64,000 bases of DNA, from positions 256,176-320,175 of IMG/VR virus record IMGVR_UViG_3300031857_000002. The stretch is one strand, 5' to 3'. The notes beneath the pieces are model-generated. The model did not search any database and was not told the DNA's origin. It was given only the letters and a program-made list of their open reading frames with translations. Shown here piece after piece: positions 1 through 64,000 of the stretch. The stretch's first letter is position 1. Every line of letters starts with the position of its first letter. The translations under genes and the position numbers were made by a program.

Positions 1-411
1 CATGTGACCCAAGGTTTGTAGATCTCCCTGATTCATGTCAGTCCACAAGGTGCCTGCCACAAAGGTTGTGTCACCGATAGTCAAGCTCTCCTTTTCCATG
101 ATATGGAGGTTTCGGAGCCGGCTCAGACAGCTCCTCATGTGAGCAAGTGTGGTGGCATAGTCACCATGATAGTGTTCGTGATTGCCCAGCACATAGATCA
201 CGTGCGGGAAGCGAGCACAGCATCGTTCAAAGAAATTCTGGTAACGAGTGCTACGATAGTGCTCGCCCATTAAACCCATAGGGTCGGGCTGGGTCAAATC
301 CTTGGCCACACAGATATCGCCTGACAGGATCAGTACTTCTGCGCCTTCAGTATTGTCAAAATCTAAGTCTCCGAATTCAAGATGTATATCGGATACCACT
401 GCTATTTTCAT
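1..411 (-). CDS. Calcineurin-like metallophosphoesterase (3' end runs off the window)
   Basis: Not in ORF track; hand translation from ATG 411: MKIAVVSDIHLEFGDL...LILSGDICV...VIYVLGNHEHY (DxH, GD, GNHE motifs); frame open to position 1. Confidence 0.85.
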   Translation of the reverse strand, partial: MKIAVVSDIHLEFGDLDFDNTEGAEVLILSGDICVAKDLTQPDPMGLMGEHYRSTRYQNFFERCCARFPHVIYVLGNHEHYHGDYATTLAHMRSCLSRLRNLHIMEKESLTIGDTTFVAGTLWTDMNQGDLQTLGHM

Positions 412-751
412 CAAGTTCTTTCAATTGGGATTTCAAAGTCCGTACTGCTGTTTCATCACCATTGTAGATGGCAGCGGACTTTTCGGGATAGCGTTGTTTG
501 AATCTTTTTACTATCTCCACTAGGTTAACTCCCTGACACACAAAATCTTGTGTTATGCTATTATAACAGAAATACTGATTGTCCACAACCTCTACGGTAA
601 GAGGAATCAGTCTTTCCAATTCTAAATCATTAGATACTTCTTCAAGATCCGAATCCGTACGTCGTTTGATCATCCAGGTCATCAAGTTCAGTCCAACATG
701 GATCAGTATCATGATTACCACCCCATTCACAAGAAATTCTATAATGTCCAT
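377..751 (-). CDS. Hypothetical protein with N-terminal TM helix
   Basis: 124-aa ORF, hydrophobic N-terminus; TAAATA 5 nt before ATG; overlaps start of downstream phosphoesterase. Confidence 0.65.
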   Translation of the reverse strand: MDIIEFLVNGVVIMILIHVGLNLMTWMIKRRTDSDLEEVSNDLELERLIPLTVEVVDNQYFCYNSITQDFVCQGVNLVEIVKRFKQRYPEKSAAIYNGDETAVRTLKSQLKELDENSSGIRYTS

Positions 752-759
752 GATTGTAT

Positions 760-1062
760 TTACATCCTCATTGATTCTAAAGTGATCATCTTGCCCAGTT
801 CCTTGTCAAAGTCCAGGTCGTCAGATACCACATACAGTTTGTAGTTGGTACGATCTGTCTTGTGATCATAATGTCGGAATGACACAATCTTGCCGCCCAC
901 AGCTTTGCGAACTGTGATATTGAGTCCGTCCTCTGAGTCAATATCATTACCGCGTATGGTAACTCTGTTTCGAAGAGATTTGCTAAGAGTAGCAGGTTCT
1001 TCATCATACATATCCCGACCGTCTTGATACCATCGATAGATCAAACGTTTAACCCACTTCAT
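760..1062 (-). CDS. Hypothetical protein
   Basis: Start taken at MKWVKR (ATG overlaps TGA of upstream gene). Confidence 0.6.
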   Translation of the reverse strand: MKWVKRLIYRWYQDGRDMYDEEPATLSKSLRNRVTIRGNDIDSEDGLNITVRKAVGGKIVSFRHYDHKTDRTNYKLYVVSDDLDFDKELGKMITLESMRM

Positions 1063-1511
1063 GCTGATTTCCTTTGTTTTAAATATTGTTCCCATTGTAT
1101 CCACTGATTCTTGACCAGGAATCCCCAGTCGCGTTGTTTGGGTCCGGGCATGAACAAGGTCCAGGCTGTGATGTCAGGATCAAGTTCAATGCGATGAAAA
1201 CTGTTGGCCTTGCTGATTCTAAAATGTCCCGGTCCGCGCCACACCTGGTACTCACCAGTTTTTCTTCCCACAGTATCAAAGTGCGGGATCCATTCCCAGT
1301 AGCCACCTTTTAGTATGAGAGTGGCATAAGGCCAAGGATGGTCATGCACATCATCGGGATCTGATTTGAGAAACTTGTGCAAAAACACATTAAACGGGAA
1401 TCGTTCACGTTCCCGGAGAAACAAATAATAGCGTTCAAGATATGGTTCATTTTGTACTCGGTCCATCACAATGCGTTTGCGTCCCAAACGGTCCAAAAGT
1501 TTTAATAGCAT
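1059..1511 (-). CDS. Cupin-fold protein
   Basis: DVHDHPW...ILKGGYWE and FHRIEL cupin-type motifs; SD GGAG and own promoter. Confidence 0.65.
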   Translation of the reverse strand: MLLKLLDRLGRKRIVMDRVQNEPYLERYYLFLRERERFPFNVFLHKFLKSDPDDVHDHPWPYATLILKGGYWEWIPHFDTVGRKTGEYQVWRGPGHFRISKANSFHRIELDPDITAWTLFMPGPKQRDWGFLVKNQWIQWEQYLKQRKSA

Positions 1512-1532
1512 TGGCTACTCCTTTACAACACA

Positions 1533-1561
1533 ATTATACAACATCACGCATTATTTGTCAA
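1533..1561 (-). promoter_or_regulatory. sigma70-type (early) promoter
   Basis: TTGACA-17 bp-TATAAT, perfect consensus, upstream of cupin gene. Confidence 0.85.
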
Positions 1562-1572
1562 TAAGTATTTGG

Positions 1573-2715
1573 ATGGAAAATTATCATCCCGAAACCTATT
1601 GCACCTATGCGTTTGGTGGCTATGCCAGTCACGAAAAATGGATATGTTGTGCCGGAACAGGCCAGTTCAACAGCTTTGCCGAAGTTAACCAAAGTGAAGA
1701 AATCCAACAACTGCGGCAAGCACTACAGCGTGGTGAGCGTCATCCCACCTGTGCAGTGTGTTGGGACGCAGAAGCGGCCGGGAACGCCAGTGCCAGGTCT
1801 GTAGGATCTGCTGATCGAGACTGGCAAAGGATTCAAATTGAATTTGCAGAACCCAAACTGCGACATCTTTGGATTGACAGTGGCAGTGTATGCAACTTGG
1901 CTTGCAGAATCTGCGAACCCAGATACAGTAGCAGTCTCTACAAAGAGCACAAGGATCGATTTGGGCATACCACTGTGCCTATTACCAAGACCAATGTGGC
2001 GTATTTGATCACAGAAGACTTTAGCCAAATCGAAAACATCATGATACTAGGCGGTGAGCCATTTCTGAACCTGGACTATTGTGCTGTGTTAGAGGAAATT
2101 GTGCGCCAAGGTCGTGCTGGCCAATGTACCTTGGTGTTTTTCAGCAATGGTACTGTGCGCCCAAGTCAACGTGTGATAGATTTGCTGGCGCAGTTTTCAC
2201 AAGTGGTATTGTATTTCAGCACTGATGCTGTGGGAGACCAATTTGGGTATGTACGTACCAATGGCATCTGGTCTCAGGTCATAGACAACATCGACTACAT
2301 TGCATCGGCAAGTATTCCGCAGCTCAGGCAGAACTTTCACATAACAGTGAGCGCATTGAATGTGATGTATCTAGATGAGTTACTCTCCTGGATGGCCGAG
2401 TATTATGGTGCTGGACAAGATCCTCGTGCGGTAATTGCCCAAGCCATGAGCGAACACCGAATAACCTACATGGTAACCAATCGTCCCTCGCACTACTCGT
2501 TTGGTATTTTTACTGATGCCCAGCGTCAACAGGTATTAACACATTTGGAACATAGTGCTTTTGATCTACAAGGTATTGCAAATCAAATTACCAACTACTC
2601 CTATACACCTACACATGCTGAAAAGTTCTGGTCAGAGACTGAGTGGACCAAACAGTACCAAGGTCTAGCAGTTGAACAATACCTACCAAGGTTGGTCAAC
2701 ATCTTGCAGTCGTAA
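1573..2715 (+). CDS. Radical SAM protein with N-terminal Cys-rich (twitch/SPASM-like) segment
   Basis: CNLACRIC (CxxxCxxC), ILGGEPF, FSNG, FSTDAVG; N-terminal C..CC..CAVC; start MENY 5 nt after TAAGTA. Confidence 0.85.
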   Translation: MENYHPETYCTYAFGGYASHEKWICCAGTGQFNSFAEVNQSEEIQQLRQALQRGERHPTCAVCWDAEAAGNASARSVGSADRDWQRIQIEFAEPKLRHLWIDSGSVCNLACRICEPRYSSSLYKEHKDRFGHTTVPITKTNVAYLITEDFSQIENIMILGGEPFLNLDYCAVLEEIVRQGRAGQCTLVFFSNGTVRPSQRVIDLLAQFSQVVLYFSTDAVGDQFGYVRTNGIWSQVIDNIDYIASASIPQLRQNFHITVSALNVMYLDELLSWMAEYYGAGQDPRAVIAQAMSEHRITYMVTNRPSHYSFGIFTDAQRQQVLTHLEHSAFDLQGIANQITNYSYTPTHAEKFWSETEWTKQYQGLAVEQYLPRLVNILQS

Positions 2716-2742
2716 AAAAAGGCTGCCGTAAGCAACCTTTTT
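2716..2742. terminator. Bidirectional intrinsic terminator
   Basis: AAAAAAGGCTGCCGTAAGCAACCTTTTTT between convergent genes. Confidence 0.7.
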
Positions 2743-2776
2743 TGGTGTGACCCCTGGGATGGAGTCAGCGGGTCTA

Positions 2777-3043
2777 TTAGACCAGGCCCATGGCCATAGC
2801 TTTGTAACCAGCGGCTACTAACTTGCGGCTTGGTTTGCCAATCACATATTCTGTAACTTTAACACCATTGCCAGCCACACGCTGGTTGGCATATACTGCA
2901 AAGCCAGCTTGGCGGATGCGGCTGACTTCGGCGCTGATGTTTTTAACACCAAAACGCTTTTCAGCTTGGCTAGCTGTAACTGTCTCGCCTTTGTGCAAAG
3001 CAGAGAACAATTTGTAAGTTTTTGTTTCAGGATTGAATCGCAT
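2777..3043 (-). CDS. Small helix-turn-helix DNA-binding protein
   Basis: VTASQAEKRFGVKNISAEVSRIRQAG is HTH-like; start at MRFN. Confidence 0.55.
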   Translation of the reverse strand: MRFNPETKTYKLFSALHKGETVTASQAEKRFGVKNISAEVSRIRQAGFAVYANQRVAGNGVKVTEYVIGKPSRKLVAAGYKAMAMGLV

Positions 3044-3262
3044 ATTAAATTTACCTTTCATGTAAAAATACTGTTTGCGTACAGTATGTCACTATTATAC
3101 AGGCATTATAACACAAACACAACGGCATTTGGCACAGCATTTGCCAAAACAAAATATTTTGGCAACATGTACAAAACGTGTAAACGTTTGGCAGAGCTGT
3201 GGCGTTATATATGTGTAGCCAGGAAGGTCTTGGTCTACCAGTTTCTAATCAAGGAGATTACC

Positions 3263-3466
3263 ATGAAACAACTTATTACTCTTATTGCCACCACTGTATT
3301 TGCAGTTTCTGTTTTTGCCCAGGCACCTGCTGCCAAGAAAGAAGAAAAGAAAGCTGATGCCAAGCCTGCTGTTACAGCACCAGCACCTGCCGCAACTGCG
3401 CCAGCAACGCCTGCCAAAAGTGAGCCTGCTAAGAAAGACGACAAGAAAGACGCTTCTAAGAAGTAA
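3263..3466 (+). CDS. Small secreted Ala/Lys/Pro-rich protein
   Basis: SD AAGGAG, signal peptide MKQLITLIATTVFAVSVFA, low-complexity tail. Confidence 0.75.
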   Translation: MKQLITLIATTVFAVSVFAQAPAAKKEEKKADAKPAVTAPAPAATAPATPAKSEPAKKDDKKDASKK

Positions 3467-3647
3467 TCCTAAGGGTCTAGACGACGGTGATTTTGAAGTT
3501 GATGATGAAGTCACTTTTGGACGTAATCGGAGGAGTTTGGAGTTTGGAAAACTAGTCCACGATGAAGATCTTTCTGATTATGTGCTAGATAGATTGTACT
3601 TGGCCAGGATGTTGGCCTTGAAAAAACATCAAGAAGTTTGGACCTAA
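3357..3647 (+). CDS. Overlapping +1-frame ORF with protein-like acidic C-terminal part (start uncertain)
   Basis: 3467-3647 translates as DDGDFEVDDEV...LSDYVLDRLYLARMLALKKHQEVWT, ends just before a terminator; nearest usable upstream ATG in frame is 3357, inside previous gene. Confidence 0.45.
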   Translation: MPSLLLQHQHLPQLRQQRLPKVSLLRKTTRKTLLRSNPKGLDDGDFEVDDEVTFGRNRRSLEFGKLVHDEDLSDYVLDRLYLARMLALKKHQEVWT

Positions 3648-3652
3648 AAGGT

Positions 3653-3681
3653 AAAAAAACCTGTCGCAAGGCAGGTTTTTT
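3653..3681 (+). terminator. Intrinsic terminator
   Basis: AAAAAAACCTGTCGCAAGGCAGGTTTTTT. Confidence 0.8.
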
Positions 3682-3738
3682 AATGGTTTTGTAATATTAC
3701 GATGATAAATAGCTGTACATAAAGAAACGGCGTATATT

Positions 3739-4170
3739 ATGTTACACACAATCACATGCATCACAGAAGACCTAGAAACTCTGATCAAAGACGACCCTGT
3801 TCGTCCAGAGATACCATTGACCGATCGTGTCAATATTAACAGTCGAATGTATGTGCTCAAGGATGGTGACAAGACCGAAGCTGTGACCTGTGTGAAGTTT
3901 CTGAACTCAATTCCTGAGGCTGTGGAGGACATGGCTGGAATTGTGGAGAGTGCCACAACTGCTGTTTTTTACACAATTTGGAGTTACGCCGCAGGCGCTG
4001 GCCGTACCTTGATCCAAGAAGCCCAGAAGTCAATTGAAGCAGAGTTTCCGGGCATTGATACCTATGTGACCTTGAGTCCCAAGACTGAAATGGCTCGACG
4101 TTTCCATTTGAAGAATGGTGCTGGTATCTACCGCGAAAATTCTACCACCATCAACTACATCTATAAGTAA
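3739..4170 (+). CDS. Putative GNAT-fold acyltransferase-like protein
   Basis: FYTIWSY..GAGRTLI (motif A-like) and ARRFHLKNGA (motif B-like). Confidence 0.5.
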   Translation: MLHTITCITEDLETLIKDDPVRPEIPLTDRVNINSRMYVLKDGDKTEAVTCVKFLNSIPEAVEDMAGIVESATTAVFYTIWSYAAGAGRTLIQEAQKSIEAEFPGIDTYVTLSPKTEMARRFHLKNGAGIYRENSTTINYIYK

Positions 4171-4242
4171 ACATGCTCGTGTAGCAATCTTGTCCTGCAA
4201 GGGGCGGGACTTGAACGACACACACATACACAGGAGAAAAAC

Positions 4243-4470
4243 ATGAGCAAAACACCTTACGAGATCCGTCTCGAACTTCTTAATCTGGCCAAAGAAATTC
4301 TTTCAACACCAGTCCATGAAAAACGCAACAAACTCAGCGACGAATATCATTCCAAACTGACTGATGCCAATCGTGATAGTTTACCGTTTCCAACCATGCC
4401 CGACTTTCCGTCAACAACGGCCATTGTTGCTGAAGCAGAAGCACTCAAGAAGTTTGTAGACCAAGCGTAA
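4243..4470 (+). CDS. Small hypothetical protein (KTPYEIRLELL)
   Basis: SD CAGGAGA, 75 aa, terminator follows. Confidence 0.75.
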   Translation: MSKTPYEIRLELLNLAKEILSTPVHEKRNKLSDEYHSKLTDANRDSLPFPTMPDFPSTTAIVAEAEALKKFVDQA

Positions 4471-4497
4471 AAAACAAAAGCCCCGCAAGGGGCTTTC
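4471..4497. terminator. Bidirectional intrinsic terminator
   Basis: AAAAGCCCCGCAAGGGGCTTTCTT between convergent genes. Confidence 0.8.
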
Positions 4498-4845
4498 TTA
4501 TGGTTGTATGCTTTTGACGTGTTTACAATCACCTCGGAACCTAAATCCTGAACAGGTGCAAGAAAGGTAGCCATTGGCCTCAGTTACTTTGTACACATCA
4601 CCCTTTGATCCTTGAACTTCCCATACACGACCTTCGGGCTCTTCCTTTGTGACAATCTTGTACTGAGTAGAGCTCTCTACAAACTTGCGGCCACGAGTGT
4701 CAATTTTGATTGGGTTTTTGAACTGCTTGGGAGTGCCGCTACCGGGACTGACGTAGGCATACAGTTTGGTCTTGGAGTCGTTCAAGAGATAGGTGCCGTT
4801 GGGCATGCTATCTGTGTATGCGGTTGTCTCTGAGTACCACTTCAT
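4498..4845 (-). CDS. SWIM zinc-finger protein
   Basis: YKV...LSCTCSGFRFRGDCKHV = CxC-x(n)-CxH. Confidence 0.8.
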   Translation of the reverse strand: MKWYSETTAYTDSMPNGTYLLNDSKTKLYAYVSPGSGTPKQFKNPIKIDTRGRKFVESSTQYKIVTKEEPEGRVWEVQGSKGDVYKVTEANGYLSCTCSGFRFRGDCKHVKSIQP

Positions 4846-5075
4846 TCTACTAGGCCCACGCTTTTCTTGATCTCATAGCGAGCAATCTTCTCGTCAAAGT
4901 ACATGCGGGTACCTTCCATGTAAGGACTTGCTACCACAATCTCACCAATCTCTGCGGCCACTAACTGGGCAAAGCGAGTGAGAATGCTTTGAGTGTCTTC
5001 CATCTGATCCAAGGGATCTCGGTCCAGAATTGTTTGGTAGTCGTTAATGAGTTTTTGTACGTTCTGATGAATCAT
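4842..5075 (-). CDS. Hypothetical protein
   Basis: 77-aa ORF coupled to next gene by 4-nt overlap. Confidence 0.6.
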   Translation of the reverse strand: MIHQNVQKLINDYQTILDRDPLDQMEDTQSILTRFAQLVAAEIGEIVVASPYMEGTRMYFDEKIARYEIKKSVGLVE

Positions 5076-5084
5076 TTTGTTGCC

Positions 5085-5168
5085 TTAAATCTTTGTAAGA
5101 ATCCAAACCTTCACAGCAAAGATCACAACGACCACTGCTGTTGTTACAATAATTTCTAAGTCTGTCAT
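5085..5168 (-). CDS. 27-aa single-TM peptide
   Basis: MTDLEIIVTTAVVVVIFAVKVWILTKI; start overlaps stop of upstream gene; below ORF-track cutoff. Confidence 0.5.
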   Translation of the reverse strand: MTDLEIIVTTAVVVVIFAVKVWILTKI

Positions 5169-5446
5169 CACATGCTCCAGTAGGCTTCGCTGTCAACTCG
5201 GCAAGCCCAAGGTGTGTCAGCATCAATTTCCACAGGCTTGCCTGTCATCAAATTACGAACAGTGATCTTGGGTGCCGTGTAAGTGTCACGTGCCACAATG
5301 TTCAGTTGGCTTTCGTTCCAACCTGCTTTGTTGCAGAGACGTGTACGGGTGGCTTTGGCGGCACCAAATGTTTTGTATGCACGAGTTTTGTTAGGACCGT
5401 CTGTAACGATAAGACCGGTACCTTTAGCTACGATTACATAAGACAT
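5168..5446 (-). CDS. Hypothetical early protein
   Basis: Start MSYVIV after SD AAGGAG of promoter cassette. Confidence 0.7.
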   Translation of the reverse strand: MSYVIVAKGTGLIVTDGPNKTRAYKTFGAAKATRTRLCNKAGWNESQLNIVARDTYTAPKITVRNLMTGKPVEIDADTPWACRVDSEAYWSM

Positions 5447-5452
5447 CTTGAA

Positions 5453-5507
5453 CTCCTTTTTAATTACTATACAAGTATTATAGCAAATTGGGATATTTTG
5501 GTCAACC
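5453..5507 (-). repeat. Early promoter-RBS cassette, copy 1 of 6
   Basis: GGTTGACC-17 bp-TATAATACTTGTATAGTAATTAAAAAGGAG; -35 at 5500-5505, -10 at 5477-5482. Confidence 0.9.
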
Positions 5508-5534
5508 TTTTTGTGTGTTGTAAAAAAACAACAC

Positions 5535-5936
5535 TTACAGCTCAATAGCCCTGCGGAACAAGATTTCTTGTTTGGCAAATGCCTGAATCTCCCAAGGCTG
5601 GTCCAGGTACGGCACCTTGCGTCCGTAGTACTTGCCTTTCCACAGCTTGCCACGTGGGGTCAACTGCAAGGTGCCTTTGGCAAACTGTGCTACATGAGTG
5701 AGCTCGTGTGCCAGGGTTGCACCCAACAAGGTTTTGTCTTTTTGCGGTTTGATCACAACCAAGTAGGTGTCAAGGCCATTAAGCGGCACAGTGGTGCCCA
5801 GGTCCTCAAGATCACGGTCTATCATAACATGCAGGAATTTTTTGCTGGTAGTCAGTTTCAACTGCTCTAGCATGGAAGGAAGCAAGCTCTCAACAAAACG
5901 TTTGGTTTGGCCTCGGCCGTCAACATGAAATTCCAT
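5535..5936 (-). CDS. Putative Zn-metallopeptidase (HExxH)
   Basis: TLAHELTHVAQ plus downstream PWEIQA glutamate. Confidence 0.7.
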   Translation of the reverse strand: MEFHVDGRGQTKRFVESLLPSMLEQLKLTTSKKFLHVMIDRDLEDLGTTVPLNGLDTYLVVIKPQKDKTLLGATLAHELTHVAQFAKGTLQLTPRGKLWKGKYYGRKVPYLDQPWEIQAFAKQEILFRRAIEL

Positions 5937-5942
5937 GTGTCA

Positions 5943-5997
5943 CTCCTTTTTAATTACTATACAAGTATTATAGCAAATGGGGATTTATTGGTCAACC
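5943..5997 (-). repeat. Early promoter-RBS cassette, copy 2
   Basis: Near-identical to 5453-5507; TTGACC-17-TATAAT then AAGGAG. Confidence 0.9.
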
Positions 5998-6402
5998 AAA
6001 GATTTCCATGGTGTTGTACAGTTGATCCTGGGGTACATTATGCTGACGATAGCCCTCTAGTACTGTTGCAAAATAACCACGACTTGGAGGTTCATCCAAA
6101 TGTCCAGGTTGCATGTAGTAAGTTTCTGCCAACACAGTCCTGCCCTCAAACGCCACTCTAAGAGCACGGCGATTGTAGTAGTAAGGAAACCCTTCTAAGC
6201 TGTCAAGTGCTTTTAGATGGCTGTTGTTGATTTCCCACAGTACTCCGTCCACAAAAGACCCGCGACATTTTACAACATCGGCATGGGTGGCAAAACGGAA
6301 CACATGGTCAATCAAGCGGGCATGCCCAAAACTTGTTGCGCCAGGGCAACGTAGAGCCATTTCGGCCTGATTTGTGTTCATTCCATAAGAAAAATATAGC
6401 AT
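5992..6402 (-). CDS. Gamma-glutamylcyclotransferase (GGCT/AIG2-like)
   Basis: YFSYGMN, GVLWEI, LDSLEGFP..Y motifs; apparently leaderless. Confidence 0.8.
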   Translation of the reverse strand: MLYFSYGMNTNQAEMALRCPGATSFGHARLIDHVFRFATHADVVKCRGSFVDGVLWEINNSHLKALDSLEGFPYYYNRRALRVAFEGRTVLAETYYMQPGHLDEPPSRGYFATVLEGYRQHNVPQDQLYNTMEIFG

Positions 6403-6439
6403 ACAAGTATTATAGCAAACTGTAGATTAATGGTCAACC
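6402..6439 (-). repeat. Early promoter cassette, copy 3 (truncated; ATA replaced by ATG)
   Basis: GGTTGACC-17-TATAATACTTGT then ATG; no SD. Confidence 0.8.
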
Positions 6440-6502
6440 GGGAGTTATAGGAATATATTAGTGGAAACCACTAGTGGTAAATACGTAGAAGGAAATAAAA
6501 TC

Positions 6503-6673
6503 ATGACACAAACCATAGCACGACTACTGGAAAGGTTGGGTGAAATGTTCCCGGGATCTGACTACCAGAGCCGCTTGGACTCATATCTAAGCACCAAAGG
6601 CATTACCGATACTGCACAGTTGGAAACCTACATCCGACAATATCAATATTCTCAAAAGGAAACTTATCTATGA
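6503..6673 (+). CDS. Small protein, DUF3563-like
   Basis: LLERLGEMF...RLDSYLS...DTAQLETYIRQY resembles betaproteobacterial DUF3563 peptides; SD AAGGA. Confidence 0.5.
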   Translation: MTQTIARLLERLGEMFPGSDYQSRLDSYLSTKGITDTAQLETYIRQYQYSQKETYL

Positions 6674-6774
6674 AAAACTTTATCAACACACTATATGACG
6701 GTCTAATTTCTTGGGCTGAAATGATTCACGAATACCGTCAAAGCCCTGCCAGCAAATACAACTACTGGAAATGA
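6670..6774 (+). CDS. 34-aa peptide
   Basis: MKNFINTLYDGLISWAEMIHEYRQSPASKYNYWK; ATGA overlap with previous gene. Confidence 0.55.
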   Translation: MKNFINTLYDGLISWAEMIHEYRQSPASKYNYWK

Positions 6775-6776
6775 TT

Positions 6777-6860
6777 ATGGACATAGAATTAGTGGCAATT
6801 CAAATTATTCTGTTTGGTATAATAATTCTAGTGTATATGGTACAGGAGTTTGATAAATGA
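6777..6860 (+). CDS. 27-aa TM peptide
   Basis: MDIELVAIQIILFGIIILVYMVQEFDK; 2 nt after previous stop. Confidence 0.5.
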   Translation: MDIELVAIQIILFGIIILVYMVQEFDK

Positions 6861-6955
6861 GCTTGATAGAAACTCTTGTGATGTTGTTGCGCTGGAAACA
6901 ACAGGGATGGGAAGTGCATCCTTTAATTGCCGACGAATTTGCCGGCTGGATTTAA
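6857..6955 (+). CDS. 32-aa peptide
   Basis: MSLIETLVMLLRWKQQGWEVHPLIADEFAGWI; SD CAGGAG, ATGA overlap. Confidence 0.55.
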   Translation: MSLIETLVMLLRWKQQGWEVHPLIADEFAGWI

Positions 6956-6988
6956 ATAGATGTTGCAGGGTCTAACATTAAATAGATC

Positions 6989-8116
6989 ATGCAATGTAAA
7001 TTTTTAAAACATGGTCTGGCTATCAGTTACGACCACGTGGTCAAGCCCTGTTGTGAATGGCAGCAGGATTCCAATTACCCAATTCAGAATCACATCAGTC
7101 AAGTTGACCTATCAACTTGGCATCAAAAAAACAAAGTTTTTGAGCAACAATTGGCCAACAATGAATGGCCTGTAGCCTGTGGTCAATGTCAGCACAGAGA
7201 ACAACAAAATCGTCAAGACAGCATAAGATTAAACGGCAAACAATCCTATGCTCATTACACCGAAGACGATATTACTTTGGAAATTCGTCCAGGCAATGTG
7301 TGTAACTTTAGCTGCCAAACTTGCTGGCCAGAAGCCAGCAGTCGTGTGAGTCAACATCATGCACAGGCAGGATTGATTAATATCAAGTCTATTGACAGTA
7401 AACAAATAGATAACTTTGACTTTTTACTACCGATTGCCTCAAGGATCAAAGATGTAGTGTTGCTGGGCGGGGAACCATTTTATGATCCTAACTGTAAAAA
7501 GTTTCTAGCCTGGTCACAACAAAATCTTCGCAGCCGCATCACAATGTTTACCAATGGTAGTGCGGTAGACTGGGATTGGGTTGATAGTTATCCTGGACGG
7601 ATCACCATGGTGTTTAGCATAGATGCTGTGGGCACCGCAGCCGAGTACATTAGATTTGGAACCGACTGGTCACAAGTTCTATCTAATTTTCAACAGGCTC
7701 AAGCACACGCCAAGGTAGATCTACGGGTAAACATCACTGCATCTGTGTACAACTACTACCACCTGGACCAGGTGATTGATTTGTTACTGCCACACTGGCC
7801 TACAGTAGTGACATTTGGCAGTCCCAGAATTGAGTATTTTTTAGAATCCTGTGTGCCGCTAAGGCATCGTACTGCAATAATTGATCGATTACAATTGGCA
7901 TGTGTGCGCATCATGAAAAGCACAGTACCACCAGATCAAAAAACCAATGCAATAAATGCACTAAAATCTATTATTACAAATTTAAAAGTCAAGGACTGGG
8001 ACCAAGACCAGTACACCGCGTTAAAAATCTATGTGCAAAAGATGGATCAGGTCAAACATGTAACTGTGAGAGATCACTGTGAATTTTTAGCTGATGTGTT
8101 AGATTTTTCCGAATAG
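6989..8116 (+). CDS. Radical SAM protein with N-terminal Cys-rich segment
   Basis: CNFSCQTC, LLGGEPF, FTNG, FSIDAVG; N-terminal C..PCC..CGQC. Confidence 0.85.
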   Translation: MQCKFLKHGLAISYDHVVKPCCEWQQDSNYPIQNHISQVDLSTWHQKNKVFEQQLANNEWPVACGQCQHREQQNRQDSIRLNGKQSYAHYTEDDITLEIRPGNVCNFSCQTCWPEASSRVSQHHAQAGLINIKSIDSKQIDNFDFLLPIASRIKDVVLLGGEPFYDPNCKKFLAWSQQNLRSRITMFTNGSAVDWDWVDSYPGRITMVFSIDAVGTAAEYIRFGTDWSQVLSNFQQAQAHAKVDLRVNITASVYNYYHLDQVIDLLLPHWPTVVTFGSPRIEYFLESCVPLRHRTAIIDRLQLACVRIMKSTVPPDQKTNAINALKSIITNLKVKDWDQDQYTALKIYVQKMDQVKHVTVRDHCEFLADVLDFSE

Positions 8117-9230
8117 CACCAGTATTTTTTTGATCGCTAATCCAGGCAGTGGCCCCTGGAAGATTTTTTTCTATTAGTTTTTTTGATATAGAACTATCTA
8201 ATATTTGTGCCACTGCTGCCTCTACAGGCAGTCTCAGCATTAACTTTAACACATCCAAATCACGTAACAAGGTCCAAGTTAGAGTATTACCTATGTGCCA
8301 GTGTTGCCAATCATTTACCAATACATTACATATCTCGTAAGCTAACCAACGAGGGTTTGTGGTAGTCAGTGTTGATTCAAATATTTTCTGGTGTTTGGGC
8401 AACATAAAATATTCATAGTGCAAACAATCAGGATGTGTTTTTAACAGTTCTGGAATACTGGTGCCGCGGCTGGCCAAATACATGTTGGCAGTTACCGGAC
8501 TTCGCAACATAAATTCATCACCAGGTGCACCAGACGCTAGTATTGTGGGTTCTAACCAGTGATGTATTTGATTGTATGCCCAAAACTTTTTCAAGTGATG
8601 CGAATTGTATTTCCAAAAGTGATCATAATCTATGTGAAGATAATCAACTGATTCGACCTCGGCACCTGCACGTTTGAGATAACTATATACCAGCAACGAA
8701 TCAACCCCGCCTGTTAAAAACGATCGTATGGGCAAGATATTGTGTTCAATAAAATTCCTAGTTCTGGCCAGTAGTATTTCATCAACTTGATCCAGCACTT
8801 GAGATTCAGTCAACAGGGCAAGATCAAGTGTGCCAATCACATTGAAGTTCCGTAAGGTAACTGCAAGATCCAAGGTAGCCGAAATCACGTTATTGGTCCA
8901 GGCAGTGTTGCTCAATGGCACAAGATTGGTGATTTCTTTTTGTTGTTCAAACCAGATAGGAAAACTGCGGTACTTGTCTGTTTTAATTTCCAACTGATCT
9001 GTGCTGATTGCAATTACACAAAAGTTCCCCAACAGCTCAGGGCATTGTTGTTGTAATATATCAGGCAGAATCTCTAGCATTGTACCTGATTCGGAATAAC
9101 CTTTGTACACCACAAACTGATCTCCCACTATGGTCTGATTCCATCCAGCATCGGTATTGACAGTTATGCCATGCCAACGCCACTGGTGCGAAAAATCTAG
9201 ATTATCACTGTGGGAGATCGAAAAAAACAT
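8052..9230 (-). CDS. Asparagine-synthase-like PP-loop ATP pyrophosphatase
   Basis: SFLTGGVDSLL (SGGxDS-like), SGAPGDEF; N-terminal GNFCVI...TDKYRSFP resembles degenerate GATase-II part. Confidence 0.6.
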   Translation of the reverse strand: MFFSISHSDNLDFSHQWRWHGITVNTDAGWNQTIVGDQFVVYKGYSESGTMLEILPDILQQQCPELLGNFCVIAISTDQLEIKTDKYRSFPIWFEQQKEITNLVPLSNTAWTNNVISATLDLAVTLRNFNVIGTLDLALLTESQVLDQVDEILLARTRNFIEHNILPIRSFLTGGVDSLLVYSYLKRAGAEVESVDYLHIDYDHFWKYNSHHLKKFWAYNQIHHWLEPTILASGAPGDEFMLRSPVTANMYLASRGTSIPELLKTHPDCLHYEYFMLPKHQKIFESTLTTTNPRWLAYEICNVLVNDWQHWHIGNTLTWTLLRDLDVLKLMLRLPVEAAVAQILDSSISKKLIEKNLPGATAWISDQKNTGAIRKNLTHQLKIHSDLSQLHV

Positions 9231-9853
9231 TATGCTCGCTTTTCCACAATTTTGTCAGCAAGGCCATATGCTACTGCCTGTTCTGCACTGAGGAACGTGT
9301 CAAACTTCATGGCTTCATACAGTTCGTCATAGGTTTTGCCTGCTGTGTTGTGACGCACATACAATTCTGTAAGGCGCTGATTGATGCGTTTTGATTCTTC
9401 AAATGTTCTACGAGCATCTTCAAATTCAAGTTCTTGCACATGGATTGAGCCACGTGTGCTGGGAGTACCAGAACTCACACGGTGAATCATGGTGCGGCTT
9501 TCGGGCAACACAAAACGCTTGCCCGGAGCACCTGCTTGAGCCAAGAATGACCCCATACTGGCAGCTTGGCCAATAACAATGGTATGAACGTCGGGTTTGA
9601 TAAACTGCATGGTGTCGTAGATTGCAAGTCCAGCAGTAACAAGTCCGCCTGGACTGTTTATATATAGCGAAATATCCTTGTCAGGGTCTTCACTTTCGAG
9701 GTACAACAATTGGCTTACAATCAAGCTGGCTGTATGCTCCGAAACTTCTGTGTCCAACATGATAATACGATCTTTGAGCAAGCGACTGTAAATGTCGTAA
9801 CTGCGCTCACCTTTTGAGGTTTGTTCAACAACCATTGGGATCAAACTGGGCAT
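9230..9853 (-). CDS. clpP: ATP-dependent Clp protease proteolytic subunit
   Basis: [38 protein letters not shown] (Ser), MIHR (His), FDTFLSA (Asp). Confidence 0.95.
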
Positions 9854-9914
9854 AAATTCTCCTGTGTTATGTAATGCTCTGTGATAAGTATAACATAATT
9901 CTCTGGGAAATACA

Positions 9915-11174
9915 ATGCGCGACCTACTCGATTTACTCAAACTCTACGAAGCACCATCTAACAACTTGCCAAATGTTGATGAAATAGAAGCCTTTAAAAA
10001 GATCATTGCTGGCAAAATCAAACAACTCCCCGACGATGACAACACTGCCAAGGCACTTCGTGAAATTGAGGACCTGCTTAAACACGTGAATGCCGGGGGA
10101 AAAATGGGCATTATCAATGGCGAACTGGCCAGTGTCGATGACCCCACTGTGAGTGCGGCACAAAAGGAATTGGCCAGATATATCATGAGCATTGACATGA
10201 CTCCTGCTGATCGTGATCAATTGTTTACATTATGGCGCAACAACAAGTTGGTCAAGATTGATCAACTGTTGGGACCTGGCAAAAAGAACTTTAGCGAAAT
10301 CATCACTGGCTATAAAACAAACCCTGCTATCCGTGAATTGAGCAATGAACTCATGCGTATCAGTGCTCTAGGACAGGGCAAGGGCGAGTTTGGTCTCAGT
10401 GTCATGAGCAAAAGCATCAACAAACAAGAAGGCAAGGGCGACCTGAACATCAGTGGACGACCTATTGAAGTCAAAACAACAGATGGCGGTGCAGGTCGAT
10501 TCACTGACCAGGAAGTGCGCCCAGGCGCAGGGTTTGATCAGGCAGCTCGTCAACTGAACGCATTTATTAAACAATATCAACCCAACTTGGCCAAGAGTGG
10601 TGCCAACCTAGACGGACTTATTGGATTTTATGAAGTGTTAAAGACCAACCCTGATCTCAAGGAAGATGCGGCAGCATTACTTGACATGATCAGCAATGTG
10701 ATTCAAAATATTTTTGAAGGCGAAGATATTTCTAAGATTATCAAGGCCATCGAGCGCAGTGATGTAAACGGCGCCAAGCAGGAGTATGCCAAGGCCAACT
10801 TCAACTACTACATGAGCAAGAAAAAAGACGAGGGTGTGTTATACATTAGTTTAGTCAAAGATCCAATCATGACAGTGTTCTTTAAAGATGCTGATGAGTT
10901 GGCCGACAGTGGATTGCGCTTGCATGCTGGCACGACATACATTACCAGCACTTCGGATGTTCGCTTGCCATATCCGCAGATAGAAATTGTGGATACTACC
11001 GGTGGTGCAGGTGCAGGTGATGGCTCAGCTAACGCAGTCAATCCAGCGGCCTTGAGCAATCAAGATCTTGATGCTGTCAGCACAGGCGGACTACGTGGCC
11101 CAGGTGCAAAAAAAGCCCGAGCTCCAGTAGAACCTGATTTTGATGAGAAAACTACAGGGCGTAGAAAACGTTAA
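9915..11174 (+). CDS. Putative virion-internal protein with PD-(D/E)xK nuclease-like motif
   Basis: Leader [12 protein letters not shown]; GKGEFG...[16 protein letters not shown] (E...D...ExK). Confidence 0.5.
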
Positions 11175-11743
11175 CGAGCCAGTTGGCTGATGTGATCGCA
11201 GATGCCTAGTTTCAGTGCTTCTTCGGCACTCAAATAAACATCATGTGGTGGCAACAGAGTTTTCTTGATCTCTTCTTCACTTAATCCTGTACAAGTCATA
11301 TAGTGATTGACCATGCGTGTTTGTGTGAGTCCAAACTCTTTCATTGTGGCCAACAGCTCGTGATGTTTGCCATCACTGCCCCAGGCATACTGATGACTCA
11401 TGATACTAGTGTTGGGTGTGAGTGTTCTGCGCCCTGGTGAACCTGCTAGGAATATCAGCAACCCTGCACTGGCAATTTGGCCCAGGCCCACAGTCTTGAT
11501 GAATATGTTGGAACTCTTCATCACATCAATCAAGGCAAAAGCCGCACTCATGTCTCCACCTTCTGAGCAGATCATCAGCAGGAGTTCTTTGCGCTTTTTC
11601 TTAGACACAAAGTTTTCATGCAAGATCCACTCAATGATGGGTTTGATACTTTCATGGTCTACTTCACCCATAAAAACATACATGCCGTTGTCGGCTAGAT
11701 CTTGACTGTGAGAGCTTTCGCTTGTGTTAGTTTCTGTGACCAT
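11171..11743 (-). CDS. clpP: Second, divergent ClpP-family protease
   Basis: ICSEGGD, GQIASAG (Ser), IMSHQ (His), HDVYLSAEEALKLGICD (Asp). Confidence 0.85.
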   Translation of the reverse strand: MVTETNTSESSHSQDLADNGMYVFMGEVDHESIKPIIEWILHENFVSKKKRKELLLMICSEGGDMSAAFALIDVMKSSNIFIKTVGLGQIASAGLLIFLAGSPGRRTLTPNTSIMSHQYAWGSDGKHHELLATMKEFGLTQTRMVNHYMTCTGLSEEEIKKTLLPPHDVYLSAEEALKLGICDHISQLAR

Positions 11744-11790
11744 AATTGATAAATGATTAACTAAGCAGGATTATGTGCTTAGTTAATTAC

Positions 11791-12873
11791 TTATGCCGTG
11801 CATTGAGAGCTTTTAATAACAGATAACTCAATATGCTGTACTGCCGCTAGAGCCTGAGTATTCTGCCCCAAACTCACCACAATACGGCTGTCTCGCACAA
11901 GATCACCATTGATACTGGTTTGATTGTTACGCCATTCTGCAAACGAAATGTCAGGTGCATACGGATGTGAATTGGTCCAATTTAGATCTTGCCATCTGTA
12001 ACAATCACGTTTGATCACTCGTCTTTCAGAATCTCTCATGATCAACTGCATCACAGGTGTAGACCCAATAAATGCATCATTCACAAGATGTAGCTTTTGG
12101 TAGTCGTTGAATCCCAAGGTATTCTGCCATTTGGTCCAGCGATTGGGATCTTGCGCAATCACTCTAATGTAAGTTTGATTGGCACAGTCCTGATTTTGAT
12201 TCCAACAGTTTCTTGCTTGAGGATTCTGTGAGGCAGCCTGTAACACTTCGTGCAGGCTGGTTATGTAACTATAGTTCCACTTCATTGAAAACGGAATTTC
12301 AATCAACGCCTGCCGATACTCGTCCATTCTCAACACAGTGGCGCCCAAGGTGATATCGAACGCACGTCGGGGAAAATCCGCTAGCACCCGGGACACAATT
12401 TGATCACCGCTGGCTCGTTCAGCCAGCAAGGTCTCTACTCTAGCACTGGCCACTGGCCCGTTTAGTTGTCCTGCTACAGCGGATCTTCCTAGGATTCTGT
12501 TGGCAATGGCACTGTGACTGACCCATATATCCATGACCATCACCGAGTTGTTGCCACGTGTGCTCTTGCTCAATATTTTGTAGTCTGTGACGTAGCCACT
12601 GCTGTAGTTGTACACATCGTTCTTGATCAGTTGTTTTTTGTCCGACTCTCGTTCGCTGAGAATCAACGTGCCCACAGCTTGGTCTACTGCCAGTACAAAT
12701 CCATTATGCCTGGCTTCGGTGTCATTGACACCTTGTGCCTCAACTTGAATATAGAACGACCGGGTTTGATTCTTCAGTAGCCACTGTCCAACAGTGATTG
12801 CAATGCTGACGTTTGAGTTAGCATGCGCCGCTCCCAGGGCCAATAGTAGCACCACTGCAATTAGTTTTTTCAT
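11791..12873 (-). CDS. Secreted protein with LPP20/FlgT-N-like domain
   Basis: Signal peptide MKKLIAVVLLLALGAAHA; A.G....EAR..G...AV.QAVG..I.SE pattern. Confidence 0.55.
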   Translation of the reverse strand: MKKLIAVVLLLALGAAHANSNVSIAITVGQWLLKNQTRSFYIQVEAQGVNDTEARHNGFVLAVDQAVGTLILSERESDKKQLIKNDVYNYSSGYVTDYKILSKSTRGNNSVMVMDIWVSHSAIANRILGRSAVAGQLNGPVASARVETLLAERASGDQIVSRVLADFPRRAFDITLGATVLRMDEYRQALIEIPFSMKWNYSYITSLHEVLQAASQNPQARNCWNQNQDCANQTYIRVIAQDPNRWTKWQNTLGFNDYQKLHLVNDAFIGSTPVMQLIMRDSERRVIKRDCYRWQDLNWTNSHPYAPDISFAEWRNNQTSINGDLVRDSRIVVSLGQNTQALAAVQHIELSVIKSSQCTA

Positions 12874-12879
12874 GGCAGA

Positions 12880-13515
12880 TCAACGAGTGTTACCAAATTT
12901 ATTTTGCAACATATTAGCAGTGCGTTCGCTGGTCTTGTCCCAGCGAATGGTCACTGCAACTTCTTGGCCGCCAACAACTTCTTCTTTCACTGTGTAGAAC
13001 CCTCTAAGGATTGCTGAACTGTTGGCTTTCACACTGGATGTCAGTCTCATGGCAGTGTCGTTGCTGTTTTCACGCACACTCACATTGGTCTGCGTGGCTT
13101 CTTTGTCGGTCATCTCCACAGGATCATGACCACCATGATTGGTGTTGAGTTTGTCTTTGGCCTTTTCCACGTTCTTGGCAATGGTACTGGTCACTCGTGA
13201 GCTGTTGATCTCTTCACGAATAAAGTGAGAAACATTGGCTCGAGCATTGTTGCCAGCATGAATCAGAGCTGTTTTACGATTCATCACAGTGTTGCCATTA
13301 GATGGTGCTGTGCCCACAGCTTCGATACTTACAATTTCACAGTCGTCTTTGAAAGGTTTGTACCAGCGGCAGTTGGTCTCAATCTTCACACGCTCACTTA
13401 CAAAACTTGTGGCCAGTTTCTGATTGCGAACTTGTTCATCACTGTTGGTAACTGCGGTGGTCGAACATCCTGTTATGGCCAAAGCGGCTACTAGGGTCAG
13501 TAATTTAAAATTCAT
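12880..13515 (-). CDS. Lipoprotein, LPP20-like
   Basis: Lipobox LAITG-C; A.G.AP...RK.A...A...AN pattern. Confidence 0.65.
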   Translation of the reverse strand: MNFKLLTLVAALAITGCSTTAVTNSDEQVRNQKLATSFVSERVKIETNCRWYKPFKDDCEIVSIEAVGTAPSNGNTVMNRKTALIHAGNNARANVSHFIREEINSSRVTSTIAKNVEKAKDKLNTNHGGHDPVEMTDKEATQTNVSVRENSNDTAMRLTSSVKANSSAILRGFYTVKEEVVGGQEVAVTIRWDKTSERTANMLQNKFGNTR

Positions 13516-13544
13516 TTCAATCTCCAAAAAGTTTAAGATAGTGT

Positions 13545-13573
13545 ATTGTAACGCAAAAAGATTTATTCGTCAA
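13545..13573 (-). promoter_or_regulatory. sigma70-type promoter
   Basis: TTGACG-17-TACAAT upstream of lipoprotein operon. Confidence 0.7.
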
Positions 13574-13799
13574 CTTGATCAATACCAAAATGGCGTCTGA
13601 CTGCCCGGCTGGTGTTCCAGCCAATGTTTTGGAACAGGTTTCGGTCAATCACTGTGGTACATTCTTCTACAATCAACTCGGCGAACTTTTGGTAAGCCTG
13701 TTCACATTCTTCGGCACCCATCCATTTGGGCCATGGTTCGCCTTTGACGTCCACATACATTCCTGCCTCTTGAGCAAGTTCTTGAATTCGTTTGTTCAT
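13563..13799 (-). CDS. Hypothetical protein
   Basis: 78 aa, ATGA-coupled to upstream gene. Confidence 0.6.
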   Translation of the reverse strand: MNKRIQELAQEAGMYVDVKGEPWPKWMGAEECEQAYQKFAELIVEECTTVIDRNLFQNIGWNTSRAVRRHFGIDQVDE

Positions 13800-14428
13800 G
13801 TTCGTTCCTCAATGGAATAAAACCAATCATCCCCGGCTGACCACTTGCGTGTGCCATCCACTGTGAATATGGTCTGTGCGGCCTTGAAGTCTGGAAACTT
13901 AACATTGCCAGAAATCAAACTTTGATCATACCACAAGCATCGATTGTTGGGCTGGCAGGCAAACTGTCCGTTTTCTAATCGAATAAAATTAAAGCTCTTG
14001 TGTTCTTCTGCAACTTCGGTAAAACCGGTGTCCACATCCATGCCGTCGGCACAAAAGTCCACAGTGAACAAATAGGTTCCGTGATGCCATTCTTTGTCTT
14101 TGCCCAGAAACTTCACACCTAGATTACGTAGACCTATTTTTTCAATGATAGTGAAACGATAACCCATACAATCCCAAAGCTGTAGGATATCTATGGGTAG
14201 ATTGCCGGTGTGGTCTTGTTGCCATACATAGGCATGGATTGGCAATTTGTCGTAGAGTGCTCCGTAGTTGGGCAACAAGCTCTCAATACGAAACACTTGT
14301 CCACGTAGAGCTTTGAGACTGACCCAGATGGCGGGTTCAAGTTCTCCATGACCTTGTTCAAAGTTATAGAGAAATTCTCGTTTGACCCAACACTTGATGG
14401 GCGGTAATGATCCCACAATGTAACTCAT
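13796..14428 (-). CDS. Hypothetical phage protein
   Basis: 210-aa ORF in coupled operon; no motif assigned. Confidence 0.7.
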   Translation of the reverse strand: MSYIVGSLPPIKCWVKREFLYNFEQGHGELEPAIWVSLKALRGQVFRIESLLPNYGALYDKLPIHAYVWQQDHTGNLPIDILQLWDCMGYRFTIIEKIGLRNLGVKFLGKDKEWHHGTYLFTVDFCADGMDVDTGFTEVAEEHKSFNFIRLENGQFACQPNNRCLWYDQSLISGNVKFPDFKAAQTIFTVDGTRKWSAGDDWFYSIEERT

Positions 14429-14577
14429 GCTGTGTCCCGGTTGCGATGTTTGACCTTGCGATTATACACGATCTTGGATTTTTCTGCACGTGATTTGAAC
14501 GGGGTGTCGCGAGCGTACAACTCCACAGCACGTCTGCGCAGTCTAGGTATTTGTAATACTAAAGTTATAGGTTTCAT
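14425..14577 (-). CDS. ArfA-like (alternative ribosome-rescue factor-like) small basic protein
   Basis: Hand translation MKPITLVLQIPRLRRRAVELYARDTPFKSRAEKSKIVYNRKVKHRNRDTA; aligns by eye to E. coli Arf[16 protein letters not shown]...[10 protein letters not shown]; stop overlaps next ATG. Confidence 0.5.
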   Translation of the reverse strand: MKPITLVLQIPRLRRRAVELYARDTPFKSRAEKSKIVYNRKVKHRNRDTA

Positions 14578-14610
14578 GTTTACTTCATAAAAAAATCCGA
14601 TCCATGCGTT

Positions 14611-14639
14611 ATTATAGCACGAACCGGATTATGTGTCAA
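14611..14639 (-). promoter_or_regulatory. sigma70-type promoter
   Basis: TTGACA-17-TATAAT, perfect consensus, upstream of ArfA-like ORF. Confidence 0.85.
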
Positions 14640-14663
14640 GTACCCTTACGGAGTACAGGGCAA

Positions 14664-14939
14664 TTACTTCTTAGAAGTAGTAGATTGGTAAGCCTTCATG
14701 ATACCTTCACCAAACTTGGTGTAGTCAAACTTCATGGCTTCTTGTGAGGCCTTGACCATTTCGCTAGTTAATGTAGCAAATGTATCTGTACCAACTTTGG
14801 CAGCTTTCTTTGTGTAAGAGGCTTGCTCATCAATGAAAGTGTTCATTGCGTCTGCGATTTTTTCGTTTTGGACAAATGTCTTGACAAATTGTTTTTTACC
14901 GGTTTGTACGGCGTCGATTGTTGCGTCTAATGTAAACAT
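14664..14939 (-). CDS. Small helical protein, possibly phasin-like
   Basis: 91 aa, Ala/Thr/Lys/Gln-rich amphipathic; SD AGGAG; TGC-N3-GCA palindrome upstream. Confidence 0.45.
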   Translation of the reverse strand: MFTLDATIDAVQTGKKQFVKTFVQNEKIADAMNTFIDEQASYTKKAAKVGTDTFATLTSEMVKASQEAMKFDYTKFGEGIMKAYQSTTSKK

Positions 14940-14999
14940 AATTTTCTCCTATTAAGCGAGTTTACTACAGGGCCCGACCTATTCAGCACCCTATGTTCT

Positions 15000-15032
15000 A
15001 TTGTAACATTATTTATGTTGCGGCGCAACATA
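15000..15032 (-). promoter_or_regulatory. sigma70 promoter overlapped by palindromic operator (PhaR-like)
   Basis: TTGCGC-17-TACAAT; perfect inverted repeat TATGTTGC-GGC-GCAACATA (15014-15032) covers -35. Confidence 0.55.
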
Positions 15033-15088
15033 TTTTGATATTTTTTCTAGTGAATGGTCACTAATAAATAACTGTATAGGAGAACATT

Positions 15089-15340
15089 ATGTTTACAAAA
15101 ATCAAAGAATTCTTGTTTGGTAAAGACCCGGTACAATCACCTGTGGCGGCACCTTACAAGGTTGATGCACCGGCAGAAGTTGGCAAGCCAGCTGACGATC
15201 GAGTTGAAGCACCTGCACCAGTTGCGGCTGCTAAACCGGCTGTCAAGGCACCTGCCAAGAAAGCACCAGCACCAAAAGCTGAGCCTAAGCCCAAATCACC
15301 ACCAAAACCGCGAGCTCCTCGAAAGCCTGCGGCCAAGTAA
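15089..15340 (+). CDS. Pro/Ala/Lys-rich small protein
   Basis: TAAATA upstream, SD AGGAG; PAKKAPAPKAEPK tail. Confidence 0.7.
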   Translation: MFTKIKEFLFGKDPVQSPVAAPYKVDAPAEVGKPADDRVEAPAPVAAAKPAVKAPAKKAPAPKAEPKPKSPPKPRAPRKPAAK

Positions 15341-15365
15341 AAAAACCCCGAAAGGGGCTTTTTTT
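15340..15365. terminator. Bidirectional terminator
   Basis: AAAAAAACCCCGAAAGGGGCTTTTTT. Confidence 0.75.
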
Positions 15366-15846
15366 ATCTAGTAATCATAGCAAAAGTAAACAGCACGACA
15401 GGGACAGCTATTGCCATGAAACTGGTACCTATGAGTAGTCTATCTATCATGTCGGACTGTGCTTGAATTCTAGCATTTTTTATGTCTGCCTGTAGCTTGG
15501 CACGTTCTTTGTACATACGCACACGTTCAGCCATCATTTCGTCCCATACATCCTTGTTGCCTGACCATATCAACATCTCTTTTAGTTCTTTCTCAGCATC
15601 TCGCAGTGCCTTGCTCTGCATGGCAATCTGTACAGACATTGCTCTGATCTGCCCGTCGGTGAGAATTTTTTTACTGGTTTGTGCCTCTATGCTGGCAGCG
15701 TGAATTGTGTCGCTGTTCTCAAAGAACTTGGCAAACTGTCCGTAGAGACTGTTGACATCCTTGCCCAGAGCAATGGCTTTTTTGATATAATTTACCGATT
15801 GTTGGGCGGCTGTGAACGCAATGCCAATTGTGATAGGATCAAGCAT
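15364..15846 (-). CDS. Coiled-coil protein with C-terminal TM helix
   Basis: MLDPITIG..., C-terminal hydrophobic anchor. Confidence 0.7.
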   Translation of the reverse strand: MLDPITIGIAFTAAQQSVNYIKKAIALGKDVNSLYGQFAKFFENSDTIHAASIEAQTSKKILTDGQIRAMSVQIAMQSKALRDAEKELKEMLIWSGNKDVWDEMMAERVRMYKERAKLQADIKNARIQAQSDMIDRLLIGTSFMAIAVPVVLFTFAMITR

Positions 15847-16006
15847 TTTTCTTGGGTTCCTTGTCTTTGGGCGGCTTTAGGGGCCTGTCCCATTGTACAC
15901 ATACCACCCGACGATTATAGACGTCACCCGTCCATGTCCACTTTACACACCTTGGCTCATTTGCCAGCATGCCTGCCAACATCAATGAGCCAATGGCGTT
16001 GAACAT
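15839..16006 (-). CDS. 55-aa two-Cys peptide
   Basis: MFNAIGSLMLAGMLANEPRCVKWTWTGDVYNRRVVCVQWDRPLKPPKDKEPKKNA; exactly fills gap between genes. Confidence 0.55.
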   Translation of the reverse strand: MFNAIGSLMLAGMLANEPRCVKWTWTGDVYNRRVVCVQWDRPLKPPKDKEPKKNA

Positions 16007-16007
16007 A

Positions 16008-16628
16008 CTACTTGTTGGCCAATGGATTGTCCATGGCTTTTTGTATCTTGCTGTCGACTTCTCTCTTGAGTGTTTCTACTTCGCGGTTGATTTCTCTACG
16101 AGCTGATGTAAATTCACTGTTGATTTCCTTGCGTGTGTTTTCCATGTCTCGGCGAATTGCAGCCGCTTCAGTTCTGGCTCTCTCTAAGTCTTCACGCACT
16201 GCCTTGCGCATATCTCGCATCTCTGATTCAGTTTCACGCTGTGCTGTTTTGACACTGCGTTCCACTTGTTCTGTAACAGTTTCGTTACGACGAATATCAT
16301 TCTTCAAATCAGTTTTGATATCACGAGTGTAGTCGCTGGTTTTGCTAGAGTTTTCTTCAATCACAGCTAAACGCTTGTCAAATTCACTTAGATCCGGAGC
16401 GGCGTATTCAGCAATCTTTTTCTTCATGCCCACGTAGTCTTTGTACACTTCAAATGTTCCATATAGTCCGCCCAGTATACTACTAACAATAGTGGCGGCC
16501 ACCATGAGCTTGGCTGGTGTAAATTCATATCCACCAATTGAGATAACAGTATCTTTTGAGGCGTACTTTTTGGCGGCTGCTTCTAGTTCATCAACCTTGG
16601 CATTAACATTTTTTATTTCTTCTGTCAT
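16008..16628 (-). CDS. Membrane-anchored coiled-coil protein
   Basis: TM LMVAATIVSSILGGLYG then long heptad region. Confidence 0.75.
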   Translation of the reverse strand: MTEEIKNVNAKVDELEAAAKKYASKDTVISIGGYEFTPAKLMVAATIVSSILGGLYGTFEVYKDYVGMKKKIAEYAAPDLSEFDKRLAVIEENSSKTSDYTRDIKTDLKNDIRRNETVTEQVERSVKTAQRETESEMRDMRKAVREDLERARTEAAAIRRDMENTRKEINSEFTSARREINREVETLKREVDSKIQKAMDNPLANK

Positions 16629-16638
16629 TTTTGTTTCC

Positions 16639-18873
16639 TTATTTGTATTGTAAGTTCACCAGTTCTTGGTGTAATCGATCACTGGCTAGTCCACGCAACA
16701 ATCTCACATTGTCAACGTTGACTTGATTTCGATAAATCTCTCGTGGTGCATAAAAGCTCGCATCTGGCATGGCCACTGCGTATGCTTGATAACCTTGAGG
16801 TTGTGTTGCCATTGTTGCAATGTCTACTCGGCCTGCTAATTCATTTGGTTGAACATTCTTGTTTACTGCGTCTGTTTTTTGTTCTTGTGCATTTGCGTTT
16901 AATATCGCTGGACGTTGTTCCATTGCATCATTTAATGCTGACCGTCCACCCACTTTGATACCTTCATTCTGTGGAACTTCTACGTCTGGTTGTCTGTTAT
17001 TAATGCCCGGTGGTGCTTGTAAACTGTACATATCAAATTGACTCTGCATCATACTTGAGGATAACGATGCGCTTGGGTCAGCAAATACGCTTTGTGTTGC
17101 TGGACGTAGTCCACCAACATTGACCACGCTAGTTTGTGATACACTGGCTACATTTACTGCAGGTGCCTGTGATTGAATGTTAACAGTCGCAGACAATCCT
17201 GTACTTGTATTAGATTGTGTCATACTGCTAGAGATACTTTGTGTAGTTAATGTGCCTGCGACATTTTCTGCTTGTTGTTGTGCCTGTTGTGCATCTTTGG
17301 CTGCGGCTGACTCTGCGGCTTGAACCACTGTTTTGGCTTCGTTGCCTATTCTAGCTTGATTACTACTAATCATACTCATAACACTACTTAAACTAGGACT
17401 TGATTTGCTAGTGCTGTCACCTGCTGTTTTAACTTCGCCTGCTTTGGGTTGACTGCCGCCACCTTGCGGAGGAGGTTGATTTGCTGGTGTATTATTTGTA
17501 TTAGAAGCCGGCGGAGGTGGACCTTCTCGGGGAGGTGGACTACCTGGTGGCGGTTCTGAGCCTGGTGGAGGGGGAGGACTACCCGGTGGCGGTGGACTGC
17601 CAGGAGGAGGTGGAGGCTGTGTAGGATCATTCGCTGACATTCCTGTTGCAGGATCCATTGTTGAGGACTGTGTACCATCTGTAGTTGATGTGCTTGCCGG
17701 CGCAAGTTGTTTTGCTATAGCGAATGCATATCCTTTACAATTTGAACTGTATAAAGGATTAGCTATACAAGGATCAGCAGTGTAAATCATTGTTGCCCAA
17801 GCACCTTCTATAGACGAATTTGTACCTGATGCGGACCCTACAATTCTACTCGTACCCAGTAATGATTGATTCATACTTGATGGCAACAGATATTTGTCAC
17901 TAACTGATCCACTAGTGCCGTCACCTGTAAAACTATAACTCTTTGAATGTATAGACTGGTTGTTACTATTAGTAAGTGAGAATGTTGCATTTGCATATGC
18001 AGGCACGTTCATATACCATGAACACGATCCGTCTTGGTTGGTAGCAGTACATCCGTACCAACTTTGTCCAACTCTCCAATTAAACCCGTAATTAAATCCA
18101 TGTACTCTAGCACCAACACCTGCACTTTGTAATGCTGTATTAATAGCAAATGCTTGATTTAGACTAGAACCACCTTGAGTTGAATCTAATAAATTATTAG
18201 TGTTAAGAATGTTACCAAAGCCAGCACAAGTTGAACTATAAGCAGGATTACTAGCACAGGGATCAACTGAGTATTTTAATTTAGCGTATACATCAGTAAC
18301 CACCGGCCCATACAAACCAGCCCAGCCTCCCGAGTCAACACCGGAGAATGAAATGTTTAGTTTATTAAGACCAGTGAGTGTGTATGGAGTTGCAAAGGTA
18401 ACATTCTGATTTTCTTGCTGCCAGGCATATAGCCACGTGTTATAATTAAAATTCTGAGAATATACATTAGTACCTGCTGAGTTAGTTAAACTAACATTAG
18501 CACTTAATTGATCAACTATGCCATTTGAATCAGTGCAAGATTGTTCCCCACCTATTTGGTTCTTACACCAGTTAGCATACCGCCATCCATATTGTAGCCC
18601 GTTGACTACAATGCCTGTTCCATTTAAGGCTTGATTGACTGCAATTGATTGTGATACGGTGCCAGCTTGCCAACTAAATTGATAACCATAACTGCCCCCA
18701 GCGCCAAACAACCCGGGTTCACCATTTCCAGTTGCGGTCCATCCAGTAGATCCGTTGGTGAATACTGGATTGGTAATCAAATTACCAGTAATAGATATAT
18801 CTTGACTGTTAGAATAGCTTGTGAGCAAGAACGCCAAGGATAGCGCCAATGCCAACTTTCTTATAAGTGTCAT
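16639..18873 (-). CDS. Large secreted protein with duplicated beta-rich domains and Pro-rich linker
   Basis: Signal peptide; two related modules each ending DPC..NP.YS..C; PPPPGS repeats; low-complexity C-half. Confidence 0.75.
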   Translation of the reverse strand: MTLIRKLALALSLAFLLTSYSNSQDISITGNLITNPVFTNGSTGWTATGNGEPGLFGAGGSYGYQFSWQAGTVSQSIAVNQALNGTGIVVNGLQYGWRYANWCKNQIGGEQSCTDSNGIVDQLSANVSLTNSAGTNVYSQNFNYNTWLYAWQQENQNVTFATPYTLTGLNKLNISFSGVDSGGWAGLYGPVVTDVYAKLKYSVDPCASNPAYSSTCAGFGNILNTNNLLDSTQGGSSLNQAFAINTALQSAGVGARVHGFNYGFNWRVGQSWYGCTATNQDGSCSWYMNVPAYANATFSLTNSNNQSIHSKSYSFTGDGTSGSVSDKYLLPSSMNQSLLGTSRIVGSASGTNSSIEGAWATMIYTADPCIANPLYSSNCKGYAFAIAKQLAPASTSTTDGTQSSTMDPATGMSANDPTQPPPPPGSPPPPGSPPPPPGSEPPPGSPPPREGPPPPASNTNNTPANQPPPQGGGSQPKAGEVKTAGDSTSKSSPSLSSVMSMISSNQARIGNEAKTVVQAAESAAAKDAQQAQQQAENVAGTLTTQSISSSMTQSNTSTGLSATVNIQSQAPAVNVASVSQTSVVNVGGLRPATQSVFADPSASLSSSMMQSQFDMYSLQAPPGINNRQPDVEVPQNEGIKVGGRSALNDAMEQRPAILNANAQEQKTDAVNKNVQPNELAGRVDIATMATQPQGYQAYAVAMPDASFYAPREIYRNQVNVDNVRLLRGLASDRLHQELVNLQYK

Positions 18874-19939
18874 CTAATTTTACCTCATCCAACTTTGGAA
18901 TCTTGTGTGGATTAGCTTCCCAACTTGCCTTGGCTTGTTCACCAATCTTGCCTTCGTATGGGCAAGGTGTACCGGCTGCCAACATAGCGTCAAACACACG
19001 ACGGTCTTGACACATGGTAGCAACTGCGGCTACCTTCATTCCCATGTCGTATAGTGTCTTTGAGAGTTTCAATCGTTCACAATTCATATCACGTACGGTA
19101 CCACCTGAACTAACACCAAATACTTGTGTCTGAACTGATCCAGAACTACCTGTACTACATAGGTCAGCGTTACCACCTGACAGCATAGCAGGTGCTACCG
19201 CAGTAGGCGGAGGTTGAATAACACGTTGCGTAATCTCAGTTTGATTAATATTCTTGTTGGTTAACTCACCTTGCTGAATATTTGTGTTAACTGAATTATT
19301 TTGATTAACATTATTGTTAACTGAAGTACTTGTAGAATTATTAATATTACGATTGGTCATATCACCAGTGTTAACGTTGTTGTTGGTAGAGGTACTGGTG
19401 CTGACATTGTTGTTGTTATTTGTAGCTGTGCTGGTACTCACATTGTTGTTGTTATATGTCATTGTACCAGTATTTTCGTTTTTGTTGATATTGGTATTGT
19501 TGCTGGTACTGGTGCTGACATTGTTGTTGTTGTATGTCATTGTTCCAGAGTTGATGTTGTTATTGGTATAAGTCATTGATCCTGAATTCACATTGTTATT
19601 GTTAACAGTGCTTGTACCGCTATTGATGTTGTTATTTGTGTTTACACTGGTACTGTTGTTATTGTTAGTATTTGCACTGGTACTATTAACTGTGGCTGCG
19701 CTGGTACTGGTACTGTTGCTGTTGGTATTGCTGTTTGAAGTAACTGTGCTGGTGCTGTTGCTGGTGCTGTTGGTATCAACCAGGGTTTTTGAGTCGTAGG
19801 TACCTTGGTTGATTAATGTACTTGTGCCAGTGGTTGTTCCACCAGCTGTACTAGATGTAGTGGTTGTTTGTGCTGTGGCAGTGACCACAAGCACAAGGCT
19901 GGCTAGGCCTATGGCAATTCTTTTTATCATCGTACTCAC
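18809..19939 (-). CDS. Secreted Asn/Thr/Ser-repeat protein with Cys-rich C-terminal domain
   Basis: Signal peptide, ~200 aa N/T/S repeats, PPPTAVAP...DLC...NCERLKLSK...MC...GTPCP. Confidence 0.8.
   Translation of the reverse strand: MSTMIKRIAIGLASLVLVVTATAQTTTTSSTAGGTTTGTSTLINQGTYDSKTLVDTNSTSNSTSTVTSNSNTNSNSTSTSAATVNSTSANTNNNNSTSVNTNNNINSGTSTVNNNNVNSGSMTYTNNNINSGTMTYNNNNVSTSTSNNTNINKNENTGTMTYNNNNVSTSTATNNNNNVSTSTSTNNNVNTGDMTNRNINNSTSTSVNNNVNQNNSVNTNIQQGELTNKNINQTEITQRVIQPPPTAVAPAMLSGGNADLCSTGSSGSVQTQVFGVSSGGTVRDMNCERLKLSKTLYDMGMKVAAVATMCQDRRVFDAMLAAGTPCPYEGKIGEQAKASWEANPHKIPKLDEVKLDDTYKKVGIGAILGVLAHKLF
19290..19760 (-). repeat. Coding tandem repeats (N[ST]G[ST]MTYxNNN[IV]; STSTSTNNNV)
   Basis: GTT/GGT-rich imperfect repeats visible in DNA and protein. 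Confidence 0.8.
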
Positions 19940-19994
19940 CTTATAATTATTATGTTAATATTTATTGCTCTAGAACAAAGAAATAGTGAGCATA

Positions 19995-20013
19995 AAAAAG
20001 CCCCTTTCGGGGC
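19995..20013 (-). terminator. Terminator hairpin downstream of pstS
   Basis: AGCCCCGAAAGGGGCTTTTTT on minus strand. Confidence 0.75.
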
Positions 20014-20059
20014 TAGTGCTAGTTACGAGTTCTAGCCGTACTCTATTTTTGTACGCGGT

Positions 20060-21061
20060 TTACTTGATCTGTGTCCAAACACGCTCACGGATCTGCTTTG
20101 TTAAACTGTCTGGCAGTGCCACATAGTCTAAGTCTGCGGCATCTTTCTTGCCATTCTTGAATGCCCAATCAAAGAATTTTAGTACTTCATCGCTGGTGGC
20201 TTTGCTCTTTGGCTCTTTGTACATGATGATGAAACTGGCTGAACTTACTGGCCAAGCATTGGGGTTCTTTTGATCCACAATGCTCAATCCCATACCAGGA
20301 ACACTAAACCAATCAGCACCGTCTGCCGCGGCTGCAAATGTTAGGTCATCTGGGCTAACATATTTGCCTGACTTGTTTTGTAACTGTAGGAATACCATAT
20401 TGTTTTTCTTAACATAAGCATACTCTACATAACCAATTGAACCTTTGATACGGTTCACATTGGCAGCAACACCTTCATTGCCCTTGCCCCCTACACTATT
20501 TGGTGAGGGCCATTTAACTGCGGCACCACGACCTACTTTAGCTAGCCACTCAGGACTTACTGTAGCAAGATAGTCGGTCCAGTTGAATGTGGTGCCAGAA
20601 CCGTCGGCACGGTGAACCACTGTGATCAGTTCGTTAGGCAAATTTTTGCCTGGATTCAATGCCACCAACTTAGGATCATTCCATCTAGCAATAGTACCCA
20701 TGAATACTTCAGCCATAACTGGGCCGGTGATACGTAGTTCTCCAGGCTTGACGCCGTCTAAGTTAACTACTGGAACAGTGCCGCCAATGATGGCAGGAAA
20801 TTGAACCTGACCGTTTTTGTCTAGGTCTTCACCTTTGACTGGAGCATCAGTTGCACCAAAGTCTACGGTCTTTGCGTTGATTTGTCTAATGCCACCTGAA
20901 CTACCAATGCTTTGATAGTTCAAACTGTTGCCAGTTGCTTTCTTGTATCCTTCTGCCCATTTAGAATAGATAGGCATTGGAAAAGTTGCACCAGCACCTG
21001 TAATGTCTGCGTTTGCTGAAAATGTTACTGCGGTTAATAAGATTGCTAGTAGTTTGTTCAC
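20060..21061 (-). CDS. pstS: Phosphate ABC transporter substrate-binding protein
   Basis: Signal peptide, ITGAGATFP, YQSIGSSGG, DFGATD, HRADGSGTT, GKGNEGVA; GTG start with SD AAGGAG. Confidence 0.97.
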   Translation of the reverse strand: MNKLLAILLTAVTFSANADITGAGATFPMPIYSKWAEGYKKATGNSLNYQSIGSSGGIRQINAKTVDFGATDAPVKGEDLDKNGQVQFPAIIGGTVPVVNLDGVKPGELRITGPVMAEVFMGTIARWNDPKLVALNPGKNLPNELITVVHRADGSGTTFNWTDYLATVSPEWLAKVGRGAAVKWPSPNSVGGKGNEGVAANVNRIKGSIGYVEYAYVKKNNMVFLQLQNKSGKYVSPDDLTFAAAADGADWFSVPGMGLSIVDQKNPNAWPVSSASFIIMYKEPKSKATSDEVLKFFDWAFKNGKKDAADLDYVALPDSLTKQIRERVWTQIK

Positions 21062-21103
21062 TGAGTTCTCCTTGTTGTGACAAGATTATTTAAGGAGAAT
21101 AAT

Positions 21104-21121
21104 ATTACAGTTTTATTACAA
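21104..21121 (-). promoter_or_regulatory. Pho box upstream of pstS
   Basis: TTGTAAT-AAAA-CTGTAAT (11-bp period; consensus CTGTCAT-A(A/T)A(A/T)-CTGTCA(C/T)), then 10 nt, then TTAAATAAT. Confidence 0.75.
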
Positions 21122-21123
21122 AA

Positions 21124-21846
21124 TTATGACCAATATTTGGATGAATCTAAACTGTCCCAGTATTTCTTGTTATTTCGGTTAATAAAGTTCTTGATTAGAT
21201 ACTTGCCCATTCCAAGATATCCCATCTTCTTGAATCTACGACTATCCTGTCCAAAGTGATGTCGAACAATTTTAAACTTTCGAGGACTATACTTCCTTGA
21301 CAAAAAGTAATCCTCAGAGGTTGCAAACTGTTCAGGAAACCCGCCAAACTCGTCAAACTTATCTTTGCGTGTTAGCATGAATGCACCAACTGCAAAAGGT
21401 GAGAAAAATTTCAGTGTGTGATTTATGGTATTAAAAAGAGTGAATCCAACTATGGCCCGCATGTCACGATCATAACATTTGATGTTTAGCCCAACCAGGT
21501 CTAGATTCTTTGATTGAATTTTGTCAACTGCATCTTGAATCACAGTATTTTTAAAGAAGCGAACGTCAGCGTCAATAAACAAGATATAAGGAGTAGTGAC
21601 TAATCTTGCTCCGTTGTTCTTGGCAACACTAACAGGGCCACCATCAATGATTTCAACGTTCAATCCTGAGCTGTTATCTTGTATAACTTGTCTAGTATTG
21701 TCAGATGAACAATCAGCAATAATAATTCTAGTGTCACCAATGTTTTGTGCTCGCAATGAGTTTAACAAATGATGAATATAATTTTCTTCATTCTTGCAAG
21801 GTACTACTATAGTGATTTTGTCACTTAATTTTGTTGTCGTTTGCAT
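21124..21846 (-). CDS. Glycosyltransferase family 2
   Basis: TIVVPCKNEE, IIADCSSDNT, AKNNGA, ILFIDAD, SED. Confidence 0.9.
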   Translation of the reverse strand: MQTTTKLSDKITIVVPCKNEENYIHHLLNSLRAQNIGDTRIIIADCSSDNTRQVIQDNSSGLNVEIIDGGPVSVAKNNGARLVTTPYILFIDADVRFFKNTVIQDAVDKIQSKNLDLVGLNIKCYDRDMRAIVGFTLFNTINHTLKFFSPFAVGAFMLTRKDKFDEFGGFPEQFATSEDYFLSRKYSPRKFKIVRHHFGQDSRRFKKMGYLGMGKYLIKNFINRNNKKYWDSLDSSKYWS

Positions 21847-22001
21847 TGTCCTTCAACCTTAAAATTGTTAAATTTTAACTGCCACTTCATTGACGCCAGT
21901 GTCATTTCGCAACTGATCTGGTCCTTGAATGCCAGTTCTATTCTTCCTGGCACGTCCTGAGGATTGTTCACGTGAACCGCTATTAATATCAGTAACCACA
22001 T
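21825..22001 (-). CDS. 58-aa peptide with hydrophobic N-terminus, overlapping the phosphoesterase 3' end
   Basis: MWLLILIAVHVNNPQD...C..........C; bridges phosphoesterase and GT2. Confidence 0.5.
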   Translation of the reverse strand: MWLLILIAVHVNNPQDVPGRIELAFKDQISCEMTLASMKWQLKFNNFKVEGQCKRQQN

Positions 22002-22749
22002 TGTCTTTCTCCCGAGTCCAAGTAATGATTTCCCAATGGCCATCCCAGTGTTCTACAAGTGCTGTACATGATTCAACCCAGTCGCCATCATTCATGTATG
22101 TTACACCGTTGATTTCTTTTATTTCTGCATGGTGTATGTGTCCACAGATCACGCCATCAAATCCACGCTTCTTGCAATAGTCTGCTAGATTTTCTTCAAA
22201 CTTGAATATAAAGTCTACTGCTTTTTTAACTTTGTGCTTAAGAAACTTGCTAAGGCTAAAGTACCCAAAACCCAAGCGACGACGAATCCAATTAAATTTA
22301 TTGTTGAGGCCAAGAACAAAGTCATAGGCTTTATCTCCTAAGAATGCTATCCAAGGTGCCAGTCTAGTAATACCATCAAACAAGTCACCGTGGACAACTA
22401 AGTAGTGCTTACCATCAGCACCTATATGTTCTATTTGATTGTGTATTTCTATTAGACCAAAACTGAAACCATAGGGTATCATGGGTCTTAGGAATTCATC
22501 GTGATTGCCTGCAATGAATACAACTCTAGTGCCACGCTTGGCATGACCTAGCACACGACGAACAACATTGGTGTGGCTCTGTTTCCAACGCCATTTGTTT
22601 TGTTGTATACGCCAGGCGTCGATGATATCCCCTACCAGGTAGAGTGTATCACATGAGTTGTGTTTGAGAAAGTTATTGAGGCGATCGGCTTGACAATCTT
22701 TGGTTCCAAGATGGACATCACTGACAAAGATTGAGCGATATGTCTTCAT
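21868..22749 (-). CDS. Metallophosphoesterase of LpxH-like/PlcP (phospholipase C) type
   Basis: YRSIFVSDVHLGT..CQA, LVGDIID.W, GNHDEFLR, HGDLFD, GHIHH, NDGDWVESCTAL.E. Confidence 0.8.
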   Translation of the reverse strand: MKTYRSIFVSDVHLGTKDCQADRLNNFLKHNSCDTLYLVGDIIDAWRIQQNKWRWKQSHTNVVRRVLGHAKRGTRVVFIAGNHDEFLRPMIPYGFSFGLIEIHNQIEHIGADGKHYLVVHGDLFDGITRLAPWIAFLGDKAYDFVLGLNNKFNWIRRRLGFGYFSLSKFLKHKVKKAVDFIFKFEENLADYCKKRGFDGVICGHIHHAEIKEINGVTYMNDGDWVESCTALVEHWDGHWEIITWTREKDNVVTDINSGSREQSSGRARKNRTGIQGPDQLRNDTGVNEVAVKI

Positions 22750-22770
22750 CTATTATTTAAGATGATGACT

Positions 22771-22788
22771 ATTACAATTTTATTACAG
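22771..22788 (-). promoter_or_regulatory. Pho box upstream of PlcP-like/GT2 operon
   Basis: CTGTAAT-AAAA-TTGTAAT, then 10 nt, then TTAAATAAT: same geometry as pstS box. Confidence 0.75.
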
Positions 22789-22796
22789 AAACTAGA

Positions 22797-23450
22797 CTAC
22801 TCAGGTACTCTGGTCCAGGCTATGAGTGCTCGTTTGCCCGGGATACCATTTGCTAGAAAGTTGTCACTGGTGTGAAACTTGAATCTAGCGGCAGCAAACA
22901 TACTGCCTTTCTTCCACTTGAAGATATCTTCTATGGTAAACCAGTCAAACAAATCACCGGGAATGTGACTGAAATACTGTTGTCTTGTGGCAGCATCTAT
23001 TGTGGGATTTTCATACGGCGGCACATCTTTTGTGTACTCATGTGGTTCTTTGATGATGCTGCCTTCCTTGAACACTATGGTATGGCTGTCATAGGTGTCC
23101 AAGGGAATGATCAAGGTCCAAGCGGGCACAGTGGGTTCGGGACTTTTTTTCCAGCCACTGGCCACATCGCTGTGAACTCGATAAGGATCAACACAGTCAA
23201 AAATGTGTATTTGTTCAAAGAACAGGTCCTGACCAAATGCCTCTTGAAACTTGGGTGCCAGTATTTCAACTACCTTGGCAAAGTGTGAGTCATAGTAATC
23301 AAACACATAATAGTCACCGGACTTGACAATTTCTCCTGACGGCGTGGGGTTGAAATTTTCATGCGGCTTCACTGCCATGACCATGGATTCAATAGTGTCT
23401 ATTTCAGCATCAGACAAAAAGTTGTCAATAATTTTTGAGTCAAAGTTCAT
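22797..23450 (-). CDS. Putative 2OG-Fe(II) oxygenase-fold protein
   Basis: RVHSD (HxD), TLIIPLD, distal KFHTSD; start MNFD 5 nt after TAAATA. Confidence 0.5.
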   Translation of the reverse strand: MNFDSKIIDNFLSDAEIDTIESMVMAVKPHENFNPTPSGEIVKSGDYYVFDYYDSHFAKVVEILAPKFQEAFGQDLFFEQIHIFDCVDPYRVHSDVASGWKKSPEPTVPAWTLIIPLDTYDSHTIVFKEGSIIKEPHEYTKDVPPYENPTIDAATRQQYFSHIPGDLFDWFTIEDIFKWKKGSMFAAARFKFHTSDNFLANGIPGKRALIAWTRVPE

Positions 23451-23458
23451 GTGCATAT

Positions 23459-23746
23459 TTACATCAACATACGAATCAGACCCACACTGTCAATAGTGGT
23501 CAACAGTATATAGTTAGCCAGCATGCCAAAAGATTTCCTAGTCCAACTAGCCCAAGCATACAAACCACAGCCAAGGATCCACACAGGGTAAAGAGCAAGA
23601 AGCGGAGGCGTGGGTACGGTAAGTGCCATGACAATTGAACAACCAATACTAATACCCCAAGCAAGCAACTCAATAACAAAGCGAGTTCGGTTGGACTTAA
23701 AATCATCTCGTATCCAGTCAAATGTGTTAAGCAATATATCGTTCAT
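23459..23746 (-). CDS. Small multi-TM membrane protein
   Basis: Three hydrophobic segments in 95 aa. Confidence 0.65.
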   Translation of the reverse strand: MNDILLNTFDWIRDDFKSNRTRFVIELLAWGISIGCSIVMALTVPTPPLLALYPVWILGCGLYAWASWTRKSFGMLANYILLTTIDSVGLIRMLM

Positions 23747-24746
23747 AAACTTGTTCGCTGGCTAAATTCTTGCCTTTGGCTTCGCATTGAATATCAAAGT
23801 TGTTAGCAAAGGTCAGAGCCCAATCAGTCACAGCGTCATTCCAATAGAAGTCGCTGTGGGCTCGTAGTTTCTGTTTCTTATAACCTCTAGCAAGAAGTTC
23901 AGCAAGATCGGGTCTAGTTCCTCGGTCATGGTCAACCAAAACGTCCTCGCGACTAACACTATAATGAAGTGCAGGACGAGTGCCGCGCCAAGAGTCAATA
24001 ACCCGCTTGACGCGATCGTCCTGCGCGGTGATGTACTCTCCCGAGTTAATCCAGTGGTGGTGTAGGTCCAATACAAGAGCCACATGCTGAGCCACAGCCA
24101 AAGTAGTGTCAAGTCCATTTGTCATCTCATCATTCTCGATGGTAATTAAGTTTCTTGCTTCGGGGCTGAGTCTACCCAAAGTACGCAAGAATTTAGCGGG
24201 ACCACCTTTACCGCTCAAGTGTACGTTGATCTTAAAGCCGTTATCGTGCCAGGTATTACCATAACCCATCCAACGTGCCATATCAGCGTGGTATTCAAAT
24301 TCTAGTATGCTACGTTCTACAATCTCATCTGCTTCGCTTGCTAGTACACAAAACTGGCCAGGATGAAAGCTCAAACGCACACCGTATTTACGTGCGGCTT
24401 CGCCAATTGGGGCAAAAATCTTTGCACAGTGATCCTGAATTTCTTGGCGTTGCCACCATGCAATCCAGTTGGGCTCAGTGTAGCCCTGTAGCATTTCGCT
24501 ACCAAGACGTACCATTCTACGTTCAACGGGCAATGTGGCCACACGTTCAATCATCCGCACAGCCGCTGACGCATTGTGATTCATGATGTCCCATTGTCTC
24601 TGGTCTGCTTCGTTGGCATGTTCGCGAAGCCACCTCATGGTAGTTGATCTGCCGTTTAGGTCACGGTCCACTGCGTTGACTTTCATGCCACCACATTCAG
24701 TAGGGTCATTAAGCCATTTGCAACAAAAGCCAATTCGTGTGTTCAT
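23727..24746 (-). CDS. uvsE: UV DNA damage endonuclease
   Basis: RIGFCC, RLGSE, RLSFHPGQF.VL.S, INVHLSG, ITIENDE, VLDLHHH, HYS, AHSD, CEAKGK. Confidence 0.93.
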   Translation of the reverse strand: MNTRIGFCCKWLNDPTECGGMKVNAVDRDLNGRSTTMRWLREHANEADQRQWDIMNHNASAAVRMIERVATLPVERRMVRLGSEMLQGYTEPNWIAWWQRQEIQDHCAKIFAPIGEAARKYGVRLSFHPGQFCVLASEADEIVERSILEFEYHADMARWMGYGNTWHDNGFKINVHLSGKGGPAKFLRTLGRLSPEARNLITIENDEMTNGLDTTLAVAQHVALVLDLHHHWINSGEYITAQDDRVKRVIDSWRGTRPALHYSVSREDVLVDHDRGTRPDLAELLARGYKKQKLRAHSDFYWNDAVTDWALTFANNFDIQCEAKGKNLASEQVYERYIA

Positions 24747-24752
24747 ATGAGT

Positions 24753-24781
24753 ATTATATACTCAATTGTACAAAAAGTCAA
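24753..24781 (-). promoter_or_regulatory. sigma70 promoter giving leaderless uvsE mRNA
   Basis: TTGACT-17-TATAAT, ATG 6 nt downstream, no SD. Confidence 0.75.
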
Positions 24782-25701
24782 CTTCTTGCTTGCCGAACTA
24801 GATCTAATGTGACGCAATGGAATCCACCACCCAATGTTCGACTGTGACGTAGTTCCAACGGAATTACCGTAAATCGATAACTTTCCAGTGTTTTGATCAA
24901 TTCGGTTTGGTGCCGGTCCACAATCACAGTTTCTGGATCCACTGTAAGCATGTTCATTGCTATCCATTTTGAAGCATACGGATAGCCGTAAAAACTCTGT
25001 GGTACTACATTGTTAATCCAAATCTTTTGCCAACCTTCAAACACCCGTGGCACATTATCAAAATTCACACGACTGGCATTGAGCATGACCAGGCCTTCAC
25101 GCAGGGCCACAATAGTTGAATCAATGTGAACTCCGGCATAAAAATTGCACATCTCTATTGTGACATTGGGAAATTGATCGCATAACCAATTGTAAGCTGA
25201 TTTGCTGCCTGATGCACTTTCCAAGAACAGCATCTTGTTTGGGCCCAAACGCAACACATTGGCAGCATCTAATACCATGTCACCGCCACGTGGCATGTGT
25301 CGGATTTCGCCAGCATAGGTCAATATGTCGTGATAGCACTGATATTCCATGTCTCTACAGGGATACATCATAGCAGGGTCAATCACTACATCACCGTGTA
25401 CAATAAACCGATCTCTAGGACAATAGTTGTACAAGCCATCGTGGGCCTGAAAATTCATGTTCTCTGGGCGTAGTACTTCTACACCCAAGTTACCCAGTGT
25501 GTTGGCCAAGGTATCTAGATCTTCATTGGCTTCGTCTATGATCCAGTCTGGCACAGGTCCTGACGGCACAGGTGATTCTGTCCATGTGGTCTTTTGGCTC
25601 TCCAAGCTAAACACAGGATCGTGAACGGGCCAATTGGCGTGATCTGCACGACCAACCACAATCTTTTTCAGTGGATCCCACTCATTAAATGTGCTTATCA
25701 T
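24778..25701 (-). CDS. Amidinotransferase (pentein family; glycine/inosamine-phosphate amidinotransferase-like)
   Basis: STFNEWDPLKKIVVG, YNYCPRD, LDAANV, HIDST, LGGGFHCVT.D. Confidence 0.88.
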   Translation of the reverse strand: MISTFNEWDPLKKIVVGRADHANWPVHDPVFSLESQKTTWTESPVPSGPVPDWIIDEANEDLDTLANTLGNLGVEVLRPENMNFQAHDGLYNYCPRDRFIVHGDVVIDPAMMYPCRDMEYQCYHDILTYAGEIRHMPRGGDMVLDAANVLRLGPNKMLFLESASGSKSAYNWLCDQFPNVTIEMCNFYAGVHIDSTIVALREGLVMLNASRVNFDNVPRVFEGWQKIWINNVVPQSFYGYPYASKWIAMNMLTVDPETVIVDRHQTELIKTLESYRFTVIPLELRHSRTLGGGFHCVTLDLVRQARS

Positions 25702-26216
25702 ACGTGTCCTGTAATTTGCAATGTATATCGATCTTCCAGCCCAATATTGGCAGCCATGTGTGGTGCATCGTACACCCATTCTACAGTTGTACCTGCTGTC
25801 CATTTTACATAAGGCTGACCAATAACTTCTAGGTAGTGCCCTGATTGCCAGTCCTCTAACAACACTAATGCACGTCGGATTGACTGTTCTTGTCCTTGCA
25901 GATTAAACAATTCAATGTAACGTTTGTACAGGTCTTGATGTACCGGCATTACAGTACCTGTGGGCATGCGATAAAACGCAAGACCAATATCTTTCCATCC
26001 CATCTCAGTATAGATCTTAATAAACTTATCAGCCCATGCTGGTAAACGATGGCGCATGTCGCAAAGATCCCCGCATATTTTAGTGTGATATCCTTGTGCT
26101 AACCACTGAGACACGCTGACAGGATCGTTAAAAGGCTCCTGAATGTAATCAAGAGCCTTAAACTCATCGTCCCAGAATACAGGAAGATGATACTTATTGA
26201 CCACGTGTGTTGCCAT
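25698..26216 (-). CDS. 2OG-Fe(II) oxygenase (Asp/Asn beta-hydroxylase-like)
   Basis: GTVMPVHQD, W..G, PHMAANIG..DRYTLQITG. Confidence 0.7.
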   Translation of the reverse strand: MATHVVNKYHLPVFWDDEFKALDYIQEPFNDPVSVSQWLAQGYHTKICGDLCDMRHRLPAWADKFIKIYTEMGWKDIGLAFYRMPTGTVMPVHQDLYKRYIELFNLQGQEQSIRRALVLLEDWQSGHYLEVIGQPYVKWTAGTTVEWVYDAPHMAANIGLEDRYTLQITGHV

Positions 26217-27432
26217 AGTGAACAACCTTAACATCTGGGGTAGATGTCAGTTTGCGCCATGGGTCAACAATGATACTGCCCTTGGGGATGTCACAGTAGG
26301 CTTGTGTGTCTTGTTGCTCGCCTGTGTATTCGTAAGTGATCTTGCGATTGTGTGCCCACAAAAACACAGCAGGGCCGGCAACTTCCTTAATAACTTCGTC
26401 TTGGTTGTCTGCCAAGGGATCAACATAGCGCACATTAAATCCAGCTTGTTTGACATAGTGTCCAACCAAGGTAGAATAGCTACCAATACAGTATTCAACG
26501 TCTGGTTTGTAGGCTTTGCCATGAATCACAACACTCATGCCATTTTGTTTGGCTTGTTCTACCAGGAACAATGCCAGATTCTTGGCTTGGATTTCACGAG
26601 CATGCATGATTGTGTCAAACAAGTCATATCCTACTTCGTAGTGTTCTGCTAACCAACGAAGTGCAATATTATCACGTGGATGACAAGCACCTGCATCTCC
26701 CATGCCTGCTGTCATGTACTTGGGACCTTGTAGTCGCATGGTGCTTCGTGCCAAGGCGTTTGTAACAACGTCAACGTTGATGTTGCCAATCTTCATAGCA
26801 AAGTCTTGAATCATGTTAACAATACCAACCTTGGCCGAGATGTAGGTGTTGTAGAAGATCTTGATAGCTTCACATTCGTCCCAGGTGCCAATTTCGTAAC
26901 GTGGGTCGTTGTTCATGATTGTTTTGTACAACGCAATCAACTCACCTGCAATACCTGTAAGCTCGCCATCTTCTGTGCCAATGATAACCATCTCAGGATT
27001 GGCCATGTCCCACTTCACTGATCCCATGGCAATGAGGTAAGGATTGTACAAGAATTGATGTTTGGGGTCTAGCAATGTAATAAACTTGCTACGTGTGGTA
27101 CCAGGTAGCACCGTAGAAATCAACACAACTTTCTTGCTGGTCTTGGCATGTTGGTTGACTTTGTTGATGGCATCAATCACCGCATCGTGGCCAAAGTCCT
27201 TGGGGGTCATGTGACTTGATGGGACTGATCCATCATATCCTTCTGCGTGTGGGGTTGGCACAGCAATAAAGATCCATTCGCTTTCATTGACCAACTCGTC
27301 AATGTCGCAAACTTTTACAGTGTCGCTAGTACGTGGGTAAATATCATAACCCCGCACTGTGTGCTTTTCTGCCATAACTTCGGCGCAATCAAGGCCAAGT
27401 TTACCGATACCGATAAATCCAATTTTTTTCAT
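26194..27432 (-). CDS. UDP-glucose/GDP-mannose dehydrogenase family
   Basis: GFIGIGKLG, IFIAVPTP, STVLPGT, YNP, IKIFYN, GDAGACHPRD, KAYKP. Confidence 0.9.
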   Translation of the reverse strand: MKKIGFIGIGKLGLDCAEVMAEKHTVRGYDIYPRTSDTVKVCDIDELVNESEWIFIAVPTPHAEGYDGSVPSSHMTPKDFGHDAVIDAINKVNQHAKTSKKVVLISTVLPGTTRSKFITLLDPKHQFLYNPYLIAMGSVKWDMANPEMVIIGTEDGELTGIAGELIALYKTIMNNDPRYEIGTWDECEAIKIFYNTYISAKVGIVNMIQDFAMKIGNINVDVVTNALARSTMRLQGPKYMTAGMGDAGACHPRDNIALRWLAEHYEVGYDLFDTIMHAREIQAKNLALFLVEQAKQNGMSVVIHGKAYKPDVEYCIGSYSTLVGHYVKQAGFNVRYVDPLADNQDEVIKEVAGPAVFLWAHNRKITYEYTGEQQDTQAYCDIPKGSIIVDPWRKLTSTPDVKVVHYGNTRGQ

Positions 27433-27435
27433 ATT

Positions 27436-28743
27436 ATGAGTGTTCCTTTAGATAGATTATACAATCACTTAGACAGTTTATGCAACCATGATGCTTTAAT
27501 TTATCGCTTTTATCCGCATGGCTCAAAAAAACTTGAAGATATACATCCCTTGTATGATTTCTCTCAACGTGGATGGCAGTATCAAATTGGAACTCCAGGC
27601 ATGCTGTGTCATGATCAGGAACCGCTGATGTTTGATCAGTATTCTAATCATGACATGTTGAATTATTTTGTGCATTATAACCCAGCAGTACTTGATGATA
27701 CCAAAGCTGTTAATCGACTAAAAGAGTTAATCAATACGCAACATTTGCGATCAATGACCTGGTCACGGCATGGCATATACGACACCACGCTGTTGTTACA
27801 CAGTGAAAAACACAGTGAAAATCTTGCCCGGTATGAACAAGTGGGATTTATAGGAGTATACTGGTGGGCACATGCCGCTATTGCCAATGATTGGTACCGA
27901 TATGCCAAACATGATCCTGAGCTTGCAGTTAATTTTAACAATATCAGCCAGGATTTTTTGGTATACAATCGTGCCTGGACCGGCACACGAGAATATCGAC
28001 TGAAATTTACCGAACTAGTAATCAATTTAGATCTTCAATCCCGTTGTCTCATGAAGTTTTCTACCACCTGCGACGGGCAGCACTATTCTAAATTTAATTT
28101 TAAAAATCCAACATTGGCAATATCACAACATGATTTAGAAGCACACTTTGATCCGTGCACCATCAATGCTACTGCTAGTGCAGATTACCATGCGCCGGAT
28201 TACGCACACACTGGAATAGAGATTGTGTTAGAAACATTGTTTGATGATACACGATGGCACCTAACTGAAAAGTCACTTAGACCAATTGCCTGTGGTAGGC
28301 CTTTTATGCTAGCAGGCACCCCAGGTAGTTTAGAATATCTCAGGAGTTACGGGTTTGAAACGTTTGGCAACTTGATTGACGAGTCCTACGATCAAATTGC
28401 AAACTCAGTTGAGAGACTGCAATGCATCACTGCGGAAATGTCACGTATTAGTAAGTTGCCACAAAAACAAAAACTTCAGCTATGGCAATCCTTGTATGAA
28501 ATTGCAGACCGTAACAAACAGTTATTTTTTAGTGACGCATGGCAACAACAAATTTTTGATGAGTTTGTCAGCAACTTTAATCAAAGTATTTCTATCATGG
28601 AACATTGCAAAACAGGGCAGCATTGGTTGAAATTTCGAGATGCGTGGATTGCATGCCCTGATCAATTCAAACTTGCTGACCCAGTAATATTAGAAAGTAT
28701 GTTACATCAAGAAGAAGTTGAACAACTGTTAAATCGTACTTAA
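27436..28743 (+). CDS. Putative glycosyltransferase-like protein (GT10-like C-terminal motif)
   Basis: IVLETLF...HLTEKSLRPI..G.PF...G....L..L..YGFETF...IDESYD. Confidence 0.5.
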   Translation: MSVPLDRLYNHLDSLCNHDALIYRFYPHGSKKLEDIHPLYDFSQRGWQYQIGTPGMLCHDQEPLMFDQYSNHDMLNYFVHYNPAVLDDTKAVNRLKELINTQHLRSMTWSRHGIYDTTLLLHSEKHSENLARYEQVGFIGVYWWAHAAIANDWYRYAKHDPELAVNFNNISQDFLVYNRAWTGTREYRLKFTELVINLDLQSRCLMKFSTTCDGQHYSKFNFKNPTLAISQHDLEAHFDPCTINATASADYHAPDYAHTGIEIVLETLFDDTRWHLTEKSLRPIACGRPFMLAGTPGSLEYLRSYGFETFGNLIDESYDQIANSVERLQCITAEMSRISKLPQKQKLQLWQSLYEIADRNKQLFFSDAWQQQIFDEFVSNFNQSISIMEHCKTGQHWLKFRDAWIACPDQFKLADPVILESMLHQEEVEQLLNRT

Positions 28744-29096
28744 ATTGATTTTATGTATACTCCAGTCCAGTTGGGTCCTGGGGGATTGTTCCTGAATGCT
28801 CGAACACGATTTTGTATTTCTTCATAGAACGTGTCTACTGTGCCGCCCCACTTGCCCTTGAGTTCTTCAAGTGCTTGCTCACAAAAATCCCAATGCTGTT
28901 CACGATAGTATTTAATCACATCTGCATGCAGTTTCTTGTGTGCTTCGATTAATGGGAATTCATTCAGGGGAATTTTCTCTACTACACAATAAGCGGTAAA
29001 TGGTTCTGCTCCGGGCTTGACACAGATGGTATCTAGTTCTAGTACTGTATGCCCATTGGGCATCAATTTAACAGCTTCTCCAAATATAATGTTCAT
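28740..29096 (-). CDS. Stand-alone homolog of the C-terminal tail of class III adenylate/guanylate cyclases
   Basis: LELDTICVK..EP...Y, Y..QHWD, FY..I..RV...PP..NWTGVY; no catalytic core. Confidence 0.5.
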   Translation of the reverse strand: MNIIFGEAVKLMPNGHTVLELDTICVKPGAEPFTAYCVVEKIPLNEFPLIEAHKKLHADVIKYYREQHWDFCEQALEELKGKWGGTVDTFYEEIQNRVRAFRNNPPGPNWTGVYIKSI

Positions 29097-29117
29097 GTGA
29101 TTTCCTTTTAAATATGT

Positions 29118-29912
29118 ATGATGAATTTTAATTTTGACTTAATTTCTGATTTACATATTGAAACCTGGTCTGAAGAAATAGATTGGACCGGCATTGCTAC
29201 CAGCCCTGTGTGCGTGGTTGTTGGAGATATATCTAAGGACAGAAATATTGTAACCCGTGTGTTGACCAAACTTGGTCAATGTTATCAAGCTGTATTTTAC
29301 ATAGATGGCAACGACGAGCATCATGATTACTTGCATAAACTTGGGTATAGTTACGCTGATCTAGTGAGCCGCGTTAACAACATACCCAATGTAGTTTATT
29401 TACAAGACAATGTTGTAGTAATTGATGGAGTGGCTATCCTAGGTACCAATGGCTGGTGGGGGTTTGATTTTGATCTAGGAATCGACTATGTCAGCAGCCA
29501 AGAATGGTATCGTGAAAAATTTGGCTTGACTGCAGAAGCAACCCATGCAATATCTCGTATGGCCAACAATGATGCCATGTACATGATCAACTCAGTCAAG
29601 AGAATACAAACACACCAAGACGTTAAAAAGATTGTAATGATTACACATACTGTGCCAGATCCTGTGCTGATTGAACACGATATTGATCTAGAAGGCAAAC
29701 TAAAGTTCAACACCATGGGCAACAGATACATGAAACAGGTGTTAGAAGTTGATACTGAGAAAAAACTACATACCTGGTGTTTTGGACACTATCATGGTTC
29801 GATTGATCAAACTCGCAACGGCATCAGATATGTGAACAACTGTCGCGGCAGGGGTGACACACCTTATGGTAAACATGTGTACTACCCCTTGCGAATCACT
29901 GTGAGTTATTGA
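29118..29912 (+). CDS. Metallophosphoesterase
   Basis: LISDLH, VGD, DGNDEH, THTVP, FGHYH. Confidence 0.85.
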   Translation: MMNFNFDLISDLHIETWSEEIDWTGIATSPVCVVVGDISKDRNIVTRVLTKLGQCYQAVFYIDGNDEHHDYLHKLGYSYADLVSRVNNIPNVVYLQDNVVVIDGVAILGTNGWWGFDFDLGIDYVSSQEWYREKFGLTAEATHAISRMANNDAMYMINSVKRIQTHQDVKKIVMITHTVPDPVLIEHDIDLEGKLKFNTMGNRYMKQVLEVDTEKKLHTWCFGHYHGSIDQTRNGIRYVNNCRGRGDTPYGKHVYYPLRITVSY

Positions 29913-30217
29913 ACAGTATCAGGCTCTAGCTTGATCTGAAGTGGATAGGCTTGAGCACGAGCACTTATAGTAACCTCAATACCTTTTTGTTCGGCAATCT
30001 CATAAGGCAACACAGCAACCACAGCTGATCCAGCTTCGTGGATGTCTTCGGTAATGGTCAAAGCCGTGTGTTCAGTATAGTTAAAAAATTCTACCAGACT
30101 TTCAACCACAAACTCCATGGTGGTTTGATTGTCGTTGAGATAGATTACCTTGTACATTGGTGGCTCTTTAACCTTTTCAGATGGTTTGATTTTTGTACGT
30201 GTATCTGCTTGAGACAT
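29906..30217 (-). CDS. clpS: Clp protease adaptor ClpS
   Basis: EPPMYKVIYLNDNQTTMEFVV..L, IHEAG.AVV, EIAEQK, YPLQIKLE. Confidence 0.93.
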   Translation of the reverse strand: MSQADTRTKIKPSEKVKEPPMYKVIYLNDNQTTMEFVVESLVEFFNYTEHTALTITEDIHEAGSAVVAVLPYEIAEQKGIEVTISARAQAYPLQIKLEPDTVQ

Positions 30218-30231
30218 TGTGTTTCCTTAGG

Positions 30232-30894
30232 TTAGTGTGCGTGAATTTGCACGAGGTCTTTGTTGTTGAACTTTTTGTATTTTTTCCAATTGCCTGAGCA
30301 ATGAATTTGTGATGCTTTGAAGAATATGCCACGGCCAGCTTGATATCTAAACACAGCATCTGGAGTAAGCCAGTCACCGAAATAAGTCTTGGTAAATGTT
30401 TCCATGGTGTGTTCGATATCTTCAGTTTCACTCCAGGTGTTTTTACGAGGATTAGCGTCACGGCCGCCCATGGCCCATGTCATGAACATTTCGTGCATGT
30501 GTTCACAGCTACGAGCTTCTTCTTGATATAACACCGCACTGTGTTCTGGAATGTCATCCAGCGCCATGATAATTGTGTAGGTGGGGAACTCAGCGTAATC
30601 TTTGCAGTAGTCGTCAACGTGTAAACTATGTGGATTAGTCTGGCGTTGATAGTTTGCCCAGATGTGACGCACATTGGGTAAGAATTGTCTAGTCACACGA
30701 TCAATAATTTTGTGTACTTCATATTCTGGTTTGATTAGAATTCGATGATCAATCACTTGCCCTGGTTCAAACTCAGGGTGATTAGGAACGTACCCGTCAA
30801 TCCAAGCTTCGCTTTGATGTTCATTACGAAACTGCTTAAAGGCAGCAATTTCTTCTGCTGATATGATATTATCTACTATTTGTGCTCGAAACAT
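30232..30894 (-). CDS. Putative 2OG-Fe(II) oxygenase-fold protein, paralog of 22797-23450
   Basis: SLHVD (HxD), TIIMALD, QIHCSG; same layout as 22797 protein. Confidence 0.5.
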   Translation of the reverse strand: MFRAQIVDNIISAEEIAAFKQFRNEHQSEAWIDGYVPNHPEFEPGQVIDHRILIKPEYEVHKIIDRVTRQFLPNVRHIWANYQRQTNPHSLHVDDYCKDYAEFPTYTIIMALDDIPEHSAVLYQEEARSCEHMHEMFMTWAMGGRDANPRKNTWSETEDIEHTMETFTKTYFGDWLTPDAVFRYQAGRGIFFKASQIHCSGNWKKYKKFNNKDLVQIHAH

Positions 30895-30905
30895 GTTTGT
30901 CCTAA

Positions 30906-30929
30906 AGTGGCAGCAATCTTGCTGCCACT
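30906..30929 (-). terminator. 10-bp hairpin after hsp20 (terminator/processing)
   Basis: AGTGGCAGCA-AGAT-TGCTGCCACT followed by only short T run. Confidence 0.55.
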
Positions 30930-30946
30930 GTATTTACACTATTATA

Positions 30947-31405
30947 TTAGGAAGTGTATGTGATAGCAATAGTCTTTGGCTTGGCTTCTTCAGGTATTTC
31001 ACGCTTTAGGTGAATGCTTAGGATACCAAGTTCAAGATGTGCTCCGGTAATTTCCACATGGTCCGCTAGTTGGAATTCTCTACGGAAACTACGCTCACTG
31101 ATTCCTTTGTGCAGGTATTTTGCAGTCGAATCTTCATTCTCCACAGTTTCACGACTGTGCTTGCCTTCAATAACCAAGATTTTTTTATCCTTGGTCACTG
31201 ACAGATTGTCGTAGCCAAAACCAGCCACAGCCACGCTGATCATGTACTCGTCATCATTGACTTGTACAATATCATAAGGTGGATAGTTTGTTGAGCTTTG
31301 TTGAGCATTTACACGCATGAGTTCATCAAACATGTTATCAAACCCGATACCAAATTTGGTGAGTGCGGGAATGTCGAAAGAGCGAAGGGTGAGAGTTTTT
31401 GTCAT
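30947..31405 (-). CDS. Small heat-shock protein Hsp20 (IbpA-like)
   Basis: NYPPYDI, AVAGF, YLHKGISERSFRREF.L, A.LELGIL.I.L. Confidence 0.95.
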   Translation of the reverse strand: MTKTLTLRSFDIPALTKFGIGFDNMFDELMRVNAQQSSTNYPPYDIVQVNDDEYMISVAVAGFGYDNLSVTKDKKILVIEGKHSRETVENEDSTAKYLHKGISERSFRREFQLADHVEITGAHLELGILSIHLKREIPEEAKPKTIAITYTS

Positions 31406-31412
31406 TTGTTTT

Positions 31413-31476
31413 CTCCTTTATTAAGCAAGATGACTTGTGATGTAGCCCCACTATGGGCACTACAAATATATTTATA
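31413..31476 (-). promoter_or_regulatory. T4-type late promoter and ROSE-like 5' UTR of hsp20
   Basis: TATAAATA (31469-31476), 5' hairpin (31441-31464), CUUGCU-UAAUAA-AGGAG hairpin with bulged G opposite SD. Confidence 0.6.
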
Positions 31477-31495
31477 CAGGAAATCTCAACTGTTG

Positions 31496-31714
31496 TCAAG
31501 ACTTTTCGATATTTTTTATTGTGTAATCACATGCCGTCCAGGTCATGGTAAAAAGAGTAAAATGCTCTGGTTGATTTAGGCCAAGTCGATATTTTAAACC
31601 CTTGGCAACTTTGGTTGTGTAAGGTACCTTGTGACGATTAGCCCAGGCACTGACTGTATCTTTGAGACTGTCAAAACTGTCCATGCTTGTGACAATGTCA
31701 AACTCTATGTACAT
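31496..31714 (-). CDS. Hypothetical protein
   Basis: 72 aa, coupled to rpsU stop. Confidence 0.6.
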   Translation of the reverse strand: MYIEFDIVTSMDSFDSLKDTVSAWANRHKVPYTTKVAKGLKYRLGLNQPEHFTLFTMTWTACDYTIKNIEKS

Positions 31715-31938
31715 TAGAACTGTTTTTTAGGCAACTCTTGCTCACGTAGTTTTTTACGCCAACGTTGTTTGGCTGCTGATGCCTTGAGTTTGCGTTGAGT
31801 TGTGGGTTTGATATAAAATTCACGCTCTCTTAGATCATTTAACAATCCATCAGCTTGAATTTTCTTTTTGAATTTGCGCAATGCTTTTTCTACATTGCCA
31901 TCTGTGACTAGTACCGATCTTCCGTGTAATTTTTCCAT
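31714..31938 (-). CDS. rpsU: Ribosomal protein bS21
   Basis: V.V.DGNVEKALRKFKKK....G...DLREREFYIKPT..RK...AA..RW.KK. Confidence 0.92.
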   Translation of the reverse strand: MEKLHGRSVLVTDGNVEKALRKFKKKIQADGLLNDLREREFYIKPTTQRKLKASAAKQRWRKKLREQELPKKQF

Positions 31939-31945
31939 AAATGCA

Positions 31946-33136
31946 TTAGAGCTCCTTAGGACTATTTACCAGGGCTTGATCAATATCTACGTGCTTAATT
32001 CCGTCTGTGCGATAACGTGCTAGATTGTACATGTGCGGCAACAACACACGTTCTAGTTCTGAATGCAGGCCACGAGCGCCTGTTTTGTTTTTGATTGTGC
32101 GTTCTGCAATGAGATCCAGGCTGTCTGCAGTAAACTCAAGGTCAACTTCGTCTTGCTTGAACAACCACTGGTACTGACTTATGTAATTGTGCTTGACTTC
32201 ATTAAGGATACGTACCAGGGCTGTTTTATCCAGCTCTTTGAGCGCAACCCAAGCAGGGAAGCGACCTACAAATTCTGGGATTAATCCAAATCGCACTAGG
32301 TCATCTGGCGTGGTCTTTGACAGGTGTAACTGCCCGTCTGTTTTGCTAGAAACTTCTGCACCAAATCCAATGTTGGTGCCTTGCACACGACTCTTGACAA
32401 TGTTGTCTAGTCCAACAAATGCACCGCCTGCAATGAACAAGATGTTTGTGGTGTCAATTTCAATAGTGTCGCCCGACGGGTGTTTTCTGCCACCAGTGGG
32501 CATGACTCTACACTTGGTGCCTTCTACCAGTTTGAGCAAGGCTTGTTGTACGCCCTCGCCTGACACATCTCTTGTGATACTGGTGCCTTCGCTCTTACGA
32601 GAGATCTTGTCAATCTCGTCCACAAACACAATACCACGTTGTGTTTTGTCAACATCGCCGCCCGCGGCAGCATACAATCGACTGATCAAACTTTCAACAT
32701 CATCGCCCACATAGCCTGCTTCTGTTAGGCTAGTAGCATCTGCAATCACAAATGGCACATCTAAATAACGTGCCACAGTTTTGGCCAGTAATGTTTTGCC
32801 TGACCCTGTTGGACCAAGCATGAGAATGTTAGCTTTTTCAATTTCAGTGTTAGGGTCTTTGTTACGAATGCGTTTGTAGTGATTGGCAATGGCCACACTC
32901 AGCAACATCTTGGCATCGTCTTGTCCAATCACATATTGATCCAAATGCTTTCGAATTTCTCTTGGATCAAGATTGGGCGAAGCATCTGATATTTCAGGTT
33001 TATCTACCAACAGTGTTTGGCACAAGTCCACACACTCATTGCATATTGCAACACCTTCACCCACAATGAGTTTAGTCACTGTGTCTTTGTGTTTGTTACA
33101 AAAACTACAGGTGTCAAGATTATCGGATGTTTTCAT
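31946..33136 (-). CDS. clpX: Clp ATPase ClpX
   Basis: Zn finger [50 protein letters not shown]. Confidence 0.97.
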
Positions 33137-34653
33137 GTATTATTTGTTTTGGTTTGTAAACGTTGTGCCACTTGTTCTTGTTCGCTGGCGCTGAGTAAGT
33201 CAACATCATATGTGCCACTATTGATTTTGTCAATGAGGTGATCAATGTATGCTGTATCGTAAGTATAGTTATCTGCTGTGGCTTTGTCAACTAAAATCCA
33301 ACGATTGCCGTTGAATTTGAACAATTGATTTGGTGCTACATCTGTACGCACAAAACTGTCGCCACGTGCAGGAGCAGTAGGGAATGTGTTACCAAAGCTG
33401 GAGTTAGGGGCAGGCTTGAGATACTGCATCCATGGTAGCTCTGTTATCTCGCCACGCTCTAACATGTTGCGTTGACCCTTTAGTGTTTCGCCTGGATTGA
33501 GCTCTTTCCAGTGTTGCATTGCCGCTTTTTCTTCTGGCGTGCCGTAGTCGATAATTTCTGTTTCAAAACTAGGCATGTCAACATACACTGGTTCGCCGAT
33601 GGGCTCAGATTTAGCAACCATGGGTTTGAGATTTTCAAAATGTACAAACGGCTTGTCTAAGTACGCATGGCGGCCGCGGTCAAACTCTGTTTTTAATTCT
33701 TCTACTTCTTCTTCAGTTGAAGGATATGTTGTTGTGGTAGTGTTGTACATCCAACCTGGTGGTGATGGATCTGTGCGTATCATCCAGTCTGGATGGTCTT
33801 GGGCCACTGTTTGTTTTATCTGATCAATCTGCTCAGTAGTCAATGGACCATCGTCTGGGGGATATGCAGGCTCGTCGTGTACAAATCCACCCCGGCCTTG
33901 TCGTGCCCATTCAAACTGTTTGTTAGCGGCAAGAATGAGTGTGAGTGCTAGTGGATCAAACACCAGCACAATCATGATAATAACAAGACGTACTGCTTTT
34001 TCTAACACATTGGCATCTGGATTATCACCGTAAACCAGGGCCGCAATGTATTTTACAGGACCAACCTCGGCTTCAATCTTGCGGAACTCTGCTGCCAGCG
34101 GCGCCCGTTCTTCACTAAGCGTAGTAATCGTTTTTTGCTCGGCCGAGATTTCAGCAAGGAGACGCCCACGTTCCTTTTGTTGAGACCTACGGAGAGCCAC
34201 GGACTTATCTGCCCCCGTTTCTGATGTACTTCGGCCCATGACTTGGTCAACTGCCTCATCCATCTGTTTAAGCGCCTTGCGGTTAACATCTATATTTTCC
34301 TTTGCAATCTTAATTTTTTCATCATATATAGCAACCTTGCTTATAGAGTCACCAGACACTAGACTTTGATCACTGTGTGCCTTTGACAAGTATCCAAAAA
34401 TACCCATTGATGTCAACAACATAAGGAATGCCACAGCAGGTATTAAGTATGCTTTGAATGCCCACCCTGCTCGTTTCCAGTTGTTGTGCAACCACACAGT
34501 GGCCACAATCTTGCCAAGCTCTAAACTGCCACCCATGATGATCACAGGTATGGTTGCAGCCGAGAAAATGGCTGTGAGGCCTGCTACTGAATAATAGGCA
34601 GCCACAATGCTCAGTAGCAGAGCTGTGGCCAATATGCTGAAACCAAATATCAT
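33133..34653 (-). CDS. Membrane protein with coiled-coil and acidic C-terminal region
   Basis: Three N-terminal TMs, heptad region, further TM ([12 protein letters not shown]). Confidence 0.7.
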
Positions 34654-34658
34654 AGTCT

Positions 34659-34979
34659 TTATTTACCGGGATTTTTTACCACTATCACAGCGTGTTTAAC
34701 TGCGCACCAGGTAGCAAACGACGGATCTGGCACTTCAAACCAAACGTAATTTTCTACACGATTTCTTTCCCACGCAAACTTTTCTAGTTTGCGTCGTACT
34801 CTAGGCTGGCCTTTCCAGCCATTGTGACCATATAGTGTAGTAGCTTCTTTCATGATTGCGTACCAAGTTTCGGTATCACGCAAATCAAACCAAATACGGT
34901 GCATGACCAAGGGCGTTGATTCAAGCGAGCTGAGTGACGCAGACATACTCGACGCAGAGGTCTCTGTTTCAACAGACAT
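34659..34979 (-). CDS. Hypothetical protein
   Basis: 106 aa, SD AAGGA, downstream of structured leader. Confidence 0.65.
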   Translation of the reverse strand: MSVETETSASSMSASLSSLESTPLVMHRIWFDLRDTETWYAIMKEATTLYGHNGWKGQPRVRRKLEKFAWERNRVENYVWFEVPDPSFATWCAVKHAVIVVKNPGK

Positions 34980-35012
34980 TAAAAATATCCTTTCACTGTG
35001 TTAATCCCTAAT

Positions 35013-35158
35013 GAGCATACTCCCGGGTATCAATCGGGGTTTGGACGAATCCAGGGACAGTGTCGCAACCTATGTGACTGACGTTCACATGCCACGGTAG
35101 TAGCAGGCCTAGGAACCCCACCACACCATTGAACAGCACCATCTCCCTGATCATGCTC
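35013..35158 (-). ncRNA. Candidate structured, pseudoknotted ncRNA or cis-regulatory leader (unassigned family)
   Basis: Terminal GAGCAU/AUGCUC helix, 11-bp bulged helix, three-way junction, GGGGUU/AACCCC pseudoknot; 5' end coincides with predicted TSS. Confidence 0.55.
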
Positions 35159-35162
35159 TATA

Positions 35163-35191
35163 ATTATAACAACATGATCCAGTGCTGTCAA
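35163..35191 (-). promoter_or_regulatory. sigma70-type promoter
   Basis: TTGACA-17-TATAAT, perfect consensus. Confidence 0.85.
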
Positions 35192-35204
35192 CAAGTCTGG
35201 CTAA

Positions 35205-35687
35205 TTACGTTGGAAATGGCCAATTATTGCTGGCAATGGGGCGAGTCTTTAGTTTAATATTTTCTTCGATCACAGTGCCATCTTCATCGCACAGATCAAC
35301 TTGGTATGGTGCAATGACGTGTACTGCGGCATCTTCTTCCTGCCATTCGTGTTCACCATCATACAACCAACCTGCACCACCTTCGTAGTAGGCTTCTTTT
35401 AACTCTTGTTGCTCTAGTTCTGTGACGTCATCGCTGAATTCCCATTCAATACTGACGCTGTCATCAAACTCACAACCCCACCCTGCGTCTGTTCGAGCAT
35501 AGGCAACAGGGTCGCCTTCCCAGGGTAGATTGCAATCTAGGTCTTCTTCAATAAAACCTTGTCCCCAACGATATGTTTCGTCGATGTTGAACCAACTGAC
35601 GCTATCATCGGGGTTCCTACGATACATTTCTACATGGTAGACAATGCTTTTCTTTTGCAGTGGTTTGATTAGATATACAGTAGACAT
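35205..35687 (-). CDS. Acidic hypothetical protein
   Basis: 160 aa, D/E/W-rich. Confidence 0.7.
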   Translation of the reverse strand: MSTVYLIKPLQKKSIVYHVEMYRRNPDDSVSWFNIDETYRWGQGFIEEDLDCNLPWEGDPVAYARTDAGWGCEFDDSVSIEWEFSDDVTELEQQELKEAYYEGGAGWLYDGEHEWQEEDAAVHVIAPYQVDLCDEDGTVIEENIKLKTRPIASNNWPFPT

Positions 35688-35689
35688 GT

Positions 35690-36376
35690 TTATTTCCGGT
35701 CACCAAACAACTGCAACAAGTTCAAGAACAAGTTGATAAAGTCCATGTACAAGGTCAGTGCTCCGCGCACTTCTGCTGAATCGTTGGTCTCTATACTCAG
35801 TTCCTCACGGATTTTCTGAGTGTCATAAGCGGTTAAGCCAAGAAAGATGATAATAGCTAGGGCAGAGATCACCATCTGCATCACTGTTGATCCGATAAAG
35901 ATATTCACAATGCTAGCAATCACAATGGCAATCAAGCCCACAAACATAAACTTACCAACACTGTCTAGACTCTGTTTAGTAAAGTAGCCATAGCCGCTCA
36001 TTACGCCAAACAAGATGCCTGCACCCATGAAAGCACTCACAATCGATCCCATGGTAAACACAGCAAAGATCATGGCAAAGCTCAGACCCATCAATGCCGC
36101 AAAACCATGTAGGCATAACTGTGCCACACCCTTGCTGGGGTTATTGGCCAGCACATAGCCTACACCAAAGATGGCTGCCAGTGGTGAAAAGATCACAATC
36201 CATTTCAACCAACCTGTAAAAAAGAATGCCAGCAACTCTGGACTGGATCCCACAAAGTAACTCACAAACATCGATACAATCACAGCCAGACTCATGTGTC
36301 CATACACACGACCCATTGCTGAGTTAACTTCGCTTGCAGAACGATAAGCACCGCTATTATAAGTTGTTTCAAACAT
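35690..36376 (-). CDS. Bax inhibitor-1/YccA family membrane protein
   Basis: ~7 TM; MGRVY..M, FIGLIAIVIAS..N.F, LTAYDTQKI, AL.LYMDFINLFL.LL.L.G. Confidence 0.92.
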   Translation of the reverse strand: MFETTYNSGAYRSASEVNSAMGRVYGHMSLAVIVSMFVSYFVGSSPELLAFFFTGWLKWIVIFSPLAAIFGVGYVLANNPSKGVAQLCLHGFAALMGLSFAMIFAVFTMGSIVSAFMGAGILFGVMSGYGYFTKQSLDSVGKFMFVGLIAIVIASIVNIFIGSTVMQMVISALAIIIFLGLTAYDTQKIREELSIETNDSAEVRGALTLYMDFINLFLNLLQLFGDRK

Positions 36377-36377
36377 G

Positions 36378-36590
36378 TTAATCATCCCTTTCCATTTCTG
36401 TAGTTTCCTTGATCAAGGCCTGCAGTTGTTCCAGAGTAGGAACCATGAGTTTGACTGTTTTGTAATCACCCTCACTGTCGCGACCCGACACTTCAATCAT
36501 GTACGCATTGTCGTACATGTACACTGTGAACGATTCATTGGCCTTGGCCAACTTGTCGCTGATTTTATTTACTGTTTTAGTCTTTGCCAT
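36378..36590 (-). CDS. Hypothetical protein
   Basis: 70 aa, SD AGGA. Confidence 0.65.
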   Translation of the reverse strand: MAKTKTVNKISDKLAKANESFTVYMYDNAYMIEVSGRDSEGDYKTVKLMVPTLEQLQALIKETTEMERDD

Positions 36591-36807
36591 TTTGTTTTCC
36601 TATTGTTTCTGGTGCGTGATCTAACACATCGTTATATTCGTCACGATAAAAATATGCATCTTCATCGTTAATAGTAACTGTCAAGTCACTATGTCGTAAA
36701 TCATAATCAACAAAATTATGATTGTCATCGTACACACGAAATACAGTTTGTCCTGTAAATATCTGTATCAAGTGTCCAGTAACACCGTTGGCTGATTGTG
36801 TTTTCAA
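36577..36807 (-). CDS. Hypothetical protein
   Basis: TTG start overlapping ligase stop. Confidence 0.55.
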   Translation of the reverse strand: MKTQSANGVTGHLIQIFTGQTVFRVYDDNHNFVDYDLRHSDLTVTINDEDAYFYRDEYNDVLDHAPETIGKQNGKD

Positions 36808-38177
36808 AGTTTCTCTCCTGGTTCAAATCCGCGGAATCGCACAAAGCGAGGAAATCTCAAACTGTATGATCCGTCTTGGTTTTGAGTAACTGCGTCCGCT
36901 TCAACCTCAACCACCCGATCAAGAAGCTCATTGCGAGCGGCCCAATACTCATCGCGATTGCTATCAGACAAACCGCTACCAACATTAACACGAATAGTTC
37001 TGTCATTGTCTTCTCCTTCACAAATTATAGCACCCAGGCGGCCTAGATTGCGACCAGTACCTTCCTCAAATCCCACAATATTCAAATCAACTGTGATTGT
37101 GGGTTTCCATTTCATCCAGAAGTCCGAACGTTTGCACTCATAAGGTGCATCCATGCTCTTGATCATGATACCTTCGTAGCCTTCTTCTACCGAAGCTTCG
37201 GCAAATCGGCGCATGACGTCATGACCTTCAGCTGTGTCCAAGTCCACATCCATACCTGGCATCACACGCACACAACCATTTTCTGGCAGGTGTGCTTGTG
37301 TACGTTTCAACAAGTCAATGCGTTTGTGTTGCTGTAGATTACAGAAGCCTTCGCGGAACTCACTTAGTGGTAAAATGTCAAACACATGATAAACCATGTC
37401 TGCGGTTTTGGCATCTCGTTTGCGTTGTGCTTGCTTCATCAAGTCCTGGAAGTTCTTGCCCACAATCTCACCATCCAACACAAACTGTCCACCAAAGGCA
37501 GAATCACGCTGGAATGCTTTGCGATGTTCTTCGATAAAGTCTGCAATCTGTGGGAAGTTCTCAAACTCTTTGCCATTACGGCTGTACAATGTACAAGCAG
37601 ATCCATTTACAACTGCCAACACACGTACACCATCAAGTTTGACTTCCAGGCGTTTGATACCTTTGAGCTTTTTAGGTTGGTCTGTGGAGTCCTGTGCTAG
37701 TTGGCAACTGAACACAGGAATCTTCCATTCAGTTTTGCCCAGCACTTTGTTGAGTGTTTTTTCAGAGATACCGCATCTCAAGTCCTTGATTAACACACGA
37801 CGGGCTAGACCATTCCACTCTTCAGAGTCAAACATTTGACTGCAAGTTTCAATTGCTTCTCTTGCACGATTACCAGTGATACTACGAGTGCGTAGGCTTT
37901 CTAACAAGGCCCAAAATCCAGGCCAATGATTTGGTTGGCCAGTCAAACCTTCAGTCTCAGGCACTTGCCGGATGCCAAACACATAGAAAGGATTGTAGGC
38001 TTGATAGCAGTTGAACAAGAAAGCCTGTGCGTCAGCACTGCCTAGTTTGGATGCCATCAAAGCCTTTTCGATTGTTTTTTCTTTGTGTATGCGGCTGTCC
38101 GAACTTTCTAAGTCGCGGATCCAACCTGCTGCCATTACACCCGAGAACCTTGGGTCTGAGAAGTTTGTTTCATTCAT
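36804..38177 (-). CDS. ATP-dependent DNA ligase
   Basis: EVKLDGVR (KxDG), SRNGK, LDGEI, VFD, EGIMIK, WMKWKP, OB domain VGSG, SLRFPRF. Confidence 0.95.
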   Translation of the reverse strand: MNETNFSDPRFSGVMAAGWIRDLESSDSRIHKEKTIEKALMASKLGSADAQAFLFNCYQAYNPFYVFGIRQVPETEGLTGQPNHWPGFWALLESLRTRSITGNRAREAIETCSQMFDSEEWNGLARRVLIKDLRCGISEKTLNKVLGKTEWKIPVFSCQLAQDSTDQPKKLKGIKRLEVKLDGVRVLAVVNGSACTLYSRNGKEFENFPQIADFIEEHRKAFQRDSAFGGQFVLDGEIVGKNFQDLMKQAQRKRDAKTADMVYHVFDILPLSEFREGFCNLQQHKRIDLLKRTQAHLPENGCVRVMPGMDVDLDTAEGHDVMRRFAEASVEEGYEGIMIKSMDAPYECKRSDFWMKWKPTITVDLNIVGFEEGTGRNLGRLGAIICEGEDNDRTIRVNVGSGLSDSNRDEYWAARNELLDRVVEVEADAVTQNQDGSYSLRFPRFVRFRGFEPGEKL

Positions 38178-38189
38178 ATATTTAATCCG

Positions 38190-38597
38190 TTACCATGAAC
38201 TATTATAAAACACTTTGAGTCCCATGAACAACTCTGCACGAGCATTTTTAATGAACTCAAGATCGTCTTTACGGTAGTGCTCGTCTGCGTCGTTGCCAAA
38301 GAAGAATCCTGATGTACCGGGCAAGGTGCCTGCAATGACATCAAGTTCTAGTCGTTCAAGATCATCATATGTTAGCTCAAGCTCGTCACCATTGAAGTCG
38401 CCCGAGTTGCCTTGACTCTCCCACAACTGTTGCATCCAGCCATGCAGGTTAGGATGTTTACGCCAGTAAGCAATCTCACGTGGCTTGGTCACAGGCGAGA
38501 TAAGTTCTTTTGAATCGTTGTCCCAATTGGCGGTGTCGTAGTATTCTTTTTGTTGGCCTGCACGAGCGGCCACGTATGCATACATATCAAGACCCAT
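38190..38597 (-). CDS. Hypothetical phage protein (MGLDMY type)
   Basis: MGLDMY...EIAYWRKHPNLHGW...LP...GFFFG...Y.SSW. Confidence 0.75.
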   Translation of the reverse strand: MGLDMYAYVAARAGQQKEYYDTANWDNDSKELISPVTKPREIAYWRKHPNLHGWMQQLWESQGNSGDFNGDELELTYDDLERLELDVIAGTLPGTSGFFFGNDADEHYRKDDLEFIKNARAELFMGLKVFYNSSW

Positions 38598-38869
38598 TAC
38601 GCGGCCTCCAACATATTGGCCGGTACATTGAACAGGCCGCCTGGTGTGTTAACCAGCACAAATTTGATTTTGACTTTGCGCACGGTGCCAACGTATGTTA
38701 GGCCGTTGCGGTTGCTGGTGAACTTTACAGAGTCACCAATTGAAAAACTACGTTTCTTTTGTTGGGTGAGTTGCGCACGGGCAAACTTCACCGCATCAAT
38801 CACTGTGGACAGTTCGTCGTTGGTGAGATTACCAAACATGATAGCAGAGTTAATTTCTTTGACATTCAT
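38597..38869 (-). CDS. Small protein with SH3-like C-terminus
   Basis: FSIGDSVKF...GTVRKV..K...V pattern; follows promoter cassette. Confidence 0.6.
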   Translation of the reverse strand: MNVKEINSAIMFGNLTNDELSTVIDAVKFARAQLTQQKKRSFSIGDSVKFTSNRNGLTYVGTVRKVKIKFVLVNTPGGLFNVPANMLEAA

Positions 38870-38875
38870 TTCAGG

Positions 38876-38927
38876 CTCCTTTTAGTTACTATACAAGTAT
38901 TATAGCAAAATGGGATTTATTGGTCAA
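38876..38927 (-). repeat. Early promoter-RBS cassette, copy 4
   Basis: TTGACC-17-TATAATACTTGTATAGTAACTAAAAGGAG. Confidence 0.9.
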
Positions 38928-38933
38928 TCAAAC

Positions 38934-39320
38934 TTATACAGTTTGGTTTGCTACAAGTCGACGGATGCGTTGACCCATGTCCTCGGGCGTGTCGCCTTTG
39001 CCTGTGAGCATGTAGGCAGTGTACTCCACCATGTCGGCCTGTTTGAACTCCAAGGCAATACCCAAGTTCCGGAACACAAGGTTGACTTGTTTAAGAGTTT
39101 CTTCCACTGTTTTTTGTACAATGTCTAAGTGATCGGGGTCAACTTCGTCTTGCTCGTAGCCCATGTCACCTAACACGTCGTGAAAGGCTATTTGGTCATC
39201 CATAATGCAGAACTTGCCAAAAGCCTTGTTCAGGGTTTCGTCGCCAAAGTCCTCAATGTGCTCTCCAATGTCGTTGCTGTCAATCCAGGAAAGTTCTGTC
39301 TGTTTTGTGTATGTGTGCAT
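38934..39320 (-). CDS. Acidic hypothetical early protein
   Basis: 128 aa between cassette copies 5 and 4. Confidence 0.7.
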   Translation of the reverse strand: MHTYTKQTELSWIDSNDIGEHIEDFGDETLNKAFGKFCIMDDQIAFHDVLGDMGYEQDEVDPDHLDIVQKTVEETLKQVNLVFRNLGIALEFKQADMVEYTAYMLTGKGDTPEDMGQRIRRLVANQTV

Positions 39321-39326
39321 TGTTGG

Positions 39327-39380
39327 CTCCTTTTAGTTACTATACAAGTATTATAGCAAAATGGGATTTATTGGTCAACC
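39327..39380 (-). repeat. Early promoter-RBS cassette, copy 5
   Basis: Essentially identical to copy 4. Confidence 0.9.
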
Positions 39381-39650
39381 GAATTCGTACATGTATTGAG
39401 CCACTGTAGGATCCAGTTTCACAAGGTCTTTTGCGGCCGCTGTGAGTTCACGGTAGCGTCTGTTAACTTCTGCACGTGGCAGTTCGCCATCACATGAAAG
39501 ATTCTCAGGGCTCAGATCCGAATCAATCATTTCAGCCACACGTTTACGACCTGCGGCAGTTTGAATTTCATAAACGGGTTCTGTACGTTGGCCGCGGAAC
39601 AGGGCGGCATAACGGTTTTTGTTGTCAATAAAAGTGGTAAGTGCTCGCAT
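39375..39650 (-). CDS. Hypothetical early protein
   Basis: 91 aa (DLSPENLSCDGE) between cassette copies 6 and 5. Confidence 0.7.
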   Translation of the reverse strand: MRALTTFIDNKNRYAALFRGQRTEPVYEIQTAAGRKRVAEMIDSDLSPENLSCDGELPRAEVNRRYRELTAAAKDLVKLDPTVAQYMYEFG

Positions 39651-39656
39651 TGCTAA

Positions 39657-39711
39657 CTCCTTTTTAATTACTATACAAGTATTATAGCAAAATGGGATTT
39701 ATTGGTCAACC
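39657..39711 (-). repeat. Early promoter-RBS cassette, copy 6
   Basis: Near-identical to copy 2. Confidence 0.9.
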
Positions 39712-39755
39712 AAAAAAATGTGGCAAAAAAGCCACACTTTTAAGTGATTTTGTGC

Positions 39756-40910
39756 TTACATTGCACCGCCGCCACCACCACCACCACCTCCGCCTCCGTC
39801 GCCACCTCCGCCGTCGCCACCGCCCCCTGCACCATCACCGTTTGCGCCGCCGGCGTCAGTCCCGCCACCAAAGTCTGTGGCACCGTTTAATACTTGGAAT
39901 GATTTTGTAAATGGTGTGATACTGGCAAAGGTAACAGTAAATTCCCAATCGCCAGCTTGAAGGGCAGTTCCTGCCACTGTGTCTTGGCCATTGGCATCAG
40001 TTGTACTTGACCCTGAGGCCCAGGGTAATGTGTAGGTGTACGCAGTAGACGGAGGACCGTTCACTACCAGTTGTAAAGTCTGGCCTTGATACACAATATC
40101 AATGTTGCCTGTAACAATGCCGGTGTACCAACCTGTTTGTTCCACTGCGGCTGTGACTGCGACCACTGCTGGTATCACATTCACTGTGGTTGAGGCTGAA
40201 ACAAACTCTGGATTTACTGTTGTTTGACCAGCACTAAAAGTTAATGTAGCTGTGCCTGCGGCGCCCAAGTATGAACCTGGAATACGATACACACTACCAA
40301 GCCAGTTTGATGCACCATCACCAGCAGCCCATTCACTACCGGTTCCACCATACACAGTTCCACCAATAGTGCTGGTTAATGTAAACACTGTTGGGTCATA
40401 ACCTGCCAGTGACACACTGGGTCTTATTCGCAAATTAACATAAAAATCAGTATTGATCAACAACTCAGTTACAGGCGCTTGTGGGTCATATCCTAATGGT
40501 AATACGCTGTTTGATGCATATAGATTTAGAACCGCAATTTTAACTGCAGGAGCCTCTACAGTTGGCTGAACATACGGATCTTGAGCTTTTGCTCTTGCAG
40601 TGCCTTCAACTCCGCAGGAATAGTCAGTAGAATTTGCGTTACCTGGTACTTGAAGTTCTGGCGGTGGTGGCAATGTAATTTTGGGATATTGTTGATTGAC
40701 CAATAGTCTTGTGACTTCAACTGGCCGGGCTGCAAGAGTAGTACCAGTCACGGCTGTTAAAGCAGTGGATATTGCACCTAGTACCCTAGCCCCGCCAACT
40801 CCCGACGTTATGTCACCAACTTGTGCACCAATTCTAGCCACAGGAAATCCTGTAGTATTGTCAGACTCGGGCCATACACTGGGTACAATATTATCGTGCT
40901 TGATACTCAT
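39756..40910 (-). CDS. Putative virion structural protein (beta-rich, Gly-rich C-terminus)
   Basis: Thr/Val/Gly-rich beta composition; position in PAAR operon. Confidence 0.55.
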   Translation of the reverse strand: MSIKHDNIVPSVWPESDNTTGFPVARIGAQVGDITSGVGGARVLGAISTALTAVTGTTLAARPVEVTRLLVNQQYPKITLPPPPELQVPGNANSTDYSCGVEGTARAKAQDPYVQPTVEAPAVKIAVLNLYASNSVLPLGYDPQAPVTELLINTDFYVNLRIRPSVSLAGYDPTVFTLTSTIGGTVYGGTGSEWAAGDGASNWLGSVYRIPGSYLGAAGTATLTFSAGQTTVNPEFVSASTTVNVIPAVVAVTAAVEQTGWYTGIVTGNIDIVYQGQTLQLVVNGPPSTAYTYTLPWASGSSTTDANGQDTVAGTALQAGDWEFTVTFASITPFTKSFQVLNGATDFGGGTDAGGANGDGAGGGGDGGGGDGGGGGGGGGGGAM

Positions 40911-41590
40911 GCTTTGTCCATTATTGAGTTGTTACGACCTTCTCTTAACGCACCAAGCACAGCTTGACCTGATTGCGTGTCAGCATCTGCTACTGCAATC
41001 AAGAAAGAATTCTGTCCACCAATCTCACGATCTAGGCCTGCATATTGCAGTCCACTCATAAAGCTCATTGTGGCCTGTTGTCCACCTGGTACCAAGTTGG
41101 CAAAATCTAGGCCGGCACGAACTTGGTTGTCGTATTCATATTCATACTGAGCACAGATTGAATTAAAACTGTTGTTCAATGATGTGGTATGAGCAGGATA
41201 GGCCGCAATCAATGCAGAAATTGCTGTGTTGGCCGCTGGTATTAACCCTGTGGTAAATGCATCATCACCTGACGCATACACGCCGGCTGCAGGGCCGCTG
41301 GGGATTGTTATTGGTCCTGCATTAGGACCATATGTTCCAGACACTGTGGCCAGCATGTCTGCGTAGATGCCGGTCAAGGTTGCGACATTCATGTTGGCAA
41401 TAACAGCTGACGTATTTTCTAATGCATTCTGTGTTTTTGTACCAACAGCAGAGCCCAAAAAGTCCTGCATGGTAAATGTGCCAAACTCGCCTGTGCCATT
41501 GGCAAATGTGTTTTTGTAGTAACTGGTCACTGTGTCTGGCACAGGCTTGGTTACATTTTCAACTAGATCAAGACCTTTGAGTGTTTCCAT
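40907..41590 (-). CDS. Putative baseplate/tail-associated protein
   Basis: PAAR operon context; no motif. Confidence 0.5.
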   Translation of the reverse strand: METLKGLDLVENVTKPVPDTVTSYYKNTFANGTGEFGTFTMQDFLGSAVGTKTQNALENTSAVIANMNVATLTGIYADMLATVSGTYGPNAGPITIPSGPAAGVYASGDDAFTTGLIPAANTAISALIAAYPAHTTSLNNSFNSICAQYEYEYDNQVRAGLDFANLVPGGQQATMSFMSGLQYAGLDREIGGQNSFLIAVADADTQSGQAVLGALREGRNNSIMDKA

Positions 41591-41592
41591 GA

Positions 41593-42798
41593 TTATCCTA
41601 ACAATGCGGCTGCCAATTGCGGTGCAGTAACAGTAGAGATTCCAGTGACTTGTTGAAGACTGGACTGGAATGCTTTGTTTGCTACTGCTTGATCTGGCGG
41701 AATAATCTTTGCCAATTCGTCGCAGCCAGCAGGCAAGGTAATAGCTGTGCTGTCATTGAGTGCTGCCTGAATAGCAGGATTCACAGCGCCATCAGGTTCA
41801 AAAATCAATATGCTGGTACTACCCGGGGACGGTGGTGTGTTTGGATCAATCACTGTGCTAGGTGCTGTGGATATCACAGTCATGCTGGGCCAACTGGTTG
41901 GGAATATTTTTTTCAAGTCCAGCAAGTCACCTAGATTTGCAATATTTGGTATCACAGCATCTAGTATGTCCAGAGCATAGGTCAAACAGTCGCCATCAAT
42001 GGCCACCATGGCAGCATAGGCTCGTTTCTGCAGTGTGTTAAATTCATTTTCAGTAGGGGTACGTTCACTGGCTTCAGGGGTGGCCAACAGAATAATATCA
42101 CTTTGTGTTAGACCAAACTCTGCTAATTTAGTAGCAATACAACTCAGTGTACCTGATGTGATGCCTGCTTGTTCGCTGATTTGTTGTAGTACACTTGCTG
42201 GTGTGCCAAAGTCTGCTAACTTGCCTAGGTTCAGTAGGTTACCACTCTTGGCAATATCTGCACCAAAACATTTCAGTGCCAAGTTGGCCGCAGTAAGTTG
42301 TCCTGTAATTAGATCATTCATTGTGGTAAATGTAGGACCAAGATATGTTGTGGCATTGACTGCACTGCATATTAAATCGTTTGCACTTTGTCTATATCCT
42401 GCCGCAATTTGAAATATCTGACAAAACTTGTCTACACTGCCATCACCAAGATACATGGCAGCATTGTTGGCCACCAGATTGCCAAAGCCGCCCGGTTCGC
42501 TCACAGGTAACAGCACATTCATGCCAGCATATGATCCAGGCACACTGGATCCCAGGGCAGGACATGCGTTGCTGGCCAAGGTCTTTAGTGTGGTTACAAT
42601 GTTGGCGCTGATGCCAAAACCAGGTGCGGCAGCAATAGCACCGTTCAAATTAGAAACAAAAGTAATTGAATTATAAGAGCTTACTGCATTGGTCAATGTG
42701 GCAGGAACTGCAATGCCTTGATTGTTCAGCAGGCCAGCGCCCGCAATCAATTGCAAAGGAGTGTATGTTCCCGGCGTTGAAAATCCTGCGCCGGCCAT
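41593..42798 (-). CDS. Putative baseplate/tail-associated protein
   Basis: Directly downstream of PAAR; begins TPLQLIAGAGLLNN. Confidence 0.55.
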   Translation of the reverse strand: MAGAGFSTPGTYTPLQLIAGAGLLNNQGIAVPATLTNAVSSYNSITFVSNLNGAIAAAPGFGISANIVTTLKTLASNACPALGSSVPGSYAGMNVLLPVSEPGGFGNLVANNAAMYLGDGSVDKFCQIFQIAAGYRQSANDLICSAVNATTYLGPTFTTMNDLITGQLTAANLALKCFGADIAKSGNLLNLGKLADFGTPASVLQQISEQAGITSGTLSCIATKLAEFGLTQSDIILLATPEASERTPTENEFNTLQKRAYAAMVAIDGDCLTYALDILDAVIPNIANLGDLLDLKKIFPTSWPSMTVISTAPSTVIDPNTPPSPGSTSILIFEPDGAVNPAIQAALNDSTAITLPAGCDELAKIIPPDQAVANKAFQSSLQQVTGISTVTAPQLAAALLG

Positions 42799-43064
42799 TA
42801 TCCTGCCCTTACATTGCTACTGCCGCCGGTGCGGGTGTGACCACAGGTGTCAGCATCACCTGTGACACTGATGGGTTTGCCTGCTACTCGCACAGTGCTT
42901 ACTCCACCTGCAGTTTGTGGGCCTGCATGTGATTTTTTACCATGGAAACTAACAGCCAAACCAATCACAGCCGTGGGCTTGTTGTTGGTACGCACTGAGC
43001 CAATGCCCGATGTTACTACACCACCGCCTGAATCTGAATCACCTTGTCTCTGTACTGCTGGCAT
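42798..43064 (-). CDS. PAAR-like tail-spike tip protein
   Basis: MPAV.R.GD, V..N.KP.A..G, H....H, V.V.GKP....GD..TCGH....GS.NV.AG. Confidence 0.85.
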   Translation of the reverse strand: MPAVQRQGDSDSGGGVVTSGIGSVRTNNKPTAVIGLAVSFHGKKSHAGPQTAGGVSTVRVAGKPISVTGDADTCGHTRTGGSSNVRAG

Positions 43065-43065
43065 G

Positions 43066-43374
43066 TTATCCTAGTATGAGTTTTTTCTCTGGTACTTTGA
43101 TACCAGTTGTTGCTTCTAGATATTTCATCTTGACCGAGTCATCAGTCTTAGATACCAAAGAAACGCTGTTAGTATTTAACCGAATTTCTTCCTTGGGATC
43201 TGCAGTAAACAAGCTGGGCACAAGTCCCATGCCCTGTGGTCCTGGGGCAATACTCACTGGTTCTTCCAAGACGATCCAGTCCCCGCCAGATTGTTTGACT
43301 TTGGCTACCATTTCCTCGCCAGAATTCATTTTGAATGTGTATACTTGATTGTGTTCGAGTGCTAGTTGTGTCAT
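43066..43374 (-). CDS. Conserved hypothetical (Sm-like fold?)
   Basis: TFKMNSGEEMVAKV...TTGI..P. Confidence 0.55.
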   Translation of the reverse strand: MTQLALEHNQVYTFKMNSGEEMVAKVKQSGGDWIVLEEPVSIAPGPQGMGLVPSLFTADPKEEIRLNTNSVSLVSKTDDSVKMKYLEATTGIKVPEKKLILG

Positions 43375-43604
43375 TAGACGCTTTCTGTTAGTTTAGCTTT
43401 AAGTTCTGTAAATCCACCCACAAGTTCTCCGTCAAGGATAATCTGTGGTACTGTTCTGGCTGTAGGGATTGCTTCTAACAATTCTTCTTTGGTATACCCG
43501 TCTCCGATCTTGCGTTCTTCAAACGGGATACCTTTTTGTTTTAATAGTGCCTTTGCTTGATCGCAGTAAGGGCAGTGGTACTTGCTCCACAAGATTGCTG
43601 TCAT
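43374..43604 (-). CDS. Glutaredoxin
   Basis: CPYC, TVPQI, VGGF; downstream of nrdB. Confidence 0.95.
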   Translation of the reverse strand: MTAILWSKYHCPYCDQAKALLKQKGIPFEERKIGDGYTKEELLEAIPTARTVPQIILDGELVGGFTELKAKLTESV

Positions 43605-43605
43605 T

Positions 43606-44040
43606 TTATTTTCCTAATAGTTTCATCATTGTACGTACATGTACACGATCTTTTTCTTTTTCATCTTCGGGCAATTGATCATAGGGCACATGTTGTGCCG
43701 CATTATAGTCGGCCTTGGGATTGCGCTTCATCCATTCAATGTGAATGTACTCTGCGGCTTTTTCCATGTCAGTAGAAAATTTGGACACAGCGTCGGCGGC
43801 TGCTTTACCTGCGGCCAAGTTTTCCCTTTGCCAGTCCGGGTGAATCTTATCAAATGGTTGGTTGATATCGCCTTCAGATCCGTCGCTGTTCTTTTTGATC
43901 CTGGGCTTTGTTCCTGTAGGATCAAAATTACGACGCCATTCTTCGTGTGCTGAACTGGCAAATTGTGTGATAGGATCTTCGTTGATTTGCATCATCTCGT
44001 TAATTTTGTCTAAATGTTTTCTAATATCTTGTTGCATCAT
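43606..44040 (-). CDS. RyR-repeat-like domain protein with putative capsid-targeting leader
   Basis: A..AHEEW..., HVPYDQLPEDEKEKDR; leader DIRKHLDKINE..INE. Confidence 0.55.
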   Translation of the reverse strand: MMQQDIRKHLDKINEMMQINEDPITQFASSAHEEWRRNFDPTGTKPRIKKNSDGSEGDINQPFDKIHPDWQRENLAAGKAAADAVSKFSTDMEKAAEYIHIEWMKRNPKADYNAAQHVPYDQLPEDEKEKDRVHVRTMMKLLGK

Positions 44041-45137
44041 AATTCTGGTAACTCCTCATAGTCAATGCTGTCGCTCATTATGCCGATAACATAATTAGTC
44101 GATTCGTTCTCCTGCAGTGCAGTTTGTTTCTTGCTGGTGTCAACGTGTTTGTTGAACCAAGGAATAGGGGTACTGCGTGGTGCAGGTTCCAAGTACTTGA
44201 TACCAATTTCGTTGAGTGCGTTCTTGGCAGTGAAGTCCACAAAGTCTCTCAAGATGTTGGCATTGAGTCCAATCACAGGACCAAATTTAAACAAGTATTC
44301 TGCCCACTCTTTTTCTTCGCGGATCACATCCAGGTACAATTGGTACACTTCTGCTTCGCATTCTGCTTTGACGTCAGCAAAGCGAGTATCTTCTTTCACA
44401 ACCTGATTGATCAAAAATGCAGTCCACTCTTTGTGTAGCAGTTCATCTTGCAAGATTAGTTGAATGATGTTGCCGTTGCCAATGAAGATCTTGTTCTCAA
44501 CCATGGCCAATGAGGTTGCAAATGATACCATAAAGCGGAATGCTTCCAATGCGTAACTAGCATGTAGAGCCATGTAAATTGCTTTGACGTGGTCTTGTTC
44601 AGTGACTGCTTCACCTAGTTGTTTGCGGCAGTTGACCACATGTAGTTCTTCATAGTAGTTGCCCACACTTGATGCCATATCTACAATTTCTTTAGTGTCG
44701 TGGATGGTGTTGAACACATCCTTGGGTACATTGTAGATGTTGCGAATGATGTGACTGTAACTTCTTGAGTGAATGTTGGTTTCAAAGAATGTCCAGTTAT
44801 ACACTAAAGCTTCTAGTTCTGGTAGGCTTACTACAGGAGTAAAGATTTGACTTGGGCCACGACCTTGCAAACTATCTAGTGCTGTTTGGCGTAACAGGTT
44901 TGATGTAAAGATATGCTTGACAGTATCTGACGCATCTTTAAAGTCTTGTGAGTCTTTGGTCAATGAGATCTCTTCTGGCACCCAAAAGAATCCACGTGCC
45001 TCTTGCTCATACTTGGCAATCTTGTTGTACTTGACTTCTTCAAATCTTTGAATGGTCACAGGACCTGCTGGGTCCAGAAACATCTTGCGGTTCAAATAAT
45101 CTGTTTTTGTTTTTAAATTGTATTGTTGTTTACTCAT
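44037..45137 (-). CDS. nrdB: Ribonucleotide reductase class Ia beta subunit
   Basis: FFW.PEEI, LDSLQ, ETNIHSRSY, LEAFRF, DELLH. Confidence 0.97.
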   Translation of the reverse strand: MSKQQYNLKTKTDYLNRKMFLDPAGPVTIQRFEEVKYNKIAKYEQEARGFFWVPEEISLTKDSQDFKDASDTVKHIFTSNLLRQTALDSLQGRGPSQIFTPVVSLPELEALVYNWTFFETNIHSRSYSHIIRNIYNVPKDVFNTIHDTKEIVDMASSVGNYYEELHVVNCRKQLGEAVTEQDHVKAIYMALHASYALEAFRFMVSFATSLAMVENKIFIGNGNIIQLILQDELLHKEWTAFLINQVVKEDTRFADVKAECEAEVYQLYLDVIREEKEWAEYLFKFGPVIGLNANILRDFVDFTAKNALNEIGIKYLEPAPRSTPIPWFNKHVDTSKKQTALQENESTNYVIGIMSDSIDYEELPEL

Positions 45138-45140
45138 ATA

Positions 45141-45332
45141 TTACCAATGTCTGATTGTGTTGGCTATAATAAAGCCACAAGTTATAACGTGTATTATAAC
45201 CCAAAACGTCTTGAAGAACAAGGCTATGCGAGCTTCTCGAAGAGTCAAGATAGGCACATCTGGACGATCATGATCTGACTCGCCCATCAGGTGCCCAGTG
45301 GCTCTGGCCCATATCTTTTCTATACTGTTCAC
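45141..45332 (-). CDS. Small membrane protein
   Basis: 63 aa with C-terminal TM, between nrdA and nrdB. Confidence 0.6.
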   Translation of the reverse strand: MNSIEKIWARATGHLMGESDHDRPDVPILTLREARIALFFKTFWVIIHVITCGFIIANTIRHW

Positions 45333-47647
45333 AGTTTACAGCTTTCACAGTCTTCCTCAAGATCAAAATCAATTTCCTCCAAAGGAGCTGCCTCGTCGGC
45401 CTTTTGTTTTGATCCTGCTTTGTTGATTAGACTGTAGTAGAATGTTTTCAATCCCCAGTAATGTGCCTGCATCAAGTTCTTGGCAATCAATGTGGTGGGC
45501 ACTTTACGGTCAGCAAAGTGTGCGGGATTGTAAAATGTGTTTGTGCTGATTGACTGATCAATGTAGGCAGCCAATACTGCGGCAGTCTTCAAGTAGCCGT
45601 CACAGTCCTTCTGTGCCCACATCTGTTGATATTTGTTTTTCAACTTGTGATACTCAGGCACAACTTGTGTGAGCGAACCTGCCTTGGATTCTTTTACAGA
45701 GATCAAACTCATGGGCATTTCAATACCGTTGGTTGAGTTGATCACCACTGAGCTGGACTCCACAGGAGCAATGGCCATTTGGGTGGCATTGCGTACTCCA
45801 TAGCTACGCATTTCAGCACGTAGCCCTTCCCAGTTCAGTTCAGGTGTGAAGTCTGTGAGTTCGTTCACCCCCTTGGCACGTAGTTCCCAGGGAAAAATGC
45901 CTTTGCCGTAGCGTGTTCGGTCTGAGTCCGCACAACGACCACGTTCCTTGGCCAGTTCAACTGAGGCTTCTGTCAGGTAGTAGGCCTGGTGTTCCATCCA
46001 CGTCTTGACGTCAGCCAGGGCGTCTCGCTCTCCGTATTTGAATCCACGCTTGGCGTGCCAATAGGCAAGGTTGGTGACTCCAATTCCAAGCGGTCTGATT
46101 TCGTCATTGGATAGTTTAGACTGGATGGAAAGAAAGTCTTGATAATCAAGAATGTTGTTGAGGCTACGATGCAGTATGCGACAAGCACGGCGCATGTCTT
46201 CTGGGTTACGGAACGCACCCCAATTGATTGAGCCCAGAGTGCAAAGTGCGATACGACCATCGCTGTCATCCAGACGTTTAAAGGATTTAGTAGGTAAAAG
46301 TATTTCACAGCAAAGATTACTCTGGTAAATGGTATGATACTCAGGATCAAAAGGTCCTTGGTTCATCACATTGTCAATGAACACTAGATAGATACGACCA
46401 GTGTCTGTTCGTTCCTTGAGTATGCCTGATTTGAACACTTCTTCAGCACTCATGGTCTTTGTTCTCAAGTCTTTGCGTTTTTCATATTCGCAATAGAGCT
46501 GTTCAAACCGTTGTGTGTTTTGATAAAATGCTTCGTACAGGTCTGGTACTTCGTTTGGGTCAAAGAAAGTTATGTTTTCTTTGTTCTTGAATCGTCTCCA
46601 GAAGAAAGCACTAAGCACAACCCCATAATCCATATGACGGACTCGGGTTTCTTCTGTTCCTTGGTTGTTCTTAAGAACAATAAGATCATCAAACTGATGA
46701 TGCCAAATAGGATAAAATACAGTAGCACTTGCATTACGAATACCTCCTTGTGAGCATGAGCGCAAATCTCCAAACCATTTCTTCAAGAATGGTATCATGC
46801 CTGTATGCTGGATCTCACCACCACGGATGGGTGAACCTAATGAGCGCAGTCGTCCAATTTCTAAACCAATGCCTGCACGTTTGCTGGCATACTTGGCCAT
46901 CATTTCTCCGGACGCGAAAATACTGTCCAAATCATCATCCGAGCGAATAAGCACACAACTACTAAACTGTTTAGTAGGAGTACCAAGCCCTGCCAACACT
47001 GGCGTGGCCAATGTGAAAAGCCCGTCGCTGGCTGCTGTGTAATACTCTTTGATGTAGCGCATTCTCGCTGAGTTCGGTTCTTCTGAGTGAAATACAGTAG
47101 CGGCCGCGACCATGTATCTAATTTGTGGAGTTTCATATATTTGTTTGGTACTACGGTTCTTGACCAAGTACTTCTCTATCAGTTGTTCAATTGCCGCATA
47201 TGAATAGGTTTCATCTTTTGAGTGATCCAACATGTCATTCATGCGGTTCCAGTCATCCTCTGTGTACCATTCCAGTAATTCTGGAGTGTATAGGCCAGTG
47301 TCTACATTGGTCTTTACAATTTCATACAAGTGTGGTGGAGTATATGAACCATATACATCTTTACGCAACATGCTGAGTCGTTGCTTGCCTGCTACGAATT
47401 GATAATTGGTGTGACCCACATCAGGATTTGACTCTACGTCAATAAGGTCAACTATGGCACGTAAGGTAATTTCATCAATTTCCTTGGTGGTAATTCCATC
47501 GTAAAAATGCAACTGTGCCTTGATCTCTACCATGCTCTGGCTCACGTCTGCAATGCCTGCGCATATTTTGGCAATTTGTGTCTGCCACTTTTCCAATGCC
47601 AATGGCTCCCGCTGCCCTGAGCGTTTTACAACTGTTATTATTTTCAT
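45329..47647 (-). CDS. nrdA: Ribonucleotide reductase class Ia alpha subunit with ATP cone
   Basis: VVKRSG ATP cone, LATP, SSCVL, SNLCCEI, APVESSS, C-terminal CESC. Confidence 0.97.
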   Translation of the reverse strand: MKIITVVKRSGQREPLALEKWQTQIAKICAGIADVSQSMVEIKAQLHFYDGITTKEIDEITLRAIVDLIDVESNPDVGHTNYQFVAGKQRLSMLRKDVYGSYTPPHLYEIVKTNVDTGLYTPELLEWYTEDDWNRMNDMLDHSKDETYSYAAIEQLIEKYLVKNRSTKQIYETPQIRYMVAAATVFHSEEPNSARMRYIKEYYTAASDGLFTLATPVLAGLGTPTKQFSSCVLIRSDDDLDSIFASGEMMAKYASKRAGIGLEIGRLRSLGSPIRGGEIQHTGMIPFLKKWFGDLRSCSQGGIRNASATVFYPIWHHQFDDLIVLKNNQGTEETRVRHMDYGVVLSAFFWRRFKNKENITFFDPNEVPDLYEAFYQNTQRFEQLYCEYEKRKDLRTKTMSAEEVFKSGILKERTDTGRIYLVFIDNVMNQGPFDPEYHTIYQSNLCCEILLPTKSFKRLDDSDGRIALCTLGSINWGAFRNPEDMRRACRILHRSLNNILDYQDFLSIQSKLSNDEIRPLGIGVTNLAYWHAKRGFKYGERDALADVKTWMEHQAYYLTEASVELAKERGRCADSDRTRYGKGIFPWELRAKGVNELTDFTPELNWEGLRAEMRSYGVRNATQMAIAPVESSSVVINSTNGIEMPMSLISVKESKAGSLTQVVPEYHKLKNKYQQMWAQKDCDGYLKTAAVLAAYIDQSISTNTFYNPAHFADRKVPTTLIAKNLMQAHYWGLKTFYYSLINKAGSKQKADEAAPLEEIDFDLEEDCESCKL

Positions 47648-47654
47648 TCTACTC

Positions 47655-48080
47655 CTACTTTATTTGTAGTTTTATTTGGTTTTGTGTTATCTGATGTCGA
47701 GTCTTTTTGAGACTCAGGTTGATATTTACGACAGTGTCTCGGTCCCAATTCAATATATATTTTCCCTGGTTCACTTGGACTAAATTGTCGCTATCCACCT
47801 CTACAAGCACCGCATCTTGTAGGTCGGGTCTATCAAGTATTGTTATAGTATACAGGATTCCAAGGCCGCGAGCAAGGCCACAATACAAGTTGTCATCCAG
47901 TAATTGCCAGGGATCTGGCCAATTTGCACGGTCGTCCCAGTGTAGGTGATATGGCGTCCAGGGTGCGTCAAACCACCATGAATTGATGGCTGAGAGAGTT
48001 GCATCAGTGTCCAGGGATTCACACTGGCGACGAAGATTGGACCAACTTGCTAGTCGGTCACTAAAGGTTTTATGCCACAT
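47655..48080 (-). CDS. Hypothetical phage protein
   Basis: 141 aa; WPDPWQL..DN.YC motif. Confidence 0.65.
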   Translation of the reverse strand: MWHKTFSDRLASWSNLRRQCESLDTDATLSAINSWWFDAPWTPYHLHWDDRANWPDPWQLLDDNLYCGLARGLGILYTITILDRPDLQDAVLVEVDSDNLVQVNQGKYILNWDRDTVVNINLSLKKTRHQITQNQIKLQIK

Positions 48081-49864
48081 TAAGCTAGGTGAGTGATAGA
48101 GTAAGTTATTGAGCCGGCTGTGCCAGTTGGGGTGGCATCTGCGTATGACACTGTGACCACACTGGTGGCTTCTGCAGCCGATAACACAAAGCCAGTTGAC
48201 GCATTATCTGAATAGTCATCAGTAAACGAGAATGTGGTTCCAGACACAATAGTAATTGTGCCTGTGCGATAAGTTGTGCCACGCTTGATAGTGTAATCCA
48301 TTCGGAATGCTCGGATGCCTGTGGCACTGCTGTCCACTGTGAACAAGGTAGAAGTTGCGGCTGAATCGGCCAGGGTGGATACCACGCCAGTAGTGCGCAC
48401 ATACTGACCCAGATTCATCTGGTTGGCAATAGTGGTATTGGCCACACCTGATATTACATAACCAATCTTGCTGGTGTTCATGCCAAACGCAATACTACCA
48501 GTGGCGCCTAGGCTCACACGAGGATAGGTTGCGCTCTGTGCAGTGGTGCGCTGGAACATGTCGCCCATGCTGACATTGTTGTCTGTGTCAATACTGATCA
48601 CAGGTGTGGTGGCTGTGACAGTGTAGTTGTTGCCCACATCATAGAATATGTTGTAGGCACTGATGTTAAATGTTGCTCCCACAATCTGAATGCCTTGAGT
48701 GTACACATCATCAAAGGTGTTGTGTACCATGCGAACGCCTGTGGGACTGGTGTCTAAAATAATACCACGGTACATGGCATCAAAATAGCAGTTACTGATT
48801 GTGGCGCCGTTGATCACAGCATCAGTATTGACGCCATAAGTGACTCCGGTGAATCTGCAGTTATCAAAATAGATTTGGTTACAAGGATACGATATTGTGC
48901 TGGCAAAGTTTACTCCGCTGAGAGAGGCATCAGTCACTGTGTTTATGTTTGTGCTGGCAGTAAACGGGCCTTGGAATGTGATGTTGGTAAAAGATACTTG
49001 TTCAGCATCTTCCACCATTAAGATGTTGTGAGAGTTAGCAGAGTCATTGCCATATGTGGCTGTTTGGAATCGCATGCCAGATACTTCAATGCTTTGCGGA
49101 GCATATTGTGCGCCACCTGTGCCAATGTCGCTGCCTACCTGTTGCAAGCTGTCTGCTGTGCGTACCACGTATTCTGGTAGGCCCGCTGGCACTGGGTCCC
49201 AAAAGTTGACATTTGTGATTGCTGTGCCAGCAGACACCGCGGCAATTGATCGGAAATAGTAGACACCGCCCGAGCCTGCAGGATAGTATACCAACACGCC
49301 TGTGGCATAAGGTATGGCACTAGACCAGGTTTCTACAGCAAAGTTAATGATACTGGAGTTAGGACCTTCTCCGTACAACTGAGCAAATGGAGGAATCTTG
49401 ATAGTGTCAGTGATTAGATATGTTCCTGCAGGGAAGAACAAACTTCTACGAATCTGTGTGTTGGTCTGGCGGCAGTACAACTGAAACAAGGCACGATTGA
49501 TAGCGGCTGTGTCGTCTGTAACTCCGTCTCCGGTGGCGCCAAAGTCTGTGACCACGGCATAGCTGTCCAGTCTGCTCTGCAGGCTTTGACTTACTGGTGA
49601 ACCTGATGTGGCACCTGTTTGTACGTCATATCCGGCAGCAGAACCTTTGTAGGTATAGGCTGTGGTATATTGCAACAGATCTGAAAATTCTGTAAGGATT
49701 TCAGTGTTGCCCACAACAGGAGCACCTTCGGTTAGTTCGCCATTGCCAATGAACAATTGTCGTGTGTCTACTGCCCAGCCCAATTCTGCGCCAGCCAGTG
49801 GCTCAGGTAAGTCTTGTGCCAGACCTTTTCGTTGTGTAATTCTAGATATTTGTAAAATGGCCAC
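48080..49864 (-). CDS. Tail/baseplate protein with pectate-lyase-3-like beta-helix
   Basis: N-term AELGWAVDTRQLFIGNG; V.DFGATGDGVTDDTAAINRA; LFFPAGTY. Confidence 0.8.
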   Translation of the reverse strand: MAILQISRITQRKGLAQDLPEPLAGAELGWAVDTRQLFIGNGELTEGAPVVGNTEILTEFSDLLQYTTAYTYKGSAAGYDVQTGATSGSPVSQSLQSRLDSYAVVTDFGATGDGVTDDTAAINRALFQLYCRQTNTQIRRSLFFPAGTYLITDTIKIPPFAQLYGEGPNSSIINFAVETWSSAIPYATGVLVYYPAGSGGVYYFRSIAAVSAGTAITNVNFWDPVPAGLPEYVVRTADSLQQVGSDIGTGGAQYAPQSIEVSGMRFQTATYGNDSANSHNILMVEDAEQVSFTNITFQGPFTASTNINTVTDASLSGVNFASTISYPCNQIYFDNCRFTGVTYGVNTDAVINGATISNCYFDAMYRGIILDTSPTGVRMVHNTFDDVYTQGIQIVGATFNISAYNIFYDVGNNYTVTATTPVISIDTDNNVSMGDMFQRTTAQSATYPRVSLGATGSIAFGMNTSKIGYVISGVANTTIANQMNLGQYVRTTGVVSTLADSAATSTLFTVDSSATGIRAFRMDYTIKRGTTYRTGTITIVSGTTFSFTDDYSDNASTGFVLSAAEATSVVTVSYADATPTGTAGSITYSITHLA

Positions 49865-49881
49865 GGTGCGTCCTCAATAGA

Positions 49882-50601
49882 TCACGTATTTAGCAGATAG
49901 AACTGCTCAACACGGCGCCACCACAGATCTCTGTAGCGATCAAACTCTGCACCTTCCAACACAAACTCTTGATATTCTGGGGGTTTAATGATGTTGAACT
50001 GCTCGTCAACATCTGGTTTGACGCACATCAAGATCACACCCTTGCGTATGCGTGTGCCATGCACTTCATTGTGTGCTTCTGCATAGGCGCATAACTGCAC
50101 AAAATAGTCCTCAATCCATTCACGCCGTTTGGGCTTGTTGCTTTGCTTGTAGTCCAAGATTGATTCTTCATTCAGATGAATCCCGGCGCCGTCTGTTGTG
50201 CCTGCGTAGATCCCGGGAAAGTATAGCGGAACTTCGATGCCCCAAAATTCGTTCACATTCTTCAAACCCTTTTCCACCACCACATGTGCCATGGCATGAC
50301 TGGCCCAGCTGTAAGGATTTGTAGTGCGTTCTTTGATTTCACCTGTCTTTACATAGTCCTCAAGATAGGTGTGCATACGTGTGCCTCGATTGGCAGCTTC
50401 CGTAGTGATCTGCTGTGCTTTTTCTGCACCCACACTACGACGCCATCGGTTCAGTGCTTCCCGGCTTTCTTCGCTTTTGGTTTTGTCAAGTATTGTGGTA
50501 ACTGAAGGTAAATTTTTGCCATCTGGTGTGGAGTAAAAACGTTTGCCTTCAACTACTACTCGGGGAATGGGTTGGTAATCAAATTTAGGATTGTACATCA
50601 A
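49882..50601 (-). CDS. PD-(D/E)xK exonuclease
   Basis: PSVTTIL, RGT.MH, E...Y, YAGTTD, ILDYK, QLCAYA.A. Confidence 0.88.
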   Translation of the reverse strand: MMYNPKFDYQPIPRVVVEGKRFYSTPDGKNLPSVTTILDKTKSEESREALNRWRRSVGAEKAQQITTEAANRGTRMHTYLEDYVKTGEIKERTTNPYSWASHAMAHVVVEKGLKNVNEFWGIEVPLYFPGIYAGTTDGAGIHLNEESILDYKQSNKPKRREWIEDYFVQLCAYAEAHNEVHGTRIRKGVILMCVKPDVDEQFNIIKPPEYQEFVLEGAEFDRYRDLWWRRVEQFYLLNT

Positions 50602-51985
50602 GTTTCTTAAAGAATGCCACCCGGTGAGTTATTTCCAGGGAGAATTGTTTTTCTATATCAATGTCATTAGTCATGATATTGATCAATTCTTTGTCAGGGG
50701 CATCTAGTAGATTATACAGTCTTTCATTAAGTAAAGCAAATGATTGGTCAGTCTTTTTGTCAAAATAGGCATTATGGCTTAGAAATTTTAACCATTGTTC
50801 ATGACTTTCGGGCATGTTCTTTAATTCTTCAATTGTGGAATTTATAAAATTAAAAAGCACCCGGGTATGGTCAGGATATTTCTTAAAGATGCCATGCCCG
50901 ACACAGATCTGTAAAAACTCAATCAACGCTGGTCGATATCGTATAGGCAAGGCTTCTACGTCCAGGTGGCGGGTCTGATTTGTAAGATTAATAGGTTTTA
51001 TAGGAAATGAATAATGCTGTTGATCAAACCAGGCTGACCAATAGGTCATAAATTCGTCAATGTACATGATGTTGTTGAGGCTGAACACTGGTGTGATCAA
51101 ACAACGCCATCTAGGAGTATATGTTTTCTTTCCAGACACAATACTCAGAGTGGTTTGATGACTCATTAGTGTGGCTAAATTGTTTTCAATCTTTTCAAAT
51201 TTAGCCGGCCACCGCAGATATTGATAATTGTCGCCCACTGAGTCAATGCTTAAATTGATATCTACATCTCTAAACTGTGACATCTTGCTCATGAGATCGT
51301 AGCCTGGCCGTACTGACAGTGCAGTGGTCACACGCAGATGCACACGAGGTGCAATTCCTTGAGCAATCATCCAGTTCAAAAGTTTTTTCATGCCTGGCTG
51401 CACAAGACTTTCCCCACCAATGAAATGCACATAAAAATGCTCTACCTCGGGCAATTTTTCTAATATGGTTGTGGTAATCAACTTCCAGTGTTCAGGACTT
51501 GTACTAATATCTATTTCATACTGTTCGCTCACAGGAGTATTGGTTATTCTAGCCCAGGTCGAGCTTTCTGTTTTTGAACAACTCCTGCAGGCTAGATTAC
51601 AAAAGTTACTGAACTTGACCCGCAGTTCAAACTCAGGAAGTGCTTGTTTTTCTACAAAACTCCTTAATCTATCTTCAATGTATCCCAAGAAACCATTCAC
51701 ACGTTCACTAGCACCACTGTGGTCTTCTTCAGATTTACAGCGCCAGCATGCTTCAGGCCATTGTTCATTTAACTGTTGCTCTTTGATATCAGCAAATGGA
51801 TCTGCTCCTGCACTGGGCACAAAAGTTCTGTCGTCAAGATTGCAACAACAGGTTTTGTACACGGGTTCTGAACTCAGCTCTGAATAACGTGTGTCTAGTG
51901 TGACATAGGGATATATGCACAATGTGGGATTTTGTTCAGCCCATAACAGTCGTTGGTCTACAGACTTTTTCAGTGCGTCGGTCAT
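50585..51985 (-). CDS. Radical SAM protein with N-terminal Cys-rich segment
   Basis: CNLACRSC, FIGGE, LSIDSVG; CIYP..TCCC..CWRC. Confidence 0.85.
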   Translation of the reverse strand: MTDALKKSVDQRLLWAEQNPTLCIYPYVTLDTRYSELSSEPVYKTCCCNLDDRTFVPSAGADPFADIKEQQLNEQWPEACWRCKSEEDHSGASERVNGFLGYIEDRLRSFVEKQALPEFELRVKFSNFCNLACRSCSKTESSTWARITNTPVSEQYEIDISTSPEHWKLITTTILEKLPEVEHFYVHFIGGESLVQPGMKKLLNWMIAQGIAPRVHLRVTTALSVRPGYDLMSKMSQFRDVDINLSIDSVGDNYQYLRWPAKFEKIENNLATLMSHQTTLSIVSGKKTYTPRWRCLITPVFSLNNIMYIDEFMTYWSAWFDQQHYSFPIKPINLTNQTRHLDVEALPIRYRPALIEFLQICVGHGIFKKYPDHTRVLFNFINSTIEELKNMPESHEQWLKFLSHNAYFDKKTDQSFALLNERLYNLLDAPDKELINIMTNDIDIEKQFSLEITHRVAFFKKLDVQS

Positions 51986-52302
51986 ACTCGAAAACTTTCT
52001 CCGCAACCGCAACGATCACGCTCATTGGGATTGCGGAATTCAAATCCTTCATTTAGGCCGTTGCGCACAAAGTCCACAGTTACGCCTTGCAAGTAGGCAC
52101 AACTCTTGGGATCTACATAAATTTCACAGCCGTTACAGCTAAAGCATTGATCTTCAGTTTTGGGTGCATCAACATATTCCAACACATAGGCCAGGCCTGA
52201 ACAGCCTGTGGTACGAACACCTAGTCTGATGCCTACACCATGCCCGCGACGTTGGAGTGTTTGTTTTATCTTTCTAGCCGCAATGTCAGTTACTGATACC
52301 AT
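51982..52302 (-). CDS. iscA: Fe-S cluster A-type carrier IscA
   Basis: GCSGLAY, VDP.S, DF...G..GF.F.NPN, CGCGESF. Confidence 0.95.
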   Translation of the reverse strand: MVSVTDIAARKIKQTLQRRGHGVGIRLGVRTTGCSGLAYVLEYVDAPKTEDQCFSCNGCEIYVDPKSCAYLQGVTVDFVRNGLNEGFEFRNPNERDRCGCGESFRV

Positions 52303-53294
52303 GATTTTTTAGTGCAATATGTGTTGCAAGCAGTTAGTTGTTTAGGGGTGTCAAATGTGTCAATTATCTGATTGAACCACACTACGCCTTTTTCCAATGT
52401 GTCTACAGTGGCTCCGTCCCTGAGCACATGAACATCTTCCACATATGTTGTGCCAGGCTTGCTGAAATTGCCAATGAAACAGCACGGATCTATATTGCCG
52501 TCGGATGCAATATACATACTCACTGGTGACCAAATGTGTAGGGCCTTGCACTCAACTTCATCGTAGGGTGCCTGGGCCAGTTTACGAGGTCCGTGCAGAT
52601 TGATCCATTCTTCTGTGATTTGATCTGGGAAAGTTTTACCTGATTCTTTTTTGAGTTCAAATATTTTTTGGCCGTGTTGATTGTATACTGGTCCCCAGTC
52701 TCGGCCATGATGTCTCAAATTGAATTTTTTAAATCCCAGTGCTTCACTGCGTTCACGTGCTTCGTTGATCTGATGACGATTGTGATCAAATTCAGTCATG
52801 CACCAATTGGCATGCCCACCGGCTGCAATAAAGATTTGAGCATTTTTGATCACTGTTTCAAACACTGTGTTTTGTCGGTAGATATGATGAGTGTCTTCAA
52901 GACCGTCAATGCAAAACTCCATAACCACTCCTGTGGCTGCCAAGGATTGCCAAAATTCACGACCTTGGGCGCCGCCATTGGTGGATGCAGAAAGTGTTAA
53001 TCCAGGTTTTCCAGGTTTAAATTTTTGTCCGTGTTGTCTAAACCAAGCCAATATACTGGGTGTTTCAGGATTCATCACTAGGTCGCCAAGGTTTCCATTT
53101 ATTAACACACGTTTCAGTTGTGCAACCACAGTCTCAGGCACAATTGTTTTGATTTTTTCCAAGGTCAAATTGGTTTCTTTATAACCAAAATTGTAGGGAA
53201 ATCCATGATAGTTGCGCATGCACATGGGGCACCTTGCGTTACACAAGGAACTGATTTCTATTTGTAATTCTCGAATGTCTGAGATGTTAATCAT
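52290..53294 (-). CDS. Radical SAM protein with C-terminal twitch/SPASM-like domain
   Basis: CNARCPMC, GNLGD, STNG, CIDGL; C-terminal C..YI..DG..DPCC..C...C. Confidence 0.88.
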   Translation of the reverse strand: MINISDIRELQIEISSLCNARCPMCMRNYHGFPYNFGYKETNLTLEKIKTIVPETVVAQLKRVLINGNLGDLVMNPETPSILAWFRQHGQKFKPGKPGLTLSASTNGGAQGREFWQSLAATGVVMEFCIDGLEDTHHIYRQNTVFETVIKNAQIFIAAGGHANWCMTEFDHNRHQINEARERSEALGFKKFNLRHHGRDWGPVYNQHGQKIFELKKESGKTFPDQITEEWINLHGPRKLAQAPYDEVECKALHIWSPVSMYIASDGNIDPCCFIGNFSKPGTTYVEDVHVLRDGATVDTLEKGVVWFNQIIDTFDTPKQLTACNTYCTKKSWYQ

Positions 53295-54100
53295 GATGTA
53301 TTTAAGATATATTTGCTGGCTACCATTTCAGCAAACCGTCTGTTGGTCTCTGCATTGTAATGCCCGCCTGGTAACTCACCTCTTGCACTACTGGCATAGG
53401 TTACAATATTGTTAATGTGCAACCAATCAATGCCTGTGTCTTCCCAGGCTCCACGTATGTCAGGAAATTGGTTTAATAATTTGATACCACCAGCTGGGTC
53501 TAGAACAGAACTAACAAAGTTGTGGGTAGAAAACACATGTATGTTCTTGACTCCGTGACTGCGACATATGGCTTGTGAAATCATCACTGTGACTAGAAAT
53601 CTATAAAAATTAGATTCCCATCCTTCTAGCAGTTTTAAGTTAACAAAATAATCAGTTTCAGGTCCTAATCGAGGCACTGTGCCAGCATTTACAAACCTTG
53701 GTAAAATTTTATCCTGATACTGATTATTGAACAATACTTCTCGATCAATAGAACTAAACTGCAATATCACAGTGTCTGGTTTAATCTTTATTAGATCTTG
53801 TGCCAGCTTGTAAGGCCAGTAACTGGGGCCTGACTTGGCCGCAGACTGATTAATTACTGTTTGTTGAGTTATTTCTGCCAACTGCCCTGGCCAACATAAC
53901 TTTGCTTCCAGGTCATGAAGTACCTTGTCACCTAGTGTTCTATGAAGTTCTTGACTTTCTTTTATTGCAATATCACTACCGCACCAGTTGTGATATTTGA
54001 CTAGATTGGATGTGCGTTCTGTGTGGCCTGGCCAACTGGGGTACAAATAATCAGCTAGTTCACTGCCCGAACTAAAGCTGTCACCTAGCACATAGATCAT
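53291..54100 (-). CDS. SGNH/GDSL-like hydrolase/acyltransferase
   Basis: VLGDSFS block I; N.S...G; GGHYN block V. Confidence 0.6.
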   Translation of the reverse strand: MIYVLGDSFSSGSELADYLYPSWPGHTERTSNLVKYHNWCGSDIAIKESQELHRTLGDKVLHDLEAKLCWPGQLAEITQQTVINQSAAKSGPSYWPYKLAQDLIKIKPDTVILQFSSIDREVLFNNQYQDKILPRFVNAGTVPRLGPETDYFVNLKLLEGWESNFYRFLVTVMISQAICRSHGVKNIHVFSTHNFVSSVLDPAGGIKLLNQFPDIRGAWEDTGIDWLHINNIVTYASSARGELPGGHYNAETNRRFAEMVASKYILNTS

Positions 54101-54474
54101 TGATGTCTTTTGCGATAGTCTTCTACTGCCGCTTTGATTGCATCTTCTGCAAGTATTGAACAGTGAATTTTAACAGGGGGGAGGGCAAGCTCATCAGCAA
54201 TCTCGCTATTTTTGATCGCTGCCGCTTCGTCAAGTGTGCGTCCTTTGACCCATTCAGTAACCAGCGAACTCGACGCAATCGCTGAGCCGCAACCATATGT
54301 TTTAAATCTTGCATCTGTGATTACTCCATCTTTTACTTTTATTTGTAACTTCATCACATCACCGCAGGCAGGTGCTCCTACCATGCCTGTACCTACATCT
54401 TCGTCGCCTTTTTCAAAGCTACCCACGTTGCGTGGATTCTCATAATGATCTACTACTTGATTGGAATATGCCAT
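54097..54474 (-). CDS. iscU: Fe-S cluster scaffold IscU
   Basis: DHYENPRNVG, APACGDVM.LQI, FKTYGCGSAIAS, LPPVKIHCS. Confidence 0.97.
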   Translation of the reverse strand: MAYSNQVVDHYENPRNVGSFEKGDEDVGTGMVGAPACGDVMKLQIKVKDGVITDARFKTYGCGSAIASSSLVTEWVKGRTLDEAAAIKNSEIADELALPPVKIHCSILAEDAIKAAVEDYRKRHQ

Positions 54475-54475
54475 A

Positions 54476-54787
54476 TTATTGTGTACAGGTTCTTTCGCGG
54501 TAGATTTTACCGTCGAGTGTTTGGATTTCTTTCCAAGGCGTGCAAGACTCTTGCGGCACGTAGACGGGTTGTTGTTGCACAATCACTGTTTCTGCTTGTG
54601 CAGGTCTATTGGCAATAACAGCACCTACTACCCCGCCAATGATTAACGGGGCGACCCAATTATTATGACCATAATGGCCGTAGTATCTGGCATGTCCATA
54701 CGGACCGTGGTGGCCATGTCGCCAATGTTGTGCTAGTGCAGGCACTGTGACCATTAACAATGCTAGTGAAATTAAGATCTTTTTCAT
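54476..54787 (-). CDS. Secreted His/Gly/Tyr-rich small protein
   Basis: Signal peptide, HWRHGHHG..., hydrophobic GG segment, two Cys. Confidence 0.65.
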   Translation of the reverse strand: MKKILISLALLMVTVPALAQHWRHGHHGPYGHARYYGHYGHNNWVAPLIIGGVVGAVIANRPAQAETVIVQQQPVYVPQESCTPWKEIQTLDGKIYRERTCTQ

Positions 54788-54805
54788 AGTGATCTCCTTT
54801 AAGTT

Positions 54806-54834
54806 ATTATACTATATATAACGCCTAAAGTCAA
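54806..54834 (-). promoter_or_regulatory. sigma70-type promoter driving the iscU operon
   Basis: TTGACT-17-TATAAT then SD AAGGAG. Confidence 0.8.
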
Positions 54835-54854
54835 CCAAATGTTGACAGTTTTGA

Positions 54855-55214
54855 TTAAACGCCGCGGGATTTGTTCATTGCCGATTTGGCGGCATTGGCA
54901 ACTATGTCTTGTGCTTTGTTCACAGGCATAGCAACCGGTTCGGCAGGTTCGCCTTCACCTTTGAATATGATTTCTTGTGCTTCTGGAGTCATTGGTTCTA
55001 GTACCGAACTCAATGGAGGTTGTCCCACAATCTCTTCAATGTTGTCTTCGGTAACATTAATGCCCAGACTTTGTGCTAGGCTGATAAATGCACCTCGAGA
55101 GATTTGTTTTTGTGCGCCTTCGTCGTCTGCACGTCCGGCAAGAAAGTTGACCAGCCCTAACAGTTCGTCGGGGCTGGGTGTTGTGGATTCTGTTATGAAT
55201 TCACGGAATCGCAT
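54855..55214 (-). CDS. Putative head internal protein
   Basis: Leader MRFREFITE resembles T4 capsid-targeting sequence MKTYQEFIAE. Confidence 0.55.
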   Translation of the reverse strand: MRFREFITESTTPSPDELLGLVNFLAGRADDEGAQKQISRGAFISLAQSLGINVTEDNIEEIVGQPPLSSVLEPMTPEAQEIIFKGEGEPAEPVAMPVNKAQDIVANAAKSAMNKSRGV

Positions 55215-56098
55215 TATCTACGTGCTCGGCCCAGACCAGCACCGCCTGCGGCTGCTTCTGGTTCTGCAGGAACTTCAGGAGGCATTGCGCCGCCCATTTC
55301 TGGAGCAGGAGCGGCACCCATGTTGGCTTGTACATCAACCACACCAGGAGCAGTGGCCATGCCAGCGTCAGGAGCAGGTGCTTGACCTGTTACCACGCCC
55401 AGGGCTTGATCCAAGGCAGCTTTGGCACCTTGTAAGTTTTGTACCAGGCCAGCAAGAGCGGCTGTGGCATCTGTGTTGAATTGTGTGGCTTGATCAATGC
55501 CCACTTGGTTCTTGATCGAGTCAACTAGAGCTGGTAATTCTTTGAACTGTAATTCAGTTACATCTTCCAACATGCCTTGCATTTTGTCAACCATGTCTTG
55601 TGCGGCCAACACAACTTGAGCTTGTTGTACTTCGCTTTCATTCAAGCGAGTCATCACACGACGCAGACGACTTTCGGCCTGCATCATGGCAGCACCAGCA
55701 ACAAGTTTTTGCTCATCAGGGTTGAGTGTTTGACCACTTTGGCTCTTTTTCAAAGCAGCAGCCAGTTTGGGATCTTTAACTTGCACAGTGCTTGGTTGTG
55801 CTGGCTTGGCGCCTGGTGCGGCACCAGCAACTGGAGCAACAGGAATAGCCTCCTCAGCCATGCGTGTGGTCAGTGCCTGTTCCATCATTACCAGTTTAAG
55901 GTAACCTGGGTTTTGTTGGCTCTGATATCTAGCAGACCCTGAACGATGCTCACGTAGCAAACCTTGCACACGTTGCAACAGGTGCTGAGTTTGACGCGAT
56001 GTTAAACGATCAAACTCAATGTTAGAACCAAAGTAACTTTCGAAAACTTTAGCGATTTGTTTTGTTGGCGACGGGGCGGCCAGTTCTTGCAGTTTCAT
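55214..56098 (-). CDS. Putative head internal/scaffold-like protein
   Basis: MKLQEL leader, several xxE sites, helical core, Pro/Ala/Gly tail; TAAATA upstream. Confidence 0.55.
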   Translation of the reverse strand: MKLQELAAPSPTKQIAKVFESYFGSNIEFDRLTSRQTQHLLQRVQGLLREHRSGSARYQSQQNPGYLKLVMMEQALTTRMAEEAIPVAPVAGAAPGAKPAQPSTVQVKDPKLAAALKKSQSGQTLNPDEQKLVAGAAMMQAESRLRRVMTRLNESEVQQAQVVLAAQDMVDKMQGMLEDVTELQFKELPALVDSIKNQVGIDQATQFNTDATAALAGLVQNLQGAKAALDQALGVVTGQAPAPDAGMATAPGVVDVQANMGAAPAPEMGGAMPPEVPAEPEAAAGGAGLGRARR

Positions 56099-56546
56099 TT
56101 GAGAATCCTCTAATTTGCATATATTTAGCCGAAATTAAACATTTCTCTAATTCGGCATCCAAGGCTGACAGACGATCTATCTTGCTTTGAATTTTGGTGG
56201 AAACACATTCGTAGAAATCTTCGCGATTGCTACGATTAGCCAAGGCTTGACGGCAGTGTATATCCGCCGCTAGGCTATGTTTTTTGGTATCTAGCGTGAG
56301 TATGTATCGTGCTAGATTGTTTTGGTTGTGCTGATCAGCAATGCACCAACTGATAGCACTTTTTTTGCTACCAAATGTTATAGAATCTTGATTTTTAATA
56401 TTAACTATAAACTTGTAGTCTGTGGGTATAATATTGTATTTTCCAAAAGCTAGTATGCCGCCGCGACCATCATCCACAATCAATTTATCAGTTAGATTGA
56501 GTAGTTCTTTTGCGGCAAAGGCTTCTAGCTTGTTTTGTTTGTTCAT
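56049..56546 (-). CDS. Hypothetical protein
   Basis: 165 aa in late operon. Confidence 0.65.
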   Translation of the reverse strand: MNKQNKLEAFAAKELLNLTDKLIVDDGRGGILAFGKYNIIPTDYKFIVNIKNQDSITFGSKKSAISWCIADQHNQNNLARYILTLDTKKHSLAADIHCRQALANRSNREDFYECVSTKIQSKIDRLSALDAELEKCLISAKYMQIRGFSNETARTGRPVANKTNR

Positions 56547-56803
56547 TTAAATACATACGTTGTGACTAGCCATCCAACAGTGGCCAACAGCATGCCAATG
56601 ATACCCGATCCCCAAGTGACCAATTGATCATTACGTTTGGCTGCCATTATTTGCACCATGTCATGCACTTCATTAATGGTGGTTTTTAAACTGTCAACAT
56701 TAGATTCGAGAGTCTCTAATTTAAGTTCAAGTAACTTATATCGCTCAGCACACAATTCAACATGTGCTTCAAGACTCTTTTTCTCAATATCAGTTGTGTC
56801 CAT
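56543..56803 (-). CDS. Coiled-coil protein with C-terminal TM
   Basis: IEK.SLEAHVELCAERY, heptads, TM tail. Confidence 0.65.
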   Translation of the reverse strand: MDTTDIEKKSLEAHVELCAERYKLLELKLETLESNVDSLKTTINEVHDMVQIMAAKRNDQLVTWGSGIIGMLLATVGWLVTTYVFK

Positions 56804-56815
56804 TATAGGCTCCCA

Positions 56816-57223
56816 TCATTTATTTATGGGTTCAAACCAAATGTTCTGATCCGGGCCGTCAGTTACCAGTGTGTATTGAGTTGTGAGTGTTTCAGTAAGT
56901 CCTGTGAGCATGGGTACTCCTGCGCACTCTGCAATCAGTCCAGATAGGTCAGTGTTGTAGACTTCTGCATGCTCTACAGAGAATTCAAAGCGCCATTCGC
57001 CTGGAGCACTGATCACTGGCTCTACATCAAATACTTGTGTGCGCAGGCTGATCAACTGATTCAATGTTTCCCAGTTGCGCTGTTGATTTCTGGCAAACAT
57101 CCACTCGTGTTGATTGTTAATAGTGTTTCCAGCATCGTCTGTAAATGGCACCTGGCTGGGCCTGTAGTGTCCAGTTACGCCAGTAGGTGAGCAATCAAAA
57201 AGAGTTCTACAGAGTATTCGCAT
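56816..57223 (-). CDS. Hypothetical protein
   Basis: 135 aa, TAAATA 8 nt upstream. Confidence 0.65.
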   Translation of the reverse strand: MRILCRTLFDCSPTGVTGHYRPSQVPFTDDAGNTINNQHEWMFARNQQRNWETLNQLISLRTQVFDVEPVISAPGEWRFEFSVEHAEVYNTDLSGLIAECAGVPMLTGLTETLTTQYTLVTDGPDQNIWFEPINK

Positions 57224-57246
57224 TATAGGAGTATTTAACGGCCAAC

Positions 57247-57278
57247 AAAAAACCCAGGATATTTCTAACCTGGGTTTT
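57247..57278. terminator. Intrinsic terminator
   Basis: AAAACCCAGG-loop-CCTGGGTTTT after 57298-57693. Confidence 0.8.
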
Positions 57279-57297
57279 GTTGTTAATCAGTGAATGA

Positions 57298-57693
57298 TTA
57301 GGTCGATAGCTTGAAGCCAACGCTTGTGCAACTATCCAACTGATAACCTGTGAAGGTGATGTTGGCAGCACTCAAGAAACCAGCGGCTTGTGTGCTGGCA
57401 TTGCCAAAAGCGCCTGTTGGGTATGTAGCAAAACTCAACACAGTACCGTCAACTTGATACATTGCAATTGTAGAAGTTTGTTGGATAGCGTTGATAACGT
57501 TAGCAACATACTCTTGCACACCTTGTTGTGACACAACAGTAGTGTTGGCAACAACGCGGAAGAAGTCCAGTTTAGGACCAGCAGGTTGAACCGGTGTAGC
57601 GGCAGTAGAAGCGGATGGAGCAACGGGACCGTTTTGTACGTCTAGTGCAAATACCGGTTGTGCATCACCATTTACGGGGGTAATATAAGCCAT
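57298..57693 (-). CDS. Probable abundant virion structural protein
   Basis: Own TAAATA promoter, strong SD, own terminator; small A/T/V/G-rich beta protein. Confidence 0.55.
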   Translation of the reverse strand: MAYITPVNGDAQPVFALDVQNGPVAPSASTAATPVQPAGPKLDFFRVVANTTVVSQQGVQEYVANVINAIQQTSTIAMYQVDGTVLSFATYPTGAFGNASTQAAGFLSAANITFTGYQLDSCTSVGFKLST

Positions 57694-57734
57694 TTTAATT
57701 TTCCTTTAAGTTTGTGGGTACGTTGACCCTACAC

Positions 57735-58403
57735 TTATTTACCAAAGTGACTGAAATCTTGTCTGTTATGGTATAAATTGCCTACTTCTTCATCACTGTC
57801 AATAAGTGTTTGTAGTGCTGTATTTAGTTGATTCTGATTGGCAAGAGAAGGGATCACTTGGAAGTTTGACGGCAGGACTCCGAGATCTTCAGACACTAGT
57901 TCTAGATCAAATCTAGTGTTGATCGCTTGCAATCGTTGATTGGTAGTTAATATAGAGATTGCGGCGTTTTTTAGTTCCGCAATATTTATTGGTATTTCTC
58001 CTGTGAAGCAGTCTTCAGAAAACAGTGGATAACGATCGTCGGTGTACTTTTTAACAAAATGCCATTGTTGGGTTTTTACGGCGCAATAAAAACTTGTGAT
58101 CTGAGCAAAAACATTCCGACGATGTAGTCGTATCAGTGTACATTGATTCAATAGAGGTTGTAGGAATTGCTGAATTTCTGGTGTGTATTGGTGAGAACTG
58201 CACATGACCTTGGCAACAAAGTTGCCTGACGACCTATTAATAAAATTCACAAATGATATTGCATGCTCTACATATAAAAAGGCTTCGTCGAAATTTGTTA
58301 GTCCTTTTTCTTGTGCAATCCAATCGCATAGTGCCGTAGATCGTGTTCTAAATGATGAAAAGACGATAATAGACTTATTGTCTGGCAAATCAATATTGAT
58401 CAT
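57735..58403 (-). CDS. Sulfotransferase-like (Stf0-like) P-loop protein
   Basis: IIVFSSFRTRSTAL (5'-PSB-like), IRLHRRN...Q..S (3'-PB-like). Confidence 0.55.
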   Translation of the reverse strand: MINIDLPDNKSIIVFSSFRTRSTALCDWIAQEKGLTNFDEAFLYVEHAISFVNFINRSSGNFVAKVMCSSHQYTPEIQQFLQPLLNQCTLIRLHRRNVFAQITSFYCAVKTQQWHFVKKYTDDRYPLFSEDCFTGEIPINIAELKNAAISILTTNQRLQAINTRFDLELVSEDLGVLPSNFQVIPSLANQNQLNTALQTLIDSDEEVGNLYHNRQDFSHFGK

Positions 58404-60289
58404 TGAACAGGATTATTACGTTGTCGGTTTTGAGCGGCAAAAGCATTGGGGTCAAAGCGATTCACAGCTTTGGCATAGCCTGCAGGAGTGGCCATGACCC
58501 AGCCTTCTTGTCCAGGATGTTCTAGATCTGCTTGCTTTAGGATGTCCATCTTTAGATCATGCAATAGCAAGAACGCTGTAAATGCCGCTGCCAATGCAGG
58601 GGTATTGCTAGTGGGACTTTCCAGGTACTCCACAATGTTACGGAACTTGCTGGGAGTTACCTTGCTTTGTAACCATTCACCAAACTCGGGCAACAGTGTT
58701 GCAGGGTTCAGCGGAGCACCAACCTTGGTATTGATATAGTCCACACACAGTTTGGCAAGGTCTGTGATCTTGTGTGCTCGTAGTTCTGCAGGATTAAACA
58801 AGGTGGCAATGTCAGCACCATCTGTACGAATTAGTTGTTTGAGTTGTTTGACTTTGGCAGGCTCAGCAGCCAGTGCCCGAGGCGTTGCAGGACGCTCTAG
58901 CATCAAGCCTGGAACTTCATTAAACTTTACACCGCTCAAGGGCTGACGTGCATCGCCCACATCAGAGTACATTGAGTGTACAGCAATGCCAATATCACTG
59001 TTGGCTATGCGTTGGCCCAAGTTACTTCGAGCTGGAATTTTGTACTCAACAGTGTTGGGACGGAAAACATAGTTGCCTGCAATCTCAGGAGGTGTTGACA
59101 TGTACAGCAAGTCGCCTTTGACATAGCCTCGGAAGTTAGCGGGCAAACTGGCTTCCAGCACAGGGAATAGAGTTGCGTACAAGTTGATCAGTTCGTCACG
59201 GTTACCAGATCGTGTGCGTTGAATCTGTGCCATCATTTCAGGACTGGTAGCAAGACCGTCGTAGCCTTTGGCTTCAAAGCCTGAGCCATCTGTCAACACA
59301 AACTCGCCTGTAGCAGGTTTACGGCCCCAGATCACAGCAGGCTTGCCGTCCCACTTGGCAGTGGTTGTTCGGGGATTTTCAGTGGCGTGTTGTACAATTT
59401 CCAGTGCATCTTGAATGCCTTGTGTGCCACGACGGAACACAAGATCTTCCAAGTGTTCAATGCCCTTGGCTCTACCGCCTACACCGGGCTCTTCTGCTTC
59501 TACCAAGGCAACATAGCCTTTATTAACAATACGATCACGCAAGCGACCCAGAAATCCCACATCATCTTCGGACACTGACAGTTGTGGTTCTTTTAATCCT
59601 TCACGTTGAAGATATTCACGAAAGTCTTTTAGCTTGGCATCTTTATTGGGATCATTACTCAATGCGGCGTAGATGCTTTCCACATTCTTTAGGTTTTCTT
59701 TTGTGAATGCAGGACCCAATAATACTCGGGCTACCTGGCTGGGATCCATTCCGCCTTGTACTAGCTCTTCTGTTGACCGACTGAACATGCCATTGGCGCC
59801 TACTTTGAAACCCAAGGCCTTGGCTATGCTGGACATTAACACATTACGGTTCATACCCTTGTATGCAGATCCTTCTGCGCCACCATAATAGAATGTGCCC
59901 CAGTCCAAGTTAGGAAAAAACATAAAATCAGTTTGCACATAGCCTTTGTTGGGGTCTCCGGCAATGGGAGTACGGAAATGAACTTCGCCCTTTTTAACCA
60001 CCCATTCACGTGGGTCCAATCCTTGACTGGTCACAATCTTTTGTAATGCTGAGGCCAATTGATCTTTATCAATTTCATTTAGGTCCACGCCAAGATCTAA
60101 ATCGCCAGATGTGGGCTTGCGGCCAGTGGATCCCAGCCAGCGTTCCGTAGGGAATTCAATTCCCAGAATGTTTTCGATATAAGCAATGGTAGCAGGCACA
60201 TCTGCTTGATTGATACGTTGTGTGAGTGGCTGGCCTTGCTTGTCCTTGAACACATTGCCGCCTTCTAATAGTTTAGTTAGATATTTCAT
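58400..60289 (-). CDS. Two-domain protein: Pol-beta-type nucleotidyltransferase + RNA-ligase/ATP-grasp-like domain, capsid-leader tagged
   Basis: MKYLTKLLE-GG; LGSTG...SGDLDL.VD...VQTD; IEHLED, KWDGKPA, KGDLLY, EGWV. Confidence 0.6.
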   Translation of the reverse strand: MKYLTKLLEGGNVFKDKQGQPLTQRINQADVPATIAYIENILGIEFPTERWLGSTGRKPTSGDLDLGVDLNEIDKDQLASALQKIVTSQGLDPREWVVKKGEVHFRTPIAGDPNKGYVQTDFMFFPNLDWGTFYYGGAEGSAYKGMNRNVLMSSIAKALGFKVGANGMFSRSTEELVQGGMDPSQVARVLLGPAFTKENLKNVESIYAALSNDPNKDAKLKDFREYLQREGLKEPQLSVSEDDVGFLGRLRDRIVNKGYVALVEAEEPGVGGRAKGIEHLEDLVFRRGTQGIQDALEIVQHATENPRTTTAKWDGKPAVIWGRKPATGEFVLTDGSGFEAKGYDGLATSPEMMAQIQRTRSGNRDELINLYATLFPVLEASLPANFRGYVKGDLLYMSTPPEIAGNYVFRPNTVEYKIPARSNLGQRIANSDIGIAVHSMYSDVGDARQPLSGVKFNEVPGLMLERPATPRALAAEPAKVKQLKQLIRTDGADIATLFNPAELRAHKITDLAKLCVDYINTKVGAPLNPATLLPEFGEWLQSKVTPSKFRNIVEYLESPTSNTPALAAAFTAFLLLHDLKMDILKQADLEHPGQEGWVMATPAGYAKAVNRFDPNAFAAQNRQRNNPVQ

Positions 60290-60290
60290 G

Positions 60291-60977
60291 TTAAGGCTGC
60301 GGGTTTTTCAGTAGTTTTTGTTGTAATGTCAATGCCATTCTGTGAGAAGGGTCATTGGCGTTGTAGGGTTTGCCATTATACAACGGATTGTTGCTAGGAT
60401 CAAATGTCACTGTGGCAACTCGATTGTTGGCAGTATTGTCAGCCCCTTTACCGAAGTTTTTAATGCTTTTGGCACGTTGAATACTGGTGGCCAAGGGCAG
60501 CCAGACATTGGCTCCAGGATTGGGTTTCTGTGTGTCTGCAATGGCAGCCGTGATTTGTGGTTTTAGTTCAGTTTTTAACAAGTTGGCCTGCCCTGATCCG
60601 TCATCTGGAAGTTCATCAATATCAACTCCAGCCAGTTGATTTACAAACTGATATAATTCTTTTTCCAAGGCGGCTTTATCAATTTGCGCTGCTGATGTAA
60701 CAGGATTTTTTGTCTCAGGGTCGTCAGATTTCAACATCAGTTGTTGCACATTTTGTGCCCAGCGTTTTTGCATTTCTTTGGCCAATGGTGCCAGTAATGT
60801 CTTGTTCACTTCGCCAGCGGCACCTTGACGTAAATTACTATCAACTTTTGGTCCAAGACGGGTTTGGTCCAAGGAATCTAATGGATTGGCCACCCCAGCT
60901 GATTTGTACAGCATGTTGGTAAGTCCAGACACCACATCTTCTTTTATTGGCTTGCGTGTTATTTCATGAATCTGCAT
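60291..60977 (-). CDS. Putative head internal protein
   Basis: Leader MQIHEITRKPIKE. Confidence 0.5.
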   Translation of the reverse strand: MQIHEITRKPIKEDVVSGLTNMLYKSAGVANPLDSLDQTRLGPKVDSNLRQGAAGEVNKTLLAPLAKEMQKRWAQNVQQLMLKSDDPETKNPVTSAAQIDKAALEKELYQFVNQLAGVDIDELPDDGSGQANLLKTELKPQITAAIADTQKPNPGANVWLPLATSIQRAKSIKNFGKGADNTANNRVATVTFDPSNNPLYNGKPYNANDPSHRMALTLQQKLLKNPQP

Positions 60978-61212
60978 TGGTTTTCCTAACGGATCTGGAA
61001 AACTTTCCAGCATCCTTTGTTCTTATGGCATTGAGCAATTTTCTTGTGAGATTTTCTGCTTGTTCAGCACCAAACTCATGTTCAATTTGTTCCACTAGTC
61101 TAATGGCGCTGGCAATGATATTGTCAGCTCGACTTTCAATTATCAGGCGACGATCACGCTCAACATACATTGAGTCCAATTCTTCTAACAAACTGCGTGT
61201 CTTTTTTTGCAT
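60964..61212 (-). CDS. Small hypothetical protein
   Basis: MQKKTRSLLEELD...; 82 aa. Confidence 0.7.
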   Translation of the reverse strand: MQKKTRSLLEELDSMYVERDRRLIIESRADNIIASAIRLVEQIEHEFGAEQAENLTRKLLNAIRTKDAGKFSRSVRKTNADS

Positions 61213-61294
61213 TCGATCAAGAGCCTTTGGATTATTTAGTGCTTTTTAGATTCTAATAAATATCTATTACTGCTTTTAAAGCCAAGGAACACAA

Positions 61295-63163
61295 ATGACC
61301 AGTCAAATCAATCCATCAAATATCGATGCTACATATCCTGTAGCAGGGCAACCCAATAACACACAGGGTTTCCGCGATAATTTCACTGCCACACAGACCA
61401 ATTTCAACTATGCCGCAACTGAAATAACAGATTTACAAAACAAAGCAGTACTAAAGGCAGCACTCACAGGCACCACGTTGGACAACAACATGAATGATGC
61501 ACTGCTTTATGCTGCCAAGATACAAGATTTTAGCGCAACTGCGGTGAATCTTACAACCACTTCGGGACCAGTCACAGTGGATTATACTACCGGACATTAT
61601 CAAAGTCTCTCTCCGGCCACTGGCAGTGTTACTTTGGGCTTTACAAAATGGCCTGCGGCAAACAATTATGGCTTTTTAAGACTGCGAATTTACATTACCA
61701 ACACCGCCTACACAGTGACTTTGCCTGCGGCTGCCACTCAAGGCATTGCTGGTATTCAAGGACTGTCAGGCAGCACAATCACCTTTGGTGCCACCGGCTA
61801 TTACGAATTTGGTTTTAGCACAGTAGATGGTGGTACCACAATCACAGTGTTTGATTTGAATCGTCCATTGAGCTATTATACTAATCCTGTAACAATCAAC
61901 AGCAACGTAGCCAGTACCAGTACCACTTCTGGGGCATTGACTGTGGCAGGTGGGGTTGGAATCAATGGTAATCTTTATGTGGCAGGCAACGTTGTTGGAA
62001 ACTTTGTAGCTACAACTCAAACATTTGCCGGTAATTTAACCGGCGGAAACTTGTTGACAGCCGGAATAACAAGCGCCACTGGTAATGTCACTGGTGGTAA
62101 TTTACGTACTGCTGGGCAAGTAAGTGCCACAGGCAATGTAACTGGTAACTTTTTTATTGGCAACGGATCAGGACTGACTGGTATTGTTGTGTCAGGCGGT
62201 ACATCTATTGTCAACGGAAATAGTAATGTTGGAGTAATTGCCAATAGTAATGTCACTATCAGCGTTGGCGGAACATCAAATGTTGCAGTATGGGCCAACA
62301 CTGGTGGGATCGTAACTGGTTTACTCAGTGCAACAGGTAATATCACTGGTGGTAATTTACGTACCGCTGGACAGATATCAGCAGGCGGTAATATCACTGG
62401 CGGTAACATTATTGCTGGGGTAGGTGTAGGAGTAGCTGGTGATGTGGCAGTAGGTGGTGTAATATTTGCCGCTGGCAACATCACTGGATCTTATTTACTT
62501 GGCAACGGATCTTTTTTAACAGGATTGTCTAGTTCAACAAGGATCGCATCAGGTACCACAGAAATAGCCATTGACGCACCAAGTGGTAATATTCAAACAA
62601 CAATTGGTGGCACTGCAAACGTAGTGGTGTTCACCACAAACGGTCTAGGTGTAGCAGGGTTTGTAGTGGCCACTGGCAACATCACTGGTAGCAATGTTAC
62701 CGCTAGTGGTAATGCTATTGTTAGTGGATTTGTTAGTGCTGTAGGCAACGTCTCTGGCGGTAACATCCGAACTGCTGGATTAATCACTGCCACTGGTAAT
62801 ATTACCAGTGGTAATATTGGTGTAACAGGAAATGTCAGTTTAACTGGTAATGTTATTTCTGGAAATTTGACTACTAGTTCTCAAGTGGTAGCACTTGGTA
62901 ATGTAACTGGCGGAAATATCAGAACCGACGGTCAGGTGCTGGCGCTAAGTGCCACATCTCTGCCAGCAGGTGGTGTAGCTGGCGCTGGATATGTGTTTTC
63001 ATCTACTGCAAACTTTGGCGTATTTTTTGGATCTGGTGTGCCAACACTGAGTGCTGCCAAAGGATCTTTGTATCTTAGAAGCGATGGCACTACCACCAAT
63101 GATCGTATGTATGTAAATACCAATGGCGTCACGACCTGGACTGCTGTAATTACTGCGGCTTAA
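61295..63163 (+). CDS. Tail-fibre-like virion protein with G-N-x-T-G-G-N repeats
   Basis: N-term IDATYPVAGQ.N.TQGFRDNF; ~15 GN[IV]TGGN repeats (62020-62940); TAAATA and SD upstream. Confidence 0.75.
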   Translation: MTSQINPSNIDATYPVAGQPNNTQGFRDNFTATQTNFNYAATEITDLQNKAVLKAALTGTTLDNNMNDALLYAAKIQDFSATAVNLTTTSGPVTVDYTTGHYQSLSPATGSVTLGFTKWPAANNYGFLRLRIYITNTAYTVTLPAAATQGIAGIQGLSGSTITFGATGYYEFGFSTVDGGTTITVFDLNRPLSYYTNPVTINSNVASTSTTSGALTVAGGVGINGNLYVAGNVVGNFVATTQTFAGNLTGGNLLTAGITSATGNVTGGNLRTAGQVSATGNVTGNFFIGNGSGLTGIVVSGGTSIVNGNSNVGVIANSNVTISVGGTSNVAVWANTGGIVTGLLSATGNITGGNLRTAGQISAGGNITGGNIIAGVGVGVAGDVAVGGVIFAAGNITGSYLLGNGSFLTGLSSSTRIASGTTEIAIDAPSGNIQTTIGGTANVVVFTTNGLGVAGFVVATGNITGSNVTASGNAIVSGFVSAVGNVSGGNIRTAGLITATGNITSGNIGVTGNVSLTGNVISGNLTTSSQVVALGNVTGGNIRTDGQVLALSATSLPAGGVAGAGYVFSSTANFGVFFGSGVPTLSAAKGSLYLRSDGTTTNDRMYVNTNGVTTWTAVITAA

Positions 63164-64000
63164 CCAATTTCCACAATTCAGGAAACGTCTCGGCTAGATC
63201 TTGTTTGCGCAACAGGTCTAGCTTTTTTGTTGTTGACCAGAACTTTGCCCACAATTCAGTTTGATTATCTAACGGCATGTCCATAAAGTCTAGTATGCTG
63301 GCAACTTGATGACTGGCTCCTGCTAGATGTGTTCTAACTTGTGCTTTGACTTGATCGGGCAACACACGCACATTGATATGTTGTGGATGATGCACCATGT
63401 TAAAGAAGTAGCCTATGCCACGCTGTTTAAAATACTGCTCAATCTCTTCAAGATACAAGATATTGTAGGCACATACAGTGACACAAACGCACATGCTGAT
63501 ATTAGAGTGTTGGCGTACTAGTTCTTGATAACGATCCAAGTTCTTTTCTACTGTGCTCCAAGTTTCCCCATATCGTATGTAATCAAAATGTGGACCAATA
63601 CCATCTATGCTGATGTCTAATGCAACATGTTTGAATTGTGTTAATGTATCAATGTATCGTTGATTCCAAATTGTACCATTGGTATTGATGTGCAGACTTT
63701 GATCTTGAGCTAGATTTTTATCCACAGCTTGTTGTAGGATATTAAACACATTGCTCAACAGCATGGGCTCAGCACCATAGATGTCATAGTACCGGACATC
63801 AGTTAACCATTCTTCCAACTCATTCCACAGGCGAGTGTTTTCAGGTTCATAACTGCTTTTGATCCTGCCCCAACTGGCTAGATACTTCTTATAGTCAGGT
63901 TCTTGCTTGTGTGCTTCTAGTTCCCAATAGTCGCGATACCATTTGCTTGACACTTCGGGCCAACATGTTCTGCAGGCTAAGTTACAGGTGTTACCAGGTT
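63150..64000 (-). CDS. Radical SAM protein (5' end outside the window)
   Basis: Window end translates PGNTCNLACRTC; YGAEP, INTNG, ISIDG. Confidence 0.85.
   Translation of the reverse strand, partial: PGNTCNLACRTCWPEVSSKWYRDYWELEAHKQEPDYKKYLASWGRIKSSYEPENTRLWNELEEWLTDVRYYDIYGAEPMLLSNVFNILQQAVDKNLAQDQSLHINTNGTIWNQRYIDTLTQFKHVALDISIDGIGPHFDYIRYGETWSTVEKNLDRYQELVRQHSNISMCVCVTVCAYNILYLEEIEQYFKQRGIGYFFNMVHHPQHINVRVLPDQVKAQVRTHLAGASHQVASILDFMDMPLDNQTELWAKFWSTTKKLDLLRKQDLAETFPELWKLVKPQ

What the first reader, a model, noticed from the sequence alone, without database searches (positions are those of the whole stretch)
749..57237. Systematic leaderless late mRNAs: TAAATA placed 3-8 nt before ATG with no Shine-Dalgarno
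Seen: TAAATA-to-ATG spacing of 5 nt (gene 751), 4 (6989), 4 (22749), 5 (23450), 3 or 6 (29118), 6 (34653), 4 (53294), 8 (57223), and TAAGTA 5 nt (1573). Two sigma70 promoters also abut ATG at 6 nt (6402, uvsE 24746). Known: T4 late promoter is TATAAATA, with the start a few nt downstream. Inference: a class of mostly accessory enzymes is translated leaderless while structural genes keep SDs, giving a two-tier translation programme. This may relate to the phage bS21.
Basis: partly seen in the sequence, partly recalled or inferred. Interest (0 to 1): 0.68.

Follow-up and report, generated by a model that had tools for sequence, protein, structure and literature searches.

The report
Phage promoters that abut start codons
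In this 320-kb freshwater jumbo phage and its relatives, about one gene in seven has a promoter box 4-8 bases before its ATG, leaving no room for a ribosome-binding site, so these genes are probably made as leaderless mRNAs; no RNA 5' ends could be mapped to confirm this.

Summary
The window is the last 64 kb of a 320-kb IMG/VR phage.

- **Enrichment.** TAAATA is the most enriched hexamer before start codons genome-wide.
- **Spacing.** Its distance to the ATG is sharply bimodal. One peak is at 4-8 nt (36 genes, no Shine-Dalgarno possible). The other is at 17-28 nt, with a Shine-Dalgarno starting 4-8 nt after the box.
- **Host-type promoters.** About ten TTGACN-N17-TATAAT promoters also abut the ATG. 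Seven perfect ones sit exactly 6 nt away.
- **Conservation.** Boxes and spacer lengths are kept in dozens of relatives while spacer sequences drift.
- **Comparators.** T4, CBB and PA5oct have no such short-gap class.
- **Sigma factor.** The phage encodes a gp55-family late sigma.

Leaderless or near-leaderless (3 nt or less) transcription from two promoter classes is the best explanation, but no 5' ends could be mapped.

- The "accessory versus structural" split is weak: portal, baseplate and virion genes are in the short-gap class.
- "Late" timing is inferred, not shown.
- The bS21 link is untested, and the bS21 gene itself has a leader with a Shine-Dalgarno.

This is a new variant of known kinds.

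The parts
749..762 (-). TAAATA (762-757), 5 nt, ATG 751. Short-gap promoter of a 124-aa ORF. The TAA of the box is the stop codon of the upstream ORF 760-1104.
1562..1575 (+). TAAGTA variant box (1562-1567), 5 nt, ATG 1573. Radical SAM gene. The start is uncertain, with an alternative ATG at 1471.
6400..6437 (-). Sigma70-type promoter: TTGACC (6437-6432), N17, TATAAT (6414-6409), 6 nt, ATG 6402. GGACT/AIG2-like gene, 136 aa.
6979..6991 (+). TAAATA (6979-6984), 4 nt, ATG 6989. Radical SAM gene, 375 aa. A second TAAATA lies at 6953-6958.
22747..22759 (-). TAAATA (22759-22754), 4 nt, ATG 22749. Metallophosphoesterase, 293 aa. An in-frame TAG lies directly before the ATG.
23448..23461 (-). TAAATA (23461-23456), 5 nt, ATG 23450, with an alternative ATG at 23456 overlapping the box. 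The TAA of the box is the stop of upstream ORF 23459-23746.
24744..24781 (-). Sigma70-type promoter: TTGACT (24781-24776), N17, TATAAT (24758-24753), 6 nt, ATG 24746. UvdE UV-damage endonuclease, 339 aa.
29109..29120 (+). TAAATA (29109-29114), 3 nt, ATG 29118 (6 nt to ATG 29121). Metallophosphoesterase, 264 aa. It heads a divergent unit with only 21 nt to the opposite-strand neighbour.
34651..34665 (-). TAAATA (34665-34660), 6 nt, ATG 34653. 506-aa protein, 5 nt after the upstream gene.
38175..38184 (-). TAAATA (38184-38179), only 1 nt before ATG 38177 (DNA ligase, 457 aa). Too close for the T4 geometry, so a doubtful member.
53292..53304 (-). TAAATA (53304-53299), 4 nt, ATG 53294. Radical SAM gene, 334 aa. 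The box lies inside the 3' end of the upstream gene, which overlaps by ATGA.
57221..57237 (-). TAAATA (57237-57232), 8 nt, ATG 57223. 135-aa ORF. The start is less certain.
31714..31968 (-). bS21 gene (31938-31714, 74 aa) with the other architecture: TAAATA (31968-31963), AAGGAG 5 nt after the box, ATG 24 nt after the box.
21061..21092 (-). Example of the leadered class: TAAATA (21092-21087), 25 nt containing AAGGAG, GTG 21061 (PstS-like). Other sites of this class: 3706, 6478, 15065, 19959, 30931, 49887, 56122, 56821, 61233, 61257.

Best explanation
The phage uses two promoter types, and each comes in two fixed architectures.

- **Type 1** is a host sigma70-type promoter, TTGACN-N17-TATAAT. 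It also drives the phage's own gp55-family sigma gene.
- **Type 2** is a bare TAAATA box (TAAGTA tolerated) with no -35 element. It equals positions -11 to -6 of the T4 late promoter. It is presumably read by the phage gp55-like sigma on host core RNA polymerase.

In the leadered architecture the Shine-Dalgarno begins 4-8 nt after the box, so the transcript starts just before it and the leader is only about 12-25 nt. In the abutting architecture the ATG sits where transcription should start:
- exactly 6 nt after TATAAT;
- 4-5 nt after TAAATA in most cases, and 7-8 nt in some. In the gap-7 cases an A lies 5 nt after the box.

These mRNAs would begin at the A of AUG or carry at most about 3 nt of leader. 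They would have to be translated without a Shine-Dalgarno, by direct binding of ribosome and initiator tRNA to a 5'-terminal AUG.

**Shown:** the motifs, spacings, conservation, the sigma gene and the contrast with T4, CBB and PA5oct.
**Inferred:** the start sites, the sigma-box pairing, the timing and the mode of translation.
For: - **Bimodal gap.** The gap from box to ATG peaks at 4-5 nt and again at 17-28 nt, with almost nothing at 9-16.
- **Specificity.** 36 of 157 TAAATA lie 4-8 nt before an ORF-opening ATG, against a 2.3% baseline. Only TAAGTA among the 18 single-base variants shares this.
- **SD edge.** In the leadered class the SD tetramer starts 4-8 nt after the box in 21 of 36 cases and never closer than 4. 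The start site must therefore lie within about 6 nt of the box. An A peaks at the 6th nt (56%). That is the T4 geometry: an 8-bp box about one helical turn upstream of the start (PMC2988020).
- **Sigma70-type.** Seven perfect promoters have exactly N6 to the ATG. Eleven others share a 24-nt leader cassette with SD.
- **Divergent heads.** 13 of 36 short-gap genes head divergent units, some with only 21-28 nt between opposed start codons.
- **Conservation at three loci.**
  - CAT-N4-TATTTA-N5-TAAATA-N7-ATG is kept in all 16 distinct relatives at 56-100% protein identity. In 13 of them the spacers keep their length while changing in sequence. One has N4 between the boxes and two have N5 before the ATG.
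  - The UvdE promoter keeps TATAAT-N5/6-ATG in most of about 70 relatives.
  - The portal gene keeps TAAATA 4-7 nt before the ATG in 43 of 44 distinct relatives.
- **Clade-wide.** Five other relatives of about 300 kb or more show 18-26 TAAATA-N4-5-ATG each, against 1-13 for the reversed control.
- **Comparators.** TAAATA at gap 3-8: CBB 0 of 168, T4 6 of 225, PA5oct 8 of 611, and T4's TATAAATA none below 13 nt.
- **Sigma.** A gp55-family sigma is encoded: phrog_12791 E = 2e-64, T4 gp55 E = 8e-7. It has a sigma70-type promoter with a leader and SD.
- **Genes served.** TAAATA precedes tail tube, adaptor, baseplate, portal, virion and endolysin genes.
- **Avoidance.** TAAATA is depleted inside genes on both strands: 27 against 75 and 28 against 84.
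Against: - No RNA 5' end was mapped. The only public RNA runs are assembled contigs of 90-97% relatives and may contain DNA.
- 23 of 36 short-gap genes sit 5-19 nt behind a same-strand gene. Read-through transcripts with reinitiation could also express them.
- In 10 cases the TAA of the box is simply the upstream stop codon.
- Gaps of 1-3 and 7-8 nt do not put the canonical +1 on the A of ATG.
- ATG use is not significantly higher than elsewhere: 43 of 47 against 263 of 315, p = 0.2.
- 5' coding structure is only marginally weaker, p = 0.06-0.09.
- The avoidance of TAAATA inside genes is shared by other TA-rich hexamers: ranks 88 and 24 of 4096.
- No gp45 homologue was found.
- The host, and hence its capacity for leaderless translation, is unknown.
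Confidence: 0.65

Rival explanations
1. The boxes are real promoters, but their closeness to the ATG is a by-product of genome compaction. Short-gap genes would be translated mainly from longer polycistronic transcripts by termination-reinitiation coupling. Any leaderless transcript from the box would be minor or untranslated.
For: - 23 of 36 short-gap genes follow a same-strand gene by 5-19 nt.
- In 10 cases the TAA of TAAATA is the upstream stop codon.
- Window 53294 overlaps its neighbour by ATGA.
- About half of all genes lack both an SD and a box, so SD-independent initiation is common in this genome anyway.
Against: - 13 short-gap genes head divergent units. In several only 21-28 nt separate the opposed start codons, so an upstream transcript would have to start inside the antisense gene.
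- The gap is sharply peaked at 4-5 nt, and at exactly 6 nt for TATAAT, rather than spread.
- Spacer lengths are conserved across relatives.
- CBB and T4 are equally compact and lack the short-gap class.
Confidence: 0.2
2. In the short-gap class TAAATA acts on the RNA. It would be an AU-rich, SD-independent ribosome-binding or enhancer element sitting where the SD normally lies, not a promoter.
For: - The box occupies -5 to -14, the SD position, and ties with SD hexamers as the commonest hexamer there.
- Many genes in this genome lack an SD.
Against: - The same exact hexamer lies 17-28 nt upstream of SD-led genes, too far to act as a ribosome site.
- Single-base variants other than TAAGTA are not enriched, which is unlike a loose AU-rich element.
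- It is depleted on the antisense strand of genes as well.
- Back-to-back copies sit in divergent intergenic regions.
- A gp55-family sigma is encoded.
- Sigma70-type promoters show the same abutting geometry.
Confidence: 0.07
3. TAAATA marks an endoribonuclease cleavage site. Processing of longer transcripts would generate mRNAs with very short leaders, as proposed for MazF-made leaderless mRNAs.
For: - AU-rich sites are typical RNase targets.
- MazF-type processing to leaderless mRNAs has been proposed in E. coli (cited in PMC3616915).
Against: - The arguments against the RNA-level rival apply here too: divergent back-to-back boxes, depletion on both strands, and homology to the T4 late box with a gp55-like sigma.
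- It does not explain the sigma70-type N6 cases.
Confidence: 0.03
4. The pattern is a chance product of AT-rich intergenic DNA.
For: The overall TAAATA count in the window is not above expectation: 40 against 34.
Against: - Tenfold positional enrichment over all hexamers.
- A sharp peak in the gap distribution.
- Variant specificity.
- Conservation in relatives.
Confidence: 0.01

Closest known systems
T4 late promoter (TATAAATA) read by gp55 with gp33 and the gp45 clamp
   Same: - The TAAATA core equals T4 positions -11 to -6.
- There is no -35 element.
- A gp55-family sigma is encoded.
- The box sits before structural genes, on either strand, often embedded in gene ends.
- An A lies about 6 nt downstream.
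   Different: - Positions -13/-12 are not conserved, and the full 8-mer occurs once in the window.
- No gp45 homologue was found.
- In T4 no TATAAATA lies closer than 13 nt to an ORF-opening ATG, with a mode of 28 nt. Here a quarter of the boxes lie 4-8 nt away.
Predicted ATAAATA late promoters of Rak2-like jumbo phages (CBB, GAP32), and PA5oct
   Same: - Nearest named relatives by tail sheath, at 35-44% identity.
- They carry the same late-sigma family, phrog_12791.
- An ATAAATA motif before structural genes, a gp55-like sigma and no gp33 or gp45 are reported for CBB (PMC5259590).
   Different: - CBB has 0 of 168 TAAATA at gap 3-8 and peaks at 28-35 nt.
- PA5oct is at background, 8 of 611.
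- The abutting architecture is therefore specific to the freshwater clade.
Classical leaderless phage mRNA: lambda cI from pRM
   Same: A sigma70-type -10 box placed so that transcription starts at the A of AUG, with translation lacking an SD (PMC10491246). This is the same geometry as the seven TATAAT-N6-ATG cases.
   Different: That is a single regulatory gene of a temperate phage. Here there are about 46 genes (about 56 with TAAGTA), under two promoter classes, in a lytic-type jumbo phage.
Leaderless-rich bacteria (Deinococcus, mycobacteria, alphaproteobacteria)
   Same: A sizeable fraction of genes has the promoter directly before AUG:
- 47-60% in Deinococcus deserti and about 14% in mycobacteria (abstracts);
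- 171 leaderless mRNAs in Sinorhizobium meliloti, all starting with AUG (PMC3616915).
   Different: - Those are cellular genomes with mapped start sites.
- Mapped jumbo phages show the opposite: phiKZ had no leaderless transcript and AR9 had UTRs of 26-491 nt.
Freshwater bS21-encoding jumbo phages (Chen et al. 2022, PMC9723584)
   Same: Lake phages of about 300 kb with a bS21 gene that is co-expressed with late structural genes. bS21 was proposed to bias translation initiation.
   Different: - Those phages are predicted to infect Bacteroidetes, and their bS21 sits in the capsid/terminase module.
- Here bS21 sits beside an AAA+ ATPase.
- This genome uses canonical TTGACN/TATAAT promoters and AGGAG, which argues against a Bacteroidota host.
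- That paper does not mention promoters or leaderless mRNA.

Membership tests
T4-type (gp55-dependent) late promoter | 8-bp box TATAAATA | tested here: not met
   Only the 6-bp core TAAATA is conserved, and the positions before it are near-random. TATAAATA occurs once in the window against 2 expected. Variation at -13/-12 is known in T4 relatives such as Aeh1 (PMC2988020).
T4-type (gp55-dependent) late promoter | phage encodes a gp55-family sigma | tested here: met
   phrog_12791 'sigma factor for late transcription', E = 2e-64, at G000 61984-62883(-). T4 gp55 matches the same ORF at E = 8e-7. No Pfam hit.
T4-type (gp55-dependent) late promoter | no -35 element | tested here: met
   No conserved position from -20 to -1 of the box across 95 sites.
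T4-type (gp55-dependent) late promoter | sliding-clamp activator gp45 and co-activator gp33 | tested here: inconclusive
   phrog_223 (gp45) has no match in the 92%-complete genome. gp33 was not searched. CBB is reported to lack both as well.
T4-type (gp55-dependent) late promoter | precedes late (virion, lysis) genes | tested here: met
   Tail tube, head-tail adaptor, baseplate wedge, portal, virion proteins and endolysin. It also precedes enzymes such as thymidylate synthase, ligase and radical SAM proteins.
T4-type (gp55-dependent) late promoter | transcription starts about 6 nt after the box, at late times | not testable with these tools
   Only RNA contigs of relatives were available. Indirect support: the SD never starts less than 4 nt after the box, and A peaks at the 6th nt.
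Leaderless mRNA | 5' end of the transcript at, or within a few nt of, the start codon | not testable with these tools
   No raw RNA reads.
Leaderless mRNA | -10-type promoter element placed 4-8 nt before the start codon, with no SD | tested here: met
   36 TAAATA genes, about 10 TAAGTA and about 10 sigma70-type. The box fills the SD position.
Leaderless mRNA | the abutted codon is the true start | tested here: met
   It is the first in-frame start in about 32 ORFs. Profiles align from residue 1-12 for the kinase, thymidylate synthase, radical SAM, metallophosphoesterase, virion, GGACT and exoribonuclease proteins. A few starts remain uncertain: window 1573, 6989 and 57223.
Leaderless mRNA | AUG rather than GUG or UUG | tested here: inconclusive
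   43 of 47 against 263 of 315 elsewhere, p = 0.2.
Sigma70-type promoter | TTGACA-like -35, 17 +/- 1 spacer, TATAAT-like -10 | tested here: met
   Dozens of perfect or one-mismatch copies. Both window examples were verified base by base.

The most novel reading that the evidence does not exclude
A whole clade of abundant freshwater jumbo phages has made leaderless initiation a regular part of its expression programme, early and late. It would pair this with its own translation kit (bS21, 26 tRNAs including three tRNA-Met, and a permuted tmRNA) that tunes host ribosomes so that 5'-AUG and minimal-leader phage mRNAs outcompete host mRNAs.
Probability: 0.15. Interest if true: 0.85.

Novelty: new variant of a known kind. 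Interest (0 to 1): 0.62.

Why it matters
Leaderless mRNAs in phages are known as single cases such as lambda cI. Jumbo phages with mapped start sites (phiKZ, AR9) have none.

Here about 13-15% of the genes of a 320-kb phage show the leaderless geometry, under both a host-type and a gp55-type promoter. The feature is conserved across a large clade of lake phages.

If confirmed, this would:
- show that a gp55-type late promoter can be fused directly to the start codon;
- give a sequence rule for calling gene starts and transcription units in hundreds of uncultured jumbo-phage genomes;
- say something about the host's translation apparatus;
- offer a concrete, testable context for why such phages carry bS21.

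Tried and rejected
- **RNA evidence.** They give no starts, strands or levels.
- **Named relatives.** Megablast and tblastn of the 744-aa window protein against named phages gave no match.
- **Host from bS21.** The best hits (55-60%) are short contigs binned into Chitinophagales and Polynucleobacter MAGs, probably phage contigs. The rest are 50% identity or less, from many phyla. No conclusion.
- **ATG preference** in the short-gap class: not significant.
- **Weaker 5' structure** in the first 36 nt of the coding sequence: marginal, p = 0.06-0.09.
- **Functional split**, structural against enzymes: p = 0.13.
- **Avoidance of TAAATA inside genes** as proof of promoter function: real but not specific, since many TA-rich and palindromic hexamers are equally avoided.
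- **gp45 homologue:** none found.
- **Members dropped.** Tail sheath (TTG at gap 0) and the ATP-dependent protease (TTG at gap 7) were dropped as short-gap members, because their profiles start further downstream. The DNA ligase (gap 1) is kept only as doubtful.
- **Not used.** Structure prediction, complex prediction and the large protein searches would not bear on the question.

Full report
**What the window is.**
- The window is bases 256176-320175 of a single 320,175-bp IMG/VR virus record. CheckV puts it at 92% complete and its GC is 44%.
- DNA of it or of close kin occurs in lake and freshwater metagenomes from many studies.
- By tail sheath its nearest named relatives are jumbo myoviruses, at 35-44% identity: PA5oct, Salicola SCTP-2, a Sinorhizobium phage and CBB.
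- My own dicodon gene caller gives 362 genes, 300 of them on the minus strand.

**The observation.**
- The hexamer is not over-represented overall: 40 in the window against 34 expected. The full T4 box TATAAATA occurs once. What is extraordinary is where TAAATA sits.
- Genome-wide it is the most enriched hexamer in the 25 nt before starts. It occurs in 46 genes against 1.8 expected, ahead of AAGGAG.
- Without any gene model, 36 of the 157 copies (23%) lie 4-8 nt before an ATG that opens at least 50 codons. The average over all hexamers is 2.3%. Only Shine-Dalgarno hexamers do as well.
- The gap histogram has two peaks: 4-5 nt (12 and 11 ORF-opening ATGs) and 17-28 nt. Almost nothing falls at 9-16 nt.
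- Of the 18 single-base variants only TAAGTA shares the enrichment, at 10 of 75.
- The refutation criterion 'no tighter than AT-rich DNA' fails.

**Are the abutted ATGs real starts?**
- After removing internal hits, 36 genes have TAAATA 8 nt or less before a start.
- In about 32 of them that codon is the first in-frame start of the ORF.
- Family profiles align from the first residues for many of them. These include the kinase, thymidylate synthase, several radical SAM proteins, two metallophosphoesterases, a virion protein, GGACT and an exoribonuclease.
- I dropped the tail sheath and the ATP-dependent protease. I regard the DNA ligase (gap 1) and window sites 1573, 6989 and 57223 as less certain.

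**The second architecture.**
- Fifty further TAAATA lie 10-45 nt before a gene start.
- In 36 of these an SD-like tetramer lies between box and start. It begins 4-8 nt after the box in 21 cases and never closer than 4.
- An A peaks at the 6th nt after the box, at 56%.
- The SD has to be inside the transcript, so the start site must lie within about 6 nt of the box.
- That is the T4 geometry: an 8-bp box about one helical turn upstream of the start, with no -35 element (PMC2988020).
- In the short-gap class the A of ATG falls at the 5th or 6th nt. In all five reliable gap-7 genes the 5th nt is A.

**Host-type promoters show the same thing.**
- A scan for TTGACA-N16-18-TATAAT found dozens of perfect or near-perfect promoters.
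- Eleven share a repeated 24-nt leader ending in AAAGGAG.
- Seven perfect ones have exactly 6 nt between TATAAT and ATG. A looser scan raises this class to about ten.
- Six nt after the -10 hexamer is the canonical sigma70 start, as at lambda pRM-cI.

**Conservation.**
- *Divergent pair.* In G000 the genes starting at 152084(-) and 152113(+) are separated by 28 nt, laid out as CAT-N4-TATTTA-N5-TAAATA-N7-ATG.
  - All 16 distinct relatives, at 56-100% protein identity, keep both hexamers unchanged.
  - Thirteen keep every spacer length while the spacers change in sequence. One has N4 between the boxes and two have N5 before the ATG.
- *Portal gene.* It keeps TAAATA 4-7 nt before the ATG in 43 of 44 distinct relatives.
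- *UvdE.* It keeps TATAAT-N5/6-ATG in most of about 70 relatives with variable discriminators. A few relatives have a leader with SD instead.
- *Whole genomes.* Five other relatives of about 300 kb or more carry 18-26 copies of TAAATA-N4-5-ATG, against 1-13 for the reversed pattern.

**Promoter or RNA signal?**
- The phage encodes a gp55-family sigma (phrog_12791, E = 2e-64; T4 gp55, E = 8e-7). That gene itself has a sigma70-type promoter with a leader and SD, as expected for a cascade.
- TAAATA precedes tail tube, adaptor, baseplate, portal, virion and endolysin genes.
- Thirteen of the 36 short-gap genes head divergent units.
- The hexamer is depleted inside genes on both strands, threefold against synonymous shuffles. 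Other TA-rich hexamers are depleted too.
- Together these points favour a DNA-level promoter over an RNA-level enhancer or a cleavage site.

**Comparison with known phages.**
- In T4 no TATAAATA lies closer than 13 nt to an ORF-opening ATG, and the mode is 28 nt.
- TAAATA at gap 3-8 is 0 of 168 in CBB, 6 of 225 in T4 and 8 of 611 in PA5oct. It is 37 of 157 here. CBB and PA5oct carry the same sigma family.
- The literature reports an ATAAATA late motif for CBB and GAP32 (PMC5259590).
- It also reports no leaderless transcripts in phiKZ and 26-491-nt UTRs in AR9.
- I found no paper that describes start codons abutting gp55-type promoters.

**What does not hold.**
- *Function.* The class split by function is weak.
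  - Short-gap genes with a known role are 4 structural (portal, baseplate wedge, two virion proteins) and 10 non-structural.
  - Leadered ones are 9 structural or lysis and 5 others (QueE-like, radical SAM, PstS-like, bS21, a signal-peptide protein).
  - Fisher p = 0.13.
- *Timing.* It is inferred only.
- *bS21.* The gene (window 31714-31938, PF01165, 64.7 bits) itself has the leadered architecture. Nothing here connects it to leaderless translation.
- *RNA.* Public RNA runs gave only contigs of relatives, so no start site could be read.
- *Coupling.* A competing or co-existing route is reinitiation on read-through transcripts. Twenty-three short-gap genes follow a same-strand gene by 5-19 nt, and in 10 the TAA of the box is that gene's stop codon.

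**Host.** It remains unknown.
- Canonical -35/-10 boxes and AGGAG argue against Bacteroidota. That is the host predicted for the bS21 lake phages of PMC9723584.
- The phage carries a permuted tmRNA that scores best as the alphaproteobacterial type: 64 bits against a threshold of 50.
- About half of its genes lack a clear SD. Both points fit a host in which leaderless mRNAs are ordinary, such as Sinorhizobium with 171 of them. This is only a hint.

**Verdict.** Leaderless or near-leaderless expression is the best explanation (about 0.65) but awaits 5'-end mapping. It is a new variant of two known things, the T4-type late promoter and leaderless mRNA.

Noticed in passing
G000 146463-147007 (-) and 136698-148365 (outside the window; locus L009 2510-3028): The phage carries 26 tRNA genes in one minus-strand cluster, including three tRNA-Met(CAT). 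It also carries a permuted two-piece tmRNA (tag ANDEQFALAA). The tmRNA matches Rfam tmRNA_permuted at 104 bits and alpha_tmRNA at 64 bits, which hints at an alphaproteobacterial host.
   Followed up: partly
window 5505, 5995, 38927, 39378, 39709 (positions of the -35 box, minus strand); also G000 127914, 243285-244583, 250852: An early expression cassette is repeated 11 times: TTGACC-N17-TATAAT followed by a nearly identical 24-nt leader ending in AAAGGAG. It sits before small genes. The leaderless variant at window 6402 uses the same promoter and the same 6-nt discriminator, but with ATG in place of the leader.
   Followed up: partly
window 21105-22771: A metatranscriptome contig of a relative (run X17) joins 21104 directly to 22772 with 5 nt of shared sequence. 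In that relative a cassette of two genes is therefore absent, including the short-gap metallophosphoesterase. The short-gap units may behave as insertable modules that bring their own promoter.
   Followed up: no
window 1471-2715, 6989-8116, 50585-52012, 52290-53294; G000 136784, 141011, 158798, 168436: There are at least eight radical SAM genes, including a QueE-like one. This suggests a large DNA or nucleotide modification pathway, possibly 7-deazaguanine.
   Followed up: no
window 20060-21061 (-): PstS-like phosphate-binding protein gene (phrog_5385, E = 1.5e-64) with a GTG start, an SD and a TAAATA box. This auxiliary gene is typical of phages of nutrient-poor waters.
   Followed up: no
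window 31714-33136 (-): bS21 lies next to an AAA+ ATPase-like gene (396 aa), not in the capsid/terminase module described for the Bacteroidetes bS21 lake phages. The protein ends in ...PKKQF.
   Followed up: partly
whole genome, gene interiors: Several palindromic or near-palindromic hexamers are among the most avoided words: TGCAGC/GCTGCA, AAGCTT, TTCGAA and GGAGCT (z from -7.6 to -9.3 against synonymous shuffles). ATATAA is the most avoided of all (20 against 96). This looks like restriction-site avoidance.
   Followed up: no
window 26194-27432 (-), 44037-47647 (-): UDP-glucose dehydrogenase-like gene and class Ia ribonucleotide reductase genes (NrdA and NrdB).
   Followed up: no
Genome-contig loci L153, L154: The closest bS21 relatives (55-60%) sit on short contigs (10.9 and 5.4 kb) binned into Chitinophagales and Polynucleobacter MAGs from one co-assembly. 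These are probably phage contigs mis-binned into bacterial genomes.
   Followed up: no

What the first reader, a model, noticed from the sequence alone, without database searches (positions are those of the whole stretch)
1573..64000. Dispersed late-expressed tailoring toolkit: five radical SAMs plus oxygenases, PP-loop, SGNH, sulfotransferase, GT-like
Seen: CxxxCxxC proteins at 1573, 6989, 50585, 52290, 63150; HxD...H oxygenase-like at 22797, 25698, 30232; Asn-synthase-like 8052; SGNH 53291; Stf0-like 57735; GT-like 27436. Many are single-gene insertions among structural genes, several antisense to neighbours and several with late leaderless promoters. Inference: a distributed pathway that modifies virion proteins/glycans or DNA. 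No precursor peptide or substrate is identifiable.
Basis: partly seen in the sequence, partly recalled or inferred. Interest (0 to 1): 0.65.

Follow-up and report, generated by a model that had tools for sequence, protein, structure and literature searches.

The report
Jumbo phage with 22 radical-SAM enzymes
The five radical-SAM genes in this window are part of a set of 22 in a 320-kb freshwater jumbo phage that also carries its own iron-sulfur assembly genes and many sugar-tailoring enzymes, which points to a conserved, uncharacterised virus-encoded pathway that most likely builds a heavily decorated carbohydrate.

Summary
The window is the last 64 kb of a 320,175-bp jumbo myovirus contig.

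- **Radical-SAM genes.** All five CxxxCxxC genes are radical-SAM enzymes. Four belong to NCBIfam NF033640, which has an N-terminal twitch domain. The whole genome has 17 members over the curated cut-off and 22 radical-SAM genes in all.
- **Main locus.** It lies outside the window, at genome 95-120 kb, and is syntenic in four related jumbo-phage contigs.
- **Other claims that hold up.** The 2OG oxygenases are supported (fold proven for 30232). So are the Asn-synthase-like PP-loop protein, the Stf0-like sulfotransferase and the C-terminal GT-B domain of the GT-like protein.
- **Claims that do not.** The SGNH call stays inconclusive. "Insertions among structural genes" is wrong, because the neighbours are replication, repair and auxiliary genes.
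These are IscU and IscA between the radical-SAM genes, a StrB1-like amidinotransferase, UDP-glucose dehydrogenase and a GT2.
- **Promoter motif.** An NTAAATA-N4-5-ATG motif, which would give leaderless transcripts, is real. Expression timing is untested.
- **Best reading.** A conserved, radical-SAM-rich carbohydrate assembly and tailoring pathway. DNA hypermodification is disfavoured.

Neither function nor substrate is proven.

The parts
1573..2715 (+). Radical-SAM enzyme of the N-terminal-twitch family NF033640 (380 aa)
   Evidence: PF04055 41.6 bits. NF033640 205 bits against a cut-off of 170. Orthologues are 78-90% identical and 380 aa long. dN/dS is 0.087 against the L002 orthologue.
6989..8116 (+). 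NF033640 radical-SAM enzyme, a very divergent lone branch. A TTAAATA motif lies 4 nt before its ATG.
   Evidence: NF033640 175.5 bits. Motif at 6978-6984. Long branch in the tree.
8052..9230 (-). Asn-synthase-like PP-loop (TGGVDS) protein without an N-terminal Cys nucleophile. Candidate ATP-dependent amidation enzyme.
   Evidence: Atlas features 0.96-0.97 to Asn_synthase/NAD_synthase clusters and TM 0.63-0.70. No Pfam, NCBIfam or PDB sequence hit.
21124..21846 (-). Family-2 glycosyltransferase
   Evidence: PF00535, E 2.7e-21.
22797..23450 (-). Fe(II)/2OG dioxygenase-like paralogue of 30232. A GTAAATA motif lies 5 nt before the second ATG.
   Evidence: Invariant HxD...H in alignment A3. Motif at 23456-23462. 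No Pfam hit.
24778..25701 (-). StrB1-like amidinotransferase, catalytic Cys retained (GGGFHC). The likely start is the internal Met that abuts the stop of 25698-26234.
   Evidence: PDB 1bwd at E 3.3e-62 and AGAT at 5e-28. 36% identity to the S-SCSM2R inosamine amidinotransferase. Sequence.
25698..26234 (-). Probable 2OG-Fe(II) oxygenase, paired with the amidinotransferase as in cyanophage S-SCSM2R
   Evidence: tblastn 30% identity, E 1e-18, to ORF308 annotated as 2OG-Fe(II) oxygenase and adjacent to ORF309, an amidinotransferase. No Pfam hit.
26194..27432 (-). UDP-glucose dehydrogenase
   Evidence: phrog_9148, E 8.8e-85.
27436..28743 (+). GT-B-like glycosyltransferase candidate, one of five paralogues in the genome
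   Evidence: Paralogues found. Alignment A2 has invariant E266, E278 and K279. The C-terminal domain matches GT-B enzymes. The N-terminal half is unmodelled.
30232..30894 (-). Fe(II)/2OG dioxygenase (PhyH/SnoN-like fold)
   Evidence: AF2 pLDDT 89. Foldseek matches SnoN, PhyH, AndA and AsqJ at E 2e-9, probability 1.0.
50585..52012 (-). NF033640 radical-SAM enzyme (divergent)
   Evidence: NF033640 181 bits. Pieces are present in metatranscriptome contigs.
51982..52302 (-). A-type Fe-S cluster carrier (IscA/HesB)
   Evidence: PF01521, E 1.7e-18.
52290..53294 (-). Radical-SAM enzyme of a second, 3-member family with a C-terminal twitch-like Cys motif. A TTAAATA motif lies 4 nt before its ATG.
   Evidence: PF04055 29.3 bits. 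Paralogues at genome 53979 and 54983. Cys pattern. Motif at 53299-53305.
53291..54100 (-). SGNH/GDSL-like protein (unproven), lying between a radical-SAM gene and IscU
   Evidence: Family alignment A4 has invariant G6, D7, S8 and G12 and near-invariant H247. One of 31 relatives hits Lipase_GDSL_2. PDB 4rsh at E 0.04.
54097..54582 (-). IscU-type Fe-S scaffold
   Evidence: PF01592 NifU_N, E 7.9e-52.
57735..58403 (-). Stf0-like sulfotransferase candidate
   Evidence: PF09037, E 0.025. Atlas features 0.95-0.97 and TM 0.66-0.76 to Stf0/NodH clusters.
63150..64000 (-). NF033640 radical-SAM enzyme, 5' end cut off by the end of the contig
   Evidence: NF033640 228 bits over model positions 118-397. 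Sister of genome 136784.

Best explanation
The window's genes are the dispersed members of a genome-wide, radical-SAM-rich pathway that assembles and tailors a carbohydrate.

Shown by tool results:
- The phage encodes 22 radical-SAM enzymes. Seventeen belong to one ancient family with an N-terminal twitch domain.
- It carries an IscU scaffold and an IscA carrier that could load their Fe-S clusters.
- It carries enzymes of nucleotide-sugar and glycan chemistry: UDP-glucose dehydrogenase, a DegT aminotransferase, GT2, five GT-B-like paralogues, a carbamoyltransferase and three amidinotransferases. An Asn-synthase-like amidotransferase, a Stf0-like sulfotransferase and several Fe/2OG dioxygenases are supported more weakly.
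- The core is a conserved island at genome 95-120 kb, next to tail-fibre-like genes.

Inferred:
- Sugar units are made from UDP-glucose or UDP-glucuronate and amino-sugar precursors and joined by the glycosyltransferases.
- They are then decorated by amidino, carbamoyl, sulfate, amide and hydroxyl groups.
- The different radical-SAM subfamilies each carry out one radical step at an unactivated C-H position. Candidate reactions are oxidation, epimerisation, dehydration, decarboxylation and C-C bond formation, as the twitch enzymes BtrN, AprD4 and BlsE do on sugars.

Where the product ends up is not known. It could be virion fibres, the infected cell's envelope, or a free molecule.
For: - Seventeen NF033640 members exceed the cut-off. 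All keep CxxxCxxC, GGEP and the N-terminal Cys motif.
- The N-terminal region weakly matches the twitch domain of BtrN.
- Five island subfamilies each have 65-81% identical orthologues in four related phage contigs, while the subfamilies are only 20-30% identical to each other.
- dN/dS is 0.04-0.10 where it could be computed (4 radical-SAM comparisons across 3 genes plus the amidinotransferase and carbamoyltransferase; dS was saturated for three other island radical-SAM genes).
- IscA and IscU lie between radical-SAM genes.
- Sugar enzymes found: Ugd, GT2, DegT at genome 119.7 kb with E 2e-64, carbamoyltransferase, amidinotransferases, GT-B-like fold.
- The 2OG oxygenase's best structural match is SnoN, a sugar-acting epimerase.
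- In two Bacteroidota genomes, NF033640 genes sit with GDSL, GT2-methyltransferase, GT-C and PhyH genes.
- Cyanophage S-SCSM2R has the same oxygenase-amidinotransferase pair inside a block of five glycosyltransferases, an aminotransferase and a radical-SAM gene.
- Accessory GT-like and methyltransferase genes vary between the conserved core genes, as in surface-glycan loci.
Against: - No NF033640 member has a known substrate, and no close solved structure exists.
- Known amidinotransferases act on small amines, not on polymers.
- No flippase, polymerase or lipid-carrier enzyme was looked for or seen.
- Several calls rest on weak or indirect evidence: GT-like, Stf0, AsnS-like and SGNH.
- Four conserved island proteins remain unidentified.
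- One bacterial cluster sits beside a secreted fibre-like protein, which fits a protein substrate equally well.
- The dispersed window genes could serve several unrelated pathways.
Confidence: 0.45

Rival explanations
1. Protein or peptide modification. The radical-SAM enzymes and 2OG oxygenases modify phage structural proteins (for example tail fibres) or small precursor peptides after translation, and the glycosyltransferases then glycosylate the modified residues. This would resemble collagen-type hydroxylation plus glycosylation, or RiPP maturation.
For: - Weak secondary NCBIfam matches are mostly to peptide maturases such as PapB, GggB, CcpM, SkfB, YhhB and DynA.
- The island abuts tail-fibre-like genes in this phage and in L027.
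- A bacterial NF033640 cluster is followed by a T9SS-secreted Peptidase_S74 fibre protein.
- A tail-fibre-like ORF at genome 232879-235557 has 17 collagen-like GXY triplets.
- Among the better GT-like structural matches are protein glycosyltransferases: SdgB, EarP, OGT and POGLUT2.
Against: - No precursor peptide and no RiPP recognition element was found. The N-terminal domain is a Cys-rich twitch motif instead.
- The nucleotide-sugar enzymes, carbamoyltransferase and amidinotransferases are not explained.
- The peptide-maturase matches are far below their cut-offs (15-35 bits against 300-650).
Confidence: 0.22
2. Free secondary metabolite. The genes make a diffusible aminocyclitol or guanidino pseudo-oligosaccharide during infection, rather than a glycan attached to a surface.
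For: - The window's amidinotransferase is closest to inosamine-phosphate amidinotransferase StrB1 (E 3e-62).
- Twitch radical-SAM enzymes, aminotransferases, carbamoyltransferases and GT-B enzymes are the standard aminoglycoside toolkit, by general knowledge of the BtrN, StsC and TobZ families.
- A metallophosphoesterase lies nearby.
- The authors of the cyanophage S-SCSM2R paper flagged the same trio as 'antibiotic synthesis genes' (PMC12801897).
Against: - No inositol- or 2-deoxy-scyllo-inosose-forming cyclase was identified.
- No export or self-resistance gene was seen.
- Seventeen paralogues exceed the needs of any known aminoglycoside pathway.
- The benefit to a lytic phage is unclear.
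Confidence: 0.13
3. No single pathway. The radical-SAM expansion and the other enzymes are independent auxiliary or counter-defence genes gathered by a large genome, each acting on a different host molecule.
For: - The window copies are scattered, on both strands, among unrelated genes.
- Two window copies (6989 and 50585) are long lone branches without close relatives in the tree.
- Campylobacter phages also carry 11-12 radical-SAM genes of other families, with no known common role (PMC2853527).
Against: - The core island is tightly syntenic in at least four relatives.
- The same enzyme classes co-occur with NF033640 in bacteria.
- GT-like and oxygenase paralogues link the window to the island.
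- Fe-S assembly genes sit among the radical-SAM genes.
Confidence: 0.12
4. DNA hypermodification. The enzymes decorate phage DNA bases to evade restriction.
For: Radical-SAM enzymes, glycosyltransferases and PP-loop enzymes occur in known phage DNA-modification pathways (general knowledge). T4 beta- and alpha-glucosyltransferases are among the structural matches of the GT-like protein.
Against: - No thymidylate-synthase-family hydroxymethylase and no TGT/DpdA was found in the genome.
- The 8052 protein matches QueC only at E 0.24.
- The bacterial contexts of NF033640 are not DNA-related.
- One caveat applies: the record is about 92% complete.
Confidence: 0.05

Closest known systems
NCBIfam NF033640 'twitch domain-containing radical SAM protein' (N_Twi_rSAM)
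   Same: Four window genes and 13 others in the genome exceed the curated cut-off. They share the N-terminal Cys motif, CxxxCxxC and GGEP. Bacterial members also occur in tandem sets of 2-4.
   Different: The family has no characterised member that I could find. Here it is expanded to 17 copies in a virus. No such expansion was found in the paper library searched.
Campylobacter phages CP220/CPt10 (11-12 radical-SAM genes, clusters each with an amidinotransferase; PMC2853527)
   Same: Both are T4-related myoviruses with many radical-SAM genes in clusters that include an amidinotransferase. Function is unknown in both.
   Different: Their radical-SAM genes are not NF033640 members, scoring at most 31 bits. 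This phage has about twice as many, plus IscU/IscA and many glycan enzymes.
Cyanophage S-SCSM2R cluster ORF301-310 (PMC12801897)
   Same: It has an adjacent 2OG oxygenase and inosamine-type amidinotransferase homologous to window 25698 and 24778. These lie with a radical-SAM gene, an aminotransferase (homologue at genome 163807) and glycosyltransferases.
   Different: It has one radical-SAM gene rather than 22, the phage lineage is different, and there are no Fe-S assembly genes in the cluster.
Sugar-acting twitch radical-SAM enzymes (BtrN, BlsE) and viperin, MoaA and SkfB, the nearest solved structures
   Same: The radical-SAM core and an auxiliary-cluster twitch motif are shared. BlsE acts on a glucuronate nucleoside, and this phage makes UDP-glucuronate.
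   Different: Similarity is only remote (E 1e-10 to 1e-2). The twitch motif is N-terminal here rather than C-terminal.
Virus-encoded glycosylation machinery (chlorovirus and mimivirus capsid or fibril glycans; mycobacteriophage virion glycosylation)
   Same: The virus carries its own nucleotide-sugar and glycosyltransferase genes next to structural genes. This comparison rests on general knowledge, and on Freeman et al. 2023 as cited within PMC12801897.
   Different: To my knowledge none of those systems relies on radical-SAM enzymes. Virion glycosylation has not been shown here.

Membership tests
Radical SAM superfamily (PF04055) | CxxxCxxC cluster motif and a match to the family model | tested here: met
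   The motif is present in all five genes. PF04055 E-values run from 1e-5 to 2e-10. Two genes are over the gathering score and three fall 0.2-3.3 bits below it. GGEP is conserved.
NF033640 N_Twi_rSAM | Score over the curated 170-bit cut-off | tested here: met
   Scores are 205, 175.5, 181 and 228 bits for 1573, 6989, 50585 and 63150. The cut-off is not met for 52290-53294 (28.7 bits), which belongs to another small family.
NF033640 N_Twi_rSAM | Auxiliary-cluster (twitch) Cys motif placed N-terminal to the radical-SAM core | tested here: met
   C34, C95 and C98 are at least 90% conserved ahead of C149, C153 and C156 in alignment A1. Profile positions 37-79 match the BtrN twitch region at E 0.009. 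Cluster binding itself is not testable here.
Fe(II)/2OG dioxygenase (PhyH-like) | Double-stranded beta-helix fold with an HxD...H triad | tested here: met
   Fold shown for 30232. The triad is invariant in 30232, 22797 and genome 97901. The Pfam models do not match. For 25698 there is only an annotated homologue and a motif, so that gene is inconclusive.
Asparagine synthase B / PP-loop ATP pyrophosphatase | SGGxDS PP-loop and the Asn_synthase fold | tested here: inconclusive
   TGGVDS is present. The Atlas model gives TM 0.63-0.70 to Asn_synthase clusters. There is no Pfam, NCBIfam or PDB sequence hit.
Asparagine synthase B / PP-loop ATP pyrophosphatase | N-terminal Cys nucleophile of the glutaminase domain | tested here: not met
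   The protein starts MFFSIS. If it is active, it would use ammonia or another donor.
SGNH/GDSL hydrolase | Blocks I (GDS), II (G), III (GxND) and V (DxxH) | tested here: inconclusive
   Blocks I, II and the His of block V are conserved in alignment A4. Block III Asn is not evident. One of 31 relatives hits PF13472. PDB GDSL protein at E 0.04.
Stf0 sulfotransferase (PF09037) | Match to the family model and the sulfotransferase fold | tested here: inconclusive
   PF09037 scores 14.5 bits against a cut-off of 22. Atlas features 0.95-0.97 and TM up to 0.76 to Stf0/NodH clusters. PAPS binding is not testable here.
GT-B glycosyltransferase | Two Rossmann-like domains with a nucleotide-sugar site in the C-terminal one | tested here: inconclusive
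   The C-terminal domain (residues 156-388) matches EXT1, FUT9/11, TarM and T4 BGT at Z 8-9.3 and SdgB at E 0.02. The N-terminal half has pLDDT below 50.
Amidinotransferase (StrB1/AGAT) | Homology across the fold and the C-terminal catalytic Cys | tested here: met
   PDB 1bwd at E 3.3e-62. The GGGFHC motif is retained.
ISC Fe-S assembly (IscU, IscA) | Match over the Pfam gathering score | tested here: met
   NifU_N scores 175 bits and Fe-S_biosyn 67 bits. A cysteine desulfurase partner is absent from the phage.
RiPP maturase system | Adjacent precursor peptide gene and a recognition (RRE) domain | tested here: inconclusive
   No precursor was recognised. The N-terminus is a Cys-rich twitch motif. 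No dedicated small-ORF or RRE search was run.
Phage DNA hypermodification pathway | dNMP hydroxymethylase (thymidylate-synthase family) or DpdA/TGT base-exchange enzyme | tested here: not met
   PF00303 and PF01702 were not found in the genome. The record is about 92% complete.

The most novel reading that the evidence does not exclude
A cosmopolitan clade of freshwater jumbo phages encodes an autonomous pathway, self-provisioned for Fe-S clusters, in which five or more distinct subfamilies of an uncharacterised N-terminal-twitch radical-SAM family act in sequence on a carbohydrate scaffold. The scaffold is also amidinated, carbamoylated, sulfated and hydroxylated. The product would be a new class of viral glycan or pseudo-oligosaccharide made by new radical sugar chemistry.
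Probability: 0.3. Interest if true: 0.85.

Novelty: new variant of a known kind. Interest (0 to 1): 0.68.

Why it matters
- **Scale.** Radical-SAM enzymes are costly and oxygen-sensitive. A virus that keeps 22 of them under purifying selection, together with its own IscU/IscA, is investing heavily in one kind of chemistry.
- **Unknown chemistry.** NF033640 has no known function. Here its subfamilies come as a conserved, ordered set with identifiable partner enzymes. Some orthologues have thousands of environmental homologues, so it is a tractable entry point for finding new radical reactions.
- **Viral glycobiology.** If the product is a virion or cell-surface glycan, autonomous viral glycosylation, so far known from giant eukaryotic viruses and a few phages, would extend to radical-SAM-tailored sugars.
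- **Ecology.** The phage occurs in lake metagenomes from many studies, so the pathway may bear on host recognition or superinfection in freshwater systems.

Tried and rejected
- Megablast of 20 kb against cultured phages gave no match.
- The search for related loci in viral contigs failed twice: the single protein found no relatives, and alignment A1 was too divergent to seed a search.
- Pfam, NCBIfam and PHROGs gave nothing for 22797, 25698, 30232, 8052, 53291 and 27436, even at E 10. For 57735 they gave only sub-threshold Pfam hits, including PF09037 Stf0 at E 0.025.
- phmmer against PDB gave nothing useful for 8052, 27436 and 30232, or for the conserved island proteins at genome 96975, 108092 and 95088.
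- hhalign of 25698 against the 30232 family was not significant.
- I tested whether the Campylobacter-phage radical-SAM genes are the same family. They are not.
- I looked for a fuller radical-SAM support set. No IscS, MetK or flavodoxin was found.
- I considered circular closure to complete the truncated gene at 63150. No ORF bridges the contig ends and there is no terminal repeat.
- Metatranscriptome contigs cover parts of 50.5-56.4 kb, but they cannot show transcript starts, strand or timing, and DNA carry-over cannot be excluded.
- Literature searches for radical-SAM expansions in jumbo phages found nothing on this system.

Full report
**What the window is**

The window is the last 64 kb (genome 256,176-320,175) of a single 320,175-bp virus record. 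The record has 44% GC, no terminal repeat and an estimated completeness of 92%.

It is a jumbo myovirus. PHROGs identify a tail sheath, portal, baseplate hub and wedge, and a family-B DNA polymerase. The portal is about 50% identical to those of Agrobacterium phage Atu_ph07, Pseudomonas phage PA5oct and Sinorhizobium phage Phosso. No cultured phage is close at the DNA level.

Near-identical sequence occurs in lake and freshwater metagenomes from many studies.

**The radical-SAM genes**

All five claimed genes match PF04055. Four exceed the curated cut-off of NCBIfam NF033640, 'twitch domain-containing radical SAM protein': 1573-2715+, 6989-8116+, 50585-52012- and the truncated 63150-63998-.

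Searching the whole genome changes the picture.
- Twenty-one intact ORFs of 150 aa or more carry CxxxCxxC, and the copy truncated at the contig end is a 22nd.
- Seventeen places exceed the NF033640 cut-off.
- All-against-all BLAST shows one large paralogous family and a second family of three, which includes window 52290-53294.
- Two singletons complete the set: one with an N-terminal SPASM domain and one of 658 aa.
- The total is 22.

In the 17-member alignment, CxxxCxxC, GGEP and several other core residues are invariant. A Cys motif (C...CC...CxxC) lies N-terminal to the core. That N-terminal region weakly matches the C-terminal twitch domain of BtrN, which suggests that the auxiliary-cluster domain has moved from the C-terminus to the N-terminus. 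The 52290 family has the conventional C-terminal version.

The nearest solved structures are remote: 8vpo, viperin, SkfB, BlsE and MoaA, at E 1e-10 or weaker.

**The core lies outside the window**

Eight of the radical-SAM genes sit in an island at genome 95-120 kb. The island also holds the following.
- A carbamoyltransferase.
- An amidinotransferase (AGAT and StrB1 at E about 1e-12).
- Three paralogues of the window's GT-like gene.
- A paralogue of the window's oxygenases.
- A DegT-type sugar aminotransferase at the island's edge (E 2e-64).

The island is syntenic at 40-87% amino-acid identity in a 328-kb and a 183-kb metagenome contig. It is also syntenic in two contigs (183 and 148 kb) binned into a 'Haliscomenobacter sp.' MAG, each with six NF033640 genes.

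One island gene (genome 102355) has more than 7,400 homologues, and the best 120 are all at least 77% identical.

A tree shows five island subfamilies. Each is tightly conserved across the four relatives, and the subfamilies are separated from one another by very long branches. In-genome duplicates exist: 103641 with 110750, 39316 with the 101030 group, and window 63150 with 136784. Bacterial members interleave with the phage ones (a quick tree with several long branches, so only the starred groups should be trusted).

dN/dS is 0.04-0.10 where it could be computed (four radical-SAM comparisons across three genes, plus the amidinotransferase and carbamoyltransferase); dS was saturated for three other island radical-SAM genes. 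The genes are therefore maintained, not decaying.

**The other claimed genes**

- **30232-30894.** It folds with high confidence (pLDDT 89) into an Fe(II)/2OG dioxygenase. The best matches are SnoN, PhyH, AndA and AsqJ.
- **22797 and genome 97901.** They align with 30232 and share the invariant HxD...H.
- **25698-26234.** Its only match among cultured phages is ORF308 of cyanophage S-SCSM2R, annotated as a 2OG-Fe(II) oxygenase.
- **8052-9230.** The Atlas places it with Asn-synthase families by sequence features and by structure. It has a PP-loop and lacks the N-terminal Cys nucleophile.
- **57735-58403.** It is Stf0-like by a sub-threshold Pfam hit and by the Atlas.
- **27436-28743.** Only the C-terminal domain could be modelled. 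Nearly all of its structural matches are GT-B glycosyltransferases, including GT10 fucosyltransferases and the T4 glucosyltransferases.
- **53291-54100.** It has only 32 relatives among 1.84 billion cluster representatives. The family conserves SGNH blocks I and II and the distal His, but library support is marginal.

- 24778-25701 is a StrB1-like amidinotransferase (E 3e-62) with the catalytic Cys retained. It abuts the 25698 oxygenase exactly as ORF309 abuts ORF308 in S-SCSM2R. There the pair lies among five glycosyltransferases, an aminotransferase and a radical-SAM gene.
- 26194-27432 is a UDP-glucose dehydrogenase.
- 21124-21846 is a GT2.
- 51982-52302 is an IscA-type carrier and 54097-54582 an IscU scaffold. 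Both are interleaved with two radical-SAM genes.
- No cysteine desulfurase, SAM synthetase or flavodoxin was found, so sulfur, SAM and reductant would come from the host.

**Genomic setting and promoters**

The window's neighbours are not structural genes. They include the following.
- The RNR large subunit, an ATP-dependent DNA ligase and UvdE.
- A PstS-like binding protein and a metallophosphoesterase.
- ClpX, and ClpP (identified through a homologue).
- Small early genes.

Two promoter-like motifs are strongly enriched upstream of starts.

The first is a sigma-70-type TTGACC-N17-TGCTATAAT element followed by a leader and a strong Shine-Dalgarno sequence. It occurs about 35 times and lies ahead of small ORFs.

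The second is [GAT]TAAATA, which resembles the T4 late promoter. It occurs 125 times, 63 of them within 60 nt of a start. Its spacer to the ATG peaks sharply at 4-5 nt (20 of 66), which would give leaderless transcripts. It precedes the following.
- Window 6989, 52290-53294 and 22797.
- Two other NF033640 genes and a GT-like paralogue elsewhere in the genome.
- The portal gene, but also the DNA ligase gene.

'Late' is therefore plausible but untested. Contigs from four metatranscriptome runs cover parts of 50.5-56.4 kb, including radical-SAM genes and IscU. They cannot prove transcription or timing.

**Context in bacteria**

Among 300 other Bacteroidota genomes sampled, three carry tandem sets of 2-4 NF033640 or NF033640-like genes; in two of them at least one copy clears the 170-bit cut-off.
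- One chromosomal set is flanked by five PhyH-type and one WelO5-type 2OG enzymes, a methyltransferase, a GDSL hydrolase, a B12-radical-SAM gene and a T9SS-secreted fibre-like protein.
- Another set is flanked by a GDSL hydrolase, a methyltransferase-GT2 fusion and a GT-C membrane glycosyltransferase.

**Interpretation**

The evidence best fits a conserved pathway that builds and heavily decorates a carbohydrate. The radical-SAM subfamilies would each supply one distinct radical step, with IscU/IscA supporting cluster loading.

A protein or peptide target remains a serious rival, especially the tail fibres. One fibre-like ORF carries a collagen-like stretch.

A free aminocyclitol-like metabolite is possible because of the StrB1-like enzymes.

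DNA hypermodification is disfavoured, because the usual entry enzymes are absent.

Campylobacter phages with 11-12 radical-SAM genes and clustered amidinotransferases are the nearest published parallel (PMC2853527). Their genes belong to other families.

No paper in the library describes this expansion.

Noticed in passing
window 51982-52302 (-) and 54097-54582 (-): A phage-encoded IscA-type carrier and an IscU scaffold are interleaved with two radical-SAM genes. No IscS, MetK or flavodoxin was found in the genome.
   Followed up: yes
window 5485, 5975, 6417, 38907, 39358, 39689 (all - strand); about 35 copies genome-wide: A nearly identical sigma-70-type promoter (TTGACC, 17-nt spacer, TGCTATAAT) with a leader and a strong Shine-Dalgarno sequence lies ahead of small ORFs. 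These are presumably early genes read by the host polymerase.
   Followed up: partly
window 31946-33136 (-) and 9230-9940 (-): The phage encodes ClpX (AAA_2 plus a ClpX zinc finger) and a ClpP-like protease. ClpP was identified through a 65%-identical homologue carrying PF00574 on a related contig.
   Followed up: partly
window 20060-21061 (-): A PstS-like phosphate-binding protein (PBP_like_2), an auxiliary gene typical of phages from phosphate-poor waters. Related contigs carry it too.
   Followed up: no
window 63150-64000 and contig start: The contig ends inside a radical-SAM gene. The two contig ends do not join into an ORF and there is no terminal repeat, so the genome is incomplete at this end.
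   Followed up: yes
L029 and L030 (NZ_JBBAKG010000001.1 and ...003.1, 'Haliscomenobacter sp.' MAG): Two contigs of 183 and 148 kb in a bacterial MAG carry the syntenic phage island, with six NF033640 genes each. They are probably mis-binned jumbo phages and may hint at the host.
   Followed up: partly
genome 232879-235557 (+), outside the window: A tail-fibre-like ORF with 17 consecutive collagen-like GXY triplets. It is a conceivable substrate for hydroxylation and glycosylation.
   Followed up: no
genome 76833-91160 (+), outside the window: A single ORF of 4,775 aa lies next to the baseplate genes.
   Followed up: no
window 61295-63163 (+) and genome 223770-225290 (-): Two ORFs share a very similar N-terminus (MTS.INP.NID..YPVAGQ.NN.QG). 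They look like alternative tail fibres with a common attachment domain.
   Followed up: no
L025 (Vibrio phage K566, 161.5-168.3 kb and 177.9 kb): A cultured 255-kb Vibrio jumbo phage carries five NF033640-like genes, four of them clustered. It could serve as an experimental model for the family.
   Followed up: partly

What the first reader, a model, noticed from the sequence alone, without database searches (positions are those of the whole stretch)
5453..6439. Portable ~55-bp promoter+RBS cassette, cluster 1 (three copies, one gene each)
Seen: GGTTGACC-N17-TATAATACTTGTATAGTAATTAAAAAGGAG at 5453 and 5943 and a truncated copy at 6402, each heading a single small early gene. Identity extends through the spacer and +1 region, beyond what promoter function needs. 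In copy 3 the ATA at +1 is ATG, turning it into a leaderless start. Inference: the repeats act as recombination points for shuffling early/host-takeover genes, like PeSL elements of some T4-like phages, or carry a site for a phage regulator.
Basis: partly seen in the sequence, partly recalled or inferred. Interest (0 to 1): 0.62.

Follow-up and report, generated by a model that had tools for sequence, protein, structure and literature searches.

The report
Repeated early promoter cassette of phage
A giant T4-like lake phage puts the same ~55-base host-type promoter plus ribosome-binding leader in front of many small early genes. The copies also serve as occasional crossover points for swapping those genes. 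This closely resembles the known PeSL cassettes of T4-like phages, with the added twist that some copies are fused directly to the start codon (leaderless).

Summary
It lies on the minus strand: three copies at 5447-5507, 5937-5997 and 6403-6439, three more at 38870-39711, and 13 in the 320-kb genome, all on one strand (0 expected by chance).

Each copy has GG, a consensus -35, a 17-bp spacer, a TGn-extended -10, a 6-nt discriminator, a predicted +1 A, an unstructured 24-nt leader, AAGGAG and ATG.

The genome is a T4-type jumbo phage (gp23 and gp20 hits). It probably infects freshwater Comamonadaceae.

Copy 3 is truncated at +2, so the ATG of a gamma-glutamyl cyclotransferase gene sits at +1. 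Three results support this as the true start:
- The Pfam match begins at residue 3.
- An ortholog with a Shine-Dalgarno site starts at the same Met.
- Across six related genomes, ATG lies exactly 6 nt after the -10 in 54 of 289 promoters.

Comparison with five related genomes shows recombination inside cassettes:
- four gene-module indels bounded by two cassettes;
- one hybrid cassette;
- one leader swap.

However, neighbouring promoter-less gene boundaries are broken just as often, and most indels are not cassette-bounded. A regulator site is not supported.

Verdict: a PeSL-like early promoter and translation cassette. It is a new variant of a known kind and of moderate interest.

The parts
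6403..6439 (-). Cassette copy 3, truncated and leaderless: GG 6438-6439, -35 6432-6437, 17-bp spacer, TGn plus -10 6409-6414, discriminator 6403-6408. The predicted +1 is the A of the ATG at 6402.
5992..6402 (-). Gene for a 136-aa gamma-glutamyl cyclotransferase-like protein (GGACT/AIG2), read as a leaderless mRNA. Its TGA stop (5992-5994) lies inside the -35 hexamer of copy 2.
   Evidence: Pfam GGACT E 1.5e-11 from residue 3; phrog_2520 E 3.3e-23. The G001 ortholog starts at the same Met behind a Shine-Dalgarno site.
5937..5997 (-). Cassette copy 2, full: -35 5990-5995, -10 5967-5972, predicted +1 5960, AAGGAG 5943-5948, ATG 5934-5936.
5535..5936 (-). Gene for a 133-aa protein with an HExxH motif. 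It gives weak matches to DUF6782 (putative metallopeptidase) and matches phrog_10499.
5515..5534 (-). Stem-loop (6-bp stem, A/T loop) directly after the stop of gene 5535-5936 and 9 nt before copy 1. It has no U-tract, so at most it acts as an attenuator.
   Evidence: upstream fold -12.4 kcal/mol
5447..5507 (-). Cassette copy 1, full: -35 5500-5505, -10 5477-5482, predicted +1 5470, AAGGAG 5453-5458, ATG 5444-5446.
5168..5446 (-). Gene for a 92-aa protein of unknown function. In relatives it sits behind different upstream genes and different promoter variants.
4476..5168 (-). Rest of the transcription unit: a 28-codon hydrophobic ORF (about 5082-5168), gene 4842-5075, gene 4498-4845, and an intrinsic terminator at 4476-4497.
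39651..39740 (-). Cluster 2, first cassette (-35 39704-39709, ATG 39648-39650). A hairpin followed by a T7 run (about 39714-39740) lies immediately upstream.
39321..39380 (-). Cluster 2, second cassette (-35 39373-39378, ATG 39318-39320). The stop codon of gene 39375-39650 lies in its -35.
38934..39320 (-). 128-aa gene found only in this genome among the six compared. Together with one cassette it forms a 451-bp module that is missing in G004.
38870..38929 (-). Cluster 2, third cassette (-35 38922-38927, ATG 38867-38869). It heads gene 38597-38869 (DUF7464-like).

Best explanation
The repeat is a strong host-RNA-polymerase (sigma-70 type) early promoter fused to a standard translation leader. 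A T4-type jumbo phage places it in front of many small accessory genes.

What the sequence shows directly:
- a consensus -35;
- a 17-bp spacer;
- a TGn-extended consensus -10;
- a 6-nt discriminator;
- an A at the position expected for +1;
- a 24-nt A/U-rich leader with no predicted structure;
- AAGGAG 6-7 nt before the ATG.

Arrays of two to four cassettes follow one upstream hairpin and have no terminator between them. I infer that the promoters are nested and that distal genes receive additive transcription.

In about 40% of copies the TGA inside the -35 hexamer is the stop codon of the upstream gene.

In copy 3 the cassette is cut at +2, so the mRNA begins with the AUG of the cyclotransferase gene. 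Translation there would be leaderless (inferred).

The copies share an identical core of about 30 bp and occur as a few discrete leader haplotypes. They are therefore propagated by copying.

They also act secondarily as patches of homology for the phage recombination system. Crossovers inside the core delete, insert or re-pair a gene with a new upstream neighbour, while keeping both the upstream stop and the downstream start intact. This was shown by comparative sequence only, not by experiment.
For: Promoter anatomy and copy number.

The same 19-mer occurs in at least 119 stretches of IMG/VR contigs. In those loci the leader positions outside the search pattern are 88-96% conserved.

In each of six genomes the 38-47 strong sigma-70-like sites lie almost entirely on one strand.

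The leader folds with 0.0 kcal/mol.

The upstream ORF ends at the TGA of the -35 in 19 of 45 cassettes, against a background of 5.6%.

Leaderless reading:
- The Pfam match begins at residue 3.
- ATG lies at offset 6 in 54 of 289 promoters, against 3-11 at neighbouring offsets.
- 39 of these 54 open ORFs of at least 40 aa, against 32% for background ATGs.
- They fall into 17 gene families.
- Orthologs keep the same Met whether leaderless or Shine-Dalgarno-led.

Recombination:
- At broken cassette junctions both partners lie next to promoters in the other genome in 20 of 30 cases.
- The G003 cassette carries the spacer of one parent and the linker of the other.
- Cassette-to-cassette indels show repeat overlaps of 43-68 bp.
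- G002 and G003 carry a different 24-nt leader between identical flanks.

T4-type identity.

PeSL description: PMC2839356 and PMC4122927.
Against: There is no direct evidence of transcription. The two metatranscriptome runs are contigs, cannot show 5' ends, and may hold DNA.

Calling the promoters 'early' is by analogy with T4.

Breakage at cassettes is not higher than at promoter-less boundaries within 2 kb.

Only 4 of 70 clean indels in the closest pairs are cassette-bounded.

Genome pairs are phylogenetically non-independent, and my gene calls are crude.

Any rearrangement with intergenic breakpoints among genes that each have a promoter would place partners next to promoters. Only the hybrid cassette, the repeat-overlap indels and the leader swap speak specifically for crossovers inside the cassette.
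Confidence: 0.78

Rival explanations
1. The copies are promoters only. They are alike because each has been independently selected toward the strongest promoter and leader, and recombination at them is incidental and without consequence.
For: Every conserved block has an ordinary function: -35, TGn, -10, purine +1, unstructured A/U leader and Shine-Dalgarno site. Local promoter-less boundaries are broken as often as cassette junctions. Most indels are unrelated to cassettes.
Against: The discriminator and leader occur as a few discrete linked haplotypes rather than as free mixtures. There is a 24-nt patch swap between otherwise identical flanks. There is a hybrid cassette. Four indels carry a cassette-length repeat overlap.
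Confidence: 0.15
2. The conserved stretch from the -10 to +7 is an operator or pause element. One option is a phage regulator binding the dyad TTGCTATA-N7-TATAGTAA. Another is sigma re-binding the -10-like TATAGT at -1 to +5. Either would switch early transcription off or modify it.
For: ATAGTAA at +1 to +7 is kept in the exact cassette and in variants whose discriminator differs (47 of 289 promoters). An 8-bp imperfect inverted repeat spans the -10 and +1.
Against: The hairpin is no more stable than shuffles (z -0.11). The left arm is already explained by TGn plus the -10. A copy with ATTGTAA shows no compensating change. Leaderless copies lack the right arm yet are conserved. The motif does not occur apart from promoters. 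No RegB, AsiA or MotA homolog was found, although those searches had silent controls.
Confidence: 0.05
3. The repeat is a self-mobile element (a miniature transposon or a homing-endonuclease target) that happens to carry a promoter.
For: Copies are dispersed in several clusters. One leaderless copy heads a small GIY-YIG protein gene.
Against: There are no terminal inverted repeats or target duplications. All copies are on one strand and in register with a downstream start codon. The indel boundaries are simple homologous overlaps.
Confidence: 0.02

Closest known systems
PeSL (promoter-early stem-loop) cassettes of T4-like phages RB49/phi1, PST/T4 and nt-1/KVP40 (Arbiol et al. 2010, PMC2839356; Comeau et al. 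2014, PMC4122927)
   Same: Both are repeated strong sigma-70-like promoters with a Shine-Dalgarno site and start codon at the 3' end. Both stand before small accessory genes in plastic regions of a T4-type genome. In both, genes flanked by two elements are deleted or inserted with one chimeric element left behind. Both have the near-perfect TTGACA-N17-TATAAT type, as in RB49/phi1.
   Different: The stem-loop is not part of the repeat here. It precedes only about half of the copies, typically the first of an array, and internal copies abut coding sequence. The upstream stop codon is often the TGA inside the -35, rather than lying in an AT-rich stretch upstream. Identity runs through the discriminator and leader as discrete haplotypes. 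There are truncated leaderless derivatives. Mini-circles and promoter activity have not been tested here.
T4 early promoters, and the T-even internal-protein (IP) locus elements mentioned in PMC2839356
   Same: These are host-polymerase early promoters with more conserved positions than host promoters, placed before many small non-essential genes. The IP loci are shuffled at such elements (the IP loci are cited; the T4 promoter consensus is from my own knowledge).
   Different: T4 uses GTTTAC-type -35 boxes, whereas here the -35 is the host consensus. No AsiA/MotA middle-mode system was detected (inconclusive).
Phage T5 early promoters (the PN25/P26 class), recalled from my own knowledge and not checked here
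   Same: This is a set of very strong host-type promoters whose similarity extends into the initially transcribed region and ribosome-binding site, and in which the transcribed region contributes to promoter strength.
   Different: T5 belongs to a different phage family. No role in gene shuffling and no leaderless derivatives are described for it, as far as I recall.
Leaderless phage mRNAs such as lambda cI from PRM (own knowledge)
   Same: Transcription starts at the A of the AUG, and there is no Shine-Dalgarno site.
   Different: Those are single regulatory genes of temperate phages. Here 17 gene families across six lytic T4-type genomes show the arrangement. A dRNA-seq map of jumbo phage phiKZ found no leaderless transcript (PMC8244752).

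Membership tests
PeSL cassette | Strong sigma-70-like early promoter | tested here: met
   TTGACC, 17 bp, TGn and TATAAT score 11 of 12 in all six window copies. Activity itself was not measured.
PeSL cassette | Adjacent or overlapping stem-loop acting as terminator or attenuator, as part of the conserved element | tested here: inconclusive
   Compact hairpins lie upstream of 6 of 14 G000 copies. 60% of exact cassettes have an upstream fold of -10 kcal/mol or lower, against 18% of gene-end controls. In the window, copies at 5995, 39378 and 38927 abut coding sequence with no hairpin. The internal dyad over the -10 is not more stable than shuffles.
PeSL cassette | Shine-Dalgarno site and start codon of the downstream gene at the 3' end | tested here: met
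   AAGGAG lies 6-7 nt before the ATG in 11 of 13 genome copies. The other two are leaderless.
PeSL cassette | Preferential location in hyperplastic regions before small variable genes | tested here: met
   Median gene size is 117 aa. 23% of cassette-led genes are present in all six genomes, against 40% overall. Flanking junctions within 2 kb are broken in 57% of genome pairs, against 23% genome-wide. Most of these genes have no Pfam match.
PeSL cassette | Indels or replacements between close relatives bounded by two elements, leaving a chimeric element | tested here: met
   There are three cases between G000 and G004 and one between G002 and G003, with overlaps of 43-68 bp. The hybrid cassette is in G003.
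PeSL cassette | Formation of excised mini-circles | not testable with these tools
   Only assembled contigs were available. No back-joining joint was seen.
PeSL cassette | Host genome is a T4-type myovirus | tested here: met
   Gp23 (PF07068) E 8.1e-98 and Portal_T4 (PF07230) E 2.1e-106 in G000.
Leaderless mRNA | Transcription start at, or within a few nt of, the start codon and no Shine-Dalgarno site | tested here: inconclusive
   The ATG begins 7 nt after the -10, with no SD. Supporting evidence comes from the Pfam N-terminus, orthologs and clade-wide enrichment. The start site itself is predicted, not mapped.

The most novel reading that the evidence does not exclude
Leaderless expression is a regular design feature of this clade of T4-type jumbo phages. 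Roughly one in six host-type promoters is fused exactly to a start codon (17 gene families across six genomes). Orthologs flip between leaderless and Shine-Dalgarno-led forms at the same Met, possibly through recombination in the shared promoter cassette. If true, these phages would run two translation-initiation modes in parallel among their early genes. That could give a subset of genes a different timing, or different ribosome requirements, during takeover.
Probability: 0.45. Interest if true: 0.6.

Novelty: new variant of a known kind. Interest (0 to 1): 0.45.

Why it matters
The finding extends PeSL-type regulatory cassettes from a few cultured T4-like phages to a large uncultured clade of 260-350-kb freshwater phages.

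It gives unusually clean sequence-level examples of crossovers inside the cassette. It also shows a compact layout in which the -35 box doubles as the stop codon of the preceding gene.

It tempers the shuffling model. In this clade the cassettes account for only a small share of indels, and their neighbourhood is plastic regardless.

The precise promoter-to-ATG fusions offer a testable case of systematic leaderless expression in a lytic phage of Gram-negative hosts.

On the practical side, the cassette is a compact and apparently very strong promoter-plus-leader part for Burkholderiales-type hosts.

Tried and rejected
1. DNA search of GenBank phages with 4800-7000 found no match. tblastn with the DNA ligase gave only distant hits under 40% identity, so it does not name relatives.

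2. I tested whether the cassette is built to carry stop codons in all three frames. Only 23 of 45 exact cassettes have them, a rate similar to other promoters, so I rejected this idea.

3. I tested for an internal hairpin or operator over the -10. It is not more stable than shuffles.

4. Searches for RegB, AsiA and MotA in the genome found no hit. The control genomes were silent too, so absence is not shown.

5. RNA evidence is uninformative. Two metatranscriptome runs hold short contigs over parts of the three genes, and one contig spans the copy-3 promoter region. Contigs cannot show starts, and DNA carry-over is possible.

6. I looked for excision circles. No back-joining joint was seen. 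One lake DNA contig joins 5998 to 6470 with 30 other letters, which is probably a relative lacking the cyclotransferase gene. The support is weak: one contig with a side of 24 letters.

7. The genome-wide enrichment of breakpoints at cassettes turned out to be regional once local controls were used.

8. The mobile-element reading was rejected. There are no terminal repeats or target duplications, and the copies have strict strand and register.

Full report
**1. What is in the sequence.**

The pattern TTGACC, 15-19 nt, TATAATACTTGTAT matches six times in the window. The -35 boxes are at 5505, 5995, 6437, 38927, 39378 and 39709. All are on the minus strand, against none in 100 shuffles.

Reading 5' to 3' on the minus strand, a full copy consists of:
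- GG;
- TTGACC;
- a 17-bp spacer ending in TTTGC, so TGn precedes the -10;
- TATAAT;
- the discriminator ACTTGT;
- an A at the position where transcription is expected to start;
- a leader ending in AAGGAG;
- 6-7 variable nt;
- ATG.

The consensus scan scores all six copies at 11 of 12 with the TG extension.

Copies 1 and 2 (5447-5507 and 5937-5997) are identical from the -10 to the Shine-Dalgarno site.

Copy 3 (6403-6439) stops being similar two bases after the predicted +1, where ATA has become ATG.

**2. The genes and the transcription unit.**

Copy 3 heads a 136-aa gamma-glutamyl cyclotransferase-like protein (GGACT E 1.5e-11, phrog_2520 E 3.3e-23).

Copy 2 heads a 133-aa protein with an HExxH motif and weak metallopeptidase-family matches.

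Copy 1 heads a 92-aa protein with no family match.

The stop codon of the cyclotransferase gene is the TGA inside the -35 box of copy 2.

A short stem-loop without a U-tract lies between gene 5535-5936 and copy 1.

No terminator follows gene 5168-5446. The next one on this strand is at 4497-4476, behind a 28-codon ORF and two further genes.

Cluster 1 is therefore best read as one unit of about 1.9 kb with three nested promoters (inference).

Cluster 2 has the same build. A hairpin with a T7 run at about 39714-39740 is followed by three cassettes, each with a small gene.

**3. The genome.**

The window is the last 64 kb of a 320,175-bp virus record that is 92% complete.

It encodes a T4-type major capsid protein and a T4-type portal. 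It also encodes ribonucleotide reductase, an ATP-dependent DNA ligase and many radical-SAM paralogs.

Its PstS gene is 78-80% identical in protein to PstS of Limnohabitans and other Comamonadaceae. Its DNA is found in lake and freshwater metagenomes. A freshwater betaproteobacterial host is therefore likely (inference).

The genome holds 13 copies of the cassette, all on one strand and mostly in clusters of three to five.

Of 55 strong TTGAC-N17-19-TAnAAT sites, 51 lie on that same strand.

**4. Relatives.**

A 19-mer from the core occurs in at least 119 stretches of IMG/VR contigs, among them records of 262-353 kb.

In those loci the leader positions that were not part of the search pattern are still 88-96% conserved. 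The spacer is 54-94% conserved.

I fetched five whole relatives, G001 to G005. Each has 38-47 sigma-70-like sites, almost entirely on one strand, and 4-13 exact cassettes.

Besides the exact cassette there are a few other discrete versions. They share the -35, most of the spacer, the -10 and ATAGTAA at +1 to +7. They carry other discriminators and leader tails.

Linked haplotypes of this kind point to propagation by copying rather than position-by-position convergence (inference).

**5. The leaderless copy.**

Four lines agree that the ATG at 6402 is the real start.
- The Pfam model aligns from residue 3, and the next ATG would cut into the conserved N-terminal motif.
- No gene lies upstream on this strand, because 6440-6503 is a divergent intergenic region.
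- The G004 ortholog has the same fusion. The G001 ortholog starts with the same residues behind a normal Shine-Dalgarno site and no promoter.
- Across the six genomes ATG begins exactly 6 nt after the -10 in 54 of 289 promoters, against 3-11 at offsets 4, 5, 7 and 8.

Of those 54, 39 open ORFs of at least 40 codons, against 32% for random ATGs. They fall into 17 gene families.

A second exact cassette in this genome is fused in the same way to a small GIY-YIG protein gene.

The transcription start itself is predicted, not measured.

**6. Are the cassettes recombination points?**

*Whole-set test.* I took 250-nt flanks on either side of every promoter and of every promoter-less boundary between same-strand genes. 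I then asked whether both flanks stay together in each other genome.
- Junctions were broken in 45% of cases for exact cassettes.
- They were broken in 70% for variant cassettes.
- They were broken in 44% for leaderless promoters.
- They were broken in 26% for other promoters.
- They were broken in 23% for promoter-less boundaries.

Promoter-less boundaries within 2 kb of a cassette were broken in 57%. The enrichment therefore belongs to the region, not to the cassette as such.

*Fine-scale evidence.* This is more specific.
- At broken exact-cassette junctions, both separated partners sit next to a promoter in the other genome in 20 of 30 cases.
- One G003 cassette has the upstream 12 nt and spacer of the copy that follows the same upstream gene elsewhere. 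It has the linker and coding start of the copy that precedes gene 5168-5446 elsewhere. This places the crossover inside the identical core.
- Between G000 and G004, three clean indels are one gene plus one cassette, with 56-68 bp of overlap at the junction. One of them is the window gene 38934-39320.
- G002 and G003 (90% identical) have one more such indel.
- G002 and G003 also differ by a 24-nt leader haplotype between otherwise identical flanks in front of one gene. This looks like a short conversion patch.

*Limits.* Against this, only 4 of 70 clean indels in these two pairs are cassette-bounded.

I conclude that crossovers in the cassettes are real and keep both neighbouring genes intact. 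They are, however, a minor source of the plasticity seen.

**7. Why identity goes beyond the hexamers.**

Part of it has a plain function:
- the end of the spacer is the TGn extension;
- the +1 is a purine after a pyrimidine;
- the leader is A/U-rich and unfolded (0.0 kcal/mol);
- the Shine-Dalgarno site is strong.

The TGA of the -35 serves as the stop of the upstream gene in 17-19 of 45 exact cassettes, against 5.6% for random TGAs.

The rest, in my reading, reflects copying and conversion among the copies.

An operator or pause-site reading rests only on the conserved ATAGTAA and on an imperfect dyad that is no more stable than shuffles. The motif never occurs away from a promoter.

No RegB, AsiA or MotA homolog was detected, though these searches had silent controls.

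**8. Comparison with what is known.**

PeSLs were described in RB49/phi1 and later in PST/T4 and nt-1/KVP40. They are conserved composites of a strong sigma-70-like promoter and a stem-loop terminator, with a Shine-Dalgarno site and start codon at the 3' end. They lie before ORFans in hyperplastic regions, flank indels, and can form mini-circles (PMC2839356, PMC4122927).

The present cassettes work like PeSLs and sit in a T4-type genome.

They differ in four ways:
- The stem-loop is not an integral part, being present before about half of the copies.
- The upstream stop is often inside the -35.
- The conserved block includes the discriminator and leader.
- Leaderless derivatives exist.

A dRNA-seq study of jumbo phage phiKZ reported no leaderless transcripts (PMC8244752), so that last point is unusual for a large lytic phage.

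I therefore rate the finding as a new variant of a known kind.

**9. Limits.**

- Gene calls for the relatives are my own crude ORF picks.
- Genome pairs are not independent.
- The metatranscriptome data were contigs only.
- Nothing here measures promoter strength, timing, translation or circle formation.

Noticed in passing
window 1471-2715 (+) and 6989-8116 (+); family with 7-14 copies per genome in the five relatives: There is a large paralog family of radical-SAM proteins, several on the strand opposite to most genes. The copy at 6989-8116 is preceded by three or four tiny same-strand ORFs (6504-6975), an arrangement reminiscent of peptide-modification clusters.
   Followed up: partly
window 20060-21061 (-): The phosphate-binding protein PstS gene is 78-80% identical in protein to Limnohabitans/Comamonadaceae PstS. 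It is an auxiliary gene and the best clue to the host.
   Followed up: partly
window about 5082-5168 (-): A 28-codon hydrophobic ORF has a start that overlaps the stop of gene 5168-5446 (TGATG). It is possibly a small membrane peptide.
   Followed up: no
window about 6478-6489: A perfect 12-bp palindrome ACCACTAGTGGT lies in the divergent intergenic region between the leaderless promoter and the plus-strand genes. A similar sequence is present in G004.
   Followed up: no
window 5998-6470, run X4: One lake-metagenome DNA contig joins the upstream edge of copy 2 to 6470 with 30 other letters. This is apparently a relative without the cyclotransferase gene and its leaderless promoter. The support is weak.
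   Followed up: partly
G000 genome 148402 (minus strand), outside the window: A consensus-type promoter is followed within about 10 nt by a tRNA gene. Some of these promoters therefore drive tRNAs directly.
   Followed up: no
window 19369-19776 and 62021-62910: Imperfect tandem repeats with periods of 30-42 nt (19369-19698, continuing to 19776) and about 51 nt (62021-62910) lie inside long ORFs (18809-19939 minus, 61295-63163 plus). They probably encode repetitive fibre-like or low-complexity protein segments.
   Followed up: no
G002 vs G003 and G001 vs G005 whole genomes: Several clean indels show repeat overlaps of 35 bp or more that are not at recognised promoters. This points to another repeat family that also mediates deletions.
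   Followed up: no
window 9230-9940 (-): A ClpP-type protease gene (Pfam CLP_protease E 2.7e-64) lies next to the early-gene region.
   Followed up: no
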